Shown in pieces: positions 1 through 64,000 of a stretch of 64,000 nucleotides of DNA; position 1 is the first letter of the stretch, and each line of letters starts with the position of its first letter. A model generated the notes under the pieces. It worked only from the letters and a program-made list of their open reading frames with translations. It did no database searches and was not told the DNA's origin. The translations under genes were made by a program, and so were the position numbers. The DNA lies in contig PYJD01000023.1 of assembly GCA_003635315.1 (NCBI GenBank), positions 134,502 through 198,501 of the forward strand, in the 5' to 3' direction. Origin of the DNA: Candidatus Poribacteria bacterium (GTDB lineage Bacteria > Poribacteria > WGA-4E > WGA-3G).

Positions 1-1686
1 CAAAGCTCCATCTTGATTATCTAAAGATAGATAAGTAAGGGCAGATAAGTAGTGTGCTTCTGCATCATTTCCATCAATTGCTATTAACTTCCTTAATGTA
101 TTGAGGGCATTCTGATGTGACTCAGTTTCTCGATAAATGTGTACCATCTTATACAAAACATCAGGTCTGTTAGGATCTAATTCAATAGTCCTAACATAGA
201 ATTGAAGAGCATTTTCAGTATTCCCATCTGCTTCGTAACTCTGCCCAATCAAGTAAATTGCTCTTATATCATGAGGAAAAAGTAAAAGGTGTTTGTTTAG
301 TGGAAGAATAGACTCCATATATTTTTCATTATCAAAAGCCATTTTTCCTTCTTCAAAGAATCGTGTCCTTAGGGTTGGATCAACTTGCAATGCCTGTTGA
401 AAATTCCTCGTAGCTTCTTCCTTTTTACCTTGTTTATAGTAGAGTTCACCGAGAATAAAATAGACATCATTGAATTGTCCCAGAGGCAATTCCATCTCAA
501 TTAAACTGGGGTCAAATTCAACTATTTCCTTTGTCTTATTATAATTTTCAATTGCTTGTGGTATATTCGCAGCTTCTGCTTCCAATTTACCCAAATAGAA
601 ATAAGGTCGTGGGTCATTCGGTAAGATTGACTTAACTTTTTCGAGATGTTTTCGTGCATCTTCACCACTCATAATACCAACAAAATATGGTTCTAACGGT
701 TCAAAAAGATTATCTTTAAGAGTAGGATCTTGTTCAATTGCTTTTTGGTAGTGAATTGCAGCAGTTTTCGTATCACCCTGAGCATACAAAATATCCGCAA
801 CGGCTAAATGCGCGGGACCGTGGTTAGGATCGAGTTCAAGAGTTCGTTGATATAATTGTATAGCTCCATCTGCATTTCCAGTATCCGCAAAAATGACAGC
901 TAAATCAAAAACATCATTTCCAGTATAGGGTTGGTATTCAGATGATTTCTGATATTCTTGCAATGCATCATCATAGAATTTATCCATTGCAAGAATTTGT
1001 CCTAATTTAATATACGCCAGTGCAAATTTTGGATTATATTGAATCGCACGTTCAAAAGTTTCTCGTGCTTGATTACGGTCCCCTTGGTCAAGATAAACTA
1101 AACCTGTTCCATAAATCGGGTATTCCCATTTAGGGTTCAGGGATTGAGCGAATTGAAATGATGAAAGTGCATCAGAATGATTACCCTGTTTTAGTTGTAT
1201 TTCACCAATATAGTAGTGTGCAGGATAATAGTCCGGGTTAAGTGTGAGACAGGTCTTAAATTTCGTTAACGCCTCATCATATCTTTCCTGCTTTTTATAG
1301 ACTGCCCCCAAACTATAATGTGCCCAAAAAAGGGATGGATCCAACTCTATGGCTGTCTCAAAATTGGCAATTGCTTTTTCATCGGTAGCTGCTTTGAGAT
1401 TTGGATTCGTTAGAACATAGACATAACCTAATCCATAGAAGAAGGGTGCATCATCTTGTTTATTCGGTTTTACAGATTCATAAAGCGTTGTAAGTTCAGT
1501 AAGATGTCCTTCCTCTCTCCACTTATCTATCAATTCTCTATGTTTCTCTGGTGCGTTCTTATTTGTTTTTAAGACTTTTTCAAAGTCTTTTCTCATGTGT
1601 ATTTCCCATTTCTCTTGAGAATAGCCAATTGTTGTAACTAAGAGGAATGTAAGTCCGATGATTAATGATGTTCTTACTTTCTTCAT
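1..1686 (-). CDS. TPR-repeat protein with N-terminal signal peptide; partial, C-terminus runs off the window start
   Basis: Minus-strand ATG at 1686..1684 (reverse complement gives MKKVRTSLIIGLTFLLVTTIGYSQ...). The frame stays open to position 1. The translation is rich in degenerate 34-aa TPR-like repeats (AxxYxxLGxxYxxxGxxxxAxxxYxKAxELDP pattern). It is absent from the ORF track only because it touches the window edge. Confidence 0.7.
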   Translation of the reverse strand, partial: MKKVRTSLIIGLTFLLVTTIGYSQEKWEIHMRKDFEKVLKTNKNAPEKHRELIDKWREEGHLTELTTLYESVKPNKQDDAPFFYGLGYVYVLTNPNLKAATDEKAIANFETAIELDPSLFWAHYSLGAVYKKQERYDEALTKFKTCLTLNPDYYPAHYYIGEIQLKQGNHSDALSSFQFAQSLNPKWEYPIYGTGLVYLDQGDRNQARETFERAIQYNPKFALAYIKLGQILAMDKFYDDALQEYQKSSEYQPYTGNDVFDLAVIFADTGNADGAIQLYQRTLELDPNHGPAHLAVADILYAQGDTKTAAIHYQKAIEQDPTLKDNLFEPLEPYFVGIMSGEDARKHLEKVKSILPNDPRPYFYLGKLEAEAANIPQAIENYNKTKEIVEFDPSLIEMELPLGQFNDVYFILGELYYKQGKKEEATRNFQQALQVDPTLRTRFFEEGKMAFDNEKYMESILPLNKHLLLFPHDIRAIYLIGQSYEADGNTENALQFYVRTIELDPNRPDVLYKMVHIYRETESHQNALNTLRKLIAIDGNDAEAHYLSALTYLSLDNQDGAL

Positions 1687-1724
1687 TTCACTCTCCAAAT
1701 TATGTTATGTTTCTATCTGACATA

Positions 1725-2657
1725 TTATAGTGTCATTAATGATTCGATTTTAGAAGGATAAGGCATTGACGGAGTTGCGCCAAGAACTGTGACAGCAGCT
1801 GCTCCAGCAGTATTTGCATATTGAACAGAATCTATCAAGGTGTTAGATTTTGCAATAGATGTAGCCAATGCACCCGTGAACGCGTCCCCTGCACCTGTAG
1901 TATCTACTGCGTTAACTGCTACTGCAGGTATGTGTTCAGTCTGACTATGTGTAACAACAAGTACTCCTTTATTCCCGAGTGTCATGACTACTGCTGAGAA
2001 TTTGTCCTGAGATAAGTGTTGTAGCAATACTTTACCTGCATCTATACATGAATCAATTGTATTTGTAGCTATACCAGATAGATGTTCGGCTTCTGCGGTA
2101 TTCGGTGTTAGAATATCTACCTGTGACAAAAACTGTTTAGGTAAGGGTTTCGCGGGAGCAGGATCAAGGATCACAGGTGTATTACTTTCCTTTGCTATTT
2201 CTGTCGCACGGATTGAAGCATCAATAGGTGTTTCTAATTGTAACAACAGTATTTCAGCTTGTGATATACTCTCTGCAGCTTTATCAATTTCACTGATGGC
2301 AATACACATATTTGCACGAGGAATAACTATAATACTATTTTCACCATCAGAATCAACGAATATACTTGCAATACCGGTTCCGACATCCTTATCTGTTGTA
2401 ACATGTTGTGTATTAATGTTCTCAGATGACATAGCATCCCGAAGCATCTGTCCAAAGTTGTCGTCCCCAACTTTTCCGATAAAAGTAACATCTGCTCCTA
2501 ATCTGGCTGCGGCAGTCGCTTGGTTAAAACCCTTACCACCTGTGAAAATATCAAAAGAATCACCGAATATAGTTTCACCCTTATCAGGTATTCGTTCAGA
2601 ACGAATGACCATATCAACATTCGCACTCCCGACAACGGCAACTTTTGGGTGATTCAT
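1725..2657 (-). CDS. rbsK: Ribokinase / PfkB-family sugar kinase
   Basis: 310 aa. N-terminal VAVVGSANVDMV, GGKGFNQA, and C-terminal GAGDAFTGALA (PfkB signature 2) are typical of ribokinase. Confidence 0.85.
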   Translation of the reverse strand: MNHPKVAVVGSANVDMVIRSERIPDKGETIFGDSFDIFTGGKGFNQATAAARLGADVTFIGKVGDDNFGQMLRDAMSSENINTQHVTTDKDVGTGIASIFVDSDGENSIIVIPRANMCIAISEIDKAAESISQAEILLLQLETPIDASIRATEIAKESNTPVILDPAPAKPLPKQFLSQVDILTPNTAEAEHLSGIATNTIDSCIDAGKVLLQHLSQDKFSAVVMTLGNKGVLVVTHSQTEHIPAVAVNAVDTTGAGDAFTGALATSIAKSNTLIDSVQYANTAGAAAVTVLGATPSMPYPSKIESLMTL

Positions 2658-2816
2658 AAGGGATTCCTATTTCTAAATATGCTAACGATGTTAGTAAATT
2701 ATAGTTGACTGACTTAATGCTTGTCAAGGGAACTATAGTCTTGGACTATGGTATAAGAAGCACTCGTAATATGAACTATTTAAATAGAATTCGTAGAACA
2801 ATTTTTTTAGGTTACT

Positions 2817-3290
2817 GAATTTCACATATGTTATATACACTGTCTGTATTGTTAAAAATGTTACACTTTTTGTCACATTGTGTGTCATTAGTAAAACCGC
2901 TTTCCTCCCTGTCACAGTCTATATTCATCCGTGTTTTTCTTACAATTATGAAAATTCTCAAATTGTGTGATAATGTGTCGTTCTTTCCTTTTTTATGGAG
3001 AATATCTGATACAGACATTTTAATACTATTTCTAAATAATAATATTCCATTTTTGTAACATAGCCTTTTAGGTTGTACCCTATTAGATGACATCCACATA
3101 GATCATCAATACAGCATTTTTTCTCAGAATTGGTATAAGTTATGTTTTTGTTTTTAAGATTATTATGAATGTATTGGATAGTCATTCGTTAGTTTCCTGT
3201 TTTATGTAAAAGTTACGAAATCGTAACTTTTTTCTGTCACCCCAATTTCAGTATAACCGCTATAAAGTAAGTGTTCATTTATGTTTACAG
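2817..3290 (-). repeat. Copy B of a dispersed ~480-bp non-coding element (same family as 39204-39692, 14171-14580, 57663-58065). Reverse orientation, ending ~155 bp upstream of the rbsK start.
   Basis: The reverse complement aligns along its whole length with 39204-39692. Shared blocks include ctgtaaacata, aaattggggtNacagaaaaaagttacgatttcgtaacttttt, aatgactatccaatac, atgtcatctaat, tgtctgtatcagatat, gactatgacaggg and gttttactaatgacacaNaatgtgNcaaaaagtgtaacatttttaacaa. It contains the palindrome aaaagttacgaaatcgtaactttt. Confidence 0.6.
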
Positions 3291-3567
3291 ACAATTTGCG
3301 AGTTTGTGTATATAAAAACAAAAAAGTACTGCTGATGGATTCCTTAGTAGAGAGTGTTAACTAATTTATGATATGGTGAAGTTCTTATGTTTGAAAATAT
3401 GCGCCACTAAGGGTTTAACTCTACAGATTTTTGAAATATCATCATTTGTTTTATATCCTCTTCATTATTTTATATAGTTAGTTGTGTAATGGTTAAGTTT
3501 TCTTCAATTATCTTTCAGTTGTTATGTATTTTGTTGTATTACTCTGGGTTTTAATTCATTTTTTAAA

Positions 3568-3768
3568 TTGTTTTGGAAAATTAATGTGTCCTTAAAACAA
3601 ACATTAGACATAGGTCACCAACCTATTGGTACGTATCACCATCGTAGCCATGCTGCACATTGGGACGGTAAAAACGCACAAGGTGAGTTTGTAGCAAGCG
3701 GTGTGTATTTCTACACCCTCACAGCAGGCGAGTTTAGTGCTACACGACGGATGTTAATTTTGAAGTAG
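3568..3768 (+). pseudogene. Remnant of a T9SS-type (Por secretion tail) C-terminal sorting domain; gene fragment
   Basis: The 66-aa ORF ends ...HWDGKNAQGEFVASGVYFYTLTAGEFSATRRMLILK. This parallels the C-terminus of the 14741..18322 protein (...HWDGRNTKNEKVASGVYFYTINAGGFKATRKMVIRR). There is no upstream protein body or signal peptide, and the surrounding region is AT-rich non-coding. Confidence 0.5.
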
Positions 3769-4053
3769 AATTCGATCCAAGACTATTAGGTGCAAATTCC
3801 TAACCGAACCCAGGATGGTTGGGAAACTGCACTTACCGCATATAGTAGTATGTAAAATCAATTGGACACCTAAACAGAATCCACGATTCAGACAAAAAAC
3901 CGTGTAATCCGCACTATCCCGATTCAGACATAATCTAATCACTCTCACTACTTTCGATTGACAATCCCCTCTTCGTTTGGTAAAATTCCATAGTTGTTTC
4001 CTTATCTATTGATATGCCTCATATACATTCTTATTCACTATTAGGAAGAGAAT

Positions 4054-5487
4054 TTGTCTAAAGAAAAAATCGGAATCCAGAAGGAAGAATTACTTCGAAA
4101 ACTACCTGCAATCGAAAAACTCCTGACACAACCTGAAATCATAAAAATAGTCGAATCGTATTCCAGATCGCTGGTTACGGACATATTGCGTTCTATCGTT
4201 TCAGATTTTAGATCGCAGATATTAGATGGTAATACTGAGATTAATATTCCTGACCCTGATGAATTCCCAGAATTAGTAATTCAACATCTTGAGTATAAAT
4301 TAAAGCCACCTATCCGGACTGTAATAAATGCTACTGGAACTGTAACACACACGAATCTGGGACGATCATTACTACCAAAATCTGTATGTGATAACATTCT
4401 CGATGCTGCACAGAATTATGTTAATTTAGAATACGACTTAGAAACAGGAACAAGGGGGCATAGAGATAGATTAACTGAACCTTTACTTCAAGAATTAACA
4501 GGATGTGAAGCTTCTACTGTAGTCAATAACAATGCTGCTGCAGTTCTTATTTCACTGAACACGCTTGCTCAAGGGAAAGAGGTTATTGTTTCACGAGGTG
4601 AACTGATTGAAATTGGGGGGGCATTCCGAATACCTGATGTAATGGCAGCAAGTGGTGCAATTCTTAGAGAGGTAGGGACGACCAATAGAACACATCTACG
4701 TGATTATGAAGATGCAATCAATGAGAATACTTCACTATTTCTCAAAGTTCATCCCAGCAACTATAAGATTCTCGGATTTACTTCAACACCAGATATGCAG
4801 GAGTTAGCACAACTTGGTAAAAAACATAACATATCTATAATGGAAGATTTGGGTAGTGGAGCATTAGTGGATCTATCGAATTACGGGCTTCCTTACGAAC
4901 CTGTTGTAGCAGATAGGATCAAAGCCGGAGTGGATTTAGTTACCTTTAGTGGAGACAAATTGTTAGGAGGTCCACAAGCTGGAATAATTGCTGGTCAATC
5001 AGAGATGATACAACGGATACGAAAGAATCCTTTGATGCGAGCATTACGAGTAGACAAATTAACAATTGCAGCCCTCTCAACCACATTACAGAATTATCTA
5101 TATTTAGATAACCATATAACGGATGATTTTCCAATGTTACAACGATATAGCCGTACTGTAGAGGAATTATATGCCTTTGCTGAAACTGTTTCTGATAGAT
5201 TACAGAACGTTTTTCAAGATAAAATCTCAATTAATATAACTGAAACAAAATCACAAATTGGGAGTGGATCACTTCCTGAAGAAACATTAGATAGTGTTGC
5301 TGTGGTGTTAACCCCGATGGTAATTTCTGTAGAAAAACTATCGGAGTTATTTCGACATGCAAGTATTCCGGTGATAGGACGAATTGAGGATAATCAGCTA
5401 TACTTTGATATCAGAACGTTATATGATGATGAAATAGATTGTTTAATCCAAACCAGTAATGAGATTTCATCAAGAATGAATGTATGA
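4054..5487 (+). CDS. selA: L-seryl-tRNA(Sec) selenium transferase (selenocysteine synthase)
   Basis: 477 aa, TTG start with AGGAAGAG RBS 4 nt upstream. It has the SelA-length PLP fold and the conserved FSGDKLLGGPQAGII lysine motif. Confidence 0.88.
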   Translation: MSKEKIGIQKEELLRKLPAIEKLLTQPEIIKIVESYSRSLVTDILRSIVSDFRSQILDGNTEINIPDPDEFPELVIQHLEYKLKPPIRTVINATGTVTHTNLGRSLLPKSVCDNILDAAQNYVNLEYDLETGTRGHRDRLTEPLLQELTGCEASTVVNNNAAAVLISLNTLAQGKEVIVSRGELIEIGGAFRIPDVMAASGAILREVGTTNRTHLRDYEDAINENTSLFLKVHPSNYKILGFTSTPDMQELAQLGKKHNISIMEDLGSGALVDLSNYGLPYEPVVADRIKAGVDLVTFSGDKLLGGPQAGIIAGQSEMIQRIRKNPLMRALRVDKLTIAALSTTLQNYLYLDNHITDDFPMLQRYSRTVEELYAFAETVSDRLQNVFQDKISINITETKSQIGSGSLPEETLDSVAVVLTPMVISVEKLSELFRHASIPVIGRIEDNQLYFDIRTLYDDEIDCLIQTSNEISSRMNV

Positions 5488-6319
5488 CACTAAAATCCAA
5501 ACAATTTCTATAATTGTTATATCAATATGTATGATATCTGCCTGTAGAGATTCCTTTAATCAAACATCAATAGATGGTGAGTATCCTGAGAGTATAATCT
5601 CAACAATAGATGGTAGTCAGATGAGGTTAATTCCTTCTGGAGTATTTGAGATGGGCAATTCGTACCCTGATATCGGAGATGATGATGAGTTACCATTACA
5701 TACTGTTTCTCTTGATGCTTTTTATATTGATATCTACGAAGTCACGAATGCACACTATCAAAAGTTTGTAATAGCAACCGGGTATCCCCCACCACCTTTA
5801 TGGCACGATCCAAAGTTTAATCAACCTGATACGCCTGTTGTCAATGTTTCGTGGAACGATGCTGTCGCCTACGCACACTGGGCAAAAAAACGCTTACCAA
5901 CTGAAGCAGAATGGGAATATGCTGCAAGAGGGGGACAGATTGGGAAGGTATATCCTAATTCTAACCTACTCACACATGATGATGCGAATTTTGGTGGTGT
6001 TGATGGGATAGATATTTGGAAATGGACATCACCTGTGGGTAGTTTTCCACCAAATGACTACGGTCTATATGATATGGTCGGTAATGTTTGGGAGTGGTGT
6101 TTTGATGAGTATAATGGCGATTTTTACGGCTTTTCACCAGAACACAATCCAAGATTTGGCAGGAGTATTACTCCTGAGAACGAGAATTTCAGGATCTTAC
6201 GCGGTGGGGCTTGGGGTGGAAGTAAAGACGATCTCAGGGTGTCTGATCGATGGTATCATCTTAGTTCTGGTAGTACTATCGGTTTCAGGTGTGTTAAGGA
6301 TATTGATACTCAGAAATGA
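5480..6319 (+). CDS. FGE-sulfatase (SUMF1/EgtB/PvdO, DUF323) domain lipoprotein. It lacks the catalytic Cys pair of a true formylglycine-generating enzyme.
   Basis: Lipobox ...MISAC. Motifs YEVTNAHYQKF, RLPTEAEWEYAARGG, GNVWEWCFDEY, RGGAWG and a GFRC tail are present. The LCHxxYC copper-Cys motif is absent. It overlaps selA by 8 nt. Confidence 0.8.
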   Translation: MYDTKIQTISIIVISICMISACRDSFNQTSIDGEYPESIISTIDGSQMRLIPSGVFEMGNSYPDIGDDDELPLHTVSLDAFYIDIYEVTNAHYQKFVIATGYPPPPLWHDPKFNQPDTPVVNVSWNDAVAYAHWAKKRLPTEAEWEYAARGGQIGKVYPNSNLLTHDDANFGGVDGIDIWKWTSPVGSFPPNDYGLYDMVGNVWEWCFDEYNGDFYGFSPEHNPRFGRSITPENENFRILRGGAWGGSKDDLRVSDRWYHLSSGSTIGFRCVKDIDTQK

Positions 6320-6506
6320 TAGGATATAGTCTATATAGAAGATAAATAATTTCAGGACTTACGCAGAAAACGAATAATCGGATGAAAGGATGAAAAGATG
6401 GAACCCGTCAACCACACTTCCACCCTTCCAATCTTCCGTTTTGGCAGGATAGGAACGGATTTTGCGTAAGTCCTATAATTTTACACTAATTGAAGGTGCG
6501 TTTTTT

Positions 6507-7586
6507 ATGTCTGTTGCTGTAGAGTTAGACCATATTACAAAAGCTTTTGATAAAACTTTTGCTGTTAATGATGTATCCTTAACCATTGAACCTGGTGAAC
6601 TTTTCTTCCTACTTGGACCGTCTGGATGTGGTAAATCAACGCTTTTACGGGTTATTGCAGGATTTTATCGTCCTGATACTGGTGTCTTACGGTTTGATGG
6701 TACAGAAATGAATAATGTTCCGCCACACCAACGCAACACGGGGATGGTATTCCAAAATTATGCTTTATGGCCACACATGACAGTAGAACAGAATGTGGAC
6801 TATGGGTTAAAACTAAGAAAGTTGGAAAAGCAAGATCGACAAAAGAAGATAGATTCTGTTCTTGATTTGGTACAGATGAGAGAATACCATGATAGACCTG
6901 TTAATACGCTTTCTGGCGGACAACAGCAACGGATTGCTTTGGCACGCGCATTAGTTATTGAACCCAGTGTGCTACTTCTTGATGAACCGTTGAGTAATTT
7001 GGATGCAGCCCTCCGTCAAAATCTACGAAATGAAATAAGAGAAATACATAGTAGAACTCAGATTACAACAATATATGTTACCCATGATCAAGTGGAAGCG
7101 ATTTCAATGGCAACCCGTATGGCTATCATGAAAGATGGGGTTTTTATACAGACCGGTTCTCCTCGAGAAATTTATCAGTTTCCTACAGATCCTTTTGTCG
7201 CGAGTTTTGTAGGTGAGACAAATTTCATATCAGGCAATATTCAAGAGATTTCAAATGGAATGGTTACCATAGAAACTCCAGTAGGCTTACTCCATTCTGA
7301 GTGTGTATATCACAATTTTACTCCCGGACAGGAGGTAACCTGCTCTATTAGACCAGAAACTGTACAACTAAATCAGGATAGCAGCCTTAACCAATTTGAT
7401 GCGACACTCTCTCACATTACTTATTTAGGTAGAGTCGAGGAGTATGAACTTATGATTGCTGACCAATATAGTATTAAAACTGTCCTGTATAATCCTAAAA
7501 CAGAATTAAGAAATGAAGGTGATACAGTTAATGTATCTATTCCACCCCAGTCCATTATTCCACTACCGATTGAAAATACAAATTAG
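6507..7586 (+). CDS. ABC transporter ATP-binding protein (PotA/FbpC/MalK-like, with C-terminal TOBE-like domain). No cognate permease is nearby.
   Basis: Walker A GPSGCGKST, signature LSGGQQQRIALARAL, Walker B LLLDEPLSNLDA. ATG at 6507 with GAAGGTG RBS; the ORF-track start at 6462 is probably too long. Confidence 0.85.
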   Translation: MSVAVELDHITKAFDKTFAVNDVSLTIEPGELFFLLGPSGCGKSTLLRVIAGFYRPDTGVLRFDGTEMNNVPPHQRNTGMVFQNYALWPHMTVEQNVDYGLKLRKLEKQDRQKKIDSVLDLVQMREYHDRPVNTLSGGQQQRIALARALVIEPSVLLLDEPLSNLDAALRQNLRNEIREIHSRTQITTIYVTHDQVEAISMATRMAIMKDGVFIQTGSPREIYQFPTDPFVASFVGETNFISGNIQEISNGMVTIETPVGLLHSECVYHNFTPGQEVTCSIRPETVQLNQDSSLNQFDATLSHITYLGRVEEYELMIADQYSIKTVLYNPKTELRNEGDTVNVSIPPQSIIPLPIENTN

Positions 7587-7606
7587 TTAGGATAATTGAA
7601 TTAAGA

Positions 7607-10600
7607 ATGATGAAGTTTACCCCAAATCAACAAAAAGCGCTTACCATTGATAAACATGTATGTGTCACTGCGGGGGCGGGATCAGGTAAGACTACTGTTT
7701 TAGTTGAACGATACCTTGAGATTCTTCGTAGTGGAAATATAACACCAAGTCAAATTGTAGCAATTACTTTTACGAAGAAGGCTGCTGCAGAGATTAAAGC
7801 ACGTATTATTAAAGAAATTCATGAGGAGCGGAATAGGAAAGTTCGTGAAAATTATATTGAAGAGATGAATACTGCTCCTATTTCAACATTTCATGCATTT
7901 TGTGCACGAATACTAAGAGAATACCCATTCGATGCTAAAATCCCAGCGTCTTTTACTATAATTGAAGGTATTGAACAAAAGATTTTATTGCGTGAAGTTA
8001 TCAAAAACGCATTCGATAATATTGTATCAAGTATAGATAACCCGTTTTATTCTCATCTTGAATTCTGTTTATATAGGACCAGAAATAAGCAATTTCTGAC
8101 TGATTTACTTACAGACATGGTGAATGAACGTTCGTCTATTGAAATACTAAGAGAATCTGTTTATGAGAATATCGACAATACTGATATTCCTCAGCGTTGG
8201 TATGAGGCATTTAATGCACCTATATTAACAGAGAAAGAATTATCTAACTTCATGGATAATCTATATTCTATACTCGAAATTTCAAAAGGCAGAAATGTTG
8301 AGAAAACAAGAGAACTACTACAACAAATTTCGACTTTATCTGTCCAAAATGAGGATAACGAAGAACAACGGAGATTACTCATTGAGATCACCGGATTAAT
8401 TAGTACTGCTAAGAATGAGATTGCCACAAGATATCTTGTAGGAATTAATGTAGACAAAACGGATATAGCTGACAATATTGAGCTTGTTCTTGATAAAGTT
8501 AAAAAAATCAAATCAGCACCTGTATATGATGCCAATACCAATTTTGAAACGGATGATGAGTTGTTGTATAAGATCTCACAAAATCTTCTTCCCCTATATG
8601 ATCTTATTTTAAAAAACTACCAAGAGATAAAATTCACTCAAGGAAAATTGGATAACCAAGACCTTCAACTTAAAACAGTATATCTATTAAAAAATAACCT
8701 ATCTGTAAGACAAAAGATCAGAAAACAGTTTAAGTATTACATGATTGATGAGTATCAAGATACAAACGAAATACAAAGTGAACTGGTGAATCTCCTGACA
8801 AATAACCTTAACGATTCTAATTTGTTCATTGTTGGTGATCCGAAGCAGAGCATCTATGGATTTCGTGGAGCGGATGTACGTGTATTTGATGAAACGAAAC
8901 AAAAAATTAAAGAACTGGATGGAGAAGATATTAGTCTTCAAGAGAATTACCGTTCTTTACGGGATGTAGTCGGATTCGTTAATTCCATTTTTAAAAGACA
9001 AGATGGGGATCAACTTGAGAATGAATTTGACGTGATTTATGAACCATTACATAAAGCACGTAGTGCAGATGGAAATGGTTCAGTCGAAATTATTCTACGT
9101 CAAGAAGAGTACGACATTTCTGAATCTGATCTTATTGCTCAGAAAATTAAGAGTATGATAGATTCAAAAGTGAAAATTTGGGAACAAGGGGAAGATATAA
9201 AAGAAACACCAAGAGCTATTCAATATGGTGATATAACCATTCTCATACGCTCAAGAGGACATTTACCTACCATTGAGACAGCATTAAATAAATTTGGTAT
9301 TCCCTATCTTACTTCTGGTGGAATTGGATTCTATCAACGACAAGAAATATATGATATTTGGAACTACCTCAATTTTCTCAGTAATCCTGATGGGAATGAT
9401 ACATCGTTAATTGGTGTTTTACGTGGACCGGCTTTTGGTATATCGGATGTAGAAATATTTGAAATATCTCATCTTGGAAAAGGTAGTTTTTGGGATAACT
9501 CTATTAAGTACAAATCACCTTCAAAAAGACTTTGTCAGGCTATTGCAACCCTAAAAAACCATATAGAAATTGCAAAACGAATGTCTATAAATAGACTTAT
9601 TCAGACCATTGTTAATGATACGGGTATGATAGGAGCTATTAAAACCGGTAATAAAGGTGAACAGAAATGGGCAAATTATAAGAAACTATTAGAACTTGCC
9701 GGGACTTATGATGGTGATGAATTCAGTGATTTACTTGATGAATTTGTTAAGTATCTGGATATACTGATTTCTGAAGAACCATTAGAAGGTGATGCACCTG
9801 TTGAGGAGAGTAGTTCTGCTGTTAAGATAATGACTATTCACTCAGCAAAAGGAAAAGAATTTCCAGTTGTGATTCTACCTTCCCTTGATAGACAAACTCC
9901 AACAACCCATGAACCTATAATAGATGATAAATTGGGGGTTGGTTTCAGCCCTTTGAGACCTGAAAAAGAATATCATAAAACCGAACCCGTGATAGTTCCT
10001 GCAATCAAAGATAGAAAAAAATCAAAGGAAAATGCCGAAGAGAAACGCGTGTTCTATGTCGGTGTAACCCGAGCAAGAGATCGGTTGATTCTCTCAGGTT
10101 CAATTAATGAAGAGGGTAAATCTAAAAACAGATTGCAAGAGATCATTGAGATTCTCGAATTTAGTAATGAAAATGACATGATACAAGTACAGGTAAAACT
10201 CGATGTGTATTCCGATGGAGAAACTATACAGGATATATTTCAACTACCAATACCAATCATTAAACAGATAGGTGAGATAGATAATAGAACCCCATTTGAT
10301 GAAATTACTAATACTCCTCCTGAATTACCTTATGATGAAATTGAGAAAAGTAATTACGCATCAACATTTAATGTACAGGAACTGGCTATCTATGGTCTAT
10401 GTCCTTTACGGTTCTACCTTGAAAATGTCCTCAATATCTCAGCATTGGGTGTAGACAGTAGACCTGAAGAAACGCAAATTCTTGATCAACAGAATGAAAA
10501 TCTGCTTTCATCTGAATTAGCGGAATTAAAATCATCATCACTTTTTTCTGTGTCAAACCAACAAATTCATACCAAATTGGATAAACATATAATATATGGT

Positions 10601-10948
10601 AGGTTGAATTGGTTAGTAAAAGAAGAATCAGGAATTTGGCACGGAATAAAAGTCCCTACAGATAATACAGAGAATATGAATGTTTTATCAACTGAAATGG
10701 AATTATATGGATTACTACTATATGCAAATTATCCTAATCAACAGACTATTCACATTACATGTTATTCACCATTTCTTAAAAGACACATAGAAAAGTCTTT
10801 CGTTATTTCAGACTTGCCTGAATTACGATTAAGTTGGATTGAACGGATTTCAAATCTGCAGCATGAAGATTATACGAAGAATCTGGAACATTGTAATTTT
10901 TGTCCATACTCCGACTTAGAGGGAAATTGTATTGTTAACGAAACATAA
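7607..10948 (+). CDS. UvrD/PcrA-family helicase fused to a C-terminal Cas4/AddB-like 4-Cys PD-(D/E)XK nuclease domain (AddA-like single-chain helicase-nuclease)
   Basis: 1113 aa. Motifs: Walker A AGAGSGKTT, MIDEYQDTN (motif II), GDPKQSIYGFRGA, TIHSAKGKEFPVVIL, YVGVTRARDRL. The C-terminal ~250 aa carry C...C-x2-C-x8-C (GLCPLRFY ... CNFCPYSDLEGNC), as in Cas4/AddB iron-sulphur nucleases. Confidence 0.8.
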   Translation: MMKFTPNQQKALTIDKHVCVTAGAGSGKTTVLVERYLEILRSGNITPSQIVAITFTKKAAAEIKARIIKEIHEERNRKVRENYIEEMNTAPISTFHAFCARILREYPFDAKIPASFTIIEGIEQKILLREVIKNAFDNIVSSIDNPFYSHLEFCLYRTRNKQFLTDLLTDMVNERSSIEILRESVYENIDNTDIPQRWYEAFNAPILTEKELSNFMDNLYSILEISKGRNVEKTRELLQQISTLSVQNEDNEEQRRLLIEITGLISTAKNEIATRYLVGINVDKTDIADNIELVLDKVKKIKSAPVYDANTNFETDDELLYKISQNLLPLYDLILKNYQEIKFTQGKLDNQDLQLKTVYLLKNNLSVRQKIRKQFKYYMIDEYQDTNEIQSELVNLLTNNLNDSNLFIVGDPKQSIYGFRGADVRVFDETKQKIKELDGEDISLQENYRSLRDVVGFVNSIFKRQDGDQLENEFDVIYEPLHKARSADGNGSVEIILRQEEYDISESDLIAQKIKSMIDSKVKIWEQGEDIKETPRAIQYGDITILIRSRGHLPTIETALNKFGIPYLTSGGIGFYQRQEIYDIWNYLNFLSNPDGNDTSLIGVLRGPAFGISDVEIFEISHLGKGSFWDNSIKYKSPSKRLCQAIATLKNHIEIAKRMSINRLIQTIVNDTGMIGAIKTGNKGEQKWANYKKLLELAGTYDGDEFSDLLDEFVKYLDILISEEPLEGDAPVEESSSAVKIMTIHSAKGKEFPVVILPSLDRQTPTTHEPIIDDKLGVGFSPLRPEKEYHKTEPVIVPAIKDRKKSKENAEEKRVFYVGVTRARDRLILSGSINEEGKSKNRLQEIIEILEFSNENDMIQVQVKLDVYSDGETIQDIFQLPIPIIKQIGEIDNRTPFDEITNTPPELPYDEIEKSNYASTFNVQELAIYGLCPLRFYLENVLNISALGVDSRPEETQILDQQNENLLSSELAELKSSSLFSVSNQQIHTKLDKHIIYGRLNWLVKEESGIWHGIKVPTDNTENMNVLSTEMELYGLLLYANYPNQQTIHITCYSPFLKRHIEKSFVISDLPELRLSWIERISNLQHEDYTKNLEHCNFCPYSDLEGNCIVNET

Positions 10949-10959
10949 AGGAGAATATT

Positions 10960-11700
10960 ATGACGAATCAAAGAGTTGTTTTTGGCTTCATTTTACTTTG
11001 CATGTTCATGTGTGTTGTTTCCATTTCATTTGCTGGTACATGGCGGGATGATTTTGAAGATAAGGATACGAAAGAATGGGAAATCTTCAATCTTAATCGA
11101 CAAGTTGAAAAATGGTGGATTAATGATGACGAAGCAGTTGGTGAGATTTTTGAACCCGGATTTTGGAGTCTTTGGATGACGGGTGAAAACAACTGGCAGT
11201 TTTATTCTGTTAGGTGTGTTGTTAAACTAATTGATGAAAAAAACGATCCACCATATTTTGGTCTCACTCTTCATGACAGAGGTGAAGAAGGTGGACGATA
11301 TGTGTTTTATGTAGATTATTTAAGAGGGTTTGCTGTCATTGAAAAATGGGTGGCAAATGGCGGATCAGTACGGCAAAATTTTGTGGCTGAGAAAGATGTG
11401 TGGTATGAACTAAATGCATCTGTACAATTAGATCCATTAGATGAAGAATTAGCGGTTCTGGAGTTTAGCATAAAGAATGCTGATAGAAAAGATGGTAATC
11501 CTCTGGTTACGCTTACTGCACAAGATACAGACCCTATTGACAAAGGGCAAGTTAGCCTTGCCATAAGTAATGCTCGTGTACGGTATGATAATGTCGAAAT
11601 TTCTGGGACTAACATACCAAATGGTGGTCCCGGTAAACCTTTTCCTGTAAAACCACATGCAAAACTTGCAACCTCATGGGGTAGTATTAAGAAATATTAA
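10960..11700 (+). CDS. Secreted hypothetical protein (possibly a DUF1080/LamG-like beta-sandwich) ending in a TSWGSIKKY C-terminal motif
   Basis: AAGGAGAA RBS. Signal peptide MTNQRVVFGFILLCMFMCVVSISFA. No confident family assignment. The C-terminus KLATSWGSIKKY matches the motif on three other secreted proteins in the window. Confidence 0.5.
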   Translation: MTNQRVVFGFILLCMFMCVVSISFAGTWRDDFEDKDTKEWEIFNLNRQVEKWWINDDEAVGEIFEPGFWSLWMTGENNWQFYSVRCVVKLIDEKNDPPYFGLTLHDRGEEGGRYVFYVDYLRGFAVIEKWVANGGSVRQNFVAEKDVWYELNASVQLDPLDEELAVLEFSIKNADRKDGNPLVTLTAQDTDPIDKGQVSLAISNARVRYDNVEISGTNIPNGGPGKPFPVKPHAKLATSWGSIKKY

Positions 11701-11769
11701 AATACATATCAAGTAAGAACTTACCTGGTGTGTATCTTTTCTACATTTATCAGAAAAGTATTTTAAAAA

Positions 11770-13449
11770 ATGGTTAATAATACACATAGTTATTATATGT
11801 ATGAAATACTAAAAAATATAGTTATAGTTATCCTATCTATTTTAATTCCAAACCTAATAATACATGCTGAATCATTACCACATTTTACCGAAATTACGAC
11901 TGAATCAGGCTTAAACTTTATACACAATAACGGTGCATTTGGAGAAAAATATCTGCCTGAAACAATGGGATCGGGATGTGCATTTATTGACTACAATCAG
12001 GATGGTTGGGTGGACATCTTCTTAGTTAATTGTAAAGATTGGGAGAAACATAATACAGGCAAATCCCAAACACCAGCACTATTCCAAAACCAAAAAGATG
12101 GAACTTTCAAGGATGTTACTATTGAGGTCGGATTGAATATACAAGTTTATGGGATGGGTGTTGCCGTTGGAGACTATGATAATGATGGGGATGATGATAT
12201 ATACCTAAGTTGTCTATATGATGATAAGTTATTCCGGAACAACGGTGATGGAACTTTTAAAGATGTTACCGAAGAAGCAGGAATTACGAATCCCGGTTTC
12301 GGTACAAGTTGCGCATGGTTCGATTACAATTTGGACGGTCTATTGGATTTATACGTTGCAAATTATGTTGAATGGACAATTAAAACTGATATATATTGTA
12401 CCTTAGATGGTCAAAATAAATCTTATTGCACCCCTGAATCCTATTCTGGACAAGCGAGTATACTCTTTCGTAACCGAGGAAATGGAACATTTGTTGATGT
12501 CTCACGAATTGCTGGTGTAAGTGACCCCAAAAGCAAATCATTGGGTGTTTGTATACTTGATTATAATGCCGATGGTTTGCCAGATATCTTTGAAGCAAAT
12601 GATACGCAACCCAATAAGTTGTATCAGAATAATGGTGATGGCACGTTCATTGAAGTCGGCATGCTAACTGGAGTCGCATTTAATGAGAATGGTGTTGCTA
12701 CAGGGGCAATGGGGGTGGATGCTGGAGATTATGACAATAGCGGAAATGAAAGTCTCATTATAGGTAATTTTTCGAATGAAATGATCAACCTATATAAGAA
12801 CGAAGGTGATTTCTTTATTGATGATGCACCCATCGCAAAGATTGGTCAACCATCCTTGTTAACCCTAACATTTGGATGTTTCTTTTTCGATTTTGACCTT
12901 GATGGAAAACTTGACATTTTTACGACAAACGGTCACGTTGAGACGGATATAAATCTGATTCAGAGTAGAGTTTCATATCCACAACCTCCTCATCTATTTC
13001 GGAATGTAAACGGGAGTAGTTTTACTGATGTTATTCAGAAAGTTGGTAATGACTTGTTAAAACCTGTTGTTGGGAGAGGAACAGCTTATGGAGATATTGA
13101 TAATGATGGAGATCCTGATATACTTGTAACTACTTCGAATGGTCCTGTCCATTTATACCGCAACGATGGGGGGAATAAGCATAATTGGTTAAAAATTAAG
13201 CTTGTTGGTCAAAAAAGTAACCGGAACGGGTTGGGCGCACGAATTGAGGTGATATCAGCTACTGGTACCCAAACTCGAACTGTAAGAAGTGGTTCAAGTT
13301 ATTGTTCACAGAGTGAATTGACAGTTTTTATTGGTATCAAGAATGATCAAGTCATTGATAAAATCAAGGTAGAATGGCAAAATGGGAATACGGATATACT
13401 TGAGAATATAAAAGCAAATCAAGAAATTAGTATTAAAGAAAGTCTGTAG
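11770..13449 (+). CDS. FG-GAP repeat / ASPIC-UnbV (CRTAC1-family) secreted protein
   Basis: Repeated Ca-binding loops DxNxDGxxD (VGDYDNDGDDDIYL, FDYNLDGLLDLYVANY, ILDYNADGLPDIFEAN, YGDIDNDGDPDILV). C-terminal RNGLGARIEV...G is typical of the UnbV_ASPIC domain. Confidence 0.75.
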   Translation: MVNNTHSYYMYEILKNIVIVILSILIPNLIIHAESLPHFTEITTESGLNFIHNNGAFGEKYLPETMGSGCAFIDYNQDGWVDIFLVNCKDWEKHNTGKSQTPALFQNQKDGTFKDVTIEVGLNIQVYGMGVAVGDYDNDGDDDIYLSCLYDDKLFRNNGDGTFKDVTEEAGITNPGFGTSCAWFDYNLDGLLDLYVANYVEWTIKTDIYCTLDGQNKSYCTPESYSGQASILFRNRGNGTFVDVSRIAGVSDPKSKSLGVCILDYNADGLPDIFEANDTQPNKLYQNNGDGTFIEVGMLTGVAFNENGVATGAMGVDAGDYDNSGNESLIIGNFSNEMINLYKNEGDFFIDDAPIAKIGQPSLLTLTFGCFFFDFDLDGKLDIFTTNGHVETDINLIQSRVSYPQPPHLFRNVNGSSFTDVIQKVGNDLLKPVVGRGTAYGDIDNDGDPDILVTTSNGPVHLYRNDGGNKHNWLKIKLVGQKSNRNGLGARIEVISATGTQTRTVRSGSSYCSQSELTVFIGIKNDQVIDKIKVEWQNGNTDILENIKANQEISIKESL

Positions 13450-13462
13450 AAATATAACGGAT

Positions 13463-13888
13463 CTATAAGTCAAATATAACCTGTGCTTCCCATACGCCGT
13501 TTTCTATCTCACGTACATATAATTGGTGATATGTGACTGCCTTTATTTCTGTATAGACGATATGTTTATCAAAATTGGTTGGTTCACCATGTACACGTGC
13601 AAATAATTCTTCAGAGTTAATGCTTAAAATCTCGACGCGTTTAAAAAATAGCTCTTCTACCTCATGTTGATAAATTAATTCATCTAACCATGCTACCAAT
13701 AACATTTCTATAGAATCTGCTCTTACTTCAATATCCATTGACACTGTCTCATCAATTGAATCAATGACAGCCATCATTCCAAATAATCCCATTGCTGCAT
13801 TCGTAAATAGTAAATCAACTGAGTCTCCCCAAACACGCATTCCAGCATCAGCAGTATGTTCAAGGTATTCGTAGGTTTGTTTTTTCAT
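13463..13888 (-). CDS. Archease (RtcB-ligase accessory protein family)
   Basis: 141 aa; N-terminal YEYLEHTADAGMRVWG contains the archease EHTAD signature. Confidence 0.75.
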   Translation of the reverse strand: MKKQTYEYLEHTADAGMRVWGDSVDLLFTNAAMGLFGMMAVIDSIDETVSMDIEVRADSIEMLLVAWLDELIYQHEVEELFFKRVEILSINSEELFARVHGEPTNFDKHIVYTEIKAVTYHQLYVREIENGVWEAQVIFDL

Positions 13889-14170
13889 ATTTCTACAAAA
13901 TTTAAAATTAAATGAAGAAAAAATCTATATATAACATCTAATATTATCAAGTGCTACTTTTTAGCTCAAACTGTAAACCTATGATACAGAATATTGGCTA
14001 ACTATCAACATATTTCATTAATTAAAGATAGGTTTCCAAGTACAAATAATTATTGGTAGCAAATTAAGATAACATACATATACTACCAAGCACAAAATTG
14101 ATTTAAGATATTTAGATGACTTGAGTAAATCCTACTAAAAATTATAACCTTTATGAGAAGTATAAAATTA

Positions 14171-14580
14171 GAGAATAAATGATGAAAATCTATAAAAACG
14201 ATCCTAAATACCACAACTATCTTTATGTCAAAAAATCAACTATAATACGCAGGTTGAAATTGTCAAAATTCGCAAGCACAACAAAAACACAAAATCACAC
14301 TTTATGCAAATTCTTAAAAAGTTAATTCAAAGTGGAGTAAAGTCAGTCTATGACAGTGGTTAGAGGGGTATTTTACACCAATTTCAATGACACAGAATGT
14401 GTCAAAAAGTGTAACTTTTTTCAGTTTTTCGACACTTTTTCACAACAGTGAAAAAATCAACATTTTCACGATTATTGATCAGGGAATTTAGGATTAAAAG
14501 TCTGTTTTTGCACCTAATTAGGTTGTTAGGATATTAGGATTAAAAGTTCAATTTACGACTATTACATCTAATGCCATTTC
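14171..14580 (+). repeat. Copy A of the dispersed non-coding element (A/D subfamily), 100-160 bp upstream of the 1211-aa secreted protein gene
   Basis: ~88% identical over ~400 bp to 57663-58065. It shares the core ctatgacagNggttagaggggtaNtttacaccaatttcaatgacacagaatgtgtcaaaaagtgtaacttttttcagtttttc with copies B and C. Indels between A and D break every reading frame, so it is non-coding. Confidence 0.6.
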
Positions 14581-14740
14581 TAAATGACATAACACATCAA
14601 CCCGTTAGACATCATCATTCTGATAAATGGTATCATATTCTGGTTGACATAGATATGGAAATAATCATGATCAGAATAAATCTTATATGAATAATTCATG
14701 CTATTGGAATCGTTTTTCAATCCAAATTCACATTAAGACT

Positions 14741-17700
14741 ATGCGAATCGTAATTATCTTATTCTTTCTTCAATTTCTTATATTCTTAGGTAAAGTTGAT
14801 GCTAATCCTTGGAAGTGTGGCACACCTCTACTTTGTGAACGTTATGCCAATATTCAAGAGAATAGTTCTGAAAACATAATAAACGTTCCTGCAGCACCTG
14901 CCCCTCCTGTAAAATTGGGACAAGTAGAGAGATTTTATATCCATATTCCTGAAACTTCTGTAAATGCAACCTGTGTCTATATTGGCATTAATTGTTATAT
15001 TTATATTGATACAACTGTCAAGAACTTACTCACAGAAAATGAAGCGAAGAATATCACTGAGACTTTCGACCAGAAAATCTATACTGGTATTCAGGATTGG
15101 ATTGGATCAGAATTCAAACCCGGTATTGATCGGGATAATAAAATTACTATCTTATTACACGATGTTGGGATGAATAAATCGGGTCGTGATTATGGTGGGT
15201 ATTTCTCTCCCACAGATCTTCATCCAACCCATCCATCAAGTAATAGGCGCGATATTATCTATATGGATATCTATCAATTCAAAGAAAGAGCCAGACATAC
15301 ATTTTATAGTAGTTTAGCACATGAATTTGCACATTTGGTTAGTTGGTATCAAAATGGTGGTACAAATGATCAGCGCTGGTTAGAAGAGGGGTTAGCTTCA
15401 TTTGCAGAATGGGGTGTTTATGGCACTGTTCATACACTTTTCGTTGATAACTATCTCTCAAAACCGAATCTATCAGTTACAACTGCAAATACATCAGATG
15501 TATATTATGGTGCTGCCTTTATGTATCTCCTATACCTATATGAAAACCATGGGAGTAAGTCTATTATAAGGAGAATATCAGCAGAGGATAAACTGGGTTT
15601 AGAAGGGATAGGAAGATCCCTAAACGGCATAGAACTAATTGATACATTTATAAATTGGGGTATTACCAATTGGTTCAATAATCCTGCTTTAGGTTCAGAG
15701 TATAGTTATAGGAATCTTAGGAATAGAAGAATCAAAGCTAATATTCCAGTGATAACATCCTACCCATCAAGGCATAATAGAACTGTTGATAGTTGGGGGT
15801 TTCAATATTTCTTATACAAGAATCTTCCAGAAAATATGGAGATTTCATTACAAGGACATCCACAGGTTGATCTATATGCAAAGATGGTCTATTTATTACC
15901 AAATAACAAAGAACCAGTTGTTTTACCAATACATTCTATTCCAGAAAATACCTCAACATATTCAATTACTTTAGAAAAACTACAGCCAGAAGCTCAAATC
16001 CTTGTGGTTATCACCAGTCCCTATAAACAGCTTCTTACCAGCACCGTAATTCCTACAATAGATAAAAACCCTATCAACCTAAGTATTGATGATAATTTGC
16101 CTACACCAAATACCAATAACAGGTTTCGAATCTCATTACCAGAATCTGTCAAATACCCTCCCAGAAGTAAGACACAACCTTTAAACTTTCGAAATACGCC
16201 ATCCGGTATAATCCAATCAAATACATCAATACAAATAAAACCAAGAACACAACTTCATCTTTCCAGTAATTATCAAGATATCACTATAGTTAATGGATTT
16301 GCATTTACTACAAGTAAATGGGGATTGGAAGTATTCAGCTTAGGAAAAGATCTGACTAAGATAAGTGAAATTGAAACACCAGGTTCAGCAGGAAGTATAG
16401 CATCTGATGGAGAAAATGTATTCATTGCCGATGGTAAATCAGGAATACATTTGATTGATGTAAGTAAACCCCAACTCCCCAGAATTCTTAAAACGATAAA
16501 GGGATTTCAAGATGCAAGTTATATATATATAGCAAATGGAAATCTCTATGCCCTTGACACAATACGTGGGTTGTTGGTTTATAGATTAAACGACATATAT
16601 AACCTGGAGAATCCACATCCAAAAAGAACATTCATACCTACTGGAATTCCATTGAGTGTATCAACTAAGGGTGAGGATGTATACTTAAGTGATAATGCTG
16701 TTGGTGTATATATTCTCACGCCTGATCCTCTTGGAGGTTTCAATGTTAAAGGAACATATCCACGTGCTGTACTTGACTTTGAAATGAGTGATGACAATAT
16801 ACTTCTTATTTCTAACAACCTACATATTATAAATGTAGATGTTCCTGCTGAACCCAAACCGATCACTACATTAAATACACCAGGACTGGCTTCAAGTATA
16901 TACCGAACGCAAGACTTTCTATATCTTACTGATATACATGCAGGGTTTCACATTGTTAATATACGGAATCCTTTCAAACCCGAACTAATCACATCTCATC
17001 CTACAAACGGGTCAGCAAATAGTCTTTCTTTATGGAAAACTGATACCTCTGAAGAATATGTTTATATAGCAGATGGTTTAGGGGGCATTCAGACTTTCGA
17101 AATAACAGATCCCTATTCTCCGAAGTGGTTAACGCATTATGATGCTGGTGGTATTGTGTATGATCTTGATATAACTAATAATGAATCAAGAATTGCTATA
17201 GCAAATGGGAAAGCAGGTCTAAAAGTTATGGAATTGTCAGATCCGTATACAGGAAGTGTAATACAGGATCTTCCTTCAAATCATGAATTAGGAACACTAT
17301 GTGTCACCTTGACTGAGGATTTGGCTTTTACTGGATTCGAAGATGGTATGGAAGTCGTTGATATTACTTCAGGTGATATCCTTGTAAGAATTAACACCAA
17401 ACATCCAGTGTCTGAGATTGAGTTGATAGGTGATTATGCATATCTCTGTGCCGGTTCCCTTATTGTTGTAGACATCAGTAACATTGAATTGAGTAGAATT
17501 GTCTCTAACCGTAATCTGAATGGGAGTGTGTATAAGATAGATCATAATAACACTCATGCCTATATTGCTGCACTTGAGGGTGGAGTCCATATATTAGATA
17601 TCTCAAACCCATCTCTACCTCGACCAATACACCATTTCCAAACTGAAGGGGCAGCAACTAATGTTACCCTCTCCGATGATTTTATCTACATACTTGATAC

Positions 17701-18322
17701 ACACCTGGGTGTGATAAAACTTGATAATAGTGAACAAAATAATCTAAGAATCGTTTCAACTTACAAAGATACGACAATACCCATAGTTGCAAAAGTTAAA
17801 AACGATTTCCTATTCTTACTTGATGTCGAAAGTATGCAGGTCATTAATATCGATTCAATGCATCGAGAAATGCGATATACACAATTACATGCCCCTTCAG
17901 ATATGTTAGTCACTGATAATGCCATATATATCGCAGATTTATACCAACTTAATACATATCAAATTGATACAGATTCAAGTAATTTAAGTGTTGAAGACTA
18001 CACGGGAGAGGATGGGCTAACCCAAAAGGATTTGTCAAATGGTTCCTTCAATCAGCTATACCAAAACTATCCAAATCCATTTAATCCTGAAACATGGATA
18101 CCTATTACTCTTGCATCAGATACTGATTTCAGTCTATCAATCTACGATGAGAAAGGTATACTTGTCGCAATAAAACAATATGGAATTCATCCACAAGGAA
18201 AACATATCTTACACTGGGATGGTAGAAATACGAAGAATGAAAAGGTAGCAAGTGGTGTGTATTTTTATACTATTAATGCGGGGGGATTTAAAGCAACTCG
18301 GAAAATGGTTATCAGAAGATAG
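14741..18322 (+). CDS. Secreted HExxH zinc-metalloprotease-like protein with multiple LVIVD repeats and a T9SS-type C-terminal sorting domain
   Basis: Signal peptide MRIVIILFFLQFLIFLGKVDA. HEFAHLVSWYQ...EEGLASFAEW (HExxH + E). About 11 LVIVD-type repeats (GIHLIDVSKPQLPRIL, GFHIVNIRNPFKPELI, GVHILDISNPSLPRPI and others). C-terminus NYPNPFNPETWIPITL...SIYDEKGILV...WDGRN...ASGVYFYTINAGGFKATRKMVIRR has the por_Secre_tail pattern. The ORF-track start at 14687 is probably upstream of the true ATG at 14741. Confidence 0.75.
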   Translation: MRIVIILFFLQFLIFLGKVDANPWKCGTPLLCERYANIQENSSENIINVPAAPAPPVKLGQVERFYIHIPETSVNATCVYIGINCYIYIDTTVKNLLTENEAKNITETFDQKIYTGIQDWIGSEFKPGIDRDNKITILLHDVGMNKSGRDYGGYFSPTDLHPTHPSSNRRDIIYMDIYQFKERARHTFYSSLAHEFAHLVSWYQNGGTNDQRWLEEGLASFAEWGVYGTVHTLFVDNYLSKPNLSVTTANTSDVYYGAAFMYLLYLYENHGSKSIIRRISAEDKLGLEGIGRSLNGIELIDTFINWGITNWFNNPALGSEYSYRNLRNRRIKANIPVITSYPSRHNRTVDSWGFQYFLYKNLPENMEISLQGHPQVDLYAKMVYLLPNNKEPVVLPIHSIPENTSTYSITLEKLQPEAQILVVITSPYKQLLTSTVIPTIDKNPINLSIDDNLPTPNTNNRFRISLPESVKYPPRSKTQPLNFRNTPSGIIQSNTSIQIKPRTQLHLSSNYQDITIVNGFAFTTSKWGLEVFSLGKDLTKISEIETPGSAGSIASDGENVFIADGKSGIHLIDVSKPQLPRILKTIKGFQDASYIYIANGNLYALDTIRGLLVYRLNDIYNLENPHPKRTFIPTGIPLSVSTKGEDVYLSDNAVGVYILTPDPLGGFNVKGTYPRAVLDFEMSDDNILLISNNLHIINVDVPAEPKPITTLNTPGLASSIYRTQDFLYLTDIHAGFHIVNIRNPFKPELITSHPTNGSANSLSLWKTDTSEEYVYIADGLGGIQTFEITDPYSPKWLTHYDAGGIVYDLDITNNESRIAIANGKAGLKVMELSDPYTGSVIQDLPSNHELGTLCVTLTEDLAFTGFEDGMEVVDITSGDILVRINTKHPVSEIELIGDYAYLCAGSLIVVDISNIELSRIVSNRNLNGSVYKIDHNNTHAYIAALEGGVHILDISNPSLPRPIHHFQTEGAATNVTLSDDFIYILDTHLGVIKLDNSEQNNLRIVSTYKDTTIPIVAKVKNDFLFLLDVESMQVINIDSMHREMRYTQLHAPSDMLVTDNAIYIADLYQLNTYQIDTDSSNLSVEDYTGEDGLTQKDLSNGSFNQLYQNYPNPFNPETWIPITLASDTDFSLSIYDEKGILVAIKQYGIHPQGKHILHWDGRNTKNEKVASGVYFYTINAGGFKATRKMVIRR

Positions 18323-18774
18323 GATAAATGAAATATATAGCAAAAGTACAACTCATCAGCCAGAAAGTCTAAATTCTATGAACTGACAGACGCTAATGAG
18401 AATAATAAATAGAAATGGTATTACACCTCTTCAAACTCAGGATCAATTATATGATATTCAACAAGTATCACAATATCTATAATACAAGGGTTTTCTCTAA
18501 TGGTGGTGTGTAACCCAAGTTAAATAGCATACGTTAGAATCTATATAATCATGGGAACAGGATATAAAATACAATAGGTATTGGTCTAACTTAATGCATA
18601 AATTAAGTATCCTAAGAACTGATTAACCGGTTTTGTATTCAATACGTCCAGACGCCTACTCATATATAGCAAAATAATATTTTGTGTTTGGACACCCGAA
18701 TTAAAAAGAGTTTAGAATTATTACTATATTGAATCTACCTCTAAGAGCATACCAAGCTACAAGGAGACAGGCGG

Positions 18775-20382
18775 ATGACAGCGAATAGTGTAACAGGTAG
18801 TTTTCGTGGAATTGATGTTAGTTTTTCTTTAAAAGGTCCCCATATAATAATGAGTGTTCAGAATAAAGAAGAAAATGGTCGACGTCTACGTGTGATGTAT
18901 CAGCAGCAACCTTCTGGGGGAAGGGTTAATTGGGTGACTTTCCAATTGTCAGAGGAATCTCAAAATGTAATTGTTCCATCCGATGTAATTCAATCACATA
19001 GATTGGCGTTTTATGTCGATCAACATGAACCCATTTCCACATATACAAATAACATTATTGATGAATTAGAACAAATAAAAACACAATTAGGTATAGAAGA
19101 CCAATCAGAAGAGGAAATAGAGGAAGATAAGGGGGATACACTACAAGAAACACCAGAATCAGATCCTGATACTTTTTTGCCTAACGAAAATGGCAATGGA
19201 AATCATTCTATATCTTCAGAACTAATCAATGATGCACTATTAAGTAGTATTCAACAAGCACAGGAAAATTCTGATGATATTCCATCAGAAATTGATCCAC
19301 TTGATACACTCGATGAATATATTGACGAAAACTCAGATCTAACAACTGATAATGCGGAACTTACTGAAAATGGGTTAGAGACTGACGCTGAGTTTCCTAT
19401 TATAGAAGATGTTGATAACTTGCCAAAACGGAAGGCTCAATATGTTGGACGATCTCTTCCTTCTGTAATTGAAGATATTGGATTTAGAATAAAAGTGCCT
19501 TCTATTCCAAAGAGTTCATCCAAACAGCCTGCAACCTTCCTTCCTCCCCAACCTGTATCAAGAGGAAAACGTAATAATAGAGGACAAGGAATATTAAAAC
19601 AGTTGAGTGGTGTTCTCAGTCTCTCAAATAATAGGTCCAAAATGACATATTTTCAGGAACAAAATCGGTCCTTATATGAGAAATTTCATTCCGATTTGGA
19701 ACAATTGGAGAATGATTATAATAGCGGTTCAGGAATATCATTGGATAATTGGGATTACAATGAATTGAGTGAAGAAGAAGCTGCTGTTTTAGTGTTAAAC
19801 CTTATGGTTAATGAAATTAGTTCCTGGAGAAAATCTGCTAAACAAGGAACTGACACTAAAGAAACACTCGCAACCAAACTTGAGGAAATTGAGGATGAAT
19901 TAAAACTGACATTAAAACAGACACGGGGTATTTCTGCACCTTCCCCTACTCTATTCCCTGATAGAGTGGCTACATCTGAACAAGATTTGGTTGATATACA
20001 GAGAGATTGTGAAACTTACTTGGATCGCTTTACTGATAAATTGTCTAAATTAGAACTACAGCATGCCGAAAAAGTGAAGCTACCTGCATTTAAAAGGTTT
20101 TTAGTTGAATTCGTTAGAGATAAACTATTCCCAATTGTTATAGAATTCAGTTCACTCGCATCTGTTCAGCCAAGATTAAACTGGTTCTTAGATTTAGTTG
20201 ATTGTGAAATAATTCCAATTGAACCGGGAGAAACAAAGGTCTCTCCAAATTTACATGAGGTAAGAGAGAAACGGAAAAGTGATTGTGAAAGCAATACTGT
20301 GGTTGAAGTGATTACACCCGGAATACAATCTAAAGACGGTAGTAGGATTATTCAATCCGCTGTCGTTGTACAATCTGAATAA
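18775..20382 (+). CDS. Hypothetical protein, 535 aa, with a long acidic low-complexity central region; no recognisable family
   Basis: AAGGAGACAGGCGG RBS. D/E-rich segment EEEIEEDKGDTLQETPESDPD...DDIPSEIDPLDTLDEYIDENSDL. Its stop abuts the GTG start of the next gene, so the two are probably co-transcribed. Confidence 0.4.
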   Translation: MTANSVTGSFRGIDVSFSLKGPHIIMSVQNKEENGRRLRVMYQQQPSGGRVNWVTFQLSEESQNVIVPSDVIQSHRLAFYVDQHEPISTYTNNIIDELEQIKTQLGIEDQSEEEIEEDKGDTLQETPESDPDTFLPNENGNGNHSISSELINDALLSSIQQAQENSDDIPSEIDPLDTLDEYIDENSDLTTDNAELTENGLETDAEFPIIEDVDNLPKRKAQYVGRSLPSVIEDIGFRIKVPSIPKSSSKQPATFLPPQPVSRGKRNNRGQGILKQLSGVLSLSNNRSKMTYFQEQNRSLYEKFHSDLEQLENDYNSGSGISLDNWDYNELSEEEAAVLVLNLMVNEISSWRKSAKQGTDTKETLATKLEEIEDELKLTLKQTRGISAPSPTLFPDRVATSEQDLVDIQRDCETYLDRFTDKLSKLELQHAEKVKLPAFKRFLVEFVRDKLFPIVIEFSSLASVQPRLNWFLDLVDCEIIPIEPGETKVSPNLHEVREKRKSDCESNTVVEVITPGIQSKDGSRIIQSAVVVQSE

Positions 20383-20384
20383 TT

Positions 20385-21395
20385 GTGACCAAACTCAATA
20401 CCCTTCTTCAAAATATTGCACAGATACCCAAAGTAGAAATTGGACATTTCCCAACTCCGCTTGAGGAGTGTCCACGCTTATCAGAGGTTTTGGGTGGTCC
20501 GCGCATTTTTATCAAAAGAGAGGATTGTTCAGGATTAGCATTTGGGGGGAATAAAGTAAGACAGTTGACCTTTACCATAGGTGAAGCAGTCCACCAAGGG
20601 GCAGATACCATCGTCCACGGTGCAGCTTCACAATCAAATCATTGTAGACAAGCCGCTGCTGCATGTGGAAAACTCGGTTTAAATTGTTATCTCAGATTAT
20701 CACGAGACCATAAGAGTATTCTACAAGGGAATCTGTTATTAGATAATCTAACTGGGGCTGACATTGAAATCGTTGATGTTCCATTTGGTACAGAATTAGA
20801 GAAACATAAATACGATTTAGCAGAAACATTAAAAACACAAGGTCTAAAACCTTATGTAATCGCTTCACCTCGTTCAACAGCACTCGCTGCTGTTGCTTTC
20901 ACTTGGTGTATCACTGAAATCTATCAGCAGCAAGAACAATTAGGGATAGAGGCTGATTGGATATATACCTCCTCTGTAGGAGGAACTCAGGCAGGATTAG
21001 TTCTTGGAACGAAAGTTCTTGATATGAAAATGAAACCCTATGCCTGTGCACCAATACACTGGGAAGGCAAGATTGATCGTATACGAGAGGCTGGGAATTC
21101 TGCTGCGTCCATTCTCAATTTGGATACACAGGTTTCTGATTCAGATATTCTTAACACTGATGATTACATTGGCTCAGGATATGGATACCTTACTCCTGAG
21201 TGTATTGCAGCATTACGTTTAGTTGCCAACAGTGAAGGGATTATCCTTGATCCAGTTTATACTGCTAAGGCGATGGCGTGTCTTATTGACCATATTAAAG
21301 CCGGTAAGTTCAGTAAAGAGGACGTTGTTATTTTTCTACATACGGGTGGAACACCAGCTTTATTTGCCTATAATGATGAGTTGACCAACACCTAA
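20385..21395 (+). CDS. dcyD: PLP-dependent D-cysteine desulfhydrase / ACC deaminase family protein
   Basis: N-terminus FPTPLEECPRLSEVLGGPRIFIKREDCSGLAFGGNKVRQLTF...GADTIVHGAASQSNHCRQAAAAC parallels E. coli DcyD (PTPLEYLPRFS...IKRDD...GGNKLRKLEF...GAIQSNHVRQTA). Confidence 0.8.
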   Translation: MTKLNTLLQNIAQIPKVEIGHFPTPLEECPRLSEVLGGPRIFIKREDCSGLAFGGNKVRQLTFTIGEAVHQGADTIVHGAASQSNHCRQAAAACGKLGLNCYLRLSRDHKSILQGNLLLDNLTGADIEIVDVPFGTELEKHKYDLAETLKTQGLKPYVIASPRSTALAAVAFTWCITEIYQQQEQLGIEADWIYTSSVGGTQAGLVLGTKVLDMKMKPYACAPIHWEGKIDRIREAGNSAASILNLDTQVSDSDILNTDDYIGSGYGYLTPECIAALRLVANSEGIILDPVYTAKAMACLIDHIKAGKFSKEDVVIFLHTGGTPALFAYNDELTNT

Positions 21396-21433
21396 ATAAA
21401 TTTCCTTACAATAACCTACCTACTTACCCATAA

Positions 21434-22219
21434 TTAATCTGAATATTTTTCATAATGTATAAACTCTGTGGCTTTCATCCTTACAGAATTTACTTCATCA
21501 GTATTTATATAACCCAACCTTAATAGTGTCATTATTTCATGGTTGTCAGCAAAATTGAATAACTTTCGTATTTTGTCTCGATCTTCTTCACTTTCCAACG
21601 GAGCACTAATAAACTGAATACCGATATCTAAGGATGAGGCTGCCAAGAGCATATTCTGTATAAACATCCCAACGCTTAACCACATCCATCGAGTTCCTCC
21701 ATCCCCAGGGGGACGCCGTTCTGTATTCATAACAACCAATATCAATACGGGGGATTCTTTAACTTGTGCTGCAATTTCTTTTGCCGGCATCTTACCTATT
21801 CCTAAATGACCCAATATACTTAATGAACTAATATTGTTTAATAAGGTTCTTAGGATATTACCTGTTAATTTCTTAGGAAGTGTATCAAATAATTTGGGTA
21901 ATGAGACATGGTCACTTAAAAGAACTCCATCACCACGAGTGTGCCATTCCTCATTTGAGGTACACATCCAACGTGCATTGTCTTCCAAAAATTGTTTGTC
22001 TTTAAATTGTTCTATTATCGCTTGTTCAGTTAGGTCGGCAAGTTCAAATTTACTCTGTTCCTCACGAATAATTAATAATTCCCACGGTTGTACATTAAAT
22101 GGAGATGGTGCCCATCGTGCAGCTTCTATTATCTTTTCTAAGTCCATTTCCTCAATGGGAGAATCCGTAAACTCACCACGATGACTTCGGCGGTTCATGA
22201 TTACTTCAAAAACGTCCAT
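21434..22219 (-). CDS. Nitroreductase-family oxidoreductase
   Basis: N-terminal IMNRRSHRGEFTDSPIEEMDLEKIIEAARWAPSPFNVQPWELLII is the nitroreductase RRSxR...AP..N.QPW signature. It overlaps the upstream kinase gene by 14 nt, so the two likely form an operon. Confidence 0.7.
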   Translation of the reverse strand: MDVFEVIMNRRSHRGEFTDSPIEEMDLEKIIEAARWAPSPFNVQPWELLIIREEQSKFELADLTEQAIIEQFKDKQFLEDNARWMCTSNEEWHTRGDGVLLSDHVSLPKLFDTLPKKLTGNILRTLLNNISSLSILGHLGIGKMPAKEIAAQVKESPVLILVVMNTERRPPGDGGTRWMWLSVGMFIQNMLLAASSLDIGIQFISAPLESEEDRDKIRKLFNFADNHEIMTLLRLGYINTDEVNSVRMKATEFIHYEKYSD

Positions 22220-23252
22220 TTAAGCTCCTATGCTTCTCAAGTAATTCTTCTGGTGATGCTGTTCCAGTGGTGCCAATCTTTGTAACTGTAATTGATGCAA
22301 CTAAATTTCCAATATAGGCAGCCTTAATTACCGCATCCCTTCCTAAACAACATAGCGTTGATACAAGTCCTGCTGATACACTATCCCCCGCACCAACAGG
22401 ATCTACTTTATCCTTACTCTCATTTCCCGCAATATGTGTAAAGACTTCTTTGTTATAGACAAGGATACCATTATCACCGAGTGTTATGTAAACAGTTCTT
22501 TTTGTATTTTCGGTCAGACTGATTGCTGCTTGTTTTGTAGATTCAATATCTACTTTCTTCAAATCACAATTCGGATCTACAGCACGAGCAGCTTCAAATC
22601 GATTCGGTTTGATAATTACATCTGTATATTCACCAATACGTGTCCGAGAATCTGCAAAGAAAATCTTATCAGGATATTTATCCCCTAAATTACACAATTC
22701 TTCTCGTACATTGCTTGTTATTACACCCAAATTCTCAATTGGCATCTGATCACCGATTATAATTCCATCAACCAGAGGAACGAAATTATGTAGGGTAGTT
22801 ATTAAGTTATCCTCTACTTTCTTGTTAAACGGTACGGTGTTCTCAATATCAAATCGGGGACCTTCTGTCTCTATTCCTTCAATACCACGGTGTATAGGTT
22901 TCAAGTATGTTGGAGTTACCCAATTCGTCTCTTCAATCATCTTGTCTGTAATACAACCTGTATCTTGAAGGCATGTCAGTAAAGTCCTACCAAAATTATC
23001 ATTACCAATTACACCTAAGGTATAAACTGTCCCAACCCCTAAACCCTTCAAATTATTCGTAACTGTTCCTGCTGCACCGGGACTGTAGAACTGTTCGCTT
23101 ACAGGATTAGTATGCCAAGGGGTTTCCAATGATAAGGTTGAACGTGTTTTATCTATATACCAATATGCATCAAGATAGAAATCTCCTACTACTAAGATCT
23201 TTAGATCCTGAAATTTTGATAGTAGACGGGTTAATTCTGATTCACTGAGCAA
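22206..23252 (-). CDS. PfkB-family sugar kinase resembling HldE/RfaE domain I (D-glycero-beta-D-manno-heptose-7-phosphate kinase)
   Basis: KILVVGDFYLDAYWYID resembles the RfaE/HldE start (VLVVGDVMLDRYWYG). C-terminal DPVGAGDSVSAGL is the PfkB signature. Confidence 0.65.
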   Translation of the reverse strand: MLSESELTRLLSKFQDLKILVVGDFYLDAYWYIDKTRSTLSLETPWHTNPVSEQFYSPGAAGTVTNNLKGLGVGTVYTLGVIGNDNFGRTLLTCLQDTGCITDKMIEETNWVTPTYLKPIHRGIEGIETEGPRFDIENTVPFNKKVEDNLITTLHNFVPLVDGIIIGDQMPIENLGVITSNVREELCNLGDKYPDKIFFADSRTRIGEYTDVIIKPNRFEAARAVDPNCDLKKVDIESTKQAAISLTENTKRTVYITLGDNGILVYNKEVFTHIAGNESKDKVDPVGAGDSVSAGLVSTLCCLGRDAVIKAAYIGNLVASITVTKIGTTGTASPEELLEKHRSLNGRF

Positions 23253-23780
23253 AGTACTTCTCCATTAAGAACATATTTGCACGACAATTATAATGGGTAA
23301 TCGGAATAAACTATTTTGGTATTGACGATTAAGATCCTATTTATGGCTGACATATGAACCAATAAACTAATGTTATACCGTTTCTGATATATTACGAATC
23401 TCTTTTGTAGCATAAACTTTTAGTTTGTGCCGCACAACTCTTCATTTATAGCTATCGCTAATGGGGAAAAAAATAATAGAAAGGGTATTAGAAGGAAATA
23501 CCCATCACTATTTTCAATCATATATCTCGTTCACCGTTGTAAAGGTAGGATCCATTAAATTAAGAATACATTATTTTCTTATCAATCTAACAGTATTATA
23601 GCATATTGTCATTCATCAAGAATTAATATTTCATCGACTTTACAGGATTACTTCGTATACAGAATAAGAGTAAAACAAGAGCACTATCCTATTCTTTAGA
23701 CTTCTCAAAATTTGCAATACCTCCCTTTTCATGTTAAAATATACCATCAATTATTTATGCAAACAGTATGGAGTAAGTTA

Positions 23781-24833
23781 ATGTATAAAATCGGTCTCAT
23801 TCCTGGAGACGGAATAGGCCCCGAAGTCACACGCGAGGCAATGAAAGTATTCGGGGCTGCAGCAGAACAAGAAGGTATTAAATATGAAACCGTTGAATAT
23901 GATGTCGGAGGAGACCGATATCTTGCAACTGGCGAAGTGTTACCTGAATCAGTTTTAGAAGAATTACGTGGACTTGATGCAATTTATTTAGGGGCAATCG
24001 GACATCCAGATGTTAAACCCGGTATATTAGAAAAGGGAATCTTACTAAAGGTACGGTTCGAACTTGATCTGTATATAAACCTACGGCCTGTTAAACTATA
24101 CCCAGGGGTTCCAACTCCATTAAAGGATAAAGGTCCTGAAGATATAGACTTTATTATCGTTAGAGAAAACACTGAAGGATTATATGCTGGAATCGGTGGT
24201 TTCCTAAAACGTGGAACAAAAGATGAAGTAGTAATCCAAGAAATGATTAACACATATAAAGGTGTTGAACGATGTGTCAGATATGCATTTGAGTTGACGC
24301 AAAAGAGAAACAAAGAAAACACACTTACACTGTGCGACAAGGCAAACGTTCTAACCTATGCACACGATCTGTGGAGACGCGTTTTTGATGAGGTCGCAGA
24401 AGACTATACGGATATCAAGAAAGAATATGCTTTTGTTGATGCTATCACGATGTGGATGGTGAAGAATCCTGAATGGTTCGACGTAATTGTTACATGTAAT
24501 ATGTTTGGAGACATCATTACCGACCTTGGCGCAATGATTCAAGGTGGAATGGGTGTCGCTGCTTCCGGTAATCTCAATCCAGAGAGTGTTGCTATGTTTG
24601 AACCCATTCATGGATCCGCGCCACGATATACAGGTAAGAATCAAATAAATCCAATTGCTGCTGTTGGTGCAGCTGGTATGATGTTAGACCATCTTGGACA
24701 CTATGATGCTGCCAAAAAAGTAGAAAATTCTGTTAGTAGTTTGCTCGCAAGTGGCAAAATTAAAGACCTTGGTGCAGGACGAATGGGGTATACAACTGAA
24801 GAAGTTGGAGATCTAATCGTACAAGGATTGTAA
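23781..24833 (+). CDS. Isocitrate/isopropylmalate dehydrogenase-family enzyme (LeuB / tartrate-dehydrogenase-like)
   Basis: [17 protein letters not shown]-terminus, [10 protein letters not shown], and [30 protein letters not shown]-terminal motif. ATG at 23781 with GGAGTAAG RBS; the ORF-track start at 23712 is probably over-extended. Confidence 0.8.
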
Positions 24834-24866
24834 GGTACACTATAAAAACGAATGTGGATGTATACA

Positions 24867-25625
24867 TTAAACCAATTGGGCTGTAAAGTTAATTCGATCA
24901 GAATTACGTGTCCATCTATTGAAGGTATACATATCATACGCACTTAACAACTTATATCCTGAAGATACAAGTAATTCGTTTACAGTTGCCACATCGAAAA
25001 TCCTTTGATTGTGTATCTCTTCATACCTTCTAAATACATCTCCTTCTTTTATAAAGAAGGTCAAAAATGTTCGACACAATTTGGAGTGGTGGAGATAGTT
25101 ATTCTTCCAAATATATGAGTAATCCTCGTGGTTCTCCGAAAACGTCTTATTATGAAAGTGTTCTACGATGTTCCGTTCGGTTGTCACATCAAAAATGAAA
25201 AGACCGTCAGGTTGAAGATGGGAGGATATGGAGTTAAATGTGCTACATAGTTCATCTTCATTACAGGCATAGTTGATACTGTCGTAGGTACAAAGGATTG
25301 CATCAAACCTATCATTTAAATCTATATCAAGCATATCCCCTTGATGAAATGTAATACTCAATTCTTGATCGGCAGCTTTCTGCCGTGCTATTTCTAACAT
25401 ACCTGATGCTCTATCGATTCCAGTCATTTCATATCCTTTGGCAGCTAAGAGCAGTGTTAATGTTCCTGTACCACATGCCACATCAAGAATCTTATTCGGT
25501 TTTGAACCGTATTTTTCAAAGATTGATTCAATATATTGCATCCAACGTGGATAATTCACATTCTTCATCATCCTATCGTAAGCATAAGAAAACTTCTCGT
25601 AGGGTGGTGTAATTTGTAGGGACAT
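24867..25625 (-). CDS. Class I SAM-dependent methyltransferase
   Basis: Motif I ILDVACGTGTLTLLLAAKGYEMTGIDRASGMLEIARQK. Confidence 0.8.
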   Translation of the reverse strand: MSLQITPPYEKFSYAYDRMMKNVNYPRWMQYIESIFEKYGSKPNKILDVACGTGTLTLLLAAKGYEMTGIDRASGMLEIARQKAADQELSITFHQGDMLDIDLNDRFDAILCTYDSINYACNEDELCSTFNSISSHLQPDGLFIFDVTTERNIVEHFHNKTFSENHEDYSYIWKNNYLHHSKLCRTFLTFFIKEGDVFRRYEEIHNQRIFDVATVNELLVSSGYKLLSAYDMYTFNRWTRNSDRINFTAQLV

Positions 25626-25628
25626 TAA

Positions 25629-26051
25629 TCACTCTGTTTCCTGTTTGAAACCGACTGAAGCATTAAGGATCTGTAACAGATTGTTAATCTCATCCGCTTC
25701 CCAAGTCTCATCTTCATTTGCAACTATAGCATATTCACCAGCAGCTTTTAATTTTCGTAAATCTAATTGTCCTGTGATAAAACTAAATGGCAATTGAGTG
25801 AAACGCATTTTAACTCGTTCAAATGTATTAACGATAAATTCACGATTAACCCCATCTGGAGCTTGCCTTACCATACCATCTTTGAGCATTTCTGTACCAA
25901 AACCAAATAATGCTTGTATAATAAACCACTGTATAATTGACAGAAAAACCATGAAAAATAGTAATATCGTTAATGCCTTCGTAATATGCCTTTTCCAATT
26001 TCGATTTTGAGTACTCATGCTTAGTTCCTTAGATAGTTTATAGTCATACAA
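25629..26051 (-). CDS. Small membrane protein of unknown function (one TM helix), immediately upstream of the methyltransferase
   Basis: Hydrophobic helix ALTILLFFMVFLSIIQWFIIQALFGFG. Its stop lies 3 nt before the methyltransferase start. Confidence 0.4.
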   Translation of the reverse strand: MYDYKLSKELSMSTQNRNWKRHITKALTILLFFMVFLSIIQWFIIQALFGFGTEMLKDGMVRQAPDGVNREFIVNTFERVKMRFTQLPFSFITGQLDLRKLKAAGEYAIVANEDETWEADEINNLLQILNASVGFKQETE

Positions 26052-26194
26052 TTCATGGAAATATTACCATTATCTCAGAATGTAGTCAAATACAAATCAT
26101 TGTAATAAATTTTCGTATCAAATTATATTCGTAATGTTACTGTAATTAAGTGATTCTCACATACCAAGGTTTTATAAACAGAAAAATAAGTAAG

Positions 26195-27310
26195 ATGAAA
26201 ATAGGAATTGTTGGCCGTCCACATGTAGGTAAGACCACTGTCTTTAATGCACTTGCAAGATCGAATGCTGAAATTGGTGGTTATACGGGTAATAAAAAAA
26301 TGAATCTTAGTACTGTTCCCATCCCTGATGATAGACTAAGTCAGTTAGTTCCAATTTTTGGGGCAGATAATATAATAAACGCAACTATTGATTATGTTGA
26401 TGGTGGAGGAACAGAATTTGCAAATATAAAAACGGATGTTGATTCATCCAATCTATCAGAATTAGATAGTGCTTTCTTGGCTGAATTACGTACTGTTGAT
26501 TCACTCGCACATGTTGTTAGAATATTTGAGGATGATAGTATTCCACATGTTGACGGTACAATAGATCCTGAAAGAGATATTGATACTGTAAATATAGAAT
26601 TCATAATGTCTGACCTGCAAATTATACTTGGTAGATTGGAAAGACTTGAAAAACAACTAAAGAATCAGAAAACACAAGAACTTCTAAATGAATTTCGTAT
26701 TTTAGAAAAATGTAAAGATTCCTTAGAAGAGGGGATCCCCTTACGTTCTCTCACCATATCAGAAAATGATGAGAAAATAATTCGTGGATATGGTTTTTTA
26801 ACCTTGAAACCGTTATTAATTATCTGCAATATAGGAGAAAAACAATTACAATACTCTGAGGAACTTATAAATCCTATTTTAAAATATGAAGAACAAGATC
26901 ATACCGCTGTTATTGTACTGGCAGCACAATTAGAGATGGAAATCGCACAACTCGATGCTGAAGATGCCGCTATATTCTTATCTGAAATGGGTTTGAATAA
27001 TTCCGCTTTAGATAGGTTTATACATACATCATATAATTTAATGGGATTGATTACCTTTTTCACGGGTGGACCAAAAGAAGTACGGGCATGGACGCTAAAA
27101 AGTGGACAAACTGCAGTTGAAGCAGCAGGTCTAATTCATACAGATTTTGCACAAGGTTTTATAAGAGCTGAATGTATAAATTGGAAGGATTTAGTGAGTT
27201 CTCAAGGATTCACACAAGCAAAGAATAAAGGTATGTTAAGGGCTGAAGGGAAAGCATATATTGTTCAAGAAGGTGATGTGATAAATATCTTAGCAAATGC
27301 CATAAATTGA
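26195..27310 (+). CDS. ychF: Ribosome-binding ATPase YchF (Obg-family GTPase/ATPase)
   Basis: MKIGIVGRPHVGKTTVFNAL P-loop; C-terminal TGS-domain region GFIRAECINWKDL. Confidence 0.9.
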   Translation: MKIGIVGRPHVGKTTVFNALARSNAEIGGYTGNKKMNLSTVPIPDDRLSQLVPIFGADNIINATIDYVDGGGTEFANIKTDVDSSNLSELDSAFLAELRTVDSLAHVVRIFEDDSIPHVDGTIDPERDIDTVNIEFIMSDLQIILGRLERLEKQLKNQKTQELLNEFRILEKCKDSLEEGIPLRSLTISENDEKIIRGYGFLTLKPLLIICNIGEKQLQYSEELINPILKYEEQDHTAVIVLAAQLEMEIAQLDAEDAAIFLSEMGLNNSALDRFIHTSYNLMGLITFFTGGPKEVRAWTLKSGQTAVEAAGLIHTDFAQGFIRAECINWKDLVSSQGFTQAKNKGMLRAEGKAYIVQEGDVINILANAIN

Positions 27311-27338
27311 ATTCGTCACATTCAATAATTAACGATTA

Positions 27339-27995
27339 CTATTGATGGCTTTTATCCTTGGATAATCTTGTTATTGCATCTATCATCCGAATTCCCATCT
27401 GTTGATACATTTCACGTTTTACTTCTGTTTCCACTATTTCAGAAAAATCAATTGGTTCACCAAATGAGACCGAAAGTTTCGCTCTACGTAAACGCCTGCT
27501 CCCACGAGGTAACATTTTTTGTACACCACTATGGTAAACTGGAATTGTAGGTACATTCGCACGATGAGCAATAAAACACGCACCATCATTTGTTTTTCCT
27601 AATGTTCCATCAGCACTACGCGTTCCTTCTGGAAACATAAGAACAGCATTACCTGCCTTCAATAGTGAGATTGTCCTTCTTAACGCACCCAAGTCCGGCG
27701 CCCATCTATTAACAGGAAAAGCATTATAAGCTGTGATTATTTTACCCAAAAGAGGCACTTTAAAAACATCACTACGTGCCATGAAATGTACCTCACGATT
27801 TACCGCTGAACCTACAATTACTGGATCTAATAGACTAATATGGTTAGATACAATTAATACACCACCTTCGTTAGGTATATTATCCACACCACTTACTTTC
27901 ATATTACCCATGATCTTAAAAAAGAGTCTTGTCAGTCGGTGACTCCACCTGTATAGACGACGTGGGAGGTAGGTTGCATATTTTGTGTAATCCAT
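27339..27995 (-). CDS. plsC: 1-acyl-sn-glycerol-3-phosphate acyltransferase
   Basis: HxxxxD motif NHISLLDP; FPEGTRS motif. Confidence 0.85.
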   Translation of the reverse strand: MDYTKYATYLPRRLYRWSHRLTRLFFKIMGNMKVSGVDNIPNEGGVLIVSNHISLLDPVIVGSAVNREVHFMARSDVFKVPLLGKIITAYNAFPVNRWAPDLGALRRTISLLKAGNAVLMFPEGTRSADGTLGKTNDGACFIAHRANVPTIPVYHSGVQKMLPRGSRRLRRAKLSVSFGEPIDFSEIVETEVKREMYQQMGIRMIDAITRLSKDKSHQ

Positions 27996-28021
27996 AGTAA
28001 AACCTATATTAGCTAACGATG

Positions 28022-28720
28022 CTAATCCTTCTTTTCAGTTCTATGTTGGTAATTTTCGGTTGAAACCTTAGAAATTATATAATCTACCACTTCATCTATG
28101 GTCTTGCCAGTTGTATCCACACGGATAGCATCTTGAGAGGTACGAAGGGGACTATGCTCTCTTGTGGTGTCCTTCTCATCTCGTGTACGTATTGCCTCTT
28201 CTACAAATTCCAATGTAGTATTCACGTTTTGTGACTGAAGTTCTTCATACCGGCGTTTTGCTCTTTCCTTTACGGATGCATCAAGGTAGAATTTATAATC
28301 GGCATCTGGAAAAACGATGGTCGTCAGATCCCTTCCTTCTGCAATGATACTTCCTTCCTCTCCAATTCTCCTCTGGTGTCGAACTATTTCTATCCGAATT
28401 TGCTGTATTTTCGCAATATCCGCTACTAAGGTATTTACTTCGGGGGTACGTATCTGGGTAGAAATGTCCTCGGAATTGAGAAATATCGATTTTCCATTTT
28501 CACTAAATTCGATATGACAGTTTTTTACCAATTTAATGAGTTCCGGGATATTCGTTTCAACTCCATTTTCGATTGCTAAAACTGTAACGGCTCTATACAT
28601 TGCTCCTGAATCAAGATACAACAAGCCGAGTTTTTCTGCAACTTTCTGAGCAACTGTACTCTTACCAGATCCCGCAGGACCATCCATCGCAATCTTTATA
28701 TGATTAACAGGTTTCTTCAT
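28022..28720 (-). CDS. cmk: Cytidylate kinase
   Basis: IAMDGPAGSGKSTVAQKVAEKLGLLYLDSGAMYRAVT is the classic Cmk N-terminus. Confidence 0.9.
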   Translation of the reverse strand: MKKPVNHIKIAMDGPAGSGKSTVAQKVAEKLGLLYLDSGAMYRAVTVLAIENGVETNIPELIKLVKNCHIEFSENGKSIFLNSEDISTQIRTPEVNTLVADIAKIQQIRIEIVRHQRRIGEEGSIIAEGRDLTTIVFPDADYKFYLDASVKERAKRRYEELQSQNVNTTLEFVEEAIRTRDEKDTTREHSPLRTSQDAIRVDTTGKTIDEVVDYIISKVSTENYQHRTEKKD

Positions 28721-28728
28721 TTATAAAA

Positions 28729-29652
28729 TTATACCATTTTCTCTTTCACAGTTGTTACTGCTTCACTCAGAATACGGTCTATTTCAACATTATCATTAGA
28801 TCTAAGTAGGTCTTTTAAGTCAGTTAATCTATTCACAAAATCATCTATTAATGAAATCATTACTTGATTATTATGCATAAAAATACCAGTCCACAAATCA
28901 GGTGAACCGGCAGCAATACGCGTCGTATCGCGAAATCCTGTGGCAGTAAAATCCAATGCTCTACCATTTGGAGTTATAACATCTGCTACTGTGTTTGTTA
29001 GGAGACTCGCGATTAAATGGGGAAAATGACTCGCCGCACCAATCAGTAAATCATGGACTTCAGGTGAACATTCATGAGTCTGGGATCCAACAAAATTCCA
29101 CAAATCTCTAATTCTATTCAGGGAATGTTCATCAGTAGCTTCTGTTGGTGTGATGATACATTTCGCTCCTTCAAACATGTTGTGTTTTGCTGATTTAACA
29201 CCCCTTTCATGTGATCCTGCCATCGGATGACCACCAACGAAAGATACGGTATCTGAATTTAAGGATTCTAATTCTCTTTCAATAGTTCTTACTAACGAGG
29301 ATTTTGTACTTCCTACATCGGTTATTAAAGTGTGTCTATTTTGGGTCTGTTGAAATTTCGCTATCTGTAGAACATTATCTGGAACAATACTAACGGGTGT
29401 ACATAATACTATTAACTCACTCTCAAAAATCCCTTCTTGAATATCGGTAGTTATTGAGTCAACAGCATCAAGGTCTAAGGCAACTTGTAAACGTTCTAAG
29501 TTTCTACCTAAACCTACCAGTTTTCCTTTGAATCCATTCCTTTTTAACGCTAAACCAAGCGATCCACCTATTAATCCAACACCCCATATAGTTAGACAGT
29601 TTATCTCGTCTATATATCGGGAATTGTGATTTGGTTTTCGACCAGTAGTCAT
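28729..29652 (-). CDS. tyrA: Prephenate/arogenate dehydrogenase
   Basis: Rossmann motif LTIWGVGLIGGSLGLAL and a TyrA-like fold. tyrA, cmk and plsC are co-directional and probably form an operon. Confidence 0.75.
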   Translation of the reverse strand: MTTGRKPNHNSRYIDEINCLTIWGVGLIGGSLGLALKRNGFKGKLVGLGRNLERLQVALDLDAVDSITTDIQEGIFESELIVLCTPVSIVPDNVLQIAKFQQTQNRHTLITDVGSTKSSLVRTIERELESLNSDTVSFVGGHPMAGSHERGVKSAKHNMFEGAKCIITPTEATDEHSLNRIRDLWNFVGSQTHECSPEVHDLLIGAASHFPHLIASLLTNTVADVITPNGRALDFTATGFRDTTRIAAGSPDLWTGIFMHNNQVMISLIDDFVNRLTDLKDLLRSNDNVEIDRILSEAVTTVKEKMV

Positions 29653-29876
29653 AAGGTTGAATCCGATTTTCCATTTATCAAATTCTAAGGTATAAAAACG
29701 CTTCTGTCAAGTTAAAAGATTCCACAGATAATACATAGAATAGCTTATTTCTAATACAATTTCTAAATGAGATTTTCTCTTTTTATGCATGTCTTTTAGG
29801 TTGTACGGTATTACATGCCATCCCACATAAACCAGAAGTACAACTCTATTTCTCAGAAATCACCTTATAATTACTC

Positions 29877-29912
29877 TTCTTGTAGGTTGGGTTGAGGCAC
29901 GAAACCCAACAG
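29877..29912. repeat. Small palindromic element (cttgtagg + 8-bp-stem hairpin GTTGGGTT-gaggcacgaa-AACCCAAC); same family as 38222/38326
   Basis: cttgtaggttgggttgaggcacgaaacccaac here versus cttgtaggtcgggtagaggaacgaaacccgac twice at 38.2-38.4 kb. Confidence 0.6.
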
Positions 29913-30334
29913 TATACTCTATTGACACACTGGTGAATCAATAAGTTCACGTATAGACACCTGCCACCCCTTTGGGAACAGACGCATTAACTATACCCAA
30001 TCCGTCCTGCTGGTGTTATGTCTACACCTAAGAATAGGAACGAATTCCTTAATTGACACCAATTTGGTTTAATCTTAGGTATTACCTTACTCTGATTTTA
30101 TCTACATCAAATACTTAGATGATGACATATAAGCATGATATAATTCAATATAGGTACTTGTATGAGTCATTCAACACAACATGTGGTTTAATTTATACAA
30201 TAATTAATAAACTAATTCCTATAATATCAGTAATTGTAACAAGAAAGTCATTGGCATCGTTTATGCAAAATAAAAGTATAAAACATCAAACGATAACAAT
30301 TATAATATATACGGGTACATAAATAGAGGAAAAA

Positions 30335-31606
30335 ATGGAAAAATTCATTGTCAATGGCGGAACAAGACTTGAAGGGAAAATACAGATTGGCGGTTCAAAG
30401 AACGCAGTTCTTCCAATCGCTGTTGCTGCTGCTATTCTGGGAGATAGTACGACTGTATTAAACAATGTGCCAAATCTAACTGATGTACGCACATTAAGTG
30501 CTGTATTAGAAGGACTTGGAGCAACAACAAAATTAAAGAATTCTACACTATGTATTGAACCAATCAATCGTCTGGAATATGAAGCACCCTATGATTTAGT
30601 ACGTAAGATGAGAGCTTCAATTTATGTACTCGGTCCACTCGTTGCAAAACTTGGTCGCGCAAAGGTGTCTTTTCCTGGAGGATGTGCAATTGGTCCTCGA
30701 CCGGTGGATTTACATATCCGCGGTCTAACACATTTGGGAGCACAAGTAGACGTAAAAGAAGGTTATATTTATGCACAAGCAAGGAAATTAATCGGTACAG
30801 ATATAGATTTAATCGGACAACATGGTCCAAGTGTCGGGGCTACCGCAAACGTTATGATGGCTGCCACTTTAGCTGAAGGAACTACTGTAATTAATGGGGC
30901 TGCACGAGAACCACATATTACTGACCTTGCAAACTTCCTGATTGCAATGGGTGCTGATATTGATGGTATCGGAACTGACACCTTAAGTATTCATGGTGTT
31001 AAACAATTACATGGTACAGAATATGATGTCATTTCTGATGATATTGAGGCAGGGACATTTATGGTGGCAAGTGCCATTACCAATGGAAATGTCTATATTG
31101 AGGGTATTACACAAGAGCAACTTCCTGCTGTCTCAACCAAATTAACTGAAATGGGTGTGGATTTAGATTGGGATGAACAGGGTGTTAGAGTAACCACACC
31201 ACGACAACTAAAAGCTGTTAATGTCAAAACTGTTCCATTTCCAGGCTTTCCTACTGATATGCAAGCACAAATTATGGGTTTATTATGTCTCGCTTCTGGT
31301 ACAAGTACTATTACTGAAAATGTACATACCGATAGATATATCCATACCGCTGAACTGAATAGAATGGGGGCTGACATCAGACTTGATGGACGCAAAGCAA
31401 TCATAAATGGTGTTTCATCTCTCAGTGGTGCACCCGTTATGGCTTCTGATCTACGCGCTGGAGCAGTACTCGTTATTGCTGGGATGGCAGCTATTGGAGA
31501 GACCGTTGTCTCAAGAATATACCATATTGATAGAGGATACGAAGCAATTGAAGAAAAATTAAATAGTATTGGCGCTAAAATAAAAAGGATAGATGATACT
31601 AATTAA
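30335..31606 (+). CDS. murA: UDP-N-acetylglucosamine 1-carboxyvinyltransferase
   Basis: MEKFIVNGGTRLEGKIQIGGSKNAVLPI N-terminus; 423 aa. Confidence 0.9.
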   Translation: MEKFIVNGGTRLEGKIQIGGSKNAVLPIAVAAAILGDSTTVLNNVPNLTDVRTLSAVLEGLGATTKLKNSTLCIEPINRLEYEAPYDLVRKMRASIYVLGPLVAKLGRAKVSFPGGCAIGPRPVDLHIRGLTHLGAQVDVKEGYIYAQARKLIGTDIDLIGQHGPSVGATANVMMAATLAEGTTVINGAAREPHITDLANFLIAMGADIDGIGTDTLSIHGVKQLHGTEYDVISDDIEAGTFMVASAITNGNVYIEGITQEQLPAVSTKLTEMGVDLDWDEQGVRVTTPRQLKAVNVKTVPFPGFPTDMQAQIMGLLCLASGTSTITENVHTDRYIHTAELNRMGADIRLDGRKAIINGVSSLSGAPVMASDLRAGAVLVIAGMAAIGETVVSRIYHIDRGYEAIEEKLNSIGAKIKRIDDTN

Positions 31607-31649
31607 GTTAGAATGGATACGGTTAAATGATACGGAGCAATATAGATTG

Positions 31650-32945
31650 ATGTTTCAGATACTTGATATACAAACTCCTGAAGCCGAAAGATTTCTTAAC
31701 AAGTTGAATGAACGCGGTAGATTAACAGATGAAGATATTCTCAAAACGGTTAGACGTACTTTGTCAGATGTACAAGATGAAGGTGATAAAGCTGTTGCCC
31801 GATATACTCGCAAATTTGACGCACCACGCCTAACTTCCAAAGGTCTCAGAGTTCAACCAAAAGAATTCAAAAACGCATATTCTGAGGTTAAAGAAGACTT
31901 TATTGACGCAATTAAGCATGCTAAGAAAAACATTCAAGATTTTCATCAAAAGCAAATTAGGTCATCATGGTTTTCTACTGAACAAGATGGCGTCTTACTT
32001 GGACATATAATCAACCCACTTAAACGGGTAGGGGTTTGTGTGCCTTCTGTCAGTCAACTCTTAGTTTCATCACTGTTGATGAGTGTTGTTCCTGCAAAAG
32101 TTGCAGGTGTCGAAGAAATTGTAGTATGTATGGGTCCAATGAGGAATCGGCAAATTAATCCACACATGTTAGTTGCTGCAGCTGAATGTGAAATTGATGA
32201 AATATATAAATGTGGCGGTGCACAGGCTGTTGGGGCTATGGCTTATGGAACTGAGACAATTTCACCAGTAGACAAAATCGTAGGTCCTGGCAACCTATAT
32301 GTACAACTCGCAAAAAAAGAGGTATATGGCTACGTAGATATTGATAAATTAGCAGGTCCCAGTGAGATTCTCGTCATTGCAGACAGTACTGCTGACCCAG
32401 ATTATGTTGCTGCTGACCTAATTTCTCAAGCTGAACACGGTCCTGAATGTTCCGCTATTCTAATTACTACATCACGAGGGTTTGCTGAACAAGTAAAAGC
32501 AGCTGTTGAAATACAAGCACGCACTTTTCCACGACAATATGAACTCGTTAAAGCATTTGAAAATTATGGTGGTGCCTTTTTAGTGAATGATATTGATGAA
32601 GCAATAGATCTTACAAACAATATTGCACCTGAACATGTAGAATTACATTTGGAAGATCCGTTTGATCGGATAGGACATATTAGAAATGCTGGAGCAATTC
32701 TTATCGGTCCTTATTCTCCTGAAGCCGTAGGTGATTACATCGCCGGTCCTAACCATATTTTACCTACAGGAAGGGCTGCCCGTTACGCATCTCCATTAAG
32801 TGTTGATGATTTCCTAAAGAAGACAAGCTTAATATCATATACAAAAACTGCATTAGAGAAGGTCACACCTGATGCTGTTGAACTCGCTCAAATTGAAGGA
32901 TTAGAAGGGCATGCCGCTGCATTGAGAATTAGATTTGAAGAATAA
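31650..32945 (+). CDS. hisD: Histidinol dehydrogenase
   Basis: KTVRRTLSDVQDEGDKAVARYTRKFD aligns to E. coli HisD RTVNDILDNVKARGDEALREYSAKFD. QAEHGPECSAILITTS is also present. The ORF track starts at 31593, overlapping murA; the in-frame ATG at 31650 fits HisD length better. Confidence 0.85.
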   Translation: MFQILDIQTPEAERFLNKLNERGRLTDEDILKTVRRTLSDVQDEGDKAVARYTRKFDAPRLTSKGLRVQPKEFKNAYSEVKEDFIDAIKHAKKNIQDFHQKQIRSSWFSTEQDGVLLGHIINPLKRVGVCVPSVSQLLVSSLLMSVVPAKVAGVEEIVVCMGPMRNRQINPHMLVAAAECEIDEIYKCGGAQAVGAMAYGTETISPVDKIVGPGNLYVQLAKKEVYGYVDIDKLAGPSEILVIADSTADPDYVAADLISQAEHGPECSAILITTSRGFAEQVKAAVEIQARTFPRQYELVKAFENYGGAFLVNDIDEAIDLTNNIAPEHVELHLEDPFDRIGHIRNAGAILIGPYSPEAVGDYIAGPNHILPTGRAARYASPLSVDDFLKKTSLISYTKTALEKVTPDAVELAQIEGLEGHAAALRIRFEE

Positions 32946-33010
32946 TCTATATACCAAGAAAACACAAACTTCATTGATACTATGGTAGATTATATAATTA
33001 ATTCCACATA

Positions 33011-33185
33011 CTGTCTTGTAGGCGGGGAATGCCAATAAGGCATTCATACCCGGTGAATGCTAAACAGCATTCATACCGTTGATTCCTTGATTTGTATTCC
33101 GATTCCCAATTGTCAAAGGGTTTGATCGCGATTCGGAGATCGCTCCCGACGAATACCAAAAGCGTATTCGACGTTGATTCACAAA
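33011..33185. repeat. Cluster of small hairpin repeats (cttgtaggcggggaatgcc..cattcataccc; gaatgct..agcattcataccgttgattc; cgaataccaaaagcgtattcg)
   Basis: Nearly identical to 45957-46005 over ~45 bp. Similar hairpins occur at 38508, 38585 and 39785. Confidence 0.6.
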
Positions 33186-33246
33186 TAAGGTGTGTAATTA
33201 TGTCAATATTTCACCATATACAAATGATGAGTTACGATATCCTACC

Positions 33247-33888
33247 ATGACAACAATTTCAACTTTTTCTATCGTCGGTTTTGATCCTGAAAATAATGAG
33301 TTAGGTGTTGCTGTTCAATCAAAGTTTTTCGCTGTGGGTTCTGTTGTACCATGGGCTGAAGCCGGGATCGGTGCTGTCGCAACCCAATCTTGGGCAAATA
33401 CTACTTATGGACCCAGAGGATTAGAACTATTGAAGATAGGACTCTCTACACAACAAACTTTAGACCATCTGATTGAAGATGATCCTGGAAGTAAAACACG
33501 TCAGGTGGGTATTATTGACGCAAAGGGAAATGTGGCAAACTTTACTGGTGAAGAATGTCATGATTGGGCTGGGGCTTATTCTGGCGAGAATTACACCGCA
33601 CAAGGCAATTTACTTACTGGAGAAGATGTGGTAGAAAACATGGGATTGACATTTGAGAAAACAAAAGGAGAATTGGCGGATAAATTAATTGCTGCTCTTT
33701 TTGCTGGTCAGAAAAGTGGTGGAGATAAACGAGGACAACAATCTGCTGCATTATTAATCGTTAAAAAAAACGGTGGATATAGCGGGTTTAATGACCGATA
33801 TATTGATCTACGGGTTGATGACGCTGAAAAACCAATTCAAGAACTAAATAGACTTTTACAAATTCATAAGAAACTTATACCCCGATAA
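33247..33888 (+). CDS. DUF1028-family protein (Ntn-hydrolase-like)
   Basis: N-terminus MTTISTFSIVGFDPENNELGVAVQSKFFAVGSVVPWAEAGIGAVATQSW matches the DUF1028 consensus (TFSIVARDPETGELGVAVQSK...). Confidence 0.6.
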   Translation: MTTISTFSIVGFDPENNELGVAVQSKFFAVGSVVPWAEAGIGAVATQSWANTTYGPRGLELLKIGLSTQQTLDHLIEDDPGSKTRQVGIIDAKGNVANFTGEECHDWAGAYSGENYTAQGNLLTGEDVVENMGLTFEKTKGELADKLIAALFAGQKSGGDKRGQQSAALLIVKKNGGYSGFNDRYIDLRVDDAEKPIQELNRLLQIHKKLIPR

Positions 33889-34039
33889 TTGATAGCACAC
33901 AACTAACGGTTATCTGACTTCCATTTAACTGAACAATTGACACCTACAGGTTTAGTGTTAATAATTTATTGACTTTTATTCTCTCTTGTGCTTAAAATCT
34001 TAATAAATCTAACTCTCATATTTTATAGAGGTGTTTCTA

Positions 34040-34822
34040 ATGCTAACCCAAGAACAAGTTGATTTTTATAACGAGAATGGATATCTCAAAGTAGATCAAC
34101 TTTTTTCTACTGAGGATACAGAAGAATTGGCATCTGAAATGGTGCGCATTATCAATAATTGGGGACAGGAAACAATTGGTTGGCCTGGTCCTTGGCGGAC
34201 AAAGTATCTAAATGAAGAAGATCAACAAACGACTAAAGCTGTGTTTATGCACAATCCACATTTTTATTCCGCAGCTTGGGGTAGAGTCATCTTCCATGAA
34301 CGTCTAACTGGAGCTGTTCAATCTCTTATTGGAGATAGAGTCCAATGGCACCATACTGTCTTACATGCAAAACCTCCTGAAAAAGGCACTCCTTTCCCTA
34401 TGCATCAAGACTACCCATTCTACCCGCATGATGGGCTTGATTTTGTTGATTGTCTTGTTCATCTGGATGATGCTCCTTTTGAAAGTGGTGCTTTAAGAGT
34501 TGTTCCAGGGAGTCATAAAGAAGGTCCACGCGAACACATCACCGGTGAAGGTACTGCACCCCACCTACCCACTGACAAATTCCATCCGGACTTTATTGAC
34601 TCTATTCCTGTACCGGCAAATGCTGGGGATGTGATTTTCTTTAGTTATTGTTTGATTCATTGGTCAGAAGTCAATCGCACAGACCAATGGAGAAAAGCTG
34701 TACGCTTTGGATATCACACTCCTGACATGCGACCTGTTGGAAGAGATCCAAATGAACCATATAACAACATTATGGCAGGTGGTTTTAAAGATAATCCTGC
34801 TGCAGATGATTTACAGATATAA
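34040..34822 (+). CDS. Phytanoyl-CoA dioxygenase (PhyH)-family Fe(II)/2-oxoglutarate oxygenase
   Basis: MLTQEQVDFYNENGYLKVDQLFS N-terminus; HQDYPF...D and a distal H. AGAGGTG RBS 7 nt upstream of the ATG at 34040. Confidence 0.75.
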   Translation: MLTQEQVDFYNENGYLKVDQLFSTEDTEELASEMVRIINNWGQETIGWPGPWRTKYLNEEDQQTTKAVFMHNPHFYSAAWGRVIFHERLTGAVQSLIGDRVQWHHTVLHAKPPEKGTPFPMHQDYPFYPHDGLDFVDCLVHLDDAPFESGALRVVPGSHKEGPREHITGEGTAPHLPTDKFHPDFIDSIPVPANAGDVIFFSYCLIHWSEVNRTDQWRKAVRFGYHTPDMRPVGRDPNEPYNNIMAGGFKDNPAADDLQI

Positions 34823-35019
34823 TCGATAATTTTTTATTCATTAATTAATGAGCAGGTAATAATATTGGCTTCGTTGCCGATATTATTACCATACTATAAT
34901 CATTATTCCTAATAACGAATCCATAATCAACCGCTACAAATATACAATTTATTGAATTCAGATTCACCATAAATCTAATTCAATTGAAAAACTAAAATTT
35001 CTTTTGGCAGATTTATATT

Positions 35020-36330
35020 ATGAAAAATAAAATGGTATCACACATACTCACGCTGTTTATTATCATTCTCTTGACTACATATTTCGTTCCAATATTAAAC
35101 GCACAAACCCCAACACTTGCACAGAGAGTATTTGAGAAATATGAAGCACTTCTTTTAAGAGAGGATATATTAGAACTTATTCCTATCGTATTAGAAGAAT
35201 TAAAGAAACCAGAAAATCAGGAACTTCTAAATCCAGCAACGATTAATCTTGTCGTGGATAAACCAGATCTAATCGAGACTTTTTTACCTGATATAGATGA
35301 AAAGTTTATAACGTTATTAAAAGAGGATCAGTTAATTCAGTCTTTCCTTAGAGATCCTGATGTACAAGAATTACTACAAAATCCTGACGCCATAGATGAA
35401 CTGAATGAAATAATTCAGGAAAGTTTACTGAGTCTGGCTGAGAGAATTTACGATAGATATGTTGACTTTTTTGAAAGAGAAGATATACTCCTGATTCTAC
35501 CAGAAGTACTTGGAGAAATTAAGAAACCTAAAAATCAAGAACGGTTACCACCCGCTACAATTAAACTCGTCATTGAGGATCCAGACCTACTTAAGACCAT
35601 ACTGGTTCATATTGACGAAGAATTCATCACTTTAATGAAAGAAGATGTTGAACTGAAAACAGTATTATCTGATCCAGATGTTCAATTATTACTTCAAAAT
35701 CCTGATGCCATTGATGAACTCGCTGTAATTCTAAATATTGAGATCATAATGAATATTTTCGTTAAGATTTCTCCATCCTCATTAGAATCACCTCCTGTAG
35801 GGGATTTACTTACTATCACTGTTGACATAGAGGATGGATTCAATGTTGGTGGATACGAAGGGATATTGAACTATGATACTACTGCTCTTCAATTTGTTTC
35901 ATTAGAACATGGTACATTTCTGACTGGTAACGTGTTTCCAGTGGCTACAAAAGTGGAAAATGGTCAAATCTCTTTTGCACAAATCTCCACTGACACAATT
36001 GCTAAAGAACATATTGGAACGTTAGTAACAATAACCTTTGAGGTAATTAATGCAACTGCTACAGAATTAATTCTATCTGATGTGATAATTGGCGCTCTCG
36101 GTGGCATTTCTCTACCTACTGTTATAGAGAATGCTGAAATCCTTGAACCACAATCAAACACGCCGTGGGATGTAAACAATGATGGGCAAGTCAACATACT
36201 TGATCTTACTTTTGTAGCATCATATTTTGGTGTTGATAATCCACCTTCTAATGCCGATGTTAACGGAGATGGGAAGGTTAACATCTTAGATTTAACCCTT
36301 ATCGCAAGTCATTTTGGAGAACAAGTATAG
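35020..36330 (+). CDS. Secreted protein with an internally duplicated ~100-aa helical module, a cohesin-like domain and two C-terminal dockerin repeats
   Basis: Signal peptide MKNKMVSHILTLFIIILLTTYFVPILNA. Two repeats (...EDILELIPIVLEELKKPENQELLNPATINLV... and ...EDILLILPEVLGEIKKPKNQERLPPATIKLV...). Dockerin pair DVNNDGQVNILDLTFVASYFG / DVNGDGKVNILDLTLIASHFG. Confidence 0.65.
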   Translation: MKNKMVSHILTLFIIILLTTYFVPILNAQTPTLAQRVFEKYEALLLREDILELIPIVLEELKKPENQELLNPATINLVVDKPDLIETFLPDIDEKFITLLKEDQLIQSFLRDPDVQELLQNPDAIDELNEIIQESLLSLAERIYDRYVDFFEREDILLILPEVLGEIKKPKNQERLPPATIKLVIEDPDLLKTILVHIDEEFITLMKEDVELKTVLSDPDVQLLLQNPDAIDELAVILNIEIIMNIFVKISPSSLESPPVGDLLTITVDIEDGFNVGGYEGILNYDTTALQFVSLEHGTFLTGNVFPVATKVENGQISFAQISTDTIAKEHIGTLVTITFEVINATATELILSDVIIGALGGISLPTVIENAEILEPQSNTPWDVNNDGQVNILDLTFVASYFGVDNPPSNADVNGDGKVNILDLTLIASHFGEQV

Positions 36331-36363
36331 TAAACCATCTGTTAGATTGTGTTGGTATTTGTA
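36331..36363. repeat. Isolated unit of the 32-bp hairpin repeat, followed by a GC-rich hairpin (36417-36455)
   Basis: ttagattgtgttggtatttgtagcacaatctg, with GATTGTG/CACAATC forming a 7-bp stem. The GC hairpin ccggtaggtgcggtttgtaaccgtaccgg recurs as cccggtaggcgcggtttgcaaccgcgccg at 45847-45880. Confidence 0.7.
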
Positions 36364-36488
36364 GCACAATCTGTATGAAGTTTAATTATTAAAATCGGTA
36401 ATTCTAATTTACCGCTGCCCCGGTAGGTGCGGTTTGTAACCGTACCGGATTTCGTCAAGATATTACCGAATGATTAAATTAATCTTCA

Positions 36489-36796
36489 TTTAGATTGTGT
36501 ATGTAGCACATTCTTTTAGATTGTGTTGGTGTATGTAGCACATTCTTTTAGATTGTGTTGGTGTATGTAGCACATTCTTTTAGATTGTGTTGGTGTATGT
36601 AGCACATTCTTTTAGATTGTGTTGGTATTTGTAGCACAATCTGTTAGATTGTGCCCGTGATTGTAGCACAATCTGTTAGATTGTGCCCGTGATTGTAGCA
36701 CATTCTTTTAGATTGTGTTGGTGTATGTAGCACATTCTTTTAGATCGTGCCCGTGATTGTAGCACATTCTTTAGATTGTGTATGTAGAGATCCTCT
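36489..36796. repeat. Tandem array of ~10 head-to-tail 32-bp units with no spacers; each unit is a hairpin. It lies between convergent genes.
   Basis: The unit is ttagattgtg-N10-tagcaca(a/t)tct(g/t). Three variants of the central 10-mer occur (ttggtgtatg, ttggtatttg, cccgtgattg). The units are directly abutting, so this is not a CRISPR array. Confidence 0.85.
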
Positions 36797-36847
36797 AACA
36801 GATGTATTCAATTAATTCTAAAGTTCACTATAACCTAACACTGAACA

Positions 36848-37864
36848 TCAAGCCTTATAAAACTCTACTGTCCTACCTGCCATATCCGCGACCTTTTCTA
36901 TTAACTTCTGACGCTCATCCTCTTTCATTCCATTGAATTTCTTCGCTAAATCTATTTTCTCTTTCATTTGTTGCGCATTATCAGGTCCAGTAACAAGTGT
37001 ACTCACAGGAAATGACCAGACAAAACGGATTGCCTCAGATATACTTACCCTATTAGGAATGACTCTCGGATTCGGACCATGTCTACCGTGTTTTGTTCCG
37101 CCAAAGAATCCTCCATTTGCCAACGATTTCATACCTATTACACCTATATTTCGTTCAACGAGTTTAGGTATAATCGTTTCAATAAAACTTTCATAATTAA
37201 TATCGGTTAAATTCACGGGCAACTGACAAGCATCAAATATATCAGAGTGATGCATCACACGTTGATGAGCAGAAGGGCTTGTATGTCCTGTAAAACCAAT
37301 AAATCTTGTTTTACCTGAATTCTTAGCTTCTTCCATCACATCAAATACACCGCCATTTACCCTACCATCAACATCCTCAGGATTACGAACAGCGTGTACT
37401 TGCCAAAGGTCTATTTGGTCAGTATTAAGACGTGCAAGAGTTCCTTCAAGATGTTTTCTGGCAGTATCTGCATCACGCGCAGTTGTTTTAGACATGATAA
37501 ATACATCATCACGATATTTCGGTACTAAGAGTTTACCTAAACGTTCTTCACTACCACCGGATTGGTAGGATTCTGCTGAATCAAAAAAGCGAACACCACC
37601 CTCAAGGGCAGTTTCAATGGTCTTTTGTGCTTCTTTCTCTGTCATATCACCGATATGCCAACCACCCACTCCTAACATCGTTACTGTCTCATTCGTTCTA
37701 CCGAATTTTCGTAATGGAAGAAGTTTACCTAACCTATCGCTTGATTGTGGGGTTTGACCATCAGAATTGGATGAAGATAGAAGTATACCTGTTGTCAATC
37801 CGGCCAAAGTTCTTAAAAATCCACGTCGATCAATCATGTAATCACCTCCATATCCATAATACAT
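36848..37864 (-). CDS. Aldo/keto reductase with a twin-arginine (Tat) signal peptide
   Basis: MIDRRGFLRTLAGLTTGILLSS Tat motif; AKR motifs GVRFFDSAESY and DLWQVHAV. Confidence 0.8.
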   Translation of the reverse strand: MYYGYGGDYMIDRRGFLRTLAGLTTGILLSSSNSDGQTPQSSDRLGKLLPLRKFGRTNETVTMLGVGGWHIGDMTEKEAQKTIETALEGGVRFFDSAESYQSGGSEERLGKLLVPKYRDDVFIMSKTTARDADTARKHLEGTLARLNTDQIDLWQVHAVRNPEDVDGRVNGGVFDVMEEAKNSGKTRFIGFTGHTSPSAHQRVMHHSDIFDACQLPVNLTDINYESFIETIIPKLVERNIGVIGMKSLANGGFFGGTKHGRHGPNPRVIPNRVSISEAIRFVWSFPVSTLVTGPDNAQQMKEKIDLAKKFNGMKEDERQKLIEKVADMAGRTVEFYKA

Positions 37865-38221
37865 AGATTGAATTTTATAGTCAACAATAAAAATCTATTG
37901 TTTTATATTAAGGCATTTAGATTCTTGCCGTAACTGACTACAGAAAAGGCATCAGTTGGTGGTTAATACAATCCAAACACATCTCCTTACACAAACCCCT
38001 CTTCTCCGTGATTCTGATTAAATTAAAAAATAATGAAGAAAATCTATACACAAACATCTAAAGTAACATAAGTGAAAAATAAGGTTGAAATATCATTCCT
38101 AACAACCGGTAATGAGATCAAGGTATAACCATGAATCCTATACGAATTGCAGAACTAAGGACTGAGCATTTGAAGATGTATAAAAAAGGGAAGGAATTTC
38201 TAATCATATTTGATTGATTTC

Positions 38222-38470
38222 TACCCTCTTGTAGGTCGGGTAGAGGAACGAAACCCGACACGTGTTGATTGGATCTATCCTGGTGTGATTTGTACCTCAA
38301 CCCATATGTGTCAACTCAGTGATTACCTGTCTTGTAGGTCGGGTAGAGGAACGAAACCCGACGAATTCCATATGCGGATTCGGCGTTGATTTGGACACGT
38401 GTTGATTGGATCTATCCTGGTGTGATTCGTACCTCAACCCCATATGTGTCAACTTGGTGGTTTATAGTTG
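38222..38470. repeat. Two tandem copies of a ~105-170-bp palindromic (MITE/REP-like) element
   Basis: cttgtaggtcgggtagaggaacgaaacccgac ... acgtgttgattggatctatcctggtgtgattNgtacctcaacccatatgtgtcaact occurs twice. The 5' end (gggtagaggaac) and 3' end (gtacctcaaccc) are imperfect inverted repeats. Confidence 0.65.
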
Positions 38471-38499
38471 TCTGATATTGATGTCTTTAGTCCCGTCAA

Positions 38500-38600
38500 A
38501 TGCCACACGGTGAATGTCTAAATGACATTCATACCCACCGAATTCCACAAGCGGATTCGGTGTTGATTTCGGGGAATACTAAATAGAATTCATACCGTTG
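38500..38600. repeat. Hairpin repeats of the gaatgNN-loop-NNcattcataccc / ccgaattccacaagcggattcgg family
   Basis: ggtgaatgtctaaatgacattcataccc, then ccgaattccacaagcggattcggtgttgatttcgg, then gaattcataccgttgattccttgattcc. Related copies lie at 33020-33185, 39785-39850 and 45970-46000. Confidence 0.55.
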
Positions 38601-39203
38601 ATTCCTTGATTCCTTGATTTGGCACATTTGGCGTTGATTGGTACGGACTATATGTATTAATGTAATCTTACATCAATAACAAATGTAAATAAGTATAAAT
38701 TAGTATCACAAAATATAACTTTTTCCTTGACTCATGATTTTTATTATGTTACTATATATATTACAATAAAAACACCACTTGAAAAGTTGTTGTGAAACTT
38801 TCACAACAGTTGTGAATGGAAAATAAAATCTCAGATGTCTACAAACCTATACCAGATAAGGGTTTACACCACATATAACAAGTACAGAGCATAAAAATTA
38901 AAAAATAAAAATAAAATATAGGTTTTTCAGAAATATCTATAAACCCAATCTAAGACTGGCTTTAGGGCATTTTAAAACATGGTGTTTAAAAAAATGTGTT
39001 GTGAAAAGGCTATTTGTTATTACGAACTAAAGGAGAACTTTTAAGTCAACCCATGAACATACTACCGAAATTCAGTATATCTCACAAAATGATAAACAAA
39101 AAACCGAAATGATTACCCTTAATTGTTAGAACTTATGAGATATATACTACGAAGGAATCCACAAAGTAAACTTTTTTTATTTTTTAATAGAAAATCGTAA
39201 ATT

Positions 39204-39692
39204 GCCTGTAAACATAGATGGGGACAGACCTAACAGCGACTATACTAAAATTGGGGTTACAGAAAAAAGTTACGATTTCGTAACTTTTTACATAAATACA
39301 GAAAACTTTCTAATGACTATCCAATACTTTCAAATTAATCTTAAAAATAGCATCACCTATACCATTTCTGAGAGAGAAAGCTGTATGGATGGTTTATGGG
39401 TATGTCATCTAATTAGGTACACCCTAAAATTTTATGTTGCAATAATGAGAAATTATTATTTAGAAAATGTATTACAAATGTCTGTATCAGATATACCCCC
39501 AAAAAATATAAAAAATAAAAAAGTAGAAGGACACAAAATAACACAATTCAAGAATTCTTACTATTCTAAAAAAACACCGATGAACGCAGACTATGACAGG
39601 GCGGACAGCAGTTTTACTAATGACACAAAATGTGTCAAAAAGTGTAACATTTTTAACAAAATAAATAATATATATTACAAATGTGAAAATTG
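39204..39692 (+). repeat. Copy C of the dispersed ~480-bp non-coding element, ending ~330 bp upstream of the LamG gene
   Basis: Aligns end-to-end with the reverse complement of 2817-3290 at ~75-80% identity. Its 3' core gactatgacagggcggacagcagttttactaatgacacaaaatgtgtcaaaaagtgtaacatttttaac is shared with copies A and D. Confidence 0.6.
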
Positions 39693-40032
39693 AAAAGCCA
39701 ATAAAACAGAGGATTTTTATACTAAATTCTATATAATTAGTTCCCATTACGAACACTCTTTATTGTCGTTCTGAGGATGGATGGGAATGACATTAAGACT
39801 TTCATTCCCATCGAATTCTATACGCCGATTCGACCTTGATTTGGTAGGGACGATATGTTTATAAGGCGAAGTTTTGATACCTACAAGTACAAGAAATCAT
39901 TTGACTTTTCAAGGCAAATTTGCTATCCTTAAATATTGAAATAGTCCTATGTGTAAATAGGTTTAATATATGTTTTGCCTCTATTAGGATATATATGCTA
40001 AACAAGAATTATTATATAATTCAAGGATTAAT

Positions 40033-40812
40033 ATGAAATACAATATAAATAAAAGAAAGTGTTTTGCTTACATAATCGGTTTGTCTATCTTTATGTTCTC
40101 GGTCTCAATCTTCACTGGAATAGTAAATGCTGAAGAGCTTGTTTTACATTTGTCATTTGATGAGCTTAATGGAAAGGTATCCAAAGATACATCTAAATTT
40201 CGAAATGATGTAACCTTCACAGGATCACCTAAACTTGTCGACGGTAAATTTGGTAAAGCAATTGATTTTGATGGGAAAACTCATGGAGAAGTTCCTGATC
40301 ATTCCAGTATTGATATTGTTGATGGAATTACAATAGAATTCTGGGCAAAATTAAGAGCTGGGGCTGATGTCCAAACTGGTGTTGAAAAAGGTCCCGCATG
40401 GGGTGCCGGTTTATATACACTCGCTGCCTTCTATCGTGGTGGTTCTATTTTGCAATTCTTTGATTTGCCAGATAACTGTGATGATGAAAATGTTGGCGGA
40501 AGTATACTTGATAATACTTGGCATTTTATGGCTGGTACATGGGACGGTAATACCATCAAGCTTTATATTGATGGTGTTTTAGATAAAGAATTAGAGTGTA
40601 AAGGTGAACTTATTCCAAACAATGGAGCATTATATATCGGTGCAAGGGGTGGAAAAGAACGGTACGTCACCGGGGCACTTGATGAAATTAAGATGTATAA
40701 CTATGCTCTAACTGAGGATGAGTTACTTACGGATATGGACAATCCATTACTTTTAAACGTAGAACCAAAAGGAAAACTCACAACTACCTGGGCACGGCTT
40801 AAGGCGAAATAA
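40033..40812 (+). CDS. Secreted concanavalin-A-like lectin/glucanase (LamG-type) domain protein ending in TTTWARLKAK
   Basis: Signal peptide MKYNINKRKCFAYIIGLSIFMFSVSIFTGIVNA. LamG pattern LVLHLSFDE...GKFGKAIDFDG...ITIEFWAKL...NTWHFMAGTWDGNTIKLYIDGV. Shared C-terminal motif. Confidence 0.65.
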   Translation: MKYNINKRKCFAYIIGLSIFMFSVSIFTGIVNAEELVLHLSFDELNGKVSKDTSKFRNDVTFTGSPKLVDGKFGKAIDFDGKTHGEVPDHSSIDIVDGITIEFWAKLRAGADVQTGVEKGPAWGAGLYTLAAFYRGGSILQFFDLPDNCDDENVGGSILDNTWHFMAGTWDGNTIKLYIDGVLDKELECKGELIPNNGALYIGARGGKERYVTGALDEIKMYNYALTEDELLTDMDNPLLLNVEPKGKLTTTWARLKAK

Positions 40813-40821
40813 GGCTACTTC

Positions 40822-41385
40822 ATGAAGAATATTTTTTATATTATACCATTATTATTTATTGCATGTTATCTAACTGCATGTTCTCTTCTTCCAGGTGCTA
40901 ATCAATCAGGGGAAAATGTTGCTGTACTTACGACTGAAAAAGGCACCATCGTGATTGAGTTTTATGACGAATCTGCCCCTGTGGCAGTTGAAAACTTCAG
41001 AAAATTAATCAGTATGAAATTCTATGATGGATTAACATTCCATCGCATTGTCAACCAACCAGGATTAAATATTGTTCAGGGAGGGTGTCCAAAAGGAGAT
41101 GGAACTGGCGACCCAGGTTGGAAAATTGTTGATGAATATACCAATCCAAATCAGCGGAAACACATAAGAGGAACTGTCGCTATGGCTCGAGCAAGCATGC
41201 CAAACTCCTCTGGATGTCAGTTTTACATCTGTCTAAAACCACAGCCTCATCTTGATGGACAATATACTACCTTTGGTGGTGTAATTCAAGGGATGCATGT
41301 CGTCGATATGTTAGCTATAGGCGACAGAATCACCACTATACGTTTGGAGGCTAAGTCGAAATATGTTAAGGCAGCAGAGAATTAA
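40822..41385 (+). CDS. ppiB: Cyclophilin-type peptidyl-prolyl cis-trans isomerase, lipoprotein
   Basis: Lipobox LTACSLL. Motifs FHRIVNQPGLNIVQGGCPKGDGTG and MARASMPNSSGCQFYI. Confidence 0.85.
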   Translation: MKNIFYIIPLLFIACYLTACSLLPGANQSGENVAVLTTEKGTIVIEFYDESAPVAVENFRKLISMKFYDGLTFHRIVNQPGLNIVQGGCPKGDGTGDPGWKIVDEYTNPNQRKHIRGTVAMARASMPNSSGCQFYICLKPQPHLDGQYTTFGGVIQGMHVVDMLAIGDRITTIRLEAKSKYVKAAEN

Positions 41386-42004
41386 TGGATATTATTACAT
41401 CTTTTGGTCTATAATATGTGTCTTTCTTGTGGGTTTATCCGGATGTGCACAACAAGAAAAACAATCATCTTCAACTACTGATACAAGTGAAACTACTCAA
41501 CAAACAGATACTACTCAAGAGGTATCCACACCCGAAACCCAGGTTCAGAAACCCACTCCTCAGACTAAACCTGCAATTGATCCAGCAAATGCAATTGCCG
41601 TGATAGAAACTGAAAAAGGAAATATTGAGTTTGAATTTTTTGCTTCTGATGCTCCAATCACTGCAAAGGCATTTATAAAACATGCAAATCTTAACTACTA
41701 TAAAAACGAAAAATTTCATCGCGTTGAAGAACTAATCGTTCAAGCTGGGTCGGCTTTTGTCGATGGTACGCTACCTATTGAAAAAGGTAATCATCAACTC
41801 GTTAAAGGTGTCGTGTTAATGGCGAAAGAGGAAGGTACAACCGTTTCTGATGCAGATGAATTCTTTATTTGTAAAGATGCAATTTTATTAGATGATGACT
41901 TTACTACGCTTGGTAGAGTTATTAAAGGGCTTGATGTATTAGATAAACTTGTAGAAAATGATAAAATAATTAATATCTCAATCCGAGAACGTGATAATGA
42001 ATAA
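41363..42004 (+). CDS. Divergent cyclophilin-like PPIase-fold lipoprotein
   Basis: Lipobox LVGLSGCAQ, then a T/Q-rich linker. AVIETEKGNIEFEFFASDAPITAKAFIKH...KFHRVEELIVQAG...GVVLMAKEE...EFFIC. It overlaps the previous cyclophilin gene by 23 nt. Confidence 0.6.
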   Translation: MLRQQRINGYYYIFWSIICVFLVGLSGCAQQEKQSSSTTDTSETTQQTDTTQEVSTPETQVQKPTPQTKPAIDPANAIAVIETEKGNIEFEFFASDAPITAKAFIKHANLNYYKNEKFHRVEELIVQAGSAFVDGTLPIEKGNHQLVKGVVLMAKEEGTTVSDADEFFICKDAILLDDDFTTLGRVIKGLDVLDKLVENDKIINISIRERDNE

Positions 42005-42055
42005 AAATGGGTAATTATACTGAATTAACGATACCCTACTAACAAGGAGTGTTGA

Positions 42056-42424
42056 ATGGCACTATCTGTAATTCGGACTGCGCGTCCGAGTCCAGTTTGG
42101 CAAGAAAGTTATGTGAGAGTTGAAAAAGGACAAAGAATCGTTATTGATGCCGATGGGGCATGGTCACCAGATTTACAAAATCGTACTGGTTGGTGTGGGG
42201 CTGATGGCGTTGCCAAGACTCCTGCAGGAGATGGATATTTGCTACCGGGTACAAATATTGGCGCCCTAATTGCAAAAATAGGAAGCGATGTCTTTGCTGT
42301 CGGTTCACGATACGATAATCCTGCGCCAGCAGATGGTGTTATTTTTCTCGCTATGAATGAGAACCCAAATAACAACAACCAAGCTGGAAGTTTACAAGCA
42401 CAAATCATCCTTATTGATACATAA
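42056..42424 (+). CDS. PA-IL (LecA)-like galactophilic lectin domain protein
   Basis: 122 aa. GAWSPDLQNRTGWCGADG...GALIAKIGS...GVIFLAMNENPNNNNQAGSLQAQI parallels P. aeruginosa LecA (GWASYGP...GALVMKIGNSG...[25 protein letters not shown]). This rests on similarity to a remembered sequence. Confidence 0.5.
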   Translation: MALSVIRTARPSPVWQESYVRVEKGQRIVIDADGAWSPDLQNRTGWCGADGVAKTPAGDGYLLPGTNIGALIAKIGSDVFAVGSRYDNPAPADGVIFLAMNENPNNNNQAGSLQAQIILIDT

Positions 42425-42498
42425 TCTTAAATTCCATACACTGTAATATAAATCTGTGATAAAACTACTTTCAGTTTTTAAGTTTTAGGAGAAATCAC

Positions 42499-42945
42499 AT
42501 GGAAGATACCACAACCCAAGAAGATGTCCAACCACCCCCAGTAAGTTTTATTACTTATCTACAAGATCTTGTTACTACTGCACATCTATATTTGGAGGGT
42601 TTCAAAGACCCAGAGACCGAACAGTTGGTTGTAAATCTTGGGTTAGTAAAGAGGGTAATTGATACAATTGAGATGTTAGAGGAGAAAACAAAAGGAAATT
42701 TATCCGCACCAGAATCTAATTTCTTAGCTAATTCACTTTATGAACTGAGAATGAATTACGTCAGAGCAATAAACAAGCAACAAGAGTCATCTCAAGATAC
42801 TGAATCAGTTGAATCTGAAGAAAATACATCTACACCTGACTCACCTACCGAAGCTGATGATACTTCAAATCAAGAATCAACAGATACTGATATCAATGAA
42901 GTCCATCCACCCGTAGATGGTGAAGAATCAAAAGAAAACCTCTAA
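42499..42945 (+). CDS. DUF1844-domain protein with an acidic C-terminal tail
   Basis: YLQDLVTTAHLYLEG...LVVNLGLVKRVIDTIEMLEEKTKGNLSAPESNFLANSLYELRMNYV fits the DUF1844 consensus (...IDLLEMLQEKTKGNL...LL..LLYDLRM.YV). Confidence 0.6.
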   Translation: MEDTTTQEDVQPPPVSFITYLQDLVTTAHLYLEGFKDPETEQLVVNLGLVKRVIDTIEMLEEKTKGNLSAPESNFLANSLYELRMNYVRAINKQQESSQDTESVESEENTSTPDSPTEADDTSNQESTDTDINEVHPPVDGEESKENL

Positions 42946-43058
42946 ATTTCCAACCATCCATTCCCATTTGAATATTGTAAACAATTCTCAATGCAAATAA
43001 CCTTAGTTAGATAAACTAAAAAGGAAGAATAACGAGGAGTGCAATTTAACGAAGGATA

Positions 43059-44078
43059 ATGAATTATCAACGCAAGATAATTATAGCGTTCTCGCTTTTG
43101 ATCGGATTATTAATTCTCGGATCTACCGGTTATACAATCCTTGAAAGTAGAAATACTAACAAAGATTGGAATCTACTTGATGCAGTTTTCATGACTGTTA
43201 TTACTCTGACAACAGCAGGACACACCGATATGGGGATGAGCGATGGTGGAAGAATCTTTACTATGTTTCTTCTCATCGGTGGATACGGTGTATTTGTCTA
43301 TAGTGTTACTATCGCCATTGCTTTTCTAATTGAAGGACAACTCCTTAGTTTATTTAAACAAAGAAAAATGATACGTACTGTAGAAAAACTTTCAGATCAT
43401 TATATCGTTTGTGGTCTCGGGGACACCGGAATACATGTTTTAGAAGAAATGTTAAAATCAGATGTCAATTTTGTTGGGATTGAAGCTGATGAGGAACGCT
43501 TAGAACATCTTGAGGAAACTTTAGATTTTCTATACATTGAAGGGGATGCAACCGATGATGATGTACTCATACGGGCAGGAGTAAAACAGGCAAAAGGTTT
43601 AGTCACTTGTTTGAGTAGAGACCAGGATAATCTCTTTGTCGTGATTTCTGCAAAAAACCTTAATCCAAAAATACGCGTGGTTTCAAAGGCTGTTGAAAAC
43701 AACTCTCCTGACAAACTTATCACTGCTGGAGCAGATGAAGTTGTCTTACCAGACCATATTGGGGGAATTAGATTGGCTTCTGGTATACTTGAACCACATT
43801 TAATTGACTTCATTTCAAAAATGCAAGAAAGTCGTCAGACTGCACGCTTTGCTGAGTCTATCGTCCAAGATGATTCAAGACTCGCTGGTTTACCTTTAAG
43901 AGAATCATATATACAAGAAGAAACTGGACTGGTCATTATCGCATTGAGAAGTAAGGATGGACAATATATATATAATCCTTCTGGGGATTGGATTATTGAA
44001 GCAGGAGACGCTCTGTTTGTTATCGCTGATCCCAGACAGCTTCAACTATTAAATAAACTTACTGGTGATCCTCATTAA
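43059..44078 (+). CDS. Two-TM K+-channel-family protein with RCK (TrkA-N/TrkA-C) domains and an atypical pore sequence
   Basis: TM1, then a pore helix and filter-like TLTTAGHTDMG (canonical filter is TxTTVGYGD), then TM2. RCK motif YIVCGLGDTGIHVLEEM; TrkA-C region LPLRESYIQEETGLVIIALRSKDG. Confidence 0.75.
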   Translation: MNYQRKIIIAFSLLIGLLILGSTGYTILESRNTNKDWNLLDAVFMTVITLTTAGHTDMGMSDGGRIFTMFLLIGGYGVFVYSVTIAIAFLIEGQLLSLFKQRKMIRTVEKLSDHYIVCGLGDTGIHVLEEMLKSDVNFVGIEADEERLEHLEETLDFLYIEGDATDDDVLIRAGVKQAKGLVTCLSRDQDNLFVVISAKNLNPKIRVVSKAVENNSPDKLITAGADEVVLPDHIGGIRLASGILEPHLIDFISKMQESRQTARFAESIVQDDSRLAGLPLRESYIQEETGLVIIALRSKDGQYIYNPSGDWIIEAGDALFVIADPRQLQLLNKLTGDPH

Positions 44079-44253
44079 GGTCAACATATTAAATTTTTTT
44101 AACTATGATCTTAAATGTTATACTCACTCAAGATTGTAATGAAACCACCATCATAAAATTATCAGAACAACTTACCAATTTTTTCCAAAGGTCTGCCTTC
44201 AAGTTTATTATATATAATCTTCATTAAAATTATTCATATAAAGGAATTGATAT

Positions 44254-45792
44254 ATGCTTGCAACAGTCCTAAGTAGTGCTGTACTGGGTATTGACGCTTA
44301 TATTGTAAAAGTCGAAGTGGACGTTGCTGATGGTCTGCCTTCATTCAGTACAGTCGGTTTACCGGACAGTGCAATCAAGGAAAGTAAGGATAGAGTTACT
44401 GCAGCAATCAAGAATTCAGGTTTCTACTTCCCACCAAGTCGCATTACTGCAAATTTAGCTCCCGCAGATATTCGTAAGACTGGTTCCGCTTTTGATCTTC
44501 CCATTGCCATCGGAGTAATGGCAGCAACTAATCAAATAGATCTTAGCAGACTTGAAAATACTATGATATTAGGTGAATTGGCTCTTGATGGTACAATTAG
44601 AAAGATACAAGGTGGGTTACCCATAGCAATTGCAGCAAAAGAAAACGGTATTAAGAATGTAATCCTCCCTGCAGAAAATTCAAAGGAAGCTGCTATTGTT
44701 GCAGAGTTAAATGTTTATCCAATTGAGAGTCTTACCGATGCAGCTGCCTTTCTGAATGAGAGTAAGCAAATTACTCCTGAACCACATACACTCAGTTCTA
44801 TTCCTGAGCAAAACGAAAATAATACATATCTTGATCTTATTGATGTTAAGGGACAAGAGCATGTTAAACGCTCTATTGAAGTAGCTGCTGCTGGATCACA
44901 TAACATTATTATGATTGGACCCCCAGGTTCCGGCAAGACTATGATAGCAAAACGGATCCCTTCTATATTGCCTACATTGTCTACTGAAGAATCTTTGGAA
45001 ACTACTAAAATACAAAGTATTGTGGGGATTTTACCAAGTGATACACCCTTAGTTTCAATACGACCCTTCCGATCTCCACATCATACCATTTCTGATGCTG
45101 GACTTATTGGCGGTGGCAATGTTCCTCGTCCTGGTGAAGTCAGTCTATCACATAATGGTGTACTATTTCTTGATGAACTACCTGAATTCCGGAGAAATGT
45201 ACTTGAAGTGATGCGTCAACCTTTAGAAGATGGTCATGTGACTATTTCACGTGCCGCTGCTTCTCTTACATATCCTGCAAATTTTATGCTGGTTGCAGCG
45301 ATGAATCCTTGTCCCTGTGGTTTCTTCAGTGATCCAAATCGGGAATGTAAATGTACTCACAACCAAATACAAAACTATGTTTCACGGATTTCTGGACCTT
45401 TGTTAGATAGGATTGACATACAAGTTGAAGTGCCTGCTGTCAAATATGCTGAACTGTCAGCTGATGTTACTGGTGAACAGTCAGAATTAGTCCGTAATAG
45501 AGTCGAAAAAGCAAGAAGTATTCAATATCATAGATTTGAGGGTACTACAATACATTCTAATGCAAATATGCAATCAAAACAGATTCGAGAATATTGTAAG
45601 ATCGAATCTCAAGCACAGGATCTATTAAGGGTAGCAATTAACCAATTGGGATTGAGCGCAAGAGCTTATGACCGTATTCTGAAAGTCTCCCGAACCATTG
45701 CTGATTTGGAAGGTGCTCCTAATATTGAAAGTGGTCATGTCTCTGAAGCTATACAATACAGGAGTCTGGATCGGAGTTTTTGGAAAAAGTAA
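44254..45792 (+). CDS. comM: YifB/ComM-family Mg-chelatase-like AAA+ ATPase
   Basis: N-terminal domain [24 protein letters not shown]; Walker [10 protein letters not shown]; [10 protein letters not shown]; Zn-finger-like CPCGF...CKC; 512 aa. Confidence 0.9.
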
Positions 45793-45846
45793 CTTATCAT
45801 GAGTTCCATGTAAGGACAATTTAGATAAACATCATCCAACAAACCC

Positions 45847-45935
45847 GGTAGGCGCGGTTTGCAACCGCGCCGAATATAATATTACATGTGGATTTAAGAG
45901 AACTATTCATTTAGAAATGGTATTATGGTGAAATA
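45847..45935. repeat. GC-rich hairpin (GCGCGGTT-tgc-AACCGCGC) followed by a ~60-bp AT-rich segment that recurs at 50297-50360
   Basis: ccgaatataatattacatgtggatttaagagaactattcatttagaaatggtat here versus ccgaatataatataacatgcgtatttatgacacctatttatttagaaatggtat at 50297-50350. The hairpin half recurs at 36417-36455. It may also act as the comM terminator. Confidence 0.55.
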
Positions 45936-45956
45936 TTGACATAATTATACACATTA

Positions 45957-46050
45957 CTTGTAGGCGGGGAATGCCCAATAAGGCATTCATACCGTTGATT
46001 CGATCTCCAAATCGCGATCAAGCCTGTGATAATCGGGAATCGGAATTCCC
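45957..46050. repeat. ~95-bp MITE/REP-like element with imperfect terminal inverted repeats
   Basis: cttgtaggcggggaatgcc...attccctcctacaa, with ends tgtaggcggggaat and attccctcctaca. The first 45 bp are nearly identical to 33011-33055. Confidence 0.6.
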
Positions 46051-46157
46051 TCCTACAAATCAGTATGTAGAATAAATTGTATATTCTACCATATATACTT
46101 ATGTCGAACTTATTCCAAAATTGATTCATCTGGTAATTAGGAGTTTTTGGAGAAAGC

Positions 46158-47507
46158 ATGCAAACAAATTTTATTATATTTCTAACTGATGACCAAGGAT
46201 ATGGTGATTTGTCATGTATGGGTGCCACTGATTTCAAGACACCTCATATTGATAGAATGGCATCTGAAGGTATAAGGTCTACAGATTGGTATTCTAATTC
46301 ACCTGTTTGTTCACCATCGCGTGCTTCACTATTAACGGGTAGATATCCTGCACATGCTGGAGTAAGATCAATTTTATCTGGTCATAGAACTGCTACTGGA
46401 TTACCTCCATCCGTTCCAACAATTGCAACTGCACTTAAGGAACTTGGATATTATACCGCTATGGCAGGGAAATGGCATTTAGGTCTCGCTGAAGGTTCAA
46501 GACCAGAAGATCACGGCTTTGATGATTGGTTCGGTTTCATGGCAGGATGTATTGATTTCTACTCACACATCTTTTATTGGGGATTGGGAAGACCAGATTT
46601 CGATCAAACACACGATCTATGGGAAAACGGTGAGGAAATATATCGAAATGGTGAGTACTTTACTGAATTAATTACCGAATATGCTATCCGATATATCCGC
46701 AAATCTGTTGAACTGGGTAAACCGTTTTTCCTATACGTTCCGTATAATGCTCCTCACTATCCCATGCATGCTCCACAGGAATATATTGATAGATTTCCAG
46801 ATCTACCGTGGGATAGACAAATTATGGCTGCAATGTTAAGTGCTGTTGATGACAGTGTAGGCGCTATATTTGCTGAGCTTGAACGTCATGGTTTAGCAGA
46901 AAATACTTTCTCATATTTCCAAAGCGATAATGGACCTTCACGTGAAACTCGAAATTGGTTAGATGGAACACAAGATCCTTATTATGGTGGCAGTGCAGGT
47001 AAACTAAAAGGACATAAGTTCAGTTTATATGAAGGTGGGATTCGTTCTCCTGGGATAATGCACTGGCGAAAGGAAATACCACCTGGAAATGTTGTTAACC
47101 AATATGGTGCTGCAATGGATGTATTTCCAACCTTCCTATCCGCCGCTGGTGGAGACCTATCAAAATATCAACTTGATGGAAAAAACCAAATAGGTATGGT
47201 CTGTGATGGACAATATACCCCTCATACCGATATTTTTTGGGAAATGGGAGACCAAACCGCTATGCGACGAAAGGAATGGAAATTAGTCCTTAACGGTAGA
47301 TTAGTAGAAGGTGCACCCCCAGAAGATGATGTCCACCTCGCAAATCTTAATGAAGATATGGGTGAAACAAAGAATCTAAAAGATGAGTATCCAGAGATTA
47401 CTGCTGAGTTAACTGATGCAGCACAGACTTGGCGAAATAGTATCGAAGAATATTGGGAAGAACATAAACAAGAACGGAACGGGACGACTGGATATGTGAG
47501 ACAGTAG
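46158..47507 (+). CDS. Cys-type arylsulfatase (sulfatase family S1)
   Basis: [15 protein letters not shown]...[16 protein letters not shown] has the C-x-P-S-R formylglycine motif, then GKWHLG. No signal peptide is obvious at the annotated start. Confidence 0.85.
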
Positions 47508-47508
47508 T

Positions 47509-48249
47509 ATGTTAACTGACAAGCAGGATGCTTATGGACACCTCATTTACGATTACTTGAATGGAGAGCAAGTCCTTGAAATCGTTGAACGAGATGACGG
47601 TTACATTACCACCAGTCGGATGGGACCACTCACCTATTTTGCAGAATATCATGACTGGGAAGAACATCATAAACTTGCTATGAACTATACTACTGGACGG
47701 ATCTTAGATATCGGCTGCGGAGCAGGAAGACACGCTCTCTATCTTCAAAAAAATGGACATGATGTCTTGGCAACCGACTATTCTCCATTGGCAATTCAAG
47801 TATGTAAAAAGCGAGATGTCAAACACGCCATAGTTGTACCGATTACCCAACTTAATAACAAACTCGGTACATTCAACACGATAACCATGCTGGGAAACAA
47901 TTTCGGTTTATTTGCCAGTTATAAGAGAGCAAAATGGTTATTGAAGCGATTCGCAGGTATGACAACAGAAGATGGTAAGATCGTCGCGGAGACGATGGAC
48001 CCGTACCAAACAGAAAACCCTACACATCTCGCATATCATCAATTTAATAGAGAACGGGACAGAATGAGCGGACAACTGAGAATTCGTATACGTTACAAAC
48101 AATATGCTACGCCATGGTTCGACTACCTATTCGTCTCAAAATCTGAACTGGAAGATATCTTGGTCGGCACCAGTTGGACAGTTGAACGCTATATTGACTC
48201 AGACAAACCCAGTTATATTGCAATTTTGCAAAAACGAGTTAATTTATGA
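47509..48249 (+). CDS. Class I SAM-dependent methyltransferase
   Basis: [32 protein letters not shown] motif I. Its start is 2 nt after the sulfatase stop. Confidence 0.75.
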
Positions 48250-49139
48250 CACCTCTTAAATTCGCTTTTATTACAGATACACATCTCTATCCAAATGCAC
48301 CACAAAACTTTGCAGGCGGTTTGCAGCAACAGATAAATAGTCTTGCTCTTTATGAGAGAGTTATTCAACAGTTAAATGAGTTTGATCCTGCATTCGTCGT
48401 TCACGGTGGGGATATTGTTTGTGGAGGAAATAGTTTTGCTATGACCTCTGAAGAATATGTGGAAGCTCTCAATACCGCTCGTTCACTCGGTGAAAAACTA
48501 AATGCTCCAATTTATTATATACCCGGAAATCACGATCTTGATCCGGAAACCGGTTCTAAAGCCTCATATCTTGAATGTTTCGGGATAAACAATAGAGGTT
48601 CAACAAGTTTCGTAAAAGACAACATTAGGTTTATTTTGATGGATGCACAAGAAGTTCCTGAAGATCTGACACACGGCTATGTCAGTACAAATCAACTTGC
48701 CTGGGTAGAACGCGAACTGAAAATGGCAACTGATTATGGAGAAGAAATCATCATCTTTACTCACCAACTGCCATTTCCGAGTGTGGAATTTCAAGGGATG
48801 GGTTCAAGAATTGCAAATTCTGCAGAAATCCTTGAAATCGTTGCACCTTTTGAACAACAAATTTTAGCCTTCTTTTGTGGACACCTTCATCTAAATCGTG
48901 TATATCGAGAACAAGGTTTATTATGTATCATAACATCCGGTGTTATATGCTATCCCATGATGTGGCGTCAGGTTCTTGTATATCCTGATAGAGTTGAGGT
49001 TTTGTCTGTTCCTATTGATTTACCTGAGGTATATGCGGATTCTGAAGCTGTTAATCCAGATAATAACCCATATTTGTCTGGTAGACCAAGAGATCTGGAA
49101 ATTACGATTCCAAGAATAAAAAGTCAAGATAACAATTAG
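48246..49139 (+). CDS. Calcineurin-like metallophosphoesterase
   Basis: [24 protein letters not shown] and GHLH motifs; 4-nt overlap with the upstream methyltransferase. Confidence 0.75.
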
Positions 49140-49200
49140 GGATCATTCTCTAATTCCATACATTCATTGATGTAAATCTGCATCAACACCCACAATATAA

Positions 49201-50193
49201 ATGATTAAAGTACAAAATCTATATAAAAACTACGGTCCTTTTCAAGCGTTGAATGATATATCCTTTTCTGTAGAAAAAGGACAAATTGTAGGGTTTCTTG
49301 GTCCAAATGGTGCGGGAAAGACTACCACAATGCGGATACTTACATGTTTTATGCCTGCAAGTAGTGGAAAGGTTACAGTTGCTGGATATGATGTCTTTAA
49401 AGAATCTAAAGAGGTAAGAAATCGAATCGGTTACCTACCAGAAAACATACCTCTATACACCGAAATGACCGTTACAAAGTATTTATCATATATGGCAAAA
49501 ATACGAAATGTACCGAGAAAGCATCTTAAAGATCGATTAGATTCGGTTATAGAATCATGTGGATTAATTGACCGACGAAATCAGATTATTGGTCAACTCT
49601 CCCGGGGTTACAGACAACGAGTCGGTTTGGCTCAAGCATTAGTCCATGACCCAGAGGTCTTAATCCTTGACGAACCTACTTCCGGGTTAGATCCACGGCA
49701 AATTGTAGAAATACGAGATCTAATTAAAGGTCTTGGGAAAGATCGAACTATACTCTTTAGTACCCACATATTACCTGAAGCAAGCAACACTTGTGAACGG
49801 TTATTGGTTATTAGTAAAGGACAAATTACGGGTGATATAGAACTATCAAATGGACGGGCAATCACAGATACTCCATCAAAAACTGATGGGAATATCTCCT
49901 CTGATCAGGATCAGGGGATTGAGAAGACATTAACACTCGTTGTTACTGGGGCAGCTAATGACGAAATATTAACCACTCTTAGAAATATACCTGATGTGAT
50001 TAATGTAGAATATTCAATTGAACAATTAAGAGATACATATAATATACACTATAGTACTGATAAAGATATTCGTTCAGAAATCGCAAAAACTGTAGTTGAA
50101 CATAACTGGAATTTATTGGAAATGTATACTAACGAAATGAGTTTAGAAGAACTATTCCTATCTCTTACAGCTGAAAATATAACCAATGAATAG
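49201..50193 (+). CDS. ABC-2-type transporter ATP-binding protein (orphan, no adjacent permease)
   Basis: GFLGPNGAGKTTTMRIL; signature variant LSRGYRQRVGLAQAL; LILDEPTSGLDP. Confidence 0.85.
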   Translation: MIKVQNLYKNYGPFQALNDISFSVEKGQIVGFLGPNGAGKTTTMRILTCFMPASSGKVTVAGYDVFKESKEVRNRIGYLPENIPLYTEMTVTKYLSYMAKIRNVPRKHLKDRLDSVIESCGLIDRRNQIIGQLSRGYRQRVGLAQALVHDPEVLILDEPTSGLDPRQIVEIRDLIKGLGKDRTILFSTHILPEASNTCERLLVISKGQITGDIELSNGRAITDTPSKTDGNISSDQDQGIEKTLTLVVTGAANDEILTTLRNIPDVINVEYSIEQLRDTYNIHYSTDKDIRSEIAKTVVEHNWNLLEMYTNEMSLEELFLSLTAENITNE

Positions 50194-50408
50194 AAAGGAC
50201 ATCGTCTATGCTATAAAACAACATTCTTAAATGAACATAAACTAATACCATTTCTAAGAAATTTTATGACATATCAACGTAATTCACCACAAACCGCTCC
50301 GAATATAATATAACATGCGTATTTATGACACCTATTTATTTAGAAATGGTATAAGAATGGAAAGGTATGAAATTACCTAATCACTAAAACTTATGAAATG
50401 AGGATATA

Positions 50409-51704
50409 ATGCACTGTAATACATCATTGACACATATGCAGTTTAGTCGCAATACTATATTCTTTTTTATCTGCTGCATATCAATGTTTATTATCAGTTG
50501 TGGCGATGATGGATCATTACCATTAACTGAAAGCACAGAACCTATTGATGACATTTTTACGGTAAGTGAGTGGGATAAAATTAAAAGTCTCTCTCCACTA
50601 CCAGATAACCCACCACCCAGTCCAACAAACCGAGTTGCGGATAACGCTAATGCTTCGAAGTTAGGACAGATGTTTTTCTTTGATGAAAGATTCTCAAAAG
50701 ACGCAACTATTGCTTGTGCCACATGCCACTCTCCATTTCATGGATTTGCTGATGTTGAAGCAACATCATTAGGAAACGGAAGAGGGACCAGAAATGCTCC
50801 CACATTATTAAATGCTGCATACAACAATTGGCAATTTTGGGATGGACGTGCTGATTCACTTTGGGCACAAACCATTTTTGCATTAGAAGGTGAGAAGGAA
50901 CAAGCTGGCAATCGCCTACAGTTTTCACATTTAGTCTATAAACATTATAAGGAAGATTATGAATCAGTTTTCGGATCTTTACCAGATTTAACTGATACAA
51001 ATCGATTTCCTAAAAATGGTAAACCAGGAGATTATCAGTTTGATAATATGTCAGATGCTGATAAAATTGCAATCAATTCAATACTCGCAAATATAGGTAA
51101 AGCAATCGAAGCATACGAAAGACTATTAATTAGTCGAAATTCCCCTTTTGATCAATATGTAGCCGGGGATGTAAACGCAATCGGAATTCAGGCTAAACAG
51201 GGATTAAAGGTTTTTATTAGAGAAGGGAGTTGTATTGAGTGTCATAACAGTCCAACTCTTACTGACAATAAATTCCACAATGTCGGTCTTCCACAAGGGA
51301 ATCTCCCCTTAGATTATGGTAGATCTGATGGGATCAAACAACTGTTAGAAAACCCATTTAATGGACTTGGTATCTATAGTGATAATACGGAGATACCTAA
51401 ACTTATACTTGACTCATTAGCAGGATCAATTGAAACTGATGGTCAATTTAAAACACCATCATTAAGAAACGTAGCTCTAACTGCACCCTACATGCATACT
51501 GGAGATTTTCCTACATTGAAATCCATTCTGAGTTTCAATAGAAATGATGTTACAACAGCAGAATATGTGGGAATAGCTGAATCTACACGCAACTCAGGTA
51601 TTCTAACACAACAAGAGATGAGTGATTTAGTCGAATTTCTACAAACATTAACGGGTGAATTACCACCAGAACATCTCCTACAAAAGCCTAAACTACCAGA
51701 ATAA
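50409..51704 (+). CDS. Di-haem cytochrome c peroxidase (CCP/MauG family) lipoprotein
   Basis: Lipobox FIISCG. Haem 1 CATCHSPFHGF...GTRNAPTLLNAAYN..QFWDGRA; haem 2 GSCIECHNSP; conserved FKTPSLRNVALTAPYMHTG. Confidence 0.85.
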   Translation: MHCNTSLTHMQFSRNTIFFFICCISMFIISCGDDGSLPLTESTEPIDDIFTVSEWDKIKSLSPLPDNPPPSPTNRVADNANASKLGQMFFFDERFSKDATIACATCHSPFHGFADVEATSLGNGRGTRNAPTLLNAAYNNWQFWDGRADSLWAQTIFALEGEKEQAGNRLQFSHLVYKHYKEDYESVFGSLPDLTDTNRFPKNGKPGDYQFDNMSDADKIAINSILANIGKAIEAYERLLISRNSPFDQYVAGDVNAIGIQAKQGLKVFIREGSCIECHNSPTLTDNKFHNVGLPQGNLPLDYGRSDGIKQLLENPFNGLGIYSDNTEIPKLILDSLAGSIETDGQFKTPSLRNVALTAPYMHTGDFPTLKSILSFNRNDVTTAEYVGIAESTRNSGILTQQEMSDLVEFLQTLTGELPPEHLLQKPKLPE

Positions 51705-51864
51705 AGATAGGTATTGTTGTACAATTAGATGTCATTAATATACATCTGTTTATATAAGTCTTAGACACCAATTATACTCTTGATCATAGTTATACCTAAA
51801 CGCCAATCTTATCTGTATTATCCAACATTTCTTTGTAATATACAGATCTATTTAGACTAATGAT

Positions 51865-52716
51865 ATGAGACATTCAATTTTTTCTTACAGCTATTTTATA
51901 ACTATCTTCATATTGTATATAGTCTTAATTGGTTGTAACAGTGAAGATCCTACAGACTCACTCATTGAGACTAATTTGTTGAATGAAGATACAATCATCG
52001 ACACAGATGAAATGGTCTTCATACCAGCAGGTGAAGTAACTATTGGTACTAATGAGAAAACTGAGGATACCTTTGGGAATGAAATTGATCAACAAACTGT
52101 TTTCGTTAAATCATTCTATATTGATAAGTATGAAGTCACCAATGGTCAGTACAAAGAATTCCTCATAGATACAGGACACAGAAAACCAAAGTTTTGGGAT
52201 AATCCAAATCTTAATGCACAGAATCAACCTGTTGTTGGTGTTAACTGGGAAGATGCTGAATCCTATGCAAATTGGGCTGGTAAGAGATTACCAACCGATA
52301 TTGAATGGGAAAAAGCTGCAAGAGGTATGGATGGTCGTCTGTATCCATGGGGGAATGCGTTCAATACATCATTTGGAAACTTTGATGACAATAGTAAAAT
52401 GGATGGAAAATTAGATGGGTACGCTTTACAGACTGCTGCTATTGGTAGTTATCCTAAAGGTGTAAGTCCATTTGGAATACATGATATGGCAGGAAATGTA
52501 TGGGAATGGGTAGAAGGTACTATTGATAGTGGTTTCAAGATACCAATTCCTGAAAATGGTAAGAACATTATGACAAATGGTAGAGTCTACACGATTAGAG
52601 GTGGATCTTGGACGAATGGTCATGGTGACACCCGAACCACAGTTTTTTATATATATCCTGCACAATGTAGTGATCATAGTAGTTCTGTTGGATTTCGTTG
52701 TGCTAAATCACTATAA
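51865..52716 (+). CDS. FGE-sulfatase (DUF323) domain lipoprotein lacking the FGE catalytic Cys pair
   Basis: Lipobox LIGCNSE. YEVTNGQYKEF, RLPTDIEWEKAARG, GNVWEWVEG, RGGSW and a GFRCAKS tail. No LCHxxYC motif. Confidence 0.8.
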   Translation: MRHSIFSYSYFITIFILYIVLIGCNSEDPTDSLIETNLLNEDTIIDTDEMVFIPAGEVTIGTNEKTEDTFGNEIDQQTVFVKSFYIDKYEVTNGQYKEFLIDTGHRKPKFWDNPNLNAQNQPVVGVNWEDAESYANWAGKRLPTDIEWEKAARGMDGRLYPWGNAFNTSFGNFDDNSKMDGKLDGYALQTAAIGSYPKGVSPFGIHDMAGNVWEWVEGTIDSGFKIPIPENGKNIMTNGRVYTIRGGSWTNGHGDTRTTVFYIYPAQCSDHSSSVGFRCAKSL

Positions 52717-52774
52717 CTTATCATAACTAACAACGGTATATATATATAATTCTGTGCTATTCTGAGTTTAGATT

Positions 52775-53686
52775 ATGAAAGAAAATAGTTCAAAGTCTTT
52801 TCTCTTTTTAACTATATGCTGTATGGTTATTATTCTCTTTAATAATGGATGTACTGAAAAGAATCTTAAAGAGGATGAAAATCAGATAACAATGGGTAGT
52901 ATAGAATTGACTGAGAAACCTGAAGAAAAAATAGAAATGGAAGAAACGATAGAAATTCCTGATGGCATGGTATATGTTCCTGCAGGAGACTTCATTATGG
53001 GTAGTGATCCAGATGTTGATCCTCATACAGATCAACTCGATGAAATACCACAACATAAGGTATATTTGGATGCCTTTTTTATTGACAAGTATGAAGTATC
53101 GAATGATGACTATACCAAGTTTGTTAAAGCTACAGGACACCGAAATTCCATTTTTTGGGACAATCCGAAATTCAATCATCCTGATGCACCTGTCGTCGGG
53201 GTAACATGGGGAGACGCTGTTGCTTATGCAGAATGGGTCGGAAAACGACTTCCAACAGAAGCAGAATGGGAAAAAGCAGCAAGAGGAACTGATGCACGCA
53301 TTTGGCCGTGGGGTAATGAATTTGATCCGAAGAAATGCAATTTTGATGATGAAGGAAAATTTGATGGACATCTCGATGGGTTTGCAACTGCTGCCCCTGT
53401 AGATAGTTTTCATAATGGGGCAAGTCCATATGGCGCGCTTAACATGGTTGGTAATGTAGCGGAATGGGTGGCTGACTGGTTTGACACGGATTATTATATT
53501 GTCAGTCCAAGAGAAAATCCAAAAGGACCAAAAAATAGTGGTATGGGGAAGAAATCATGGCGTGGAGCAAGTTGGTTTGCTGGCGAAGATCAAGTCCGTT
53601 GTGCATTTAGAGAATATGATGACATTGTCGCAAGCGGACAGATTCTCGGGTTTCGTTGTGCGAAAGATGTACCACAAGAAGAATAA
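52775..53686 (+). CDS. FGE-sulfatase (DUF323) domain lipoprotein lacking the FGE catalytic Cys pair
   Basis: Lipobox FNNGCTEK. YEVSNDDYTKF, RLPTEAEWEKAARG, GNVAEWVADW, RGASW and a GFRCAKD tail. Confidence 0.8.
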   Translation: MKENSSKSFLFLTICCMVIILFNNGCTEKNLKEDENQITMGSIELTEKPEEKIEMEETIEIPDGMVYVPAGDFIMGSDPDVDPHTDQLDEIPQHKVYLDAFFIDKYEVSNDDYTKFVKATGHRNSIFWDNPKFNHPDAPVVGVTWGDAVAYAEWVGKRLPTEAEWEKAARGTDARIWPWGNEFDPKKCNFDDEGKFDGHLDGFATAAPVDSFHNGASPYGALNMVGNVAEWVADWFDTDYYIVSPRENPKGPKNSGMGKKSWRGASWFAGEDQVRCAFREYDDIVASGQILGFRCAKDVPQEE

Positions 53687-53735
53687 CCATATCAAATTGT
53701 TGGATGAATACTAATTATAGCATGTATTCATTAGA

Positions 53736-55001
53736 ATGATGAAGAAACCATTAACTTCTATCGGGATAATTAATTGCTTATTATTAATCATTATCGCATG
53801 TGGTGAAGATACAACCTTCAATAATGACATCGATAATGAGTTTGAAGTAGATATTTTCACAGAACGTGAATGGGCAGTAATACAACGTTTATCTCCATTG
53901 CCTATTGAACCACCTCCAAGTCATACAAATCGATTTGCTGATAATCCTGATGCAGCAATATTGGGTCAGAAGTTCTTCTTTGATGAACGATTCTCAAAGG
54001 ATGGAACAGTAGCATGTTCGACTTGCCACTCCCCATTTTACGGGTTCGCAGATGCAGAAGCGACTTCATTAGGGGCTGGTAGAGGAACAAGAAATGCACC
54101 AACACTATTAAATGTAGCCTACAATAAGTGGCAATTCTGGGATGGTCGGGCAGATACACTATGGTCCCAAGCTCTTATCGCATTAGAAGGGGATACAGAA
54201 CAAGCAGGGACACGACTACAGTTTGCACATCTTATAAACGAATATTATAAGTCAGAATATATCAAGGTTTTCGGTGAATTTCCTAATTTAACAGATACAA
54301 ATAAATTCCCAAAGGATGGAAAACCGGGAGATCAACAATATGACAATATGGCAGAGAAAGATAAGGTTTCGATTAACACTGTCTTCGCTAATATCGGTAA
54401 GGCAATTGAAGCCTATGAACGACTCTTGATCAGTAGGAATGCTCCCTTCGACAAGTATGTGGCAGGTGATAGAAATGCAATTGGAGAAGAAGCTAAACGG
54501 GGATTAAAAACCTTCATTGGAAAGGGTGTCTGTATTCTATGTCATGATAATCCTAATTTCACTGACAATGAGTTCCACAATCTTGGTGTACCACAGGGAC
54601 AACTTTCTACGGATACAGGACGGTATGATGGTATAAAACAATTAATAGATAATCCTTTCAATGGAGGGGGAATTTATAGTGATGAACCTACTGTCTCTCA
54701 ACGAATTATTGATTTTCTTGAACCCACATCATTACATCAAGGGCAATTTAAGACCCCAACACTAAGAAACGTTGCACTTACTGCTCCCTATTTTCATACG
54801 GGTGGATTCCCAACGTTGGCATCAGTCATTGAATTTAACAATGCTGGGGGTGTTCCGTCAGGTTTTGTTGGTACCAGAGAGGGAACACTTGAACCCTTAC
54901 ATCTTACCGTACAGGAAGCAGAAGAATTAGTTGAATTCCTTCTAACACTTACTGGTGAATTACCAGCTGAGTATCTATTAAGAAAACCCATCCTTCCATA
55001 G
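53736..55001 (+). CDS. Di-haem cytochrome c peroxidase (CCP/MauG family) lipoprotein, paralogue of 50409..51704
   Basis: Lipobox IIIACGED; CSTCHSPFYGF and GVCILCHDNP haem motifs; FKTPTLRNVALTAPYFHTG. About 60% identical to the first CCP over the catalytic core. Confidence 0.85.
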   Translation: MMKKPLTSIGIINCLLLIIIACGEDTTFNNDIDNEFEVDIFTEREWAVIQRLSPLPIEPPPSHTNRFADNPDAAILGQKFFFDERFSKDGTVACSTCHSPFYGFADAEATSLGAGRGTRNAPTLLNVAYNKWQFWDGRADTLWSQALIALEGDTEQAGTRLQFAHLINEYYKSEYIKVFGEFPNLTDTNKFPKDGKPGDQQYDNMAEKDKVSINTVFANIGKAIEAYERLLISRNAPFDKYVAGDRNAIGEEAKRGLKTFIGKGVCILCHDNPNFTDNEFHNLGVPQGQLSTDTGRYDGIKQLIDNPFNGGGIYSDEPTVSQRIIDFLEPTSLHQGQFKTPTLRNVALTAPYFHTGGFPTLASVIEFNNAGGVPSGFVGTREGTLEPLHLTVQEAEELVEFLLTLTGELPAEYLLRKPILP

Positions 55002-55385
55002 ATTATTTCATACCATGAAATCCACAGAATTATTACTGAACTTACACTTTTATTCACTGCCTAATAACAATCTAATGTAGAGTATTTAGTGATTACTATA
55101 GTTAGTAATTATTTGACTTTAATTACATAAATTGATACAATTATATACAGGTGTTGATAGATTATTTCTAAAATATTCTTAGATTTTCTGTCAGTAGTCA
55201 GATATAGAAATATCGAAGATCTTAGTATCAAATTCGATATTTTAGCGTTTTCTGCGGATTAACCCTAAATATCAGACTTACCGCATAAACAAATTCTGAG
55301 TTACGAATAACTATCTTTGTAACGCTCTATATTAACCTAAGGAATTAAAATATTAAATTCATTTTCATATAATAAGGAGTGTAAA

Positions 55386-56204
55386 ATGAAAAAAGTGATA
55401 TTTACTATGGCTATGGTAATAGGGTATTCTTTAACTCTATTAACTTCTCCAATGCCAAGTATTGCATTACCACTTGGAGAAGTAGCCATATTTACTGAAC
55501 AATCCGGTTGGATCGCTCAGAATGCAGCACAGAGAGAAGGGGAAGTATTGGCGGACCTGCTAAAGAAACCTACTGATGTTGTTACTCTGACAGACAAAGA
55601 AATTGGTGATTGGGCTAAAGAACGTACAGATAACGGTATAGCTGATATTATCGTTACCTTCGGTTGGTTCCCAACAACCCTATACCCACCCGGTAATCAA
55701 AAGCCAGATGGTTCCGTGGCTGAAGATTTCCTTGAAGGGGGAAATGTTTTCCTTAACACTGCTGACTATATCTTTTATGTCACACAAGGTGGTGGTGCCA
55801 ATGGTGAACAAGGTTTGAAAAACATGATGGACATTAATGCTGACATGTGGTCAGGTGGTTCTGGGATCAAACCTACTGCTGATGGGAAAAAATATACACC
55901 AAGTCTGGGTAATTTTACTTCAGAACGTACATTCAAAGCAGCACAGATTACTGATCCATGGGAAGTTGAAGTCACCTTAGGCGATACTGGATCCGGTAAT
56001 ATCGATCCAGCAATCGTCCATGATACTGAAACCGGTGGACGTATAGGGATTGCTTTTCAAGAACCAAATAACGCTGGACTCCCACGAGGTAAGGTCTTAG
56101 CAGAGATGATTGATAACTTCCTTTTCGAAGTTCTTGGCCCTCAAGCTGTTGATCCGCAACAGAAAGCTACAACCACATGGGGACTTTTAAAATCTGATTT
56201 TTAA
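55386..56204 (+). CDS. Secreted protein of unknown function, 272 aa, ending in ATTTWGLLKSDF
   Basis: ATAAGGAGTG RBS; signal peptide MKKVIFTMAMVIGYSLTLLTSPMPSIA. Conserved blocks FGWFPTTLYPPGN and NTADYIFYVTQGGGANGEQGLK. No family recognised. Confidence 0.5.
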   Translation: MKKVIFTMAMVIGYSLTLLTSPMPSIALPLGEVAIFTEQSGWIAQNAAQREGEVLADLLKKPTDVVTLTDKEIGDWAKERTDNGIADIIVTFGWFPTTLYPPGNQKPDGSVAEDFLEGGNVFLNTADYIFYVTQGGGANGEQGLKNMMDINADMWSGGSGIKPTADGKKYTPSLGNFTSERTFKAAQITDPWEVEVTLGDTGSGNIDPAIVHDTETGGRIGIAFQEPNNAGLPRGKVLAEMIDNFLFEVLGPQAVDPQQKATTTWGLLKSDF

Positions 56205-56280
56205 TTGGAATTATTAACGCTATTATGTAATAATAATGATTCAATATATCCTTGTATTATAACTCTCAAAGGAGAATTTA

Positions 56281-57099
56281 ATGAACTTGAGAAAATTGAT
56301 ATTCGCATTTACCATCCTTTTTGTTTTCGTCGCTACTACATCCAGTTGGGCAGGACTTGGCGATGTTGCTATCTTCAGTGAAGCAACAGGATGGATATCA
56401 AAAGATAATGCTGACATTCAGCGCGCTATTGTATTTGATAATTTAAAGGACGAAGTGGCTTCTGTTGGTGATGTTGTCTATAAAACCGATGAAGAAATTG
56501 GTCCTTGGGCAGAAGATAGAATTGATGATGGGAAAGCTGACATTATCATCGTTTTTGGTTGGTTCCCAACTACTCTATATACACCTGGGAATTCACAGGT
56601 TGATGATTCAATCGCAGAACGTTTCCTATACGGTGGGAATATCATTCTAAATTGTGCTGACTATGCTTTCTATGTTACACAAGGTGGTGGTGCAAATGGT
56701 GAGAATGGTTTGAAAACCATCATTAATATCAATGCTGATATGTGGGGTGGTGGTACGGCTATTACACCTACTGATGATGGAGAGAAATATACACCTTCCT
56801 TGGTGAATTTTACTTCTGAACGTCCTTTTAAAGCAGACCAAATTGTTGATCCATGGAGTGTTGAAGCAAAATTCGGTGATAACGGCGATACCTTCTTTGA
56901 TCCAGGTATCATTAAGTTGAATGATAGCAGTGGACGTGTTGGTATCTGTATGCAAGAACCAAATAGAGGCGACTTGCCACGCGGTCAAGTCTTAATTGAA
57001 ATGATCAGTTTCATTTCAATGCAAGATGATGTTGCTACTCCGGTTGAACCAAATGGTAAAACTTCTACGACATGGGGTACACTTAAAGCTTCTTGGTAA
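56281..57099 (+). CDS. Tandem paralogue of 55386..56204 (272 aa, secreted), ending in TSTTWGTLKASW
   Basis: AAAGGAGAA RBS; signal peptide MNLRKLIFAFTILFVFVATTSSWA; ~55% identical to the upstream paralogue, including FGWFPTTLYTPGN and NCADYAFYVTQGGGANGENGLK. Confidence 0.5.
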   Translation: MNLRKLIFAFTILFVFVATTSSWAGLGDVAIFSEATGWISKDNADIQRAIVFDNLKDEVASVGDVVYKTDEEIGPWAEDRIDDGKADIIIVFGWFPTTLYTPGNSQVDDSIAERFLYGGNIILNCADYAFYVTQGGGANGENGLKTIININADMWGGGTAITPTDDGEKYTPSLVNFTSERPFKADQIVDPWSVEAKFGDNGDTFFDPGIIKLNDSSGRVGICMQEPNRGDLPRGQVLIEMISFISMQDDVATPVEPNGKTSTTWGTLKASW

Positions 57100-57133
57100 T
57101 CTCAATCGGTTCTACAAGGCAAATCAATTAAAA

Positions 57134-57178
57134 GGAAAAGCGTATCTTCCAAATGGATGATACGCTTTTCCTTTATAC
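57134..57178 (+). terminator. Rho-independent terminator after the paralogue pair
   Basis: Perfect 13-bp stem ggaaaagcgtatc / gatacgcttttcc with a 12-nt loop, followed by tttatac. Confidence 0.6.
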
Positions 57179-57662
57179 TATTAGAGTTATTATACTATTT
57201 CAAATTGATTGTATGACATTATGTTACACCTTCCTCTGTAGTAGGGAACTCCAATTCCCGATCTTCTTTCAATGGTCAATGGAAAACTATTATTATAAAT
57301 GGTATAACGACATATCGAAACGTAACCTCTAATGAAAAATGACAATAATTAGCCATTATTCTGAAACGAGAACTTCCAACTAACCTCATAAAGAAGCACA
57401 TACTGAAAGTTTTCGCTACAAGACACCAACTTATGATATAGATTGAAAATAAATTGAAGAAATTTAAATGATCACACATCACATATTTGAAATAGAGTTG
57501 ACAGAATAGGAACACTATGTTACAATAACATATAGAGAATAAATATAATACTTATGCTAATATATAATATTAGATAAAGCATTAAATTTACGAATCTATA
57601 AACAGTTCTACAAATCACAATAATATAACACATACTAATTCCGCAATTAAGGTTTCTAATAA

Positions 57663-58065
57663 GAGAAATAAATGATGATTATCTACAAAAACGATCCTAA
57701 ATGCAAAAAAATATTTATGTCAAAAAACCGACATTATTTGCCGGTAGGAATTGTCAAAATTCGCAAGAACATTAATAGAACAAAATCACACTTTTTGCAA
57801 ATTCTTATAAAGTTAATTCAAAGTGGAGTAAAGTCAGTCTATGACAGAGGTTAGAGGGGTAATTTACACCAATTTCAATGACACAGAATGTGTCAAAAAG
57901 TGTAACTTTTTTCAGTTTTTCAACGAATTGAAAAACACAACATTTTCACGATTTATCATCAGGGAATTTAGGATTAAAGGTCTGTTTTTGCACCTTATTA
58001 GTTGTCCATATATTAGGATTAAAAGTCAAAACTACGACTATGAATTCTAATACTATATAAGAAAA
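57663..58065 (+). repeat. Copy D of the dispersed non-coding element (A/D subfamily), ending ~80 bp upstream of the FAH gene
   Basis: ~88% identical to 14171-14580. It includes gacacagaatgtgtcaaaaagtgtaacttttttcagtttttc and cagggaatttaggattaaa(g/a)gtctgtttttgcacct. Confidence 0.6.
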
Positions 58066-58140
58066 CTATCGATATGTTTAAAATTGATTTTAGATCCTAT
58101 CTATGATATAAGATACAAAGCCTAAAAGGAGAGAATACTT

Positions 58141-59091
58141 GTGAAACTTGTCTCGTTTAAATTGATATCTGATGACCAATCTACCAGACTGGGTGCATTA
58201 ATTGATGGTGAACAAATTGCTGATCTCAATTTAGATACATCGGATATGACCGAATTCTTTGAACAAAACCTGATTGAGAATGCAAAAAAGAGTATTGATA
58301 CTATTGAAAAGCAGATTCGTGATGGAGCGGATATTTCTGATTCAGTATTCAGTATTAGTGAGATTGAACTCCTTGCACCATTTCCACGTCCATTGAGTTT
58401 AAGAGATTTCGGTGTATTCAAAACACATATGGATGCAGCATCCCGGATTACAGGAAAACCAATATCAGAAGAATGGTATAAATTACCTAACTACTATCGA
58501 GGAAGTGCAAGTCCAGGGTCAATTGCTGGACACGAGGCGATTGTTACATGGCCAAACTATACCGAAAAGTTGGATTTTGAACTTGAATGGGGTGTTTATA
58601 TTGGCAAAACTGGTAAGAATATACCAATTGAGGAAGCACATGATTATATCGCTGGATTCACGATTTTCAATGATATCAGTGCACGCGATATACAATTTCG
58701 CCATATGACACTATCGCTCGGTCCGGCTAAAGGTAAGGACTTTGATAATAGTAATATTATGGGACCATATCTTGTAACAACAGATGATATCGGAGACCCG
58801 TATAACCTAAAAATGACTGCCAAGGTAAATGGAGAACTCTGGTCAGAGGGTACTACTGCAGATATGTATTATTCATTTGCAGAGATGATCTCATTTGTGT
58901 CACAGTCTGAGACTATCTTCCCAGGTGAATTCTTAGGTTCAGGAACAGTCGGTATGGGGTGTGGATGGGAACTTGATAGATGGATACAACCCGGTGATGT
59001 GATTGAGCTTGAAGTTGAAAATATCGGGATACTCCGGAACACAATTGGTGAACCAGAAGTAAATCCCGCTGCTTGGAAGGAAAAAGTATAA
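58141..59091 (+). CDS. Fumarylacetoacetate hydrolase (FAH)-family protein
   Basis: GTG start with AAAGGAGAG RBS. FAH-fold motifs GHEAIVTWPNYTEKLDFELEWGVYIGKTG and FTIFNDISARDIQ. Confidence 0.8.
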   Translation: MKLVSFKLISDDQSTRLGALIDGEQIADLNLDTSDMTEFFEQNLIENAKKSIDTIEKQIRDGADISDSVFSISEIELLAPFPRPLSLRDFGVFKTHMDAASRITGKPISEEWYKLPNYYRGSASPGSIAGHEAIVTWPNYTEKLDFELEWGVYIGKTGKNIPIEEAHDYIAGFTIFNDISARDIQFRHMTLSLGPAKGKDFDNSNIMGPYLVTTDDIGDPYNLKMTAKVNGELWSEGTTADMYYSFAEMISFVSQSETIFPGEFLGSGTVGMGCGWELDRWIQPGDVIELEVENIGILRNTIGEPEVNPAAWKEKV

Positions 59092-59093
59092 CT

Positions 59094-59843
59094 GTGCGGC
59101 TCAAGGATAAAGTGGCTATCATTACCGGTGCAGCATCTGGAATAGGAAAAGCTACTGCTAAGCTATTCGCAGAACATGGTGCGATGACTGTAATCGCGGA
59201 TATTGACACGGAAGGTGGGGAGTTAACTGTAACTGACATTAAGAATAAAGGACACCAAGGGAGTTTTATCCATACTGATGTGACGATTCAGGACAGAACA
59301 CAACACATGGTAGACCAAACGGTTAATCTATATGGTAAGCTTGATATAATCGTAAATAGTGCTGGTATTGCAATGCGTCTACCGGTTGATCAATTACCTG
59401 AAGATGATTGGCATCATTGTTTAGGTGTTAACCTAACGGGAGTCTTTCTTTCTTCAAAGGCTGCAATTCCTGCAATGCGGAAGAATGGTGGTGGATCTAT
59501 AATTAATCTGTCCTCTATATATGGATTAGTTGGGGCTGAAGTACGTGCAGCTTATGTGGCATCAAAAGGTGCTGTAACCAATCTTACTCGAGGTATGGCA
59601 CTCGATTATGCTGAAGATAACATACGTGTAAACTGTATCTGTCCAGGATTTGTTGAAACACCTTTAGTAGCAGGGGTTGTGAAGAATCCTGAAGAGTATC
59701 AGAAATTGGCAAATAAACACCCATTACGTAGATTGGGACAACCTACTGAAATTGCCTATGGTGCCGTTTATCTTGCTTCTGATGAATCTGCGTTTGTTAC
59801 CGGTATTGCTTTACCTATTGATGGTGGTTATACTGCAGGTTAA
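59094..59843 (+). CDS. SDR-family NAD(P)-dependent oxidoreductase
   Basis: KDKVAIITGAASGIGKATAKLFAEHGA (TGxxxGIG); catalytic YVASKGAV (YxxxK). GTG start at 59094 with GGAAGGAAAAAG RBS; the ORF-track TTG at 59073 would overlap the FAH gene. Confidence 0.85.
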   Translation: MRLKDKVAIITGAASGIGKATAKLFAEHGAMTVIADIDTEGGELTVTDIKNKGHQGSFIHTDVTIQDRTQHMVDQTVNLYGKLDIIVNSAGIAMRLPVDQLPEDDWHHCLGVNLTGVFLSSKAAIPAMRKNGGGSIINLSSIYGLVGAEVRAAYVASKGAVTNLTRGMALDYAEDNIRVNCICPGFVETPLVAGVVKNPEEYQKLANKHPLRRLGQPTEIAYGAVYLASDESAFVTGIALPIDGGYTAG

Positions 59844-59944
59844 ACAGATTGAGATTGAACTATGATCTGAAGACAATTCTACTATTCATAAGAAAGAATA
59901 AGAACAATACTTGGTTGAGGTAATACACCTCAGCTTTTTTATTA

Positions 59945-62635
59945 ATGAAACATATTCGTAGATTACCTCTTTATATTTTCCTCTTATTATTACTAAATAG
60001 TTCATATCTATTTAGTTTTGGTGAACCAACTCTCTTCTATATACTAAATGTATTAATCCATATTGGTCTTGGAAGTCTTCTCATACTACCCTTCTGCTAT
60101 TTTCTTCTAAAAAGAATACGAACACTGTCAGTACTTGGAAGAGTAGGGGTAGTTGCACTTACAATAGGTGTTGTTAGTGGTGGATATTTGATGGTAGTAG
60201 GAGCATCAACACCGTATCGTTGGCTTCTCATCACTCATATTTTTACCATTTCAACTGGTAGTTTTCTATTTAGTCTACATATTCTTAAATACACAAATCA
60301 TCTTACTGGTAAGTTCCAAAAATTATATATCAGTGTGTTGGTTGGTGTCCTTTTCTTTCCTATTGGTGCTAAATTATCCCAGCATTTCTTTCCAAATAGG
60401 ACATATCTTGTCGAAAATCCTGCATTTCCACCAAGTAGTATGTATGAGGAAGGGGGAGGTACAACAGGACACTTCTTTCCCGCATCTGTAGAGACAGATA
60501 CGGGAAATCTCATACCAACAGACTTTTTTCTTACTTCAGAAACATGTGCCTCAAAAGGTTGTCATCCAGATATTTACAAACAGTGGAGTGAATCCGCACA
60601 TCATTTTTCGTCCTTTAACAACCAATGGTATCGTAAATCCATTATTTATATGCAGGAAGTTAATGGAATTCAACCATCAAAATGGTGTGGGGGTTGTCAT
60701 GATCCTGCCATTCTACTCAATGGAGTTATGGATCAACCTATTCGTGAGAATCTACATACCCCTGCAGCTCAAGCTGGACTGGCATGTACTGCATGCCATT
60801 CTATTGATCAGGTTAAAGATACAATGGGTAATAGTGGATATGTAATAAAATATCCACCACTTCACAATCTTGCGTCAAGCAATAATCGTTTGATACGTAA
60901 AATGCACAATTACCTAATCAAACTTGACCCAGAACCACATAGAAATAGCTTCATAAAACCATTCCATCGGGAGAACACTGCTGAATTCTGCTCAACATGT
61001 CACAAGGCACATCTGGATTTTCCAGTCAATAATTACAGATGGGTTCGAGGATTCAATGACTATGATCAATGGCAGAAAAGTGGTGTATCCCATCAAGGGG
61101 CTCTATCATTCTACTATCCAGAAACAGCTAAAAAATGTGCTGATTGCCATATGCCTTTAGTAGATTCAAAGGATGCGGGAAACATTAAAGGCAAGGTACA
61201 TAGCCACAGATTTCCAGCTGCAAATTCTGCCCTACCATATGTAAATAAACACGATGAACAGCTAAAAACGGTCACCGAATTTCTACAAAATGATGTGATT
61301 ACACTGGATATGTTTGCAAATGGTTCCCCAATACCTGAGGATGGTACTTCAGTTTACAGGAATGAGAGTAATCTAATTGAGGTAGTTGTTCGTACAAGAG
61401 GAGTAGGACATAATTTTCCCACTGGAACAATTGATGCATTTGATATCTGGCTTGAATTGAAGATAGTTGATGAAAACGGTAAGATTGTTTTCTGGAATGG
61501 CAGGATTGCTGAACCTGATGGAAATGGTCCTGTTGATCCAAGCGCACATTTTTACCGGAGTTATATGCTTGATGAACATGCTAACCTAATCAATAAACGT
61601 AATGTATGGGCAATGCGAAAAGTGTTATATTCAAATACTATCCCTCCCGGTGCTGCTGATACTGTTCGTTATCGATTAGAAATTCCATCAGACTGTGGGA
61701 ATACCCTTAGTGTAGAAGCAAAACTAAATTACCGAAAATTTAACTGGTGGCATACACAGTGGGCTTATGCTGGGGTTCGTGATCCAGAAGATACGGATTT
61801 TAAGGTTGATAAAGGTTATGACAATGGTAAATGGATTTGGACGGGGGATACTAATGATGTTGCAGGTAAAATCAAATCTATACCAAACCTACCCATCATT
61901 GTTATGGCTGAAGCAAATACGCAACTACATGTTGAATCCGAGAAGGGGAATTCAGATATCACAGAGCCAACACAGAATCAATTTAGTACGACATATAATT
62001 TGCGTGAACGTTGGAATGATTATGGAATAGGTTTGTTTCTACAAGGAGATTTAAGAAAAGCGGTATCTGTTTTCCTAAAAGTAACTGAAATTGAACCTGG
62101 TTATCTTGATGGATGGGTTAATGTTGCCAGATGTCGTATAAAAGAAGGAGATATGCCTGGGGCTGAAACAATGTTAAATCATGCATTAGAATTACAGAAA
62201 TCACTATCACCCACAGATCCGAATCGGGCAAAGGTTCATTATTTTTATGGACTCGTACAAGAATCTTACGGTAATTATGATTTATCGATACAACATCTTG
62301 AGCAAGCCATAGACCAATTTCCTCGAGACACGAGAGTTCGGAACCAATTAGGACGTTTGCATTTTCTAAAGAGAAATTATAATATCGCTATATCACATTT
62401 TGAAAAAAGTTTGGAGGTTGATCCGGAAGATTTAGATGCACACTATAATATGATGCGATCTTACCGTGCACTCAAAAATCCATCTATGGCAGCAAAGTAT
62501 CATAAGCTTTATTTACGATTCAAAGAAGATGAATCAGTTGATGATATAACGGGTGTTGCACGTCGTGCAGATACACATGCAAATCTTGAACGACAACCAA
62601 TTCATGAACATGTGAATAGTTATAAATCAGAATAG
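59945..62635 (+). CDS. Membrane-anchored multihaem c-type cytochrome (five haem-binding motifs) fused to C-terminal TPR repeats
   Basis: N-terminal ~150 aa carry about four TM helices. Motifs CASKGCH (CX4CH), CGGCHD, CTACHS, CSTCHK and CADCHM. C-terminal 250 aa are TPR-like (WNDYGIGLFLQGDLRKAVSVFLKV...ALELQKS...). Confidence 0.7.
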   Translation: MKHIRRLPLYIFLLLLLNSSYLFSFGEPTLFYILNVLIHIGLGSLLILPFCYFLLKRIRTLSVLGRVGVVALTIGVVSGGYLMVVGASTPYRWLLITHIFTISTGSFLFSLHILKYTNHLTGKFQKLYISVLVGVLFFPIGAKLSQHFFPNRTYLVENPAFPPSSMYEEGGGTTGHFFPASVETDTGNLIPTDFFLTSETCASKGCHPDIYKQWSESAHHFSSFNNQWYRKSIIYMQEVNGIQPSKWCGGCHDPAILLNGVMDQPIRENLHTPAAQAGLACTACHSIDQVKDTMGNSGYVIKYPPLHNLASSNNRLIRKMHNYLIKLDPEPHRNSFIKPFHRENTAEFCSTCHKAHLDFPVNNYRWVRGFNDYDQWQKSGVSHQGALSFYYPETAKKCADCHMPLVDSKDAGNIKGKVHSHRFPAANSALPYVNKHDEQLKTVTEFLQNDVITLDMFANGSPIPEDGTSVYRNESNLIEVVVRTRGVGHNFPTGTIDAFDIWLELKIVDENGKIVFWNGRIAEPDGNGPVDPSAHFYRSYMLDEHANLINKRNVWAMRKVLYSNTIPPGAADTVRYRLEIPSDCGNTLSVEAKLNYRKFNWWHTQWAYAGVRDPEDTDFKVDKGYDNGKWIWTGDTNDVAGKIKSIPNLPIIVMAEANTQLHVESEKGNSDITEPTQNQFSTTYNLRERWNDYGIGLFLQGDLRKAVSVFLKVTEIEPGYLDGWVNVARCRIKEGDMPGAETMLNHALELQKSLSPTDPNRAKVHYFYGLVQESYGNYDLSIQHLEQAIDQFPRDTRVRNQLGRLHFLKRNYNIAISHFEKSLEVDPEDLDAHYNMMRSYRALKNPSMAAKYHKLYLRFKEDESVDDITGVARRADTHANLERQPIHEHVNSYKSE

Positions 62636-62758
62636 TTAGTTGTTAATGGTAATAACAATACAGTTGAATTCATCTTTGTAGTACTTGCCAATTATATTCG
62701 GTTGTGTTATTATCACAACATCGTAATACATATAAGAATGACTAAATAGGAGTATTTC

Positions 62759-63184
62759 ATGGCAGTTTTTTTACATACACGTGTGCGTGTAAGTGATCTT
62801 GATTCTTCGATAGATTGGTATTGTGATCACTTAGGATTTAAAGTTCTCAGTCGTAGCGATAAATCACCAGCAGGTAATCAGATTGTTCATCTTGAATTAC
62901 CAGGGAATGCACATACATTAGAACTTACCTATTCACCTGATTTTGACCTACAGGTTCAAGAAGATCTGATGCATTTTGCTATTGGTGTACCAGATATTGT
63001 TGAATTCTGTGATGAGTTAGAGAAAGCAGGATTGGAAATATGGCCAGATGAGTGGCGAAACCAATTTACATCCGGTGGTATGAAGATGGCATTTATTACA
63101 GATCCAGATGGGTATGAAGTGGAGATATTGGAAAGGAAAGATGCATCTGGGGATCCGCTTGACGTATTGGATGAATCTAATTAA
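62759..63184 (+). CDS. VOC-family protein (glyoxalase I / lactoylglutathione lyase-like)
   Basis: HTRVRVSDLDSSIDWYCDHLGFKV...VHLEL...HFAIGVPDI...DPDGYEVEILE pattern of glyoxalase I. Confidence 0.75.
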   Translation: MAVFLHTRVRVSDLDSSIDWYCDHLGFKVLSRSDKSPAGNQIVHLELPGNAHTLELTYSPDFDLQVQEDLMHFAIGVPDIVEFCDELEKAGLEIWPDEWRNQFTSGGMKMAFITDPDGYEVEILERKDASGDPLDVLDESN

Positions 63185-63294
63185 GGTATATGGAATGTGG
63201 ATTTCTTACTAAGAATACGGGGTGTGGTGTCTTTAACTAAATGATGGAAAAGATACCACACCTATACAAGGATGTTGCACTTAAATTGAAGAGA

Positions 63295-64000
63295 TTAGAC
63301 AAATGGCCAGAATTGATTCCATGCGGTCATCCAATCAATACCTTGACTTTCAACAGTGACAGGTCCAGTAACTTCTACACCTGGACGTCCTTTGAATGTA
63401 GACATTTTATCTACACTTGAGAGTTCTATTTTTATTGTTGTTGGTGTATCTGGAACATAAGGTTGGAGTCTTGATAAGTCAGATAAAGCGTTTTTGGTTG
63501 CCTCTTCAATCATTTCACGTGCTCTCACAGGCGGAATATGTTTTGCACTATACCTACTTAGACCCTTTTTGACTGCTACTATAGGAAGATCATTACCGAG
63601 TAATTCACGTGCTTCTCTACAAACAGCTGTATCCCCTGTCACAAGTGCAACTGGAACTCCATAATGTCCGTTGAGTGCCGCATTAACACCGGTTTCTCCA
63701 ACAAGGTCGTTGTTAAACCAAAGGTTACGGTATTGTACTGTAGAGATTGTGTGACATAGAACACCGTCAGGTGTGTTATTTCTTGCATGCATACCGATAA
63801 GGAGGCATGCATCACATCCATCTTTCCACATATCATCGAATCTGCCCCAACCGTGATGAGTTACCCATTCACAATCTGGTTCTATCTTTTCAGGTATCAG
63901 AGAATTAAATGTCCATCCTTGTCCAGCGCCGTGACAGTCCACGACCACAATTTCAGTGGCTCCAACAGCTTTTGCACCTCTGACAGCCGCATTTATCTCT
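63295..64000 (-). CDS. M55-family D-aminopeptidase (DppA-like); partial, N-terminus beyond the window end
   Basis: The reverse complement of 63949-64000 reads ...EINAAVRGAKAVGATEIVVVDCHGAGQG, continuous with the listed ORF. This is the DppA/M55 signature (EINAA..GA...GA.E..V.DSHG). Confidence 0.75.
   Translation of the reverse strand, partial: EINAAVRGAKAVGATEIVVVDCHGAGQGWTFNSLIPEKIEPDCEWVTHHGWGRFDDMWKDGCDACLLIGMHARNNTPDGVLCHTISTVQYRNLWFNNDLVGETGVNAALNGHYGVPVALVTGDTAVCREARELLGNDLPIVAVKKGLSRYSAKHIPPVRAREMIEEATKNALSDLSRLQPYVPDTPTTIKIELSSVDKMSTFKGRPGVEVTGPVTVESQGIDWMTAWNQFWPFV

Follow-up and report, generated by a model that had tools for sequence, protein, structure and literature searches.

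The window, the whole 64,000-nt stretch of DNA analyzed here, comes from a Candidatus Poribacteria MAG and contains four copies (A to D) of a noncoding repeat (Table 1). An earlier note on this DNA had placed them at 2817-3290 (minus strand), 14171-14580, 39204-39692, and 57663-58065, each just upstream of a gene, and both the approximate positions and the downstream genes held: in the order A to D, these encode a PfkB kinase, a 1211-aa LVIVD/T9SS-tail protein, a Laminin_G_3 (LamG) protein, and an FAA hydrolase (FAH). The common core of the copies, AATGACACAnAATGTGTCAAAAAGTGTAAC, was matched four times in the window at ≤3 mismatches, against 0.00 matches expected from 100 shuffles, and the only window matches to CAAAAAGTGTAAC were the four copies. 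In each, the 36-nt core consists of a 7-bp hairpin followed by AAAAAGTGTAACnTTTT. The palindrome GACACA-n3-TGTGTC described previously is present but is actually 7 bp long (TGACACA-n3-TGTGTCA), with TGTGACA in copy A. REP-like GTAG-hairpin repeats (family D11) also occur in the window.

The copies had been grouped as B with C and A with D, but these pairs were swapped. Alignment in positional order, over the extents given in Table 1, pairs A with C (~590 bp; 79 to 85% identity in ungapped stretches, ~80% overall) and B with D (~400 bp; 77 to 89% identity, ~87% overall). Similarly, the palindrome AAAAGTTACGATTTCGTAACTTTT, attributed to B and C, was located in A and C instead, and its 24 nt are identical in A, C, and the copies at loci L002, L009, and L027.

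TABLE 1 Repeat copies, cores, composite blocks, and promoter-like sites in the window
Feature	Position	Strand	Description
Copy A	2755..3345	-	Subfamily 2, partner C; alignment and inverted-repeat arms of 79-85% identity
Core of copy A	2854..2889	-	Hairpin TGACACA-caa-TGTGACA (one pair broken) plus AAAAAGTGTAACATTTTT
Copy B	14168..14587	+	Subfamily 1; partners are D and 22 copies of the second MAG
Core of copy B	14386..14421	+	Repeat match and core pattern search
Copy C	39150..39765	+	Subfamily 2; diverged counterparts upstream of LamG orthologue in L041 and L043
Core of copy C	39619..39654	+	Repeat match and core pattern search
Copy D	57657..58056	+	Subfamily 1; alignment
Core of copy D	57877..57912	+	Repeat match and core pattern search
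Perfect 24-nt palindrome	3208..3231	.	In copy A; restricted to subfamily 2
24-nt subfamily-2 palindrome	39265..39288	.	In copy C
Composite block with copy A	2739..3943	.	72 bp here in L040; between -35 boxes of divergent rbsK-like and SelA promoters
Composite block with copy B	13891..14643	.	Module X (13886-13973), module Y, copy B, short TIR module
Composite block with copy D	57177..58075	.	~97 bp of unrelated spacer in L035 (GCA_022394755.1); right edge 8 nt upstream of FAH -35 box
Own promoter of rbsK-like gene, TTGACA-18-TATAAT (12/12)	2698..2727	-	Downstream of copy A; conserved in L040
Promoter-like site of 1211-aa gene, TTGACA-16-CATGAT	14644..14671	+	Downstream of copy B; homology to relatives resumes here
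Promoter-like site of LamG gene, TTGACT-17-TATCCT (TG-extended)	39901..39929	+	Downstream of copy C; within stretch conserved in L041/L043
Promoter-like site of FAH gene, TTGATT-17-TATAAG	58084..58112	+	Downstream of copy D; conserved in L035; direct sequence reading

A search with the exact core recovered 34 further copies, all in one other Poribacteria MAG (CAZZBB01). The exact core was absent from all remaining genomes of the 185,579 species genomes searched and had no match in JGI metagenomes or viral contigs. At least 5 of the copies in CAZZBB01, and probably ~12, adjoin contig ends, as is the case for assembly-breaking repeats. The loci of this MAG were taken as forward 8-kb slices of its contigs.

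At the heart of the copies is a conserved unit of ~170 nt that ends in the hairpin (7 bp with a 3-nt loop) and, immediately after it, AAAAAGTGTAAC(A/T)TTTT. There are at least four subfamilies, formed from differing 5' and 3' modules joined at the core; the core is the sole stretch common to all of them and the place where the modules recombine. Other small repeats are nested within or adjoin the copies. In subfamily 1, ~110 nt around the core are 93 to 100% conserved, compared to ~75% elsewhere. Upstream of the LamG orthologue, the diverged copies of L041 and L043 retain AAAAGTGTAACnTTTT but differ in the hairpin arms, which change from GAC/GTC to CCT/AGG to GTT/AAC. In a curated alignment of the hairpin, 94% of cells pair and 3 of the 7 pairs have changed on both sides; none of 500 shuffles reached the covariation score. 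We infer that the functional site is the hairpin plus the adjoining box.

The element had been called noncoding on the grounds that indels destroy every ORF. Copy C does retain an open frame of 163 aa (39202-39693), which has no Pfam match, but indels of 1, 3, and 13 nt relative to A break this frame, and the noncoding assignment stands. The copies are also not fragments of a coding transposon: they share no conserved ORF, there is no multicopy transposase-like ORF in the 330 kb around them, and no transposase or recombinase was found among the ORFs of the 34 MAG loci and the window (~330 kb). The suggestion of a MITE does not hold in the strict sense, because no terminal inverted repeats or target-site duplications were found; in subfamily 1, the sole inverted repeat is internal and 9 bp long, ATCCTAAAT/ATTTAGGAT.

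The orientation bias first noticed in the window was upheld in an independent census, in which the downstream ORF was co-oriented with the element in 26 of the 28 copies that could be scored among the 34 of the second MAG (30 of 32 with the window included). Within the window, co-orientation was confirmed at all four sites, but it is automatic at three of them, which are divergent intergenic regions. Where both neighbors are known, copies lie between tandem genes in co-orientation (11 cases) or anti-orientation (1), between divergent genes (8), or between convergent genes (1), and convergent intergenic regions are almost free of copies. Of the four MAG contigs that carry two copies, three have them facing opposite ways, which indicates that orientation follows the genes and not the direction of replication. 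The downstream genes are functionally unrelated, and the next start codon lies anywhere between 200 and 1200 nt away.

Relative to sister genomes, the copies are insertions, which supports the mobile-element side of the earlier reading. At all three sites tested (A, B, and D), sister genomes have a spacer of 72 to 97 bp where the window has a mosaic of repeat modules of 750 to 1200 bp, and these mosaic blocks stop 0 to 9 nt from the -35 box of the downstream gene's own sigma70-type promoter. The close relative L040 is empty at sites A and B; L041 and L042 are likewise empty at B, and L035 at D. The block with copy B takes the place of an 88-bp spacer in L040; it stretches between a point 6 nt from the archease start codon and the TTGACA of the next gene, so the archease promoter must now lie in inserted repeat DNA. 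No target-site duplication was recognizable at the compared sites, because the native spacers were replaced and not cleanly split.

In GCA_022394755.1, SelA adjoins the LamG block, so the segment between sites A and C has the opposite orientation to that in the window. Copies A and C form a pair of inverted repeats separated by 36 kb, and the palindrome AAAAGTTAC-GATTTC-GTAACTTTT is perfect in five subfamily-2 copies with flanks only ~80% identical, as might be expected if the GTTAC...GTAAC palindromes were crossover sites of a site-specific recombinase and the copies acted as switches or rearrangement sites (invertons or endpoints of large inversions). We consider this very improbable. The palindrome is absent from subfamilies 1, 3, and 4, no recombinase gene lies nearby, and homologous recombination between the 590-bp inverted repeats would yield the same inversion. 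Moreover, three different neighbors occur upstream of SelA among four genomes, which makes that region a general breakpoint hotspot.

Downstream of the element, the genes have sigma70-type promoters of their own (Table 1), which are conserved in genomes without the element. A promoter within the element is therefore not required, and no sigma70-type promoter conserved across subfamilies was found. The same arrangement makes the proposed shared leader RNA unlikely, since the element falls outside the 5' UTR of these genes. More broadly, a structured noncoding RNA transcribed toward the downstream gene, whether an sRNA gene, a long 5' leader or attenuator, or a guide-type RNA, seems quite improbable to us. 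Co-orientation with the gene and the compensatory hairpin changes, including a G-U-compatible plus-strand pair in L045, agree with an RNA, as does the subfamily-1 core region, which folds better than shuffles (z ~ -3) and can form two hairpins that exclude each other, arranged as in an attenuator. However, subfamilies 2 and 4 and the L041 and L043 copies lack the alternative hairpin, a double change was seen at just 1 of the 42 pairs predicted for the 17 subfamily-1 copies, no terminator-like site was found, and Rfam gave no family match even at E values up to 5. The 7-bp hairpin was borne out, with no conserved fold beyond it; this hairpin was all that RNAalifold recovered from 25 diverse units.

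The core could alternatively be the operator or upstream activating site of a dimeric DNA-binding regulator, marking a large regulon, with the repeat as a mere vehicle. The core holds a perfect 17-bp palindrome (TGACACA-n3-TGTGTCA) and a quasi-palindrome (AAAAAGT-gta-ACTTTTT), it is always upstream of the promoters, and its arms are uniform within a genome and different between genomes, a pattern that co-evolution of site and protein would produce. We nevertheless judge this improbable, given the wide range of distances to the start codon, the lack of a function common to the downstream genes, and the eight copies with an uncompensated mutation in one arm (TGTGACA). A palindrome also has no orientation and cannot alone explain the orientation bias.

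The box itself resembles the -35 element of promoters read by ECF sigma factors. For ECF16, EcfF, and SigX, -35 boxes of the GTAAC type have been described (PMC8315932, PMC3420878, PMC12153292), and AAAAGTGTAAC(N)TTTT matches both the -35 TGTAAC and the T-rich start of the spacer in these promoters (PMC12153292, PMC8315932, PMC3420878). An identical box is found in L045, where it is part of TGTAAC-N16-CGTC, 18 nt ahead of an ECF sigma gene; this could be a chance pattern match, as 4 matches to the 21-base variable-gap pattern were found where ~1 to 4 are expected in a database of that size. The ECF-WD40 gene at L017 of the second MAG has AAAATGTGAAACTTTTT...CGTCAC, and GTAAC-N14-CG[AT][CA] occurs in 16 copies, mostly of subfamilies 1 and 3. 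As a -10 element, the CG(T/A)C box fails or is noncanonical: it follows GTAAC by 14 nt, compared to 16 to 17 nt in ECF promoters, and neither subfamilies 2 and 4 nor the relatives' copies in L041 and L043 have it at all.

HUH enzymes (IS200/IS605, REP/RAYT, relaxases) use a variable-sequence hairpin with a conserved single-strand motif of 10 to 12 nt behind it. The element has the same architecture, and it may be a purely selfish repeat without host function, in which the hairpin and GTGTAAC are the recognition and cleavage site of an HUH (Y1) transposase acting in trans, of a RAYT-like enzyme, or of a site-specific recombinase; gene-facing placement on the promoter side would then reflect target choice or tolerance, not regulation. 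This reading, which we regard as possible though rather unlikely, fits the arms that covary between genomes next to a constant box, the use of the core as the exchange junction of 5' and 3' modules, the intact promoters downstream, and the REP-like repeats in the window, and the lack of terminal inverted repeats and target-site duplications is in keeping with single-stranded DNA transposons. It has difficulty with an orientation that is not tied to replication, unlike that of IS200/IS605 elements, and with the lack of a Y1 or RAYT gene in the sampled DNA. In addition, conservation extends 5 nt beyond GTAAC in every genome, the diverged copy at the LamG site is retained in three genomes, which suggests selection beyond mobility, and the 11:1 excess of tandem co-orientation is not obviously explained by targeting alone.

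Known repeats match the family in part. REP/BIME repeats with their RAYT (Y1 HUH) enzymes are likewise short extragenic hairpins with genome-variable arms and an adjoining conserved motif, present in high copy number and in BIME-like mosaics with other modules, and without terminal inverted repeats or target-site duplications. REPs differ in having a 5' GTAG and longer G+C-rich palindromes, mostly downstream of or between convergent genes, whereas the Poribacteria hairpin is A+T rich and only 7 bp long, has its conserved motif on the 3' side, and avoids convergent regions; a RAYT gene was not seen in the sampled Poribacteria DNA. PATEs derived from IS200/IS605 are also nonautonomous, with a subterminal hairpin and neither terminal inverted repeats nor target-site duplications. 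IS608 cleaves at TTAC and TCAA, and a TTAC/TAAC-like motif adjoins the hairpin here as well. However, IS200/IS605 orientation follows the replication fork while Poribacteria copies face both ways on one contig, no TnpA or TnpB was seen, and the ends and target tetranucleotide of the Poribacteria family are not definable.

Correia elements of Neisseria (CREE/NEMIS) are multicopy, noncoding, nonautonomous intergenic repeats too, often found immediately ahead of genes, to which they can contribute promoters or processing sites, and their subfamilies also arise by internal indels. They are 100 to 155 bp long with 26-bp terminal inverted repeats and a TA duplication, in contrast to the Poribacteria family, which has neither, is 400 to 600 bp long and modular, is defined by an internal hairpin and GTGTAAC box, and shows a much stronger gene-facing bias (30 of 32). 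BOX elements of Streptococcus pneumoniae resemble it as modular mosaics (boxA, boxB, boxC) of short noncoding intergenic repeats near gene starts, for which effects on expression have been proposed, but they are unrelated in sequence, and their modules of 45 to 60 nt lack a core of hairpin plus box.

Taken together, we tentatively favor, at a confidence somewhat short of probable, a lineage-restricted family of modular, noncoding, most likely nonautonomous mobile repeats in a Poribacteria clade that would also carry a directional signal. The repeats accumulate as 0.7- to 1.2-kb mosaics in the spacer that separates the upstream gene from the -35 box of the next gene's own sigma70-type promoter. 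A trans-encoded enzyme recognizing the same hairpin and box would move the element. The signal would direct transcription toward the downstream gene, and only copies aimed at the 5' side of a gene would be tolerated or retained. Because the box is of the ECF-sigma type, the favored candidate signal is an auxiliary promoter with GTGTAAC as its -35 element, which may regulate the downstream gene. The family is best read as a new modular nonautonomous mobile repeat, which may bring such a signal to the 5' side of Poribacteria genes.

The four repeat copies in the window belong to a family of small elements that share a core, a short hairpin followed by a GTGTAAC-type box. A 30-nt pattern of this core, AATGACACAnAATGTGTCAAAAAGTGTAAC, had exactly four matches in the 64-kb window with up to three mismatches allowed, versus 0 expected matches in 100 shuffles of the window, and the copies are thus real and non-random; CAAAAAGTGTAAC was likewise restricted to these four within the window. 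The earlier note had divided the copies into two subfamilies, and the division stands, but the pairs it gave (A with D, B with C) do not: both repeat finding and alignment placed A with C (subfamily 2) and B with D (subfamily 1). According to the repeat finding, the 36-nt core alone was common to both pairs, and the A/C pair carried a 24-nt palindrome, AAAAGTTACGATTTCGTAACTTTT. Pfam agreed with the note on the downstream genes, which encode a PfkB kinase (the rbsK-like gene, copy A), a 1211-aa LVIVD protein with a T9SS-type tail (B), a Laminin_G_3 protein (LamG, C), and an FAA hydrolase (FAH, D).

We rejected a coding role for the element. An open frame of 163 aa in copy C had no Pfam match, and it was broken in copy A by indels of 1, 3, and 13 nt in the pairwise alignment. 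Nor do the copies appear to be fragments of a protein-coding transposon, in keeping with the note's view of a non-coding element: ORFs were not conserved, and no multi-copy transposase-like ORF or cognate IS was found in the ∼330 kb sampled around the copies. An all-against-all blastp of 613 ORFs returned just WD40, LamG, PhyH, SDR, and FGE-sulfatase paralogues.

A 1113-aa UvrD-like protein encoded in the window was 100% identical to a protein of an NCBI Candidatus Poribacteria bacterium MAG (locus tags C6497_), and other window proteins likewise had their top hits in Poribacteria. When 185,579 species were scanned for the core with one genome each, 34 matches were returned, all in one other Poribacteria MAG, CAZZBB01, for a total of 38 non-coding copies of 400 to 600 bp without conserved ORFs. 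CAZZBB01 is a genome distinct from that of the window because its matches to the window were limited to repeats. The exact core was absent from JGI metagenome contigs and viral contigs; phage and plasmid records held no exact copy and gave no blastn match, and an origin from phage or plasmid was rejected on the latter. An nhmmer profile of the unit described below found one diverged copy each in two loci of relative genomes, L041 (GCA_022394755.1) and L043, both upstream of the LamG orthologue and pointing at it, as copy C does. The CAZZBB01 loci were forward 8-kb slices of contigs (last-block lengths agree with contig sizes modulo 8000); five copies lay 4 to 330 nt from a contig end, and several others were cut at a slice start. 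Copies at contig ends are the usual mark of a repeat that breaks assembly, and the true copy number is thus higher. A literature search by MAG study accession and for Poribacteria repeats yielded nothing relevant.

The 38 copies formed at least four subfamilies, told apart by the sequence flanking the core. A unit of ∼170 nt was homologous across all of them, starting near (G/A)ACACAAAAT and ending ∼5 nt past GTAAC, and GTGTAAC(N)TTTT was present in every copy from the window and CAZZBB01 as well as in L041 and L043. Two alternative modules occurred 3′ of the unit, and the 5′ side was variable too, so that the core is a junction where modules combine. Conservation in the 24 copies of subfamily 1 was 93 to 100% over the ∼110 nt surrounding the core, well past the positions that the search pattern itself dictated, and ∼75% over the remainder. 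A module that we call module X was often found 5′ of subfamily-1 copies, and a ∼110-bp module with TIRs trailed many of them in CAZZBB01.

This ∼110-bp module, with TIRs TACCATTTCTAAATGA...TCATTTCTTAGAAATGGTA, forms a MITE-like family that is separate from the core family and also occurs in the window. At least eight other short repeat families were common to the window and CAZZBB01, and a further insertion was seen relative to L035, a locus of a relative genome. The intergenic DNA of this Poribacteria lineage is unusually repeat-rich.

Coordinates of the repeats, insertion blocks, and other features in the window. L035 and L040 to L043 are loci of relative genomes; L035 and L041 are both from GCA_022394755.1.
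Feature	Window position	Strand	Remarks
Copy A	2755-3345	minus	pairs with copy C: 79-85% identity, ungapped stretches, ~590 bp
Copy B	14168-14587		pairs with copy D: 77-89% identity, ~400 bp
Copy C	39150-39765		pairs with copy A
Copy D	57657-58056		pairs with copy B
Block at site A	2739-3943		~1205 bp; 72-bp spacer in L040 (88-90% nt identity)
Block at site B	13891-14643		~750 bp; 88-bp spacer in L040; L041 and L042 also empty
Block at site D	57177-58075		~900 bp; ~97 bp of unrelated spacer in L035 (~82% identity)
~110-bp MITE-like module	14577-14650, 29745-29860, 45896-45961, 50242-50355		
~110-bp MITE-like module, nested	3016-3138, about 39380-39480		inverted inside subfamily-2 copies
Other short repeat families, first four	13883-13973, 23362-23499, 33017-33146, 38006-38097		
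Other short repeat families, last four	38229-38629, 45860-46097, 57246-57313, 57407-57639		
Further insertion	45793-46148		relative to L035 349-387
Archease gene	13463-13888	minus	
Module X	13886-13973		
Archease candidate promoter	13950-13922	minus	TTGATA-17-TAGATT
Inversion breakpoint regions	2739-3943, 37865-40032		intergenic, repeat-laden
32-nt tandem array	36497-36781		~9 copies, 90% matches; weaker copies spanning 36338-36807
436-aa ORF	35020-36330		
REP-like repeats	29878-29910, 38227-38259, 38330-38362		
CCP_MauG-like paralogues	50550-50849, 53850-54149		71-73% DNA identity (both duplications)
Adjacent 272-aa paralogues	55574-55873, 56469-56768		pair also in L035, L036, L043

We compared filled and empty sites at A, B, and D using syntenic loci from sister genomes, and the copies are insertions relative to these genomes. 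The native spacers of 72 to 97 bp were replaced and not cleanly split; for this reason no target-site duplication was recognisable at the three filled/empty pairs. The note had also suggested a MITE, which does not hold in the strict sense: TIRs were looked for at the similarity boundaries and none were found, the sole inverted repeat being an internal 9-bp one in subfamily 1.

The edges of the inserted blocks fell beside promoters. At site A, the block stops 9 nt short of the −35 hexamer of the rbsK-like gene's promoter (a perfect TTGACA-18-TATAAT), and its other edge stops ∼10 to 25 nt short of the promoter of SelA (TTGACA-17-TAAAAT), on the upstream side in both cases. The block at site D stops 8 nt upstream of TTGATT-17-TATAAG, and that at site B has TTGACA at one end and comes within 6 nt of the archease start codon at the other. 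The promoters at block edges are conserved in genomes without the element, and the element therefore precedes the promoters that belong to the genes themselves and is outside their 5′ UTRs. Given the distance of 6 nt at site B, the archease promoter must now sit in inserted repeat DNA. Own promoters were also sought in the last 150 nt before each downstream gene, with start codons taken from crude ORF calls, and 7 of the 30 reached P ≤ 0.05. The window stops being homologous to three sister genomes 6 nt before the archease start codon, which is where module X begins, and a candidate promoter can be read on the minus strand. Repeat DNA appears to have taken the place of this gene's promoter and 5′ UTR.

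Orientation was scored on a crude ORF map (ORFs of ≥110 aa) from the first ORF 3′ of the core. This ORF was on the same strand as the element for all four window copies and for 26 of the 28 scorable copies in CAZZBB01 (30/32; two-sided binomial P ∼2.5e-7), so that the gene-facing placement claimed in the note extends to an independent genome. It is important to note that divergent regions force co-orientation, and the breakdown by context is thus the informative measure: 11 copies were tandem and co-oriented, 1 was tandem and anti-oriented, 8 were in divergent regions, and 1 was in a convergent region. The 11:1 ratio in tandem contexts has a P value of ∼0.006. Three window copies are on the plus strand and one on the minus strand, and in three of the four CAZZBB01 contigs with two copies the copies faced opposite ways, each towards its own downstream gene; on the latter evidence, an orientation coupled to replication is unlikely and was rejected. 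Among the products of the downstream genes are a ribokinase-like kinase, oxidoreductases, LysS, ThiD, a peroxiredoxin, CorA, and an ECF-WD40 protein. As these are functionally unrelated, a regulon of related functions was also rejected.

The diverged copies of L041 and L043 retain AAAAGTGTAAC(N)TTTT, and the hairpin arms differ in complementary fashion, from GACACA/TGTGTC in the window to CCTACA/TGTAGG in L041 and GTTACA/TGTAAC in L043. In a curated core alignment, a small sample of 10 distinct sequences, 94% of cells paired (12 to 49% in slid controls), two-sided change was found in 3 of 7 hairpin pairs, and the covariation score was reached by 0 of 500 shuffles. We take this pattern as evidence of selection. 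Within both repeat-rich genomes the arms were identical in all copies, with one uncompensated change in eight copies.

The note had further raised the possibility of a shared leader RNA, and two lines of evidence argue against it. At rbsK, FAH, the T9SS-protein gene, and LamG, the conserved sigma70-type promoters are found 3′ of the element, and in the window and two subfamily-3 loci no Rfam family reached gathering score, nor did any match the elements with E up to 5. RNAalifold found nothing conserved beyond the core hairpin, whether given 17 subfamily-1 copies or 25 diverse units, and the terminator scan found no intrinsic terminator-like site. Two mutually exclusive hairpins are possible around the core in subfamily 1 (z about −3); neither subfamilies 2 and 4 nor the copies of relatives can form this alternative.

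A scan for sigma70 promoters gave counts equal to the shuffle expectation, and a PWM census over the copies found no sigma70-type promoter kept in all subfamilies. The sole candidates were weak and ∼100 nt 3′ of the core (TTCACG-18-TAGGAT in subfamily 1 and TTCACA-18-TATAGT in subfamily 3). A GTAAC-type −35 with a CG-containing −10 located 16 to 17 nt downstream has been described for ECF16, EcfF, and SigX (PMC8315932, PMC3420878, PMC12153292). The element's box is of the GGAAC/GTAAC type expected of an ECF −35, but the −10 spacing does not fit: 16 copies, chiefly from subfamilies 1 and 3, have a CG box 14 nt away, and subfamilies 2 and 4, L041, and L043 have none. When metagenomes were scanned with a loose pattern, four hits were obtained, about the chance expectation, three of them without a hairpin. 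In the fourth, the metagenome contig L045, the same box follows a 7-bp hairpin and takes the form TGTAAC-N16-CGTC; 18 nt separate it from the start codon of the downstream gene, which encodes an ECF sigma factor. Upstream of the ECF-WD40 gene in L017, a CAZZBB01 locus, AAAATGTGAAACTTTTT-...-CGTCAC is very near the element's AAAAAGTGTAACTTTTT...CGTCAC. On paper, the box thus resembles an ECF −35, and an ECF promoter is the favored but unproven mechanism.

Promoter-like or box-like sequences were also observed outside the element. L017 (CAZZBB010000103) has a textbook ECF-type promoter, TGAAAC-N17-CGTC, ∼60 nt upstream of a 1276-aa gene whose product joins an ECF sigma domain to WD40 propellers, and a subfamily-1 copy lies 500 nt upstream of this gene. 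An unrelated metagenome contig (L046, WBZR01000150.1, ∼8724-8790) carries an iteron-like array of four direct GTGTAAC repeats in 45 nt, GGTGTAACAAAAAGTGTAACATTTTGTGTAACCGTGTAAC, in which the heptamer is identical to that of the element's box.

Gene order around the copies differed among relatives. In GCA_022394755.1 (L041 4630-6574), SelA adjoins, divergently, the LamG-PPIase-TrkA-ChlI block, so that the 34-kb segment between the inverted copies A and C has the opposite orientation to that in the window, L040, and L043, with breakpoints in two repeat-laden intergenic regions. Among four genomes, three different neighbours were found upstream of SelA. A tandem array of a 32-nt unit, GTGTATGTAGCACATTCTTTTAGATTGTGTTG, sits between a 436-aa ORF, whose L043 counterpart has cohesin and dockerin domains, and an aldo-keto reductase gene; the array lacks spacers and is therefore not a CRISPR. 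We also observed two pairs of paralogues, one CCP_MauG-like and one of adjacent 272-aa proteins. REP-like repeats, TCTTGTAGGTCGGGTAGAGGAACGAAACCCGAC, in which GTAG is followed by a G+C-rich hairpin, are present in the window, and GTAGG-hairpin sequences of a similar kind occur in L041 and L043; the REP-like repeats hint that this clade may have a RAYT-type system.

We compared the core family with known systems. Like MITEs, the copies are small, multi-copy, and non-coding, but the TIRs of MITEs are wanting. REP/BIME units have GTAG and an imperfect palindrome of 20 to 40 nt, whereas here the hairpin is 7 bp, there is no GTAG, and the conserved motif is 3′; no RAYT gene flanked by REPs was seen in the sampled loci. 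In the IS200/IS605-derived PATE, orientation follows replication, in contrast to the copies here, which face both ways on contigs. A PATE also has subterminal hairpins at both ends and inserts 3′ of a fixed tetranucleotide or pentanucleotide; the copies here have one conserved hairpin, with a second palindrome in subfamily 2 only. With regard to an inverton, subfamily 2 has GTTAC...GTAAC palindromic sites, and no recombinase gene is nearby. The Poribacteria family works in the manner of promoter-side repeats, of which Correia and BOX elements are examples. It does not conform to the definitions of MITE, REP, and PATE, and our best description is that of a new and modular repeat of Poribacteria, non-autonomous and mobile, with a conserved hairpin-plus-box core.

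The core may be a transcription signal used by the host or the mere handle of a mobilising enzyme. A rather unlikely proposal is that of a mobile regulatory cassette, with the hairpin marking an ECF-sigma-type promoter or operator, or else of fixed-orientation transposition that recognises the upstream edge of promoters. As a cassette, the signal, copied 5′ of dozens of unrelated genes, would join them into one stress-responsive regulon in this Poribacteria lineage. To our knowledge, gene regulation in the uncultured phylum Poribacteria is almost wholly unexplored. If the directional signal is real, the family would clearly exemplify, in nature, how a mobile element can spread a single regulatory site 5′ of many unrelated genes. 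Even if it is purely selfish, it explains assembly breaks in these MAGs, marks rearrangement breakpoints, and serves as a lineage marker, and its hairpin-plus-box motif could lead to the mobilising enzyme.

Follow-up and report, generated by a model that had tools for sequence, protein, structure and literature searches.

A conserved C-terminal peptide on unrelated exported proteins of Candidatus Poribacteria and its position next to T9SS-type CTDs

Four proteins encoded in a 64-kb stretch of a Candidatus Poribacteria MAG (the window, 64,000 nucleotides, all of which was analysed) end in nearly the same residues. This raises the question of whether their tail is a sorting or processing tag, and how it relates to the T9SS-type CTD encoded in the same genome.

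Four exported proteins with a common tail

The translations of the four ORFs are as previously given and all end in the common tail (Table 1). Scanning the window in six frames with [TS][TS]W[GA].[LI]K returned exactly four matches, bearing out the original observation that no other protein in the window has this tail; each match lies 2–3 residues before the stop of an ORF of 245–280 codons. Type I signal peptides were read from the sequence in all four cases (SFA-G, VNA-E, SIA-L and SWA-G). The bodies had been described as unrelated apart from two paralogues, and this holds when the tails are removed, with no relation except that between the proteins at 55386 and 56281 (56% identity, E=1e-94). 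With the tails left on, the tail is the sole similarity between families.

The protein at 40033 is a LamG protein, as had been proposed (PF13385, aa 80–230, E=7.8e-24). The protein at 10960 has a weak full-length likeness to the DUF1080/3-keto-disaccharide hydrolase ConA-like fold (PF06439, 27–214, E=0.35 only), and relatives of it that carry the tail occur in other Poribacteria (cluster 3 and many matches of the type ARFDNVEISG...KLATTWG). For the protein at 55386, the top Foldseek matches are GATase1 domains (E ∼1e-4, TM 0.4–0.5); its body is mostly predicted by AF2 at pLDDT 80–98, and tail residues 255–272 fall below 50. The tag is kept in 118 of 120 homologues of this protein, down to 50% body identity. 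The protein at 56281 has an identical counterpart in NCBI, 'hypothetical protein C6497_08205 [Candidatus Poribacteria bacterium]'.

Table 1. Features of the window, with positions counted from its first nucleotide
Feature	Position	Strand	Basis or remarks
Gene, 246-aa exported protein, tag at end	10960..11700	+	Translation; ends ...PVKPHAKLATSWGSIKKY, stop
Tag of 10960 protein, VKPHAKLATSWGSIK-KY	11647..11697	+	Variant: K for E/D, S for T
T9SS-type CTD (Por_Secre_tail / FlgD_ig) of 1211-aa LVIVD-repeat protein (ORF 14687-18322)	18068..18319	+	PF18962 aa 1128-1209, PF13860 aa 1141-1198
Gene, 259-aa exported LamG (Laminin_G_3) protein, tag at end	40033..40812	+	Ends ...NVEPKGKLTTTWARLKAK, stop
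Tag of 40033 LamG protein, VEPKGKLTTTWARLK-AK	40759..40809	+	Six-frame scan and degenerate DNA pattern
Gene, 272-aa exported protein, class I glutamine-amidotransferase-like alpha/beta body, tag at end	55386..56204	+	Ends ...AVDPQQKATTTWGLLKSDF, stop
Tag of 55386 protein, VDPQQKATTTWGLLK-SDF	56148..56201	+	Six-frame scan and degenerate DNA pattern
Gene, 272 aa, tandem paralogue of 55386 gene	56281..57099	+	Ends ...PVEPNGKTSTTWGTLKASW, stop
Tag of 56281 protein, VEPNGKTSTTWGTLK-ASW	57043..57096	+	Six-frame scan and degenerate DNA pattern

The conserved element is longer than first noticed, starting ∼10 residues upstream of W, at V-[EDK]-P-x-x-K. In full, the motif reads [LFT]-[AP]-V-[ED]-P-x-x-K-L-[AT]-T-T-W-[GA]-x-[LIV]-K followed by 1–4 residues, ∼20 residues in total (17–18 in the tails of the four window proteins). 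A degenerate 45-nt DNA pattern for this extended motif matched three times in the window, against 0.00 matches expected from 100 shuffles. Third codon positions at the conserved residues vary, with agreement between tails of only 2/8 to 4/6, and the similarity is therefore selected at the protein level rather than being due to a DNA repeat.

Spread, carriers and comparison with known signals

Among the labelled matches listed, the tag is restricted to Poribacteria: when 185,579 species genomes were scanned with a DNA pattern, at least 119 loci were found, and of the matches listed 117 bear a Poribacteria title and 2 have no label. A profile search yielded 478 clusters (50% identity) at E≤1e-3; tag-bearing protein clusters number in the hundreds and come from ∼70 genomes. 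All 144 strict matches in the 119 loci listed lie 1–10 aa before a stop, as do 177 of the 180 loose matches within 10 residues (532,000 ORF residues), and 143 of the 148 profile matches listed are C-terminal. By a crude hydrophobicity test, 96% of the tail ORFs have a signal-peptide-like N-terminus versus 34% of neighbouring ORFs, which supports the expected enrichment in exported proteins; true lipoboxes are rare. The motif is thus common neither at internal positions nor on proteins that lack a signal peptide.

The carriers form at least 24 BLAST-unrelated clusters of ∼260-aa proteins, mostly lectin or carbohydrate-binding modules, and almost all are single non-catalytic binding modules of 210–290 aa. 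The largest cluster (88 ORFs) includes the LamG protein at 40033. Carrier bodies belong to several Pfam families (PF13385, PF06452, PF02018, PF08305, PF22633, PF17851, PF21347 and PF16324) and to at least two different folds, one family being GATase1-like alpha/beta, so that the tag does not reflect a single C-terminal domain family.

Constraint on the tag is strong. V, K, W and K are each conserved in 142–143 of 143 representatives of different 50%-identity clusters, and W is absolutely invariant in the tail-only form (183/183). Between one and four residues, never none, follow the final K, and a distance of three residues to the carboxylate is preferred (50% of cases). The last residue is most commonly R; basic or aromatic ends are frequent, the aromatics being a minority. 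In an extended strand the conserved residues would occupy both faces, with a small residue (G/A) after W.

The tag is an undescribed, phylum-wide peptide on unrelated exported proteins. It has no match in Pfam, NCBIfam or the PDB, no prior description was found in the literature, and its absence from known sorting-signal models agrees with the earlier view that it is not of a described class. No CTD match was obtained in the four proteins with Pfam or NCBIfam at E≤1, which rejects a T9SS type A CTD (a 70–100-aa beta-sandwich with motifs B, D and E); as a positive control the scan matched PF18962 and PF13860 in window ORF 14687–18322, confirming a classical T9SS-type CTD in this genome.

Like PEP-CTERM, PGF-CTERM and GlyGly-CTERM, the tag is a short, lineage-restricted C-terminal signature on many unrelated secreted proteins, and it contains a V-E-P tripeptide. 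However, it has neither the hydrophobic transmembrane segment nor the basic cluster that follows the signature in exosortase, archaeosortase and rhombosortase signals, and VEP is followed by 12 residues that are polar, beta-prone and specific in sequence. A PEP-CTERM/exosortase substrate, which has a PEP signature, then a hydrophobic transmembrane helix and an Arg-rich C-terminal cluster, was accordingly rejected (VEP followed by xxKL[AT]TTWGx[LI]Kxxx, no hydrophobic helix, no NCBIfam match), as was an LPXTG/sortase or GlyGly-CTERM/rhombosortase substrate, the signatures being absent from the four sequences and the 143-cluster consensus, again with no NCBIfam match. An outer-membrane beta-barrel beta-signal, which goes with a barrel body and an aromatic last residue (usually Phe), does not fit bodies that are soluble LamG, CBM or alpha/beta domains, nor R as the commonest last residue.

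A dockerin (PF00404, a duplicated Ca-binding loop-helix) was not matched in the four proteins; the positive control, window ORF 35020–36330, matched PF00404 and PF00963. Cohesin/dockerin proteins are thus encoded in the window, and also in locus L120. Dockerins resemble the tag in being C-terminal appendages on otherwise unrelated extracellular modules that may sit between passenger and CTD, but they are folded 60–70-aa Ca-binding domains with a known cohesin partner, whereas the tag is a 20-aa peptide. Terminal tethers include the C-terminal Lys of Braun lipoprotein and the donor strands of chaperone-usher and type V pili. The tag compares with the former in its invariant Lys near the C-terminus, although this Lys is never the last residue and there is no lipobox, and with the latter in forming an extended, beta-prone segment with a small central residue, although there is no sign of an incomplete acceptor fold.

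The junction with T9SS-type CTDs

The CTD in the window is of the QNYPNPF subtype; no tag stands in front of it (the preceding sequence is ...NGSFNQLYQNYPNPFNPETWIPI). In other Poribacterial proteins this subtype follows the tag directly, as in ...VEATGKLSTTWGKVKATEV continuing into FQNYPNPFNPETWIPY, and K is separated from QNYPNPF by five residues in 32 of 32 sequences. In tail-only proteins the chain terminates at the point at which a CTD would start. The tag is therefore not independent of the T9SS-type CTD, and the suggestion that it is a second, distinct tag beside the CTD is not supported; given the fixed spacing, it is rather a piece of, or a partner to, the CTD system, found here without the CTD.

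The motif immediately precedes the CTD in L059, L052 and 13 of 118 listed CTD fragments, these 118 being those whose CTD start was located in a length-limited search; ∼17 further listed fragments have a variant with L or F replacing W. The fixed spacing is seen in L059, L052, P0284–P0286, P0290, P0294, P0295, P0297, P0298, P0300, P0305, P0314, P0355 and P0360. The passengers are large beta-propeller cargo (FG-GAP/ASPIC, WD40, NHL), unrelated to one another. PF18962 has its first residue at the start of QNYPNPF, which leaves the motif outside the CTD model, and in an AF2 prediction of a motif-plus-CTD protein the CTD core is mostly above pLDDT 90 versus below 50 for the motif. On these grounds the tag was rejected as part of the CTD module itself. 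In both contexts the motif is modelled as unstructured, with no packing predicted against either neighbouring domain, low pLDDT not being proof of disorder.

Motif-plus-CTD proteins are a minority, with one in-frame internal case among ∼180 motif matches in the loci listed; CTD starts number only 9 in six frames of ∼1 Mb. There are no CTD remnants downstream of tail-only genes, and the next gene lies within 10–80 bp of the window genes. In one protein, P0110, the body is that of the 55386 family and a dockerin plus CTD takes the place of the tag, which indicates that an attachment module before a CTD is an existing architecture in the Poribacterial lineage and that tag and dockerin are positionally interchangeable in this family.

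In characterised T9SS cargo the region of this junction is where the CTD is removed, and PGF-pre-PGF offers a precedent for conserved sequence immediately before a sorting module that can be cut off. As judged from sequence, the tag is physically linked to CTDs of the same lineage at the point where these would be cleaved. Tag and CTD are alike in sitting at the C-terminal end of Sec-exported proteins of many unrelated families; the tag abuts the CTD where PorU cuts Bacteroidota cargo, and one passenger family bears either the tag or dockerin plus CTD. They differ in size (∼20 residues versus a 70–100-residue beta-sandwich), in the Pfam model, which excludes the tag, and in that most tag carriers lack any CTD. 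PorU cuts the CTD off T9SS cargo, and a sortase-like mechanism joins the new C-terminus to A-LPS (PMC4560394), and short CTDs have a cleavage-site motif 6–11 aa before CTD motif B (PMC11969387). For P. gingivalis, cleavage by PorU has been described as independent of sequence (PMC4804311), whereas the Poribacterial tag is almost invariant. Single-cell genomes of Poribacteria are reported to be without Por/T9SS structural genes (Kamke et al. 2014, PMC3909097), so that cleavage of the CTD and attachment to the surface are assumed for this phylum.

A possible role in envelope attachment

The tag is probably a mark for the site and manner in which exported proteins are retained at the envelope of the cell. 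We favour, at about even confidence, a peptide of the CTD pathway that serves for anchoring or attachment, is encoded 'pre-processed' in small cargo and is recognised by a common envelope partner. The motif would form the C-terminus of the exported protein in its mature state, in two encodings: between passenger and CTD in large beta-propeller cargo, five residues before QNYPNPF, or as the literal C-terminus of small single-domain cargo of ∼260 aa, as in all four window proteins. The former would become C-terminal only once the CTD is removed, and the latter would be born in the 'processed' form. After Sec export the motif would act as a flexible docking or attachment peptide, bound by one common partner, either a receptor or a PorU-like transpeptidase joining the C-terminus to a surface polymer, and the lectin-like module would thereby be kept on the cell. 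What we infer here is cleavage of the CTD at the junction, that there is a partner and what it is, a location at the surface, and the way in which tail-only proteins cross the outer membrane. Tail-only proteins do not have the CTD by which T9SS cargo passes the outer membrane, so they may just reside in the periplasm. The proposal of a sorting or processing tag thus stands as regards strict C-terminal position, signal-peptide proteins and phylum-wide spread; as to machinery, no sortase or protease candidate was found in the window or recurs beside tail genes in the 119 related loci listed, where no partner, peptidase or receptor gene recurs either.

Alternatively, the tag could be an independent C-terminal sorting signal with its own machinery, analogous to PEP-CTERM, LPXTG or GlyGly-CTERM and mechanistically unrelated to the CTD, the motif-plus-CTD proteins being occasional fusions. 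This is consistent with the large excess of tail-only proteins, with the invariance of W in these compared with the L or F allowed before CTDs, which suggests a stricter constraint of its own on the terminal form, and with the residue always present after K, which is compatible with a scissile bond. We nevertheless consider it unlikely, because the invariant spacing recurs on unrelated passengers (ASPIC, WD40, NHL), as expected of a functional unit rather than a chance fusion, and no candidate processing gene is found in the window or related loci listed. To our knowledge, all known sortase-type signals carry the transmembrane helix and basic cluster that the tag lacks.

Slightly less likely still, the tag could serve assembly rather than sorting, as a minimal functional dockerin analogue through which lectin or CBM modules would dock non-covalently onto a multi-protein scaffold, cohesin-like or of another kind, for example by beta-strand addition. 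The small non-catalytic carriers, the dockerin exactly at the tag's place in P0110, the cohesin/dockerin proteins noted above, and the conserved residues on both strand faces with G/A after W, as in donor strands, all favour this; against it, no acceptor was identified and AF2 gives no strand propensity. It overlaps with attachment through the CTD pathway, the main difference being the nature of the partner.

A tag without any targeting role is improbable. It would be a structural or stability element (a protease-resistant cap or folding aid), a PDZ-read site of a periplasmic quality-control protease, or a relic of CTD loss, and both its preferred distance to the carboxylate and its often basic or aromatic last residues are consistent with this. 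However, a relic would decay, yet the four key residues persist across unrelated folds and no CTD remnants follow tail-only genes; nor is packing of the motif on its carrier domain predicted. Chance or a DNA-level artefact (an intergenic repeat, a terminator or gene calling over gene ends) has practically no probability and nothing in its favour, being already refuted by the shuffles, the differing third codon positions and conservation in hundreds of clusters.

Beyond attachment within the CTD pathway, it is possible, though rather less than probable, that the tag represents an undescribed, phylum-specific sorting or anchoring system, in which a non-hydrophobic 20-residue signal, 'VEPxGKLxTTWGxLK-xxx', would be read by a dedicated putative receptor or transpeptidase. 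The signal would then mark some tens to hundreds of lectin-like proteins in each genome and act downstream of the CTD, or even in its absence. If so, crossing the outer membrane (the CTD) and staying attached (the tag) would be two separate modular signals, which would help to explain how the surface proteome is handled in a phylum with many CTD proteins and no reported T9SS.

Sequence, position and distribution of the tag

The window proteins whose genes start at 10960, 40033 (LamG), 55386 and 56281 carry the tag, a C-terminal peptide of about 20 residues ending in [TS][TS]W[GA]x[LIV]K plus 1–4 residues, and their translations agree with the original description. A six-frame scan of the whole window for [TS][TS]W[GA].[LI]K gave exactly four matches, all on the forward strand, each lying 2–3 codons ahead of the stop in an ORF of 245–280 codons. 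The shared end, put earlier at 10–13 residues, is indeed conserved, but the conserved stretch is longer: V-[EDK]-P-x-x-K-x-x-[TS]-[TS]-W-[GA]-x-[LI]-K followed by 2–3 residues. The bodies, as had been noticed, are unrelated; without the tail no similarity is left save that of the tandem paralogues 55386 and 56281 (56% identity), and similarity between families with the tail kept equals that of the tail alone. Classical type I signal peptides were read from the sequence in all four. The NCBI entry 'hypothetical protein C6497_08205 [Candidatus Poribacteria bacterium]' matches the 56281 protein at 100% identity.

Three of the four window tails match a degenerate 45-nt DNA pattern built on the long motif, with 0.00 matches expected in shuffles, and third codon positions beneath identical amino acids agree in just 2/8 to 4/6 cases between tails. 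Selection thus acts on the peptide and not on a DNA element; together with the shuffles, this rules out a DNA repeat or terminator artefact as the source of the tag.

A genome scan with the DNA pattern (185,579 species, one genome each) found at least 119 loci; among the matches listed, 117 of 119 are titled Poribacteria (∼70 MAGs/SAGs) and the other two 'uncultured bacterium'. At the listed loci all 144 copies of the strict motif stand 1–10 residues ahead of a stop, and 177 of 180 copies of a looser motif lie within 10 residues of one (532,000 ORF residues scanned). A 43-aa tail alignment, for which a homologue search returned 63 candidates, all short fragments, served to build a profile for an exhaustive HMMER search of 1.84 billion cluster representatives, yielding 478 clusters at E ≤ 1e-3. 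The motif lies within 10 residues of the end in 143 of the 148 profile matches listed from among the best 150, and the remaining five look like read-through calls. The independent logo from this set, [LFT]-[AP]-V-[ED]-P-x-x-K-L-[AT]-T-T-W-[GA]-x-[LI]-K, has essentially invariant V, K, W and K. In proteins with the tag and no T9SS-type C-terminal domain (CTD), hereafter tail-only, the last K is followed by 1–4 residues, by 3 in 50% and never by 0 (312 non-redundant tails), and W is present in 183/183. The 55386 protein has its homologues in Candidatus Poribacteria; of 120, with body identity as low as 50%, 118 keep the tag, and the final K is almost always followed by 3 residues.

The 177 tail-bearing ORFs form 24 clusters unrelated by BLAST, with a median length of 260 aa (5–95% range 210–290). 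A signal-peptide-like N-terminus was assigned, by hydrophobicity in a crude test, to 96% of them and to 34% of neighbouring ORFs; true lipoboxes are rare. Their bodies match Laminin_G_3, CBM9, CBM_4_9, NPCBM, F5/8 type C, GH43_C2 (ConA-like), DUF3108-like and DUF4960 domains, or in some cases nothing, and for the 55386 family an alpha/beta fold resembling class I glutamine amidotransferase is predicted with confidence. Most carriers are therefore single modules of carbohydrate-binding type with no catalytic role. Since they belong to no single domain family, the common end is not a shared C-terminal domain, and the proposal of a tag is supported by the at least 119 loci, the terminal position and the unrelated exported carriers. 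An encapsulin or microcompartment cargo peptide, prompted by the C-terminal G-x-L-K, is ruled out by the Sec signal peptides of the carriers.

P0264, a 222-aa database protein from the representative search, is a PD40/TolB-like beta-propeller fragment and the sole two-copy case seen, with internal VEPMGKLKTMWGKLK and terminal SSSGKFTATWGWIKNIW. LamG-like proteins with the tag at their end are encoded on three IMG/VR contigs classed as viral (L122, L123 and L124; GC 33–36%); in one protein a 30-residue extension follows the tag. The contigs may be low-GC DNA of Poribacteria wrongly classed as viral, or the copies may be carried by prophages.

Junction of the tag with the CTD

The tag was originally taken to be distinct from the T9SS CTD, a view not supported here: it adjoins CTDs at a fixed spacing, with exactly 5 residues from the final K to QNYPNPF in 32/32 motif-plus-CTD sequences. 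One of the three 'internal' motif matches, in an FG-GAP/ASPIC protein (L059), reads ...VVTSVEATGKLSTTWGKVKATEV-FQNYPNPFNPETWIPY...RKMWLMK, in which the tag leads directly into a Por_Secre_tail/FlgD_ig domain. Nine CTD starts were found in ∼1 Mb of Poribacterial DNA, two preceded by the tag and one by a degenerate copy. A length-limited search with the motif-plus-CTD segment listed 120 matches, 118 with a recognisable CTD start; among these 118, a W-type tag precedes the CTD in 13 and an L/F-type variant, e.g. SVEARGKKLVTLGQIKRTQLFQNYPNPF, in ∼17, and other CTDs follow ...TPKETALLPNYPNPF, without the tag. Passengers of the motif-plus-CTD matches are ASPIC, WD40 and NHL proteins, some named Poribacteria. 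PF18962 begins at the Q of QNYPNPF in these sequences, and tail-only proteins stop where the CTD would start. Decay of CTD genes as the origin of tail-only genes was rejected, there being no CTD remnants downstream and the next gene in the window following 10–80 bp on.

In P0110, a homologue of the 55386 family, a dockerin and CTD stand where the tag would be, and locus L120 encodes a cohesin-dockerin-CTD protein, so that 'attachment module, then CTD' is an arrangement native to this Poribacterial lineage. The pre-CTD element accepts L or F for W (KKLVTLGQIKRTQLFQNYPNPF) in P0296, P0299, P0301, P0311, P0340, P0392 and similar proteins, and the terminal copy, with its unbroken W, seems to be under stricter constraint. 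Several short database proteins consisting of motif plus CTD only are probably calling artefacts, comparable to a split gene of L120. In that FG-GAP/ASPIC gene (2480–4330) a single in-frame stop (..LAWP*GIVE.., S in homologues) leaves the tag and CTD annotated as an ORF of their own (109 aa). This stop is common to an ENA and a Logan assembly, possibly not independent, and may reflect a pseudogene, variation between strains or read-through.

The body of the 55386 protein folds well in AlphaFold2 (54-sequence alignment; blocks mostly 80–98), and its residues 255–272 have pLDDT <50. In a model of motif plus CTD (34-sequence alignment) the CTD sandwich is mostly >90 and the motif again <50. Given the low values in both contexts, a structural strand of the carrier or the CTD was rejected, and the tag behaves as a flexible linear motif outside either neighbouring domain, low confidence not being proof of disorder. 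Searching PDB sequences with the tag profile gave chance matches only (E >1).

Proposed mechanism and genomic context

The four window proteins lack the defining features of CTD, PEP-CTERM, LPXTG, GlyGly-CTERM, dockerin and beta-signal, each of which was tested. It is absent from Pfam, NCBIfam and PDB, and no earlier description was found in the literature. The tag works most like the sorting or anchoring signal of T9SS cargo; however, it is a 20-residue sequence-specific peptide outside the CTD model, occurs mostly without a CTD and, among labelled matches, is confined to one phylum without known T9SS. It is thus a newly found variant among C-terminal sorting/anchoring signals.

In Bacteroidota, T9SS CTDs are removed by PorU and the new C-terminus is joined to A-LPS in a sortase-like reaction (PMC4560394), and in short CTDs the cleavage-site motif lies 6–11 residues upstream of CTD motif B (PMC11969387). 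No T9SS-like translocon or Por genes were found in Poribacteria SAGs (PMC3909097). By analogy with Bacteroidota, a cut at the junction of a motif-plus-CTD protein would leave ...TTWGx[LIV]K(x1-4)-COOH, and exactly this C-terminus is encoded in tail-only genes. As the predicted product equals the tail-only end, we propose that the mature protein is attached or docked through the tag, which a single envelope partner common to all carriers (receptor or transpeptidase) would read, with the CTD, where present, supplying translocation. The sequence pattern of the tag is strongly supported; its mechanism we infer, and we give this CTD-pathway anchoring model an even chance of being right.

In a clustering of the neighbouring ORFs at the 119 loci and in the window (1,283 ORFs, 120 sequences), the only families to recur were generally abundant Poribacterial ones (CTD/beta-propeller, TPR, FGE-sulfatase, Gfo/Idh/MocA, PhyH and methyltransferase), and no protease or sortase candidate or recurring partner was found in these neighbourhoods. 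In 15 of these 120, an FGE-sulfatase ORF adjoins a tail gene; with the gene run at 50409 and P0064, a database homologue in which an FGE-sulfatase domain is fused to a tag-bearing body of the 55386/56281 type, this suggests that FGE-sulfatase and tag-bearing GATase1-like proteins are functionally linked.

Non-lipoprotein exported proteins of the window carry three C-terminal modules: dockerin, CTD and tag. The tag holds a near-invariant Pro, and PPIase genes follow the LamG gene. Scans of the whole window, repeat cluster included, for tRNAs and Rfam families gave no match.

Positions of further features in the window (nt)
Feature	Position	Description
CTD protein	14687-18322	T9SS-type CTD
Exported protein	35020-36330	cohesin domain, then C-terminal type I dockerin (PF00963 + PF00404)
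Intergenic direct repeats	38227-38650	in gene-free stretch 37865-40032, upstream of LamG gene
Repeat cluster member		two exact copies of TCTTGTAGGTCGGGTAGAGGAACGAAACCCGAC, 103 nt apart
Repeat cluster members		47-nt pair, 98% identity, 137 nt apart; three-copy 37-nt family
Two lipoproteins	40822-42004	cyclophilin-type PPIases, immediately downstream of tag-bearing LamG gene; first begins 10 bp past its stop
Same-strand gene run	50409-57099	includes the next three rows
CCP_MauG	50409	di-haem peroxidase
Lipoproteins	51865, 52775	FGE-sulfatase domain
Second CCP_MauG	53736	directly upstream of two tag-bearing GATase1-like paralogues

Implications for the Poribacterial surface

Poribacteria are dominant, uncultivated sponge symbionts and are believed to interact with the glycans of their host through surface and secreted proteins. 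A near-invariant tag on hundreds of small lectin/CBM-like exported proteins offers a simple sequence rule predicting the surface/envelope proteome. The carriers are annotated 'hypothetical protein', and a small HMM of the tag, a motif that Pfam and NCBIfam do not hold, would improve annotation at once. The peptide also provides a handle on a question raised in 2014, how CTD proteins are processed when the phylum has yielded no Por/T9SS genes, and may represent a sorting pathway whose attachment signal is separable from its translocation domain.

What the first reader, a model, noticed from the sequence alone, without database searches (positions are those of the whole stretch)
50409..57099. 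Mirrored lipoprotein cassette: di-haem CCP, two FGE-domain proteins, di-haem CCP, followed by two paralogous secreted proteins of unknown function
Four consecutive same-strand lipoprotein genes form a palindromic gene order: CCP/MauG-like di-haem peroxidase, two FGE-sulfatase-domain proteins, then a second CCP paralogue. Short intergenic gaps (50-160 bp) suggest one operon. Two tandem paralogous secreted proteins follow immediately (55386..57099) and a clean terminator closes the block at 57134. All three FGE-domain proteins in the window, including 5480..6319, keep the FGE fold motifs (RLPTEAEWE, GNVWEW, RGGSW, GFRC) but lack the LCHxxYC copper-binding Cys pair that canonical O2-dependent formylglycine-generating enzymes need. 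So they are probably not sulfatase maturases, even though a Cys-type sulfatase (CSPSR) sits at 46158. Pairing a haem peroxidase / MauG-like protein-oxidising enzyme with non-canonical FGE-fold lipoproteins is a plausible periplasmic peroxide-dependent protein- or small-molecule-modifying module. I do not recognise it as a described system.
Basis: partly seen in the sequence, partly recalled or inferred. Interest (0 to 1): 0.8.

Follow-up and report, generated by a model that had tools for sequence, protein, structure and literature searches.

The report
Poribacterial di-haem and FGE-like lipoprotein block
A sponge-symbiont-type (Poribacteria) genome carries a phylum-restricted block of membrane-anchored proteins, an unusual two-haem peroxide enzyme next to two catalytically disabled "sulfatase-maturase-like" proteins; the block is real and undescribed, but its mirror symmetry is a recent gene duplication and its function is still inferred.

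Summary
The annotations hold: two CCP_MauG di-haem lipoproteins, two FGE-fold lipoproteins without the catalytic Cys pair, two paralogous secreted proteins and a strong terminator hairpin.

The "mirror" is not a design feature. The first CCP occurs only in this lineage and one near-identical contig.

The recurrent unit in Candidatus Poribacteria is FGE1-FGE2-CCP, usually followed by unkA-unkB. FGE1-FGE2 lies directly upstream of the CCP in 23 of 42 species-level loci, in two different genomic contexts. In 17 species the orthologous CCP stands alone, and several loci show other partial combinations. The few loci checked outside the phylum (four) show no CCP-FGE adjacency.

The unk pair is a separate unit. 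It has a ThuA/GH42M-like (GATase1-like) fold, occurs as a tandem pair without CCP or FGE in other metagenome contigs (taxon unknown), and is fused to lectin domains in other proteins.

The CCPs belong to the MauG/MbnH lineage, but Asn replaces the Tyr axial ligand in all 120 clusters examined. That Tyr is needed for bis-Fe(IV) chemistry in MauG and BthA.

The most likely reading is a peroxide-using envelope module with non-catalytic FGE-fold binding partners. Simple neighbourhood of unrelated genes remains a serious rival. Interest is moderate.

The parts
50409..51704 (+). CCP1: extra di-haem CCP_MauG lipoprotein, a lineage-specific paralogue. Haem motifs CATCH and CIECH; Asn377 at the axial-ligand position.
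   Evidence: It is 64% identical to CCP2. It is found only in the window and L047, with no other relative above 69% identity. dN/dS is 0.18.
51865..52716 (+). FGE1: FGE-fold lipoprotein without the catalytic Cys pair. It has an invariant family-specific loop, YIYPAQCSDHSSSVGFRC, where the FGE catalytic loop would be.
   Evidence: Pfam PF03781, E 2e-56. The SUMF1 alignment shows Asn and Thr at C336 and C341. Conservation was read from 27 orthologues.
52775..53686 (+). FGE2: second FGE-fold lipoprotein. It is the closest of the three in the window to true FGEs, but has Ala at C336 and C341 deleted.
   Evidence: Pfam E 4e-58. PDB SUMF1 hit E 1e-44 with alignment. Orthologues of 67% identity or more are only poribacterial.
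53736..55001 (+). CCP2: the conserved di-haem lipoprotein of the block, of the MauG/MbnH lineage. The peroxidatic-site Glu155, inter-haem Trp135 and the residues aligned to the Ca-site positions of bCCP are kept. The distal-His loop is absent. Asn368 replaces the Met/Tyr axial ligand.
   Evidence: Orthologous and syntenic in 42 poribacterial loci.
55386..56204 (+). unkA: Sec-secreted protein with a ThuA/GH42M-like (GATase1-like) fold. It has no conserved Cys, and its conserved C-terminal tail is ...K-x-T-T-T-W-G-x-L-K.
56281..57099 (+). unkB: paralogue of unkA (53% identity). The tandem pair is the usual form of this family.
   Evidence: tandem pairs in L053, L056, L058, L059, L062, L066 and others.
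57131..57175 (+). Terminator-like hairpin closing unkB.
   Evidence: dG -28.5 kcal/mol, z -8.9. Conserved in L046, L047 and L048.
49201..50193 (+). Context only: GldA-like ABC-2 ATPase immediately upstream. Its median gap to FGE1 in relatives is 8 bp.
   Evidence: NCBIfam TIGR03522, 328.6 bits against a cut-off of 402.6. Gap statistics.

Best explanation
This is a Poribacteria-restricted, dispensable envelope module.

Its core is a membrane-anchored di-haem enzyme descended from the MauG/MbnH branch of the bacterial cytochrome c peroxidase superfamily. The peroxide-reactive (five-coordinate) haem pocket is intact, so the enzyme most likely binds and cleaves H2O2. This is inferred from conserved residues. 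The Tyr or Met axial ligand of the second haem is replaced by an invariant Asn. The enzyme therefore probably cannot stabilise the MauG-type bis-Fe(IV) state. It more likely works as a peroxidase, or does oxidation at or near the first haem. This too is inferred.

The two FGE-fold lipoproteins encoded directly upstream have lost the copper-binding Cys pair. They most likely act as non-catalytic binding or adaptor proteins in the same compartment, as the FGE fold does in SUMF2, PvdO, GldK/PorK and the Tsi3 immunity proteins. They would hold or present a peptide, protein or small-molecule substrate to the haem enzyme. This step is inferred and is the weakest.

The first CCP gene is a lineage-specific extra paralogue kept under selection.

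The two downstream secreted proteins are a separate transcription unit. They belong to a glycan-associated ThuA/GH42M-like domain family and sit there by poribacterial synteny, not as part of the redox module.
For: Block conservation:
- FGE1-FGE2-CCP is present in 23 of 42 poribacterial species-level loci.
- It is also present in 4 of 5 loci found by anchoring on FGE2.
- The five genes stay together in two unrelated genomic contexts.
- Median gaps are 57 bp (FGE1-FGE2) and 58 bp (FGE2-CCP), against 483 bp for CCP-unkA.

Same compartment: all four carry lipobox-type signal peptides.

Selection: dN/dS is 0.08-0.30 for all genes, including CCP1.

Haem enzyme:
- There are two CxxCH motifs.
- W135, E155 and Q156 are invariant. 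N120, T349 and P351, which align with the Ca-site positions of bCCP, are also invariant.
- The distal-His loop GHGWQKG of bCCP is GAG--RG here.
- The C-terminal region is most similar to MbnH 6e1c (E 3e-10).
- Asn368 aligns with MbnH Tyr, MauG residue 294 and the bCCP Met.
- Asn occupies this position in 120 of 120 clusters, whereas planctomycete homologues have Tyr.
- Y294H MauG and Y463H BthA lose bis-Fe(IV), and Y463H BthA still reduces H2O2 (PMC6405878).

FGE proteins:
- The Cys pair is absent.
- There is precedent for non-catalytic FGE-fold proteins (bioRxiv 10.1101/2021.05.21.445229).

unk pair as an independent unit.
Against: - 17 poribacterial species keep the orthologous CCP at the same position with no FGE1, FGE2 or unk genes. 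The enzyme therefore does not need them.
- Every partial combination exists: FGE-FGE-CCP only (L012, L035), CCP-unk-unk only (L016), a CCP remnant plus the unk pair in the closest genome (L046), and FGE1 plus an FGE2::unkA chimera with CCP deleted (L085).
- The support for 'moves as a block' is effectively one translocation event.
- Short gaps and a shared strand are weak evidence in this genome. The upstream cytoplasmic sulfatase, methyltransferase, phosphoesterase and ABC ATPase genes are packed just as tightly.
- FGE-domain genes are common in these genomes.
- No CCP-FGE fusion was seen in the hit lists.
- No adjacency was seen outside the phylum, though the sample is small.
- No experiment or expression data are available.
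Confidence: 0.45

Rival explanations
1. There is no functional coupling. The CCP is a stand-alone periplasmic peroxide-detoxifying lipoprotein. The two FGE-like lipoprotein genes and the two unk genes are unrelated envelope genes that were inserted beside it in an FGE-rich genome and have been inherited by synteny.
For: - The CCP stands alone between the ABC ATPase and the FAA-hydrolase gene in 14 clade-C species, and in L021, L023 and L044.
- All partial combinations occur.
- The whole co-directional array from the sulfatase to the CCP is heterogeneous yet tightly packed.
- FGE-domain genes are scattered through these genomes.
- The adjacency is not seen outside Poribacteria.
Against: - The five genes remain contiguous in a second, unrelated context whose flanks both differ.
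- FGE1/FGE2 orthologues were not found apart from a CCP, except where the CCP had been deleted.
- Without a Met or Tyr ligand on the second haem, the enzyme is not a textbook electron-accepting bCCP.
Confidence: 0.33
2. This is a MauG/MbnH-type maturation system. The di-haem enzyme uses H2O2 to modify a residue in FGE1 or FGE2 post-translationally, for example in the invariant YIYPAQCSDHSSS loop of FGE1. That would create a protein-derived cofactor or metal site, as MauG does for methylamine dehydrogenase and MbnH for MbnP.
For: - The enzyme belongs to the MauG/MbnH lineage. NCBIfam best hits are MauG and MbnH, and the C-terminal region is closest to MbnH.
- The peroxidatic haem has no distal-His switch.
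- The partner genes are adjacent, as with mbnP/mbnH.
- FGE1 has an invariant Cys/His/Tyr-rich loop exactly where the FGE catalytic loop lies.
Against: - The Tyr ligand needed for bis-Fe(IV) and long-range hole-hopping in MauG and BthA is Asn in all 120 clusters (PMC6405878).
- NCBIfam scores are far below the family cut-offs: 162 against 444, and 160 against 363.
- The CCP persists without FGE1 or FGE2 in 17 species.
Confidence: 0.12
3. The FGE-like lipoproteins are GldJ/GldK-type gliding or T9SS-related envelope components. They would work with the adjacent GldA-like ABC ATPase and with GldG-like (GATase1-fold) unk proteins. The CCP would be incidental.
For: - The upstream ATPase hits GldA best (328.6 bits) and is 8 bp from FGE1 in relatives.
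- GldK is among the top NCBIfam hits for FGE2.
- Some unk-domain proteins carry T9SS C-terminal domains.
Against: - All scores are below the curated cut-offs: GldA 329 against 403, GldK 117 against 350, GldJ 38 against 458.
- FGE2 is much closer to true FGEs (E 1e-44) than to PorK (8e-16).
- Context-2 blocks lack the ATPase.
- No gldL/M/N-type Pfam family is listed in six annotated loci.
- There is no permease gene at the locus.
Confidence: 0.05

Closest known systems
MbnH (PDB 6e1c) and MauG (PDB 3l4m): H2O2-using di-haem enzymes that oxidise a partner protein
   Same: - Two c-type haems, and an inter-haem Trp.
- No distal-His switch on the peroxidatic haem.
- MbnH-like C-terminal segment (xGG plus an insertion).
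- Encoded beside candidate partner proteins.
   Different: - The Tyr axial ligand is Asn (N368 in CCP2, N377 in CCP1) in every poribacterial member.
- Scores are far below the MauG and MbnH family cut-offs.
- The neighbours are FGE-fold lipoproteins, not MADH subunits or MbnP.
- The enzyme is itself a lipoprotein.
Canonical bacterial di-haem cytochrome c peroxidase (for example Paracoccus 2c1u, Pseudomonas 1eb7)
   Same: - Best overall PDB sequence matches (E 1e-40).
- The catalytic Glu, the Trp and the residues aligned to the Ca-site positions are conserved.
   Different: - The Met ligand of the electron-transfer haem is absent (Asn).
- The distal His-71 loop is absent and two residues shorter.
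SUMF2/pFGE, PvdO and Tsi3: FGE-fold proteins without the catalytic cysteines
   Same: - FGE fold with the Cu-binding Cys pair lost.
- Extracytoplasmic location.
- Presumed binding or accessory role.
   Different: - FGE1 and FGE2 are lipoproteins paired in tandem next to a di-haem enzyme.
- Scores against PvdO are low (75-77 bits against a cut-off of 500).
- There is no pyoverdine, T6SS or sulfatase-maturation context.
ThuA-like proteins and the GH42 middle domain (GATase1-like fold), for unkA/unkB
   Different: - No Pfam hit, and 8-15% identity to the fold matches.
- No conserved Cys nucleophile.
- A small family of 313 clusters at 50% identity.
- A distinctive C-terminal tail.

Membership tests
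Canonical bacterial cytochrome c peroxidase (bCCP) | Two CxxCH haem motifs, an inter-haem Trp, a catalytic Glu and a Ca2+ site | tested here: met
   CxxCH at 94 and 266 in CCP2, and at 103 and 275 in CCP1. W135, E155 and, at the aligned Ca-site positions, N120, T349 and P351 are invariant.
Canonical bacterial cytochrome c peroxidase (bCCP) | His/Met ligation of the electron-transfer haem (Met 14 residues after the PYFH His) | tested here: not met
   Asn368 aligns with the Met of 2c1u. Asn is present in 120 of 120 clusters.
Canonical bacterial cytochrome c peroxidase (bCCP) | Distal His (His71-type GHG loop) on the peroxidatic haem | tested here: not met
   GAG--RG aligns against GHGWQKG.
MauG / MbnH / BthA-type di-haem enzymes | His/Tyr ligation of the six-coordinate haem, required for bis-Fe(IV) | tested here: not met
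   Asn aligns with the MbnH Tyr and with MauG position 294. The functional requirement is from PMC6405878.
MauG / MbnH / BthA-type di-haem enzymes | Score above the curated family cut-off (TIGR03791 MauG, TIGR04039 MbnH) | tested here: not met
   161.8 against 443.85, and 159.7 against 362.85 bits.
MauG / MbnH / BthA-type di-haem enzymes | Formation of a bis-Fe(IV) state and oxidation of a partner protein | not testable with these tools
   This needs spectroscopy and biochemistry.
Formylglycine-generating enzyme (aerobic, Cu-dependent) | FGE-sulfatase fold (PF03781) | tested here: met
   E 2e-56 and 4e-58. Best PDB hits are SUMF1.
Formylglycine-generating enzyme (aerobic, Cu-dependent) | Two catalytic, Cu-binding cysteines (human C336 and C341) | tested here: not met
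   FGE1 has Asn and Thr. FGE2 has Ala and a deletion. FGE0 has none.
GldJ / GldK / PorK T9SS-gliding lipoproteins | Score above the NCBIfam cut-off, and gldL/M/N (porL/M/N) neighbours | tested here: not met
   Scores are 33.6-116.9 bits against cut-offs of 350-458. No GldL/M/N-type Pfam family is listed in L001, L002, L047, L048, L090 or L091. The rest of the genome was not searched.
PvdO (dihydropyoverdine oxidation) | Score above the NF051459 cut-off, and a pyoverdine gene context | tested here: not met
   75-77 bits against 500. No pvd genes lie nearby.
ThuA-like / class I glutamine amidotransferase-like (unkA, unkB) | Flavodoxin-like GATase1 fold | tested here: met
ThuA-like / class I glutamine amidotransferase-like (unkA, unkB) | Catalytic Cys nucleophile (amidotransferases), or a Pfam ThuA match | tested here: not met
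   There is no invariant Cys in 67 sequences, and unkA has no Cys at all. There is no Pfam hit.

The most novel reading that the evidence does not exclude
The poribacterial enzymes would be a new functional class derived from MauG/MbnH, in which the second haem has lost its protein axial ligand (Tyr to Asn). They would work as a two-part system with catalytic-Cys-less FGE-fold lipoproteins, which would bind and present a peptide, protein or small molecule for H2O2-driven oxidation at the outer face of the inner membrane. In effect the FGE substrate-binding scaffold would be re-used with a haem oxidant supplied in trans, in place of its own copper.
Probability: 0.15. Interest if true: 0.7.

Novelty: new variant of a known kind. 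Interest (0 to 1): 0.4.

Why it matters
- It would add a fourth ligation type (Asn, or none) to the bCCP/MauG superfamily. In that superfamily the identity of this one ligand is thought to decide between peroxide detoxification and protein-oxidising bis-Fe(IV) chemistry.
- It would give a first testable partner for one of the many orphan FGE-fold proteins that lack the catalytic cysteines. Such proteins are very abundant in Poribacteria and relatives and have no assigned role.
- The practical value is limited for now. The organisms are uncultured, the block is dispensable within the phylum, and nothing here shows what the substrate is.

Tried and rejected
- Exact-sequence look-up of the window's FGE2 found nothing on record.
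- The AlphaFold2 model of CCP2 from 50 close homologues was poor (pLDDT 51). It was not used for fold search.
- The afdb50 fold library was unavailable.
- An Rfam scan of the whole window found nothing.
- The simple terminator scan missed the hairpin at 57131, so it was folded directly.
- Literature searches for MauG with formylglycine, Poribacteria with cytochrome c peroxidase, and FGE-sulfatase with peroxidase found no description of this pairing. The BthA paper on the CCP_MauG superfamily network does not mention sulfatase or formylglycine.
- P0170, which matches both FGE2 and unkA, was considered as a 'Rosetta-stone' fusion. It was rejected because its locus shows a deletion of the CCP that joined the two genes.
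- Sulfatase maturation was rejected because of the missing Cys pair, and because the neighbouring sulfatase has no signal peptide.
- The idea that CCP1 is the ancestral 'stand-alone' CCP with the block inserted after it was rejected. CCP1 does not group with the stand-alone clade in the NJ tree.
- The extra unk-unk-FGE clusters in L018, L042 and L090 were considered as independent evidence for an FGE-unk link. All come from one clade and look like an old partial duplication. Elsewhere unk pairs lack FGE.

Full report
**What is there**

The region holds six co-directional genes exactly as described.
- Pfam assigns CCP_MauG to 50409-51704 (CCP1) and 53736-55001 (CCP2).
- Pfam assigns FGE-sulfatase to 51865-52716 (FGE1) and 52775-53686 (FGE2).
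- The proteins at 55386-56204 (unkA) and 56281-57099 (unkB) match nothing in Pfam or NCBIfam.
- Best database relatives are named Candidatus Poribacteria, and the window has about 37% G+C.
- Each CCP has two CxxCH motifs.
- CCP1, FGE1, FGE2 and CCP2 all have a hydrophobic leader ending in a lipobox-type Cys, and this is conserved in orthologues.
- unkA and unkB have ordinary Sec leaders.
- A 16-bp-stem hairpin (57131-57175, dG -28.5 kcal/mol, z -8.9) follows unkB and is conserved in relatives.
- All six genes are under purifying selection against close relatives, with dN/dS 0.08-0.30.

**The FGE-fold proteins are not FGEs**

- Aligned to human SUMF1, FGE1 has Asn and Thr at the catalytic C336 and C341 positions.
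- FGE2 has Ala at C336, and a three-residue deletion removes C341.
- The third FGE-domain gene (5480-6319) also lacks the pair.
- FGE2 is still far closer to true FGEs (E 1e-44) than to PorK/GldK (8e-16) or PvdO (1e-13).
- All NCBIfam hits (GldK, GldJ, EgtB, SenA, PvdO) are far below their cut-offs.
- FGE1 orthologues share an invariant loop, YIYPAQCSDHSSSVGFRC, where the FGE catalytic loop would be.
- The neighbouring Cys-type sulfatase (46158-47507) starts directly with its catalytic domain and has no signal peptide. Lipoprotein FGE-like proteins could not mature it.

**The mirror is not conserved, but a five-gene block is**

I fetched 44 species-level loci anchored on CCP2 from GTDB genomes and mapped all window genes onto them. 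Of these, 42 are poribacterial.

| Arrangement at the 42 poribacterial loci | Loci |
|---|---|
| FGE1-FGE2-CCP-unkA-unkB (one of them has a single unk gene) | 20 |
| FGE1-FGE2-CCP without unk genes (one contig is truncated) | 3 |
| CCP-unkA-unkB without FGE genes | 1 |
| CCP alone | 17 |
| 85-aa CCP remnant followed by unkA-unkB (L046, the closest genome) | 1 |

- None of these loci has a CCP upstream of FGE1.
- CCP1 turned up only in L047, a near-identical metagenome contig.
- L048 is about 90% identical and lacks CCP1.
- CCP1 is 64% identical to CCP2, has no other relative above 69%, and sits on its own long branch.
- The palindromic order is therefore a lineage-specific addition of a second, selected CCP paralogue.

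**Evidence for coupling of FGE1-FGE2-CCP**

- The block occurs in two different contexts.
  - Context 1 lies between the sulfatase-methyltransferase-phosphoesterase-ABC array and the FAA-hydrolase/SDR/multihaem-TPR genes.
  - Context 2 has entirely different flanks (L017-L024, L036, L042, L090, L091).
- Loci found by anchoring on FGE2 orthologues show a CCP next door in four of five cases. In the fifth (L085) the CCP has been deleted, which fused FGE2 to unkA.
- Median gaps are 57 and 58 bp inside FGE1-FGE2-CCP, against 483 bp between CCP and unkA.

**Evidence against coupling**

- Fourteen species of one clade, plus three others, keep the orthologous CCP at the context-1 position with no FGE or unk genes. 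No FGE2 orthologue cluster lists a contig of those lengths as its longest contig. This is a weak, indirect check.
- Every partial combination exists.
- The whole upstream array of unrelated cytoplasmic genes is packed just as tightly.
- Outside Poribacteria, two planctomycete CCP loci and two FGE loci (46% and 51% identical, one from Kuenenia) show no adjacency.

**What kind of di-haem enzyme**

- Overall, the best PDB matches are canonical peroxidases at E about 1e-40. MbnH scores 1e-25 and MauG 1e-15.
- NCBIfam ranks MauG and MbnH first, but far below their cut-offs.
- The catalytic Glu, the inter-haem Trp and the residues aligned to the Ca-site positions of bCCP are invariant. Peroxide activation at the first haem is therefore plausible.
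- The distal-His loop of switchable peroxidases is missing.
- The residue 14 positions after the PYFH histidine decides the family type:

| Protein | Residue at H+14 | Source |
|---|---|---|
| 2c1u and other bCCPs | Met | |
| MbnH | Tyr | |
| MauG | residue 294 (the matched chain 3orv has His there; I take it to be the Y294H variant) | |
| CCP1, CCP2 and all 120 poribacterial cluster representatives | Asn | |
| 33%-identical planctomycete homologues | Tyr | |

- The surrounding segment is most like MbnH (E 3e-10).
- Published work shows that changing this Tyr abolishes bis-Fe(IV) in MauG and BthA. Y463H BthA still reduces H2O2 (PMC6405878).
- This is thus a MauG/MbnH-derived subfamily that has probably given up the chemistry that makes MauG a long-range protein oxidant.

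**The downstream pair is a separate unit**

- There is no conserved Cys.
- In metagenome contigs the family occurs as tandem pairs with no CCP or FGE gene within up to 8 kb.
- An exhaustive profile search found only 313 clusters at 50% identity. Many are large proteins with one to eight copies of the domain. Nine of these were scanned, and they also carry LamG, F5/8-C, PA14, GH99, LRR or T9SS tail domains.
- This points to a surface, glycan-related role that is unrelated to the haem enzyme.

**Verdict**

These are non-canonical FGE-fold lipoproteins recurrently encoded beside an unusual di-haem enzyme, and I found no description of this pairing.
- The symmetry is incidental, and the module is phylum-restricted and dispensable.
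- The downstream pair does not belong to the module.
- The missing Tyr argues against a straightforward MauG-like mechanism.
- I rate functional coupling of FGE1/FGE2 with the CCP at about even odds. The specific mechanism remains an inference.

Noticed in passing
window 10960-11700, 40033-40812, 55386-56204, 56281-57099 (C-termini); also L086:8074-8925, L058:14688-15470, L044:19364-20146: Four otherwise unrelated secreted proteins in this window end in the same tail, roughly P-x-x-x-K-[LAT]-[ATS]-T-[ST]-W-[GA]-x-[IL]-K followed by 2-3 residues. Across the fetched loci, 97 unk-family ORFs and 11 other ORFs carry it. The others include single-domain LamG (Laminin_G_3) proteins. It looks like a shared C-terminal sorting or anchoring tag, and I could not match it to a named system.
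   Followed up: partly
window 57195-58065 and 14166-14572; palindrome at 2871-2887, 14388-14404, 39621-39637, 57879-57895: The unkB-to-FAA-hydrolase spacer carries about 870 bp of AT-rich DNA (28% G+C) that the close relative L047 lacks. Its last ~400 bp is 84% identical to another intergenic stretch of the window. A palindrome, TGACACAGAATGTGTCA, occurs four times against 0.03 expected. There is no Rfam match. It may be a mobile or regulatory non-coding element.
   Followed up: partly
L085:7001-8365 and L046:9983-10255: These are decay products of the block. L085 has an intact 454-aa chimeric ORF that joins the N-terminal two-thirds of FGE2 to unkA after deletion of the CCP, and it was seen on five contigs. 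L046, the genome closest to the window, has an 85-aa C-terminal CCP remnant directly after the ABC gene.
   Followed up: yes
L018:4436-8038, L042:13993-16603, L090:2124-4773: Context-2 genomes carry an extra, diverged unk-unk-FGE mini-cluster beside the block (34-49% identity to the block genes). It is probably an old partial duplication.
   Followed up: partly
window 59945-62635: An 896-aa protein with N-terminal membrane segments, a multihaem cytochrome region (Cytochrome_C554 and MtrC-like hits) and C-terminal TPR repeats. It is conserved downstream of the block in context-1 genomes.
   Followed up: no
window 4054-5487 and 5480-6319: The third Cys-pair-less FGE-fold lipoprotein gene overlaps the end of a selenocysteine synthase (SelA) gene by 8 bp and precedes an ABC ATPase. 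It illustrates how FGE-fold genes are scattered among unrelated genes in this genome.
   Followed up: no
window 46158-49139: A Cys-type sulfatase without a signal peptide is followed by a methyltransferase (1-bp gap) and a metallophosphoesterase (4-bp overlap). This array is conserved across Poribacteria. A cytoplasmic sulfatase in such a tight array is unusual and was not explored.
   Followed up: no
L045:9797-12268: A planctomycete MbnH-like di-haem protein (Tyr ligand present) extends to 823 aa, with a long C-terminal region that has repetitive, beta-helix-like sequence. Its domain content was not checked.
   Followed up: no
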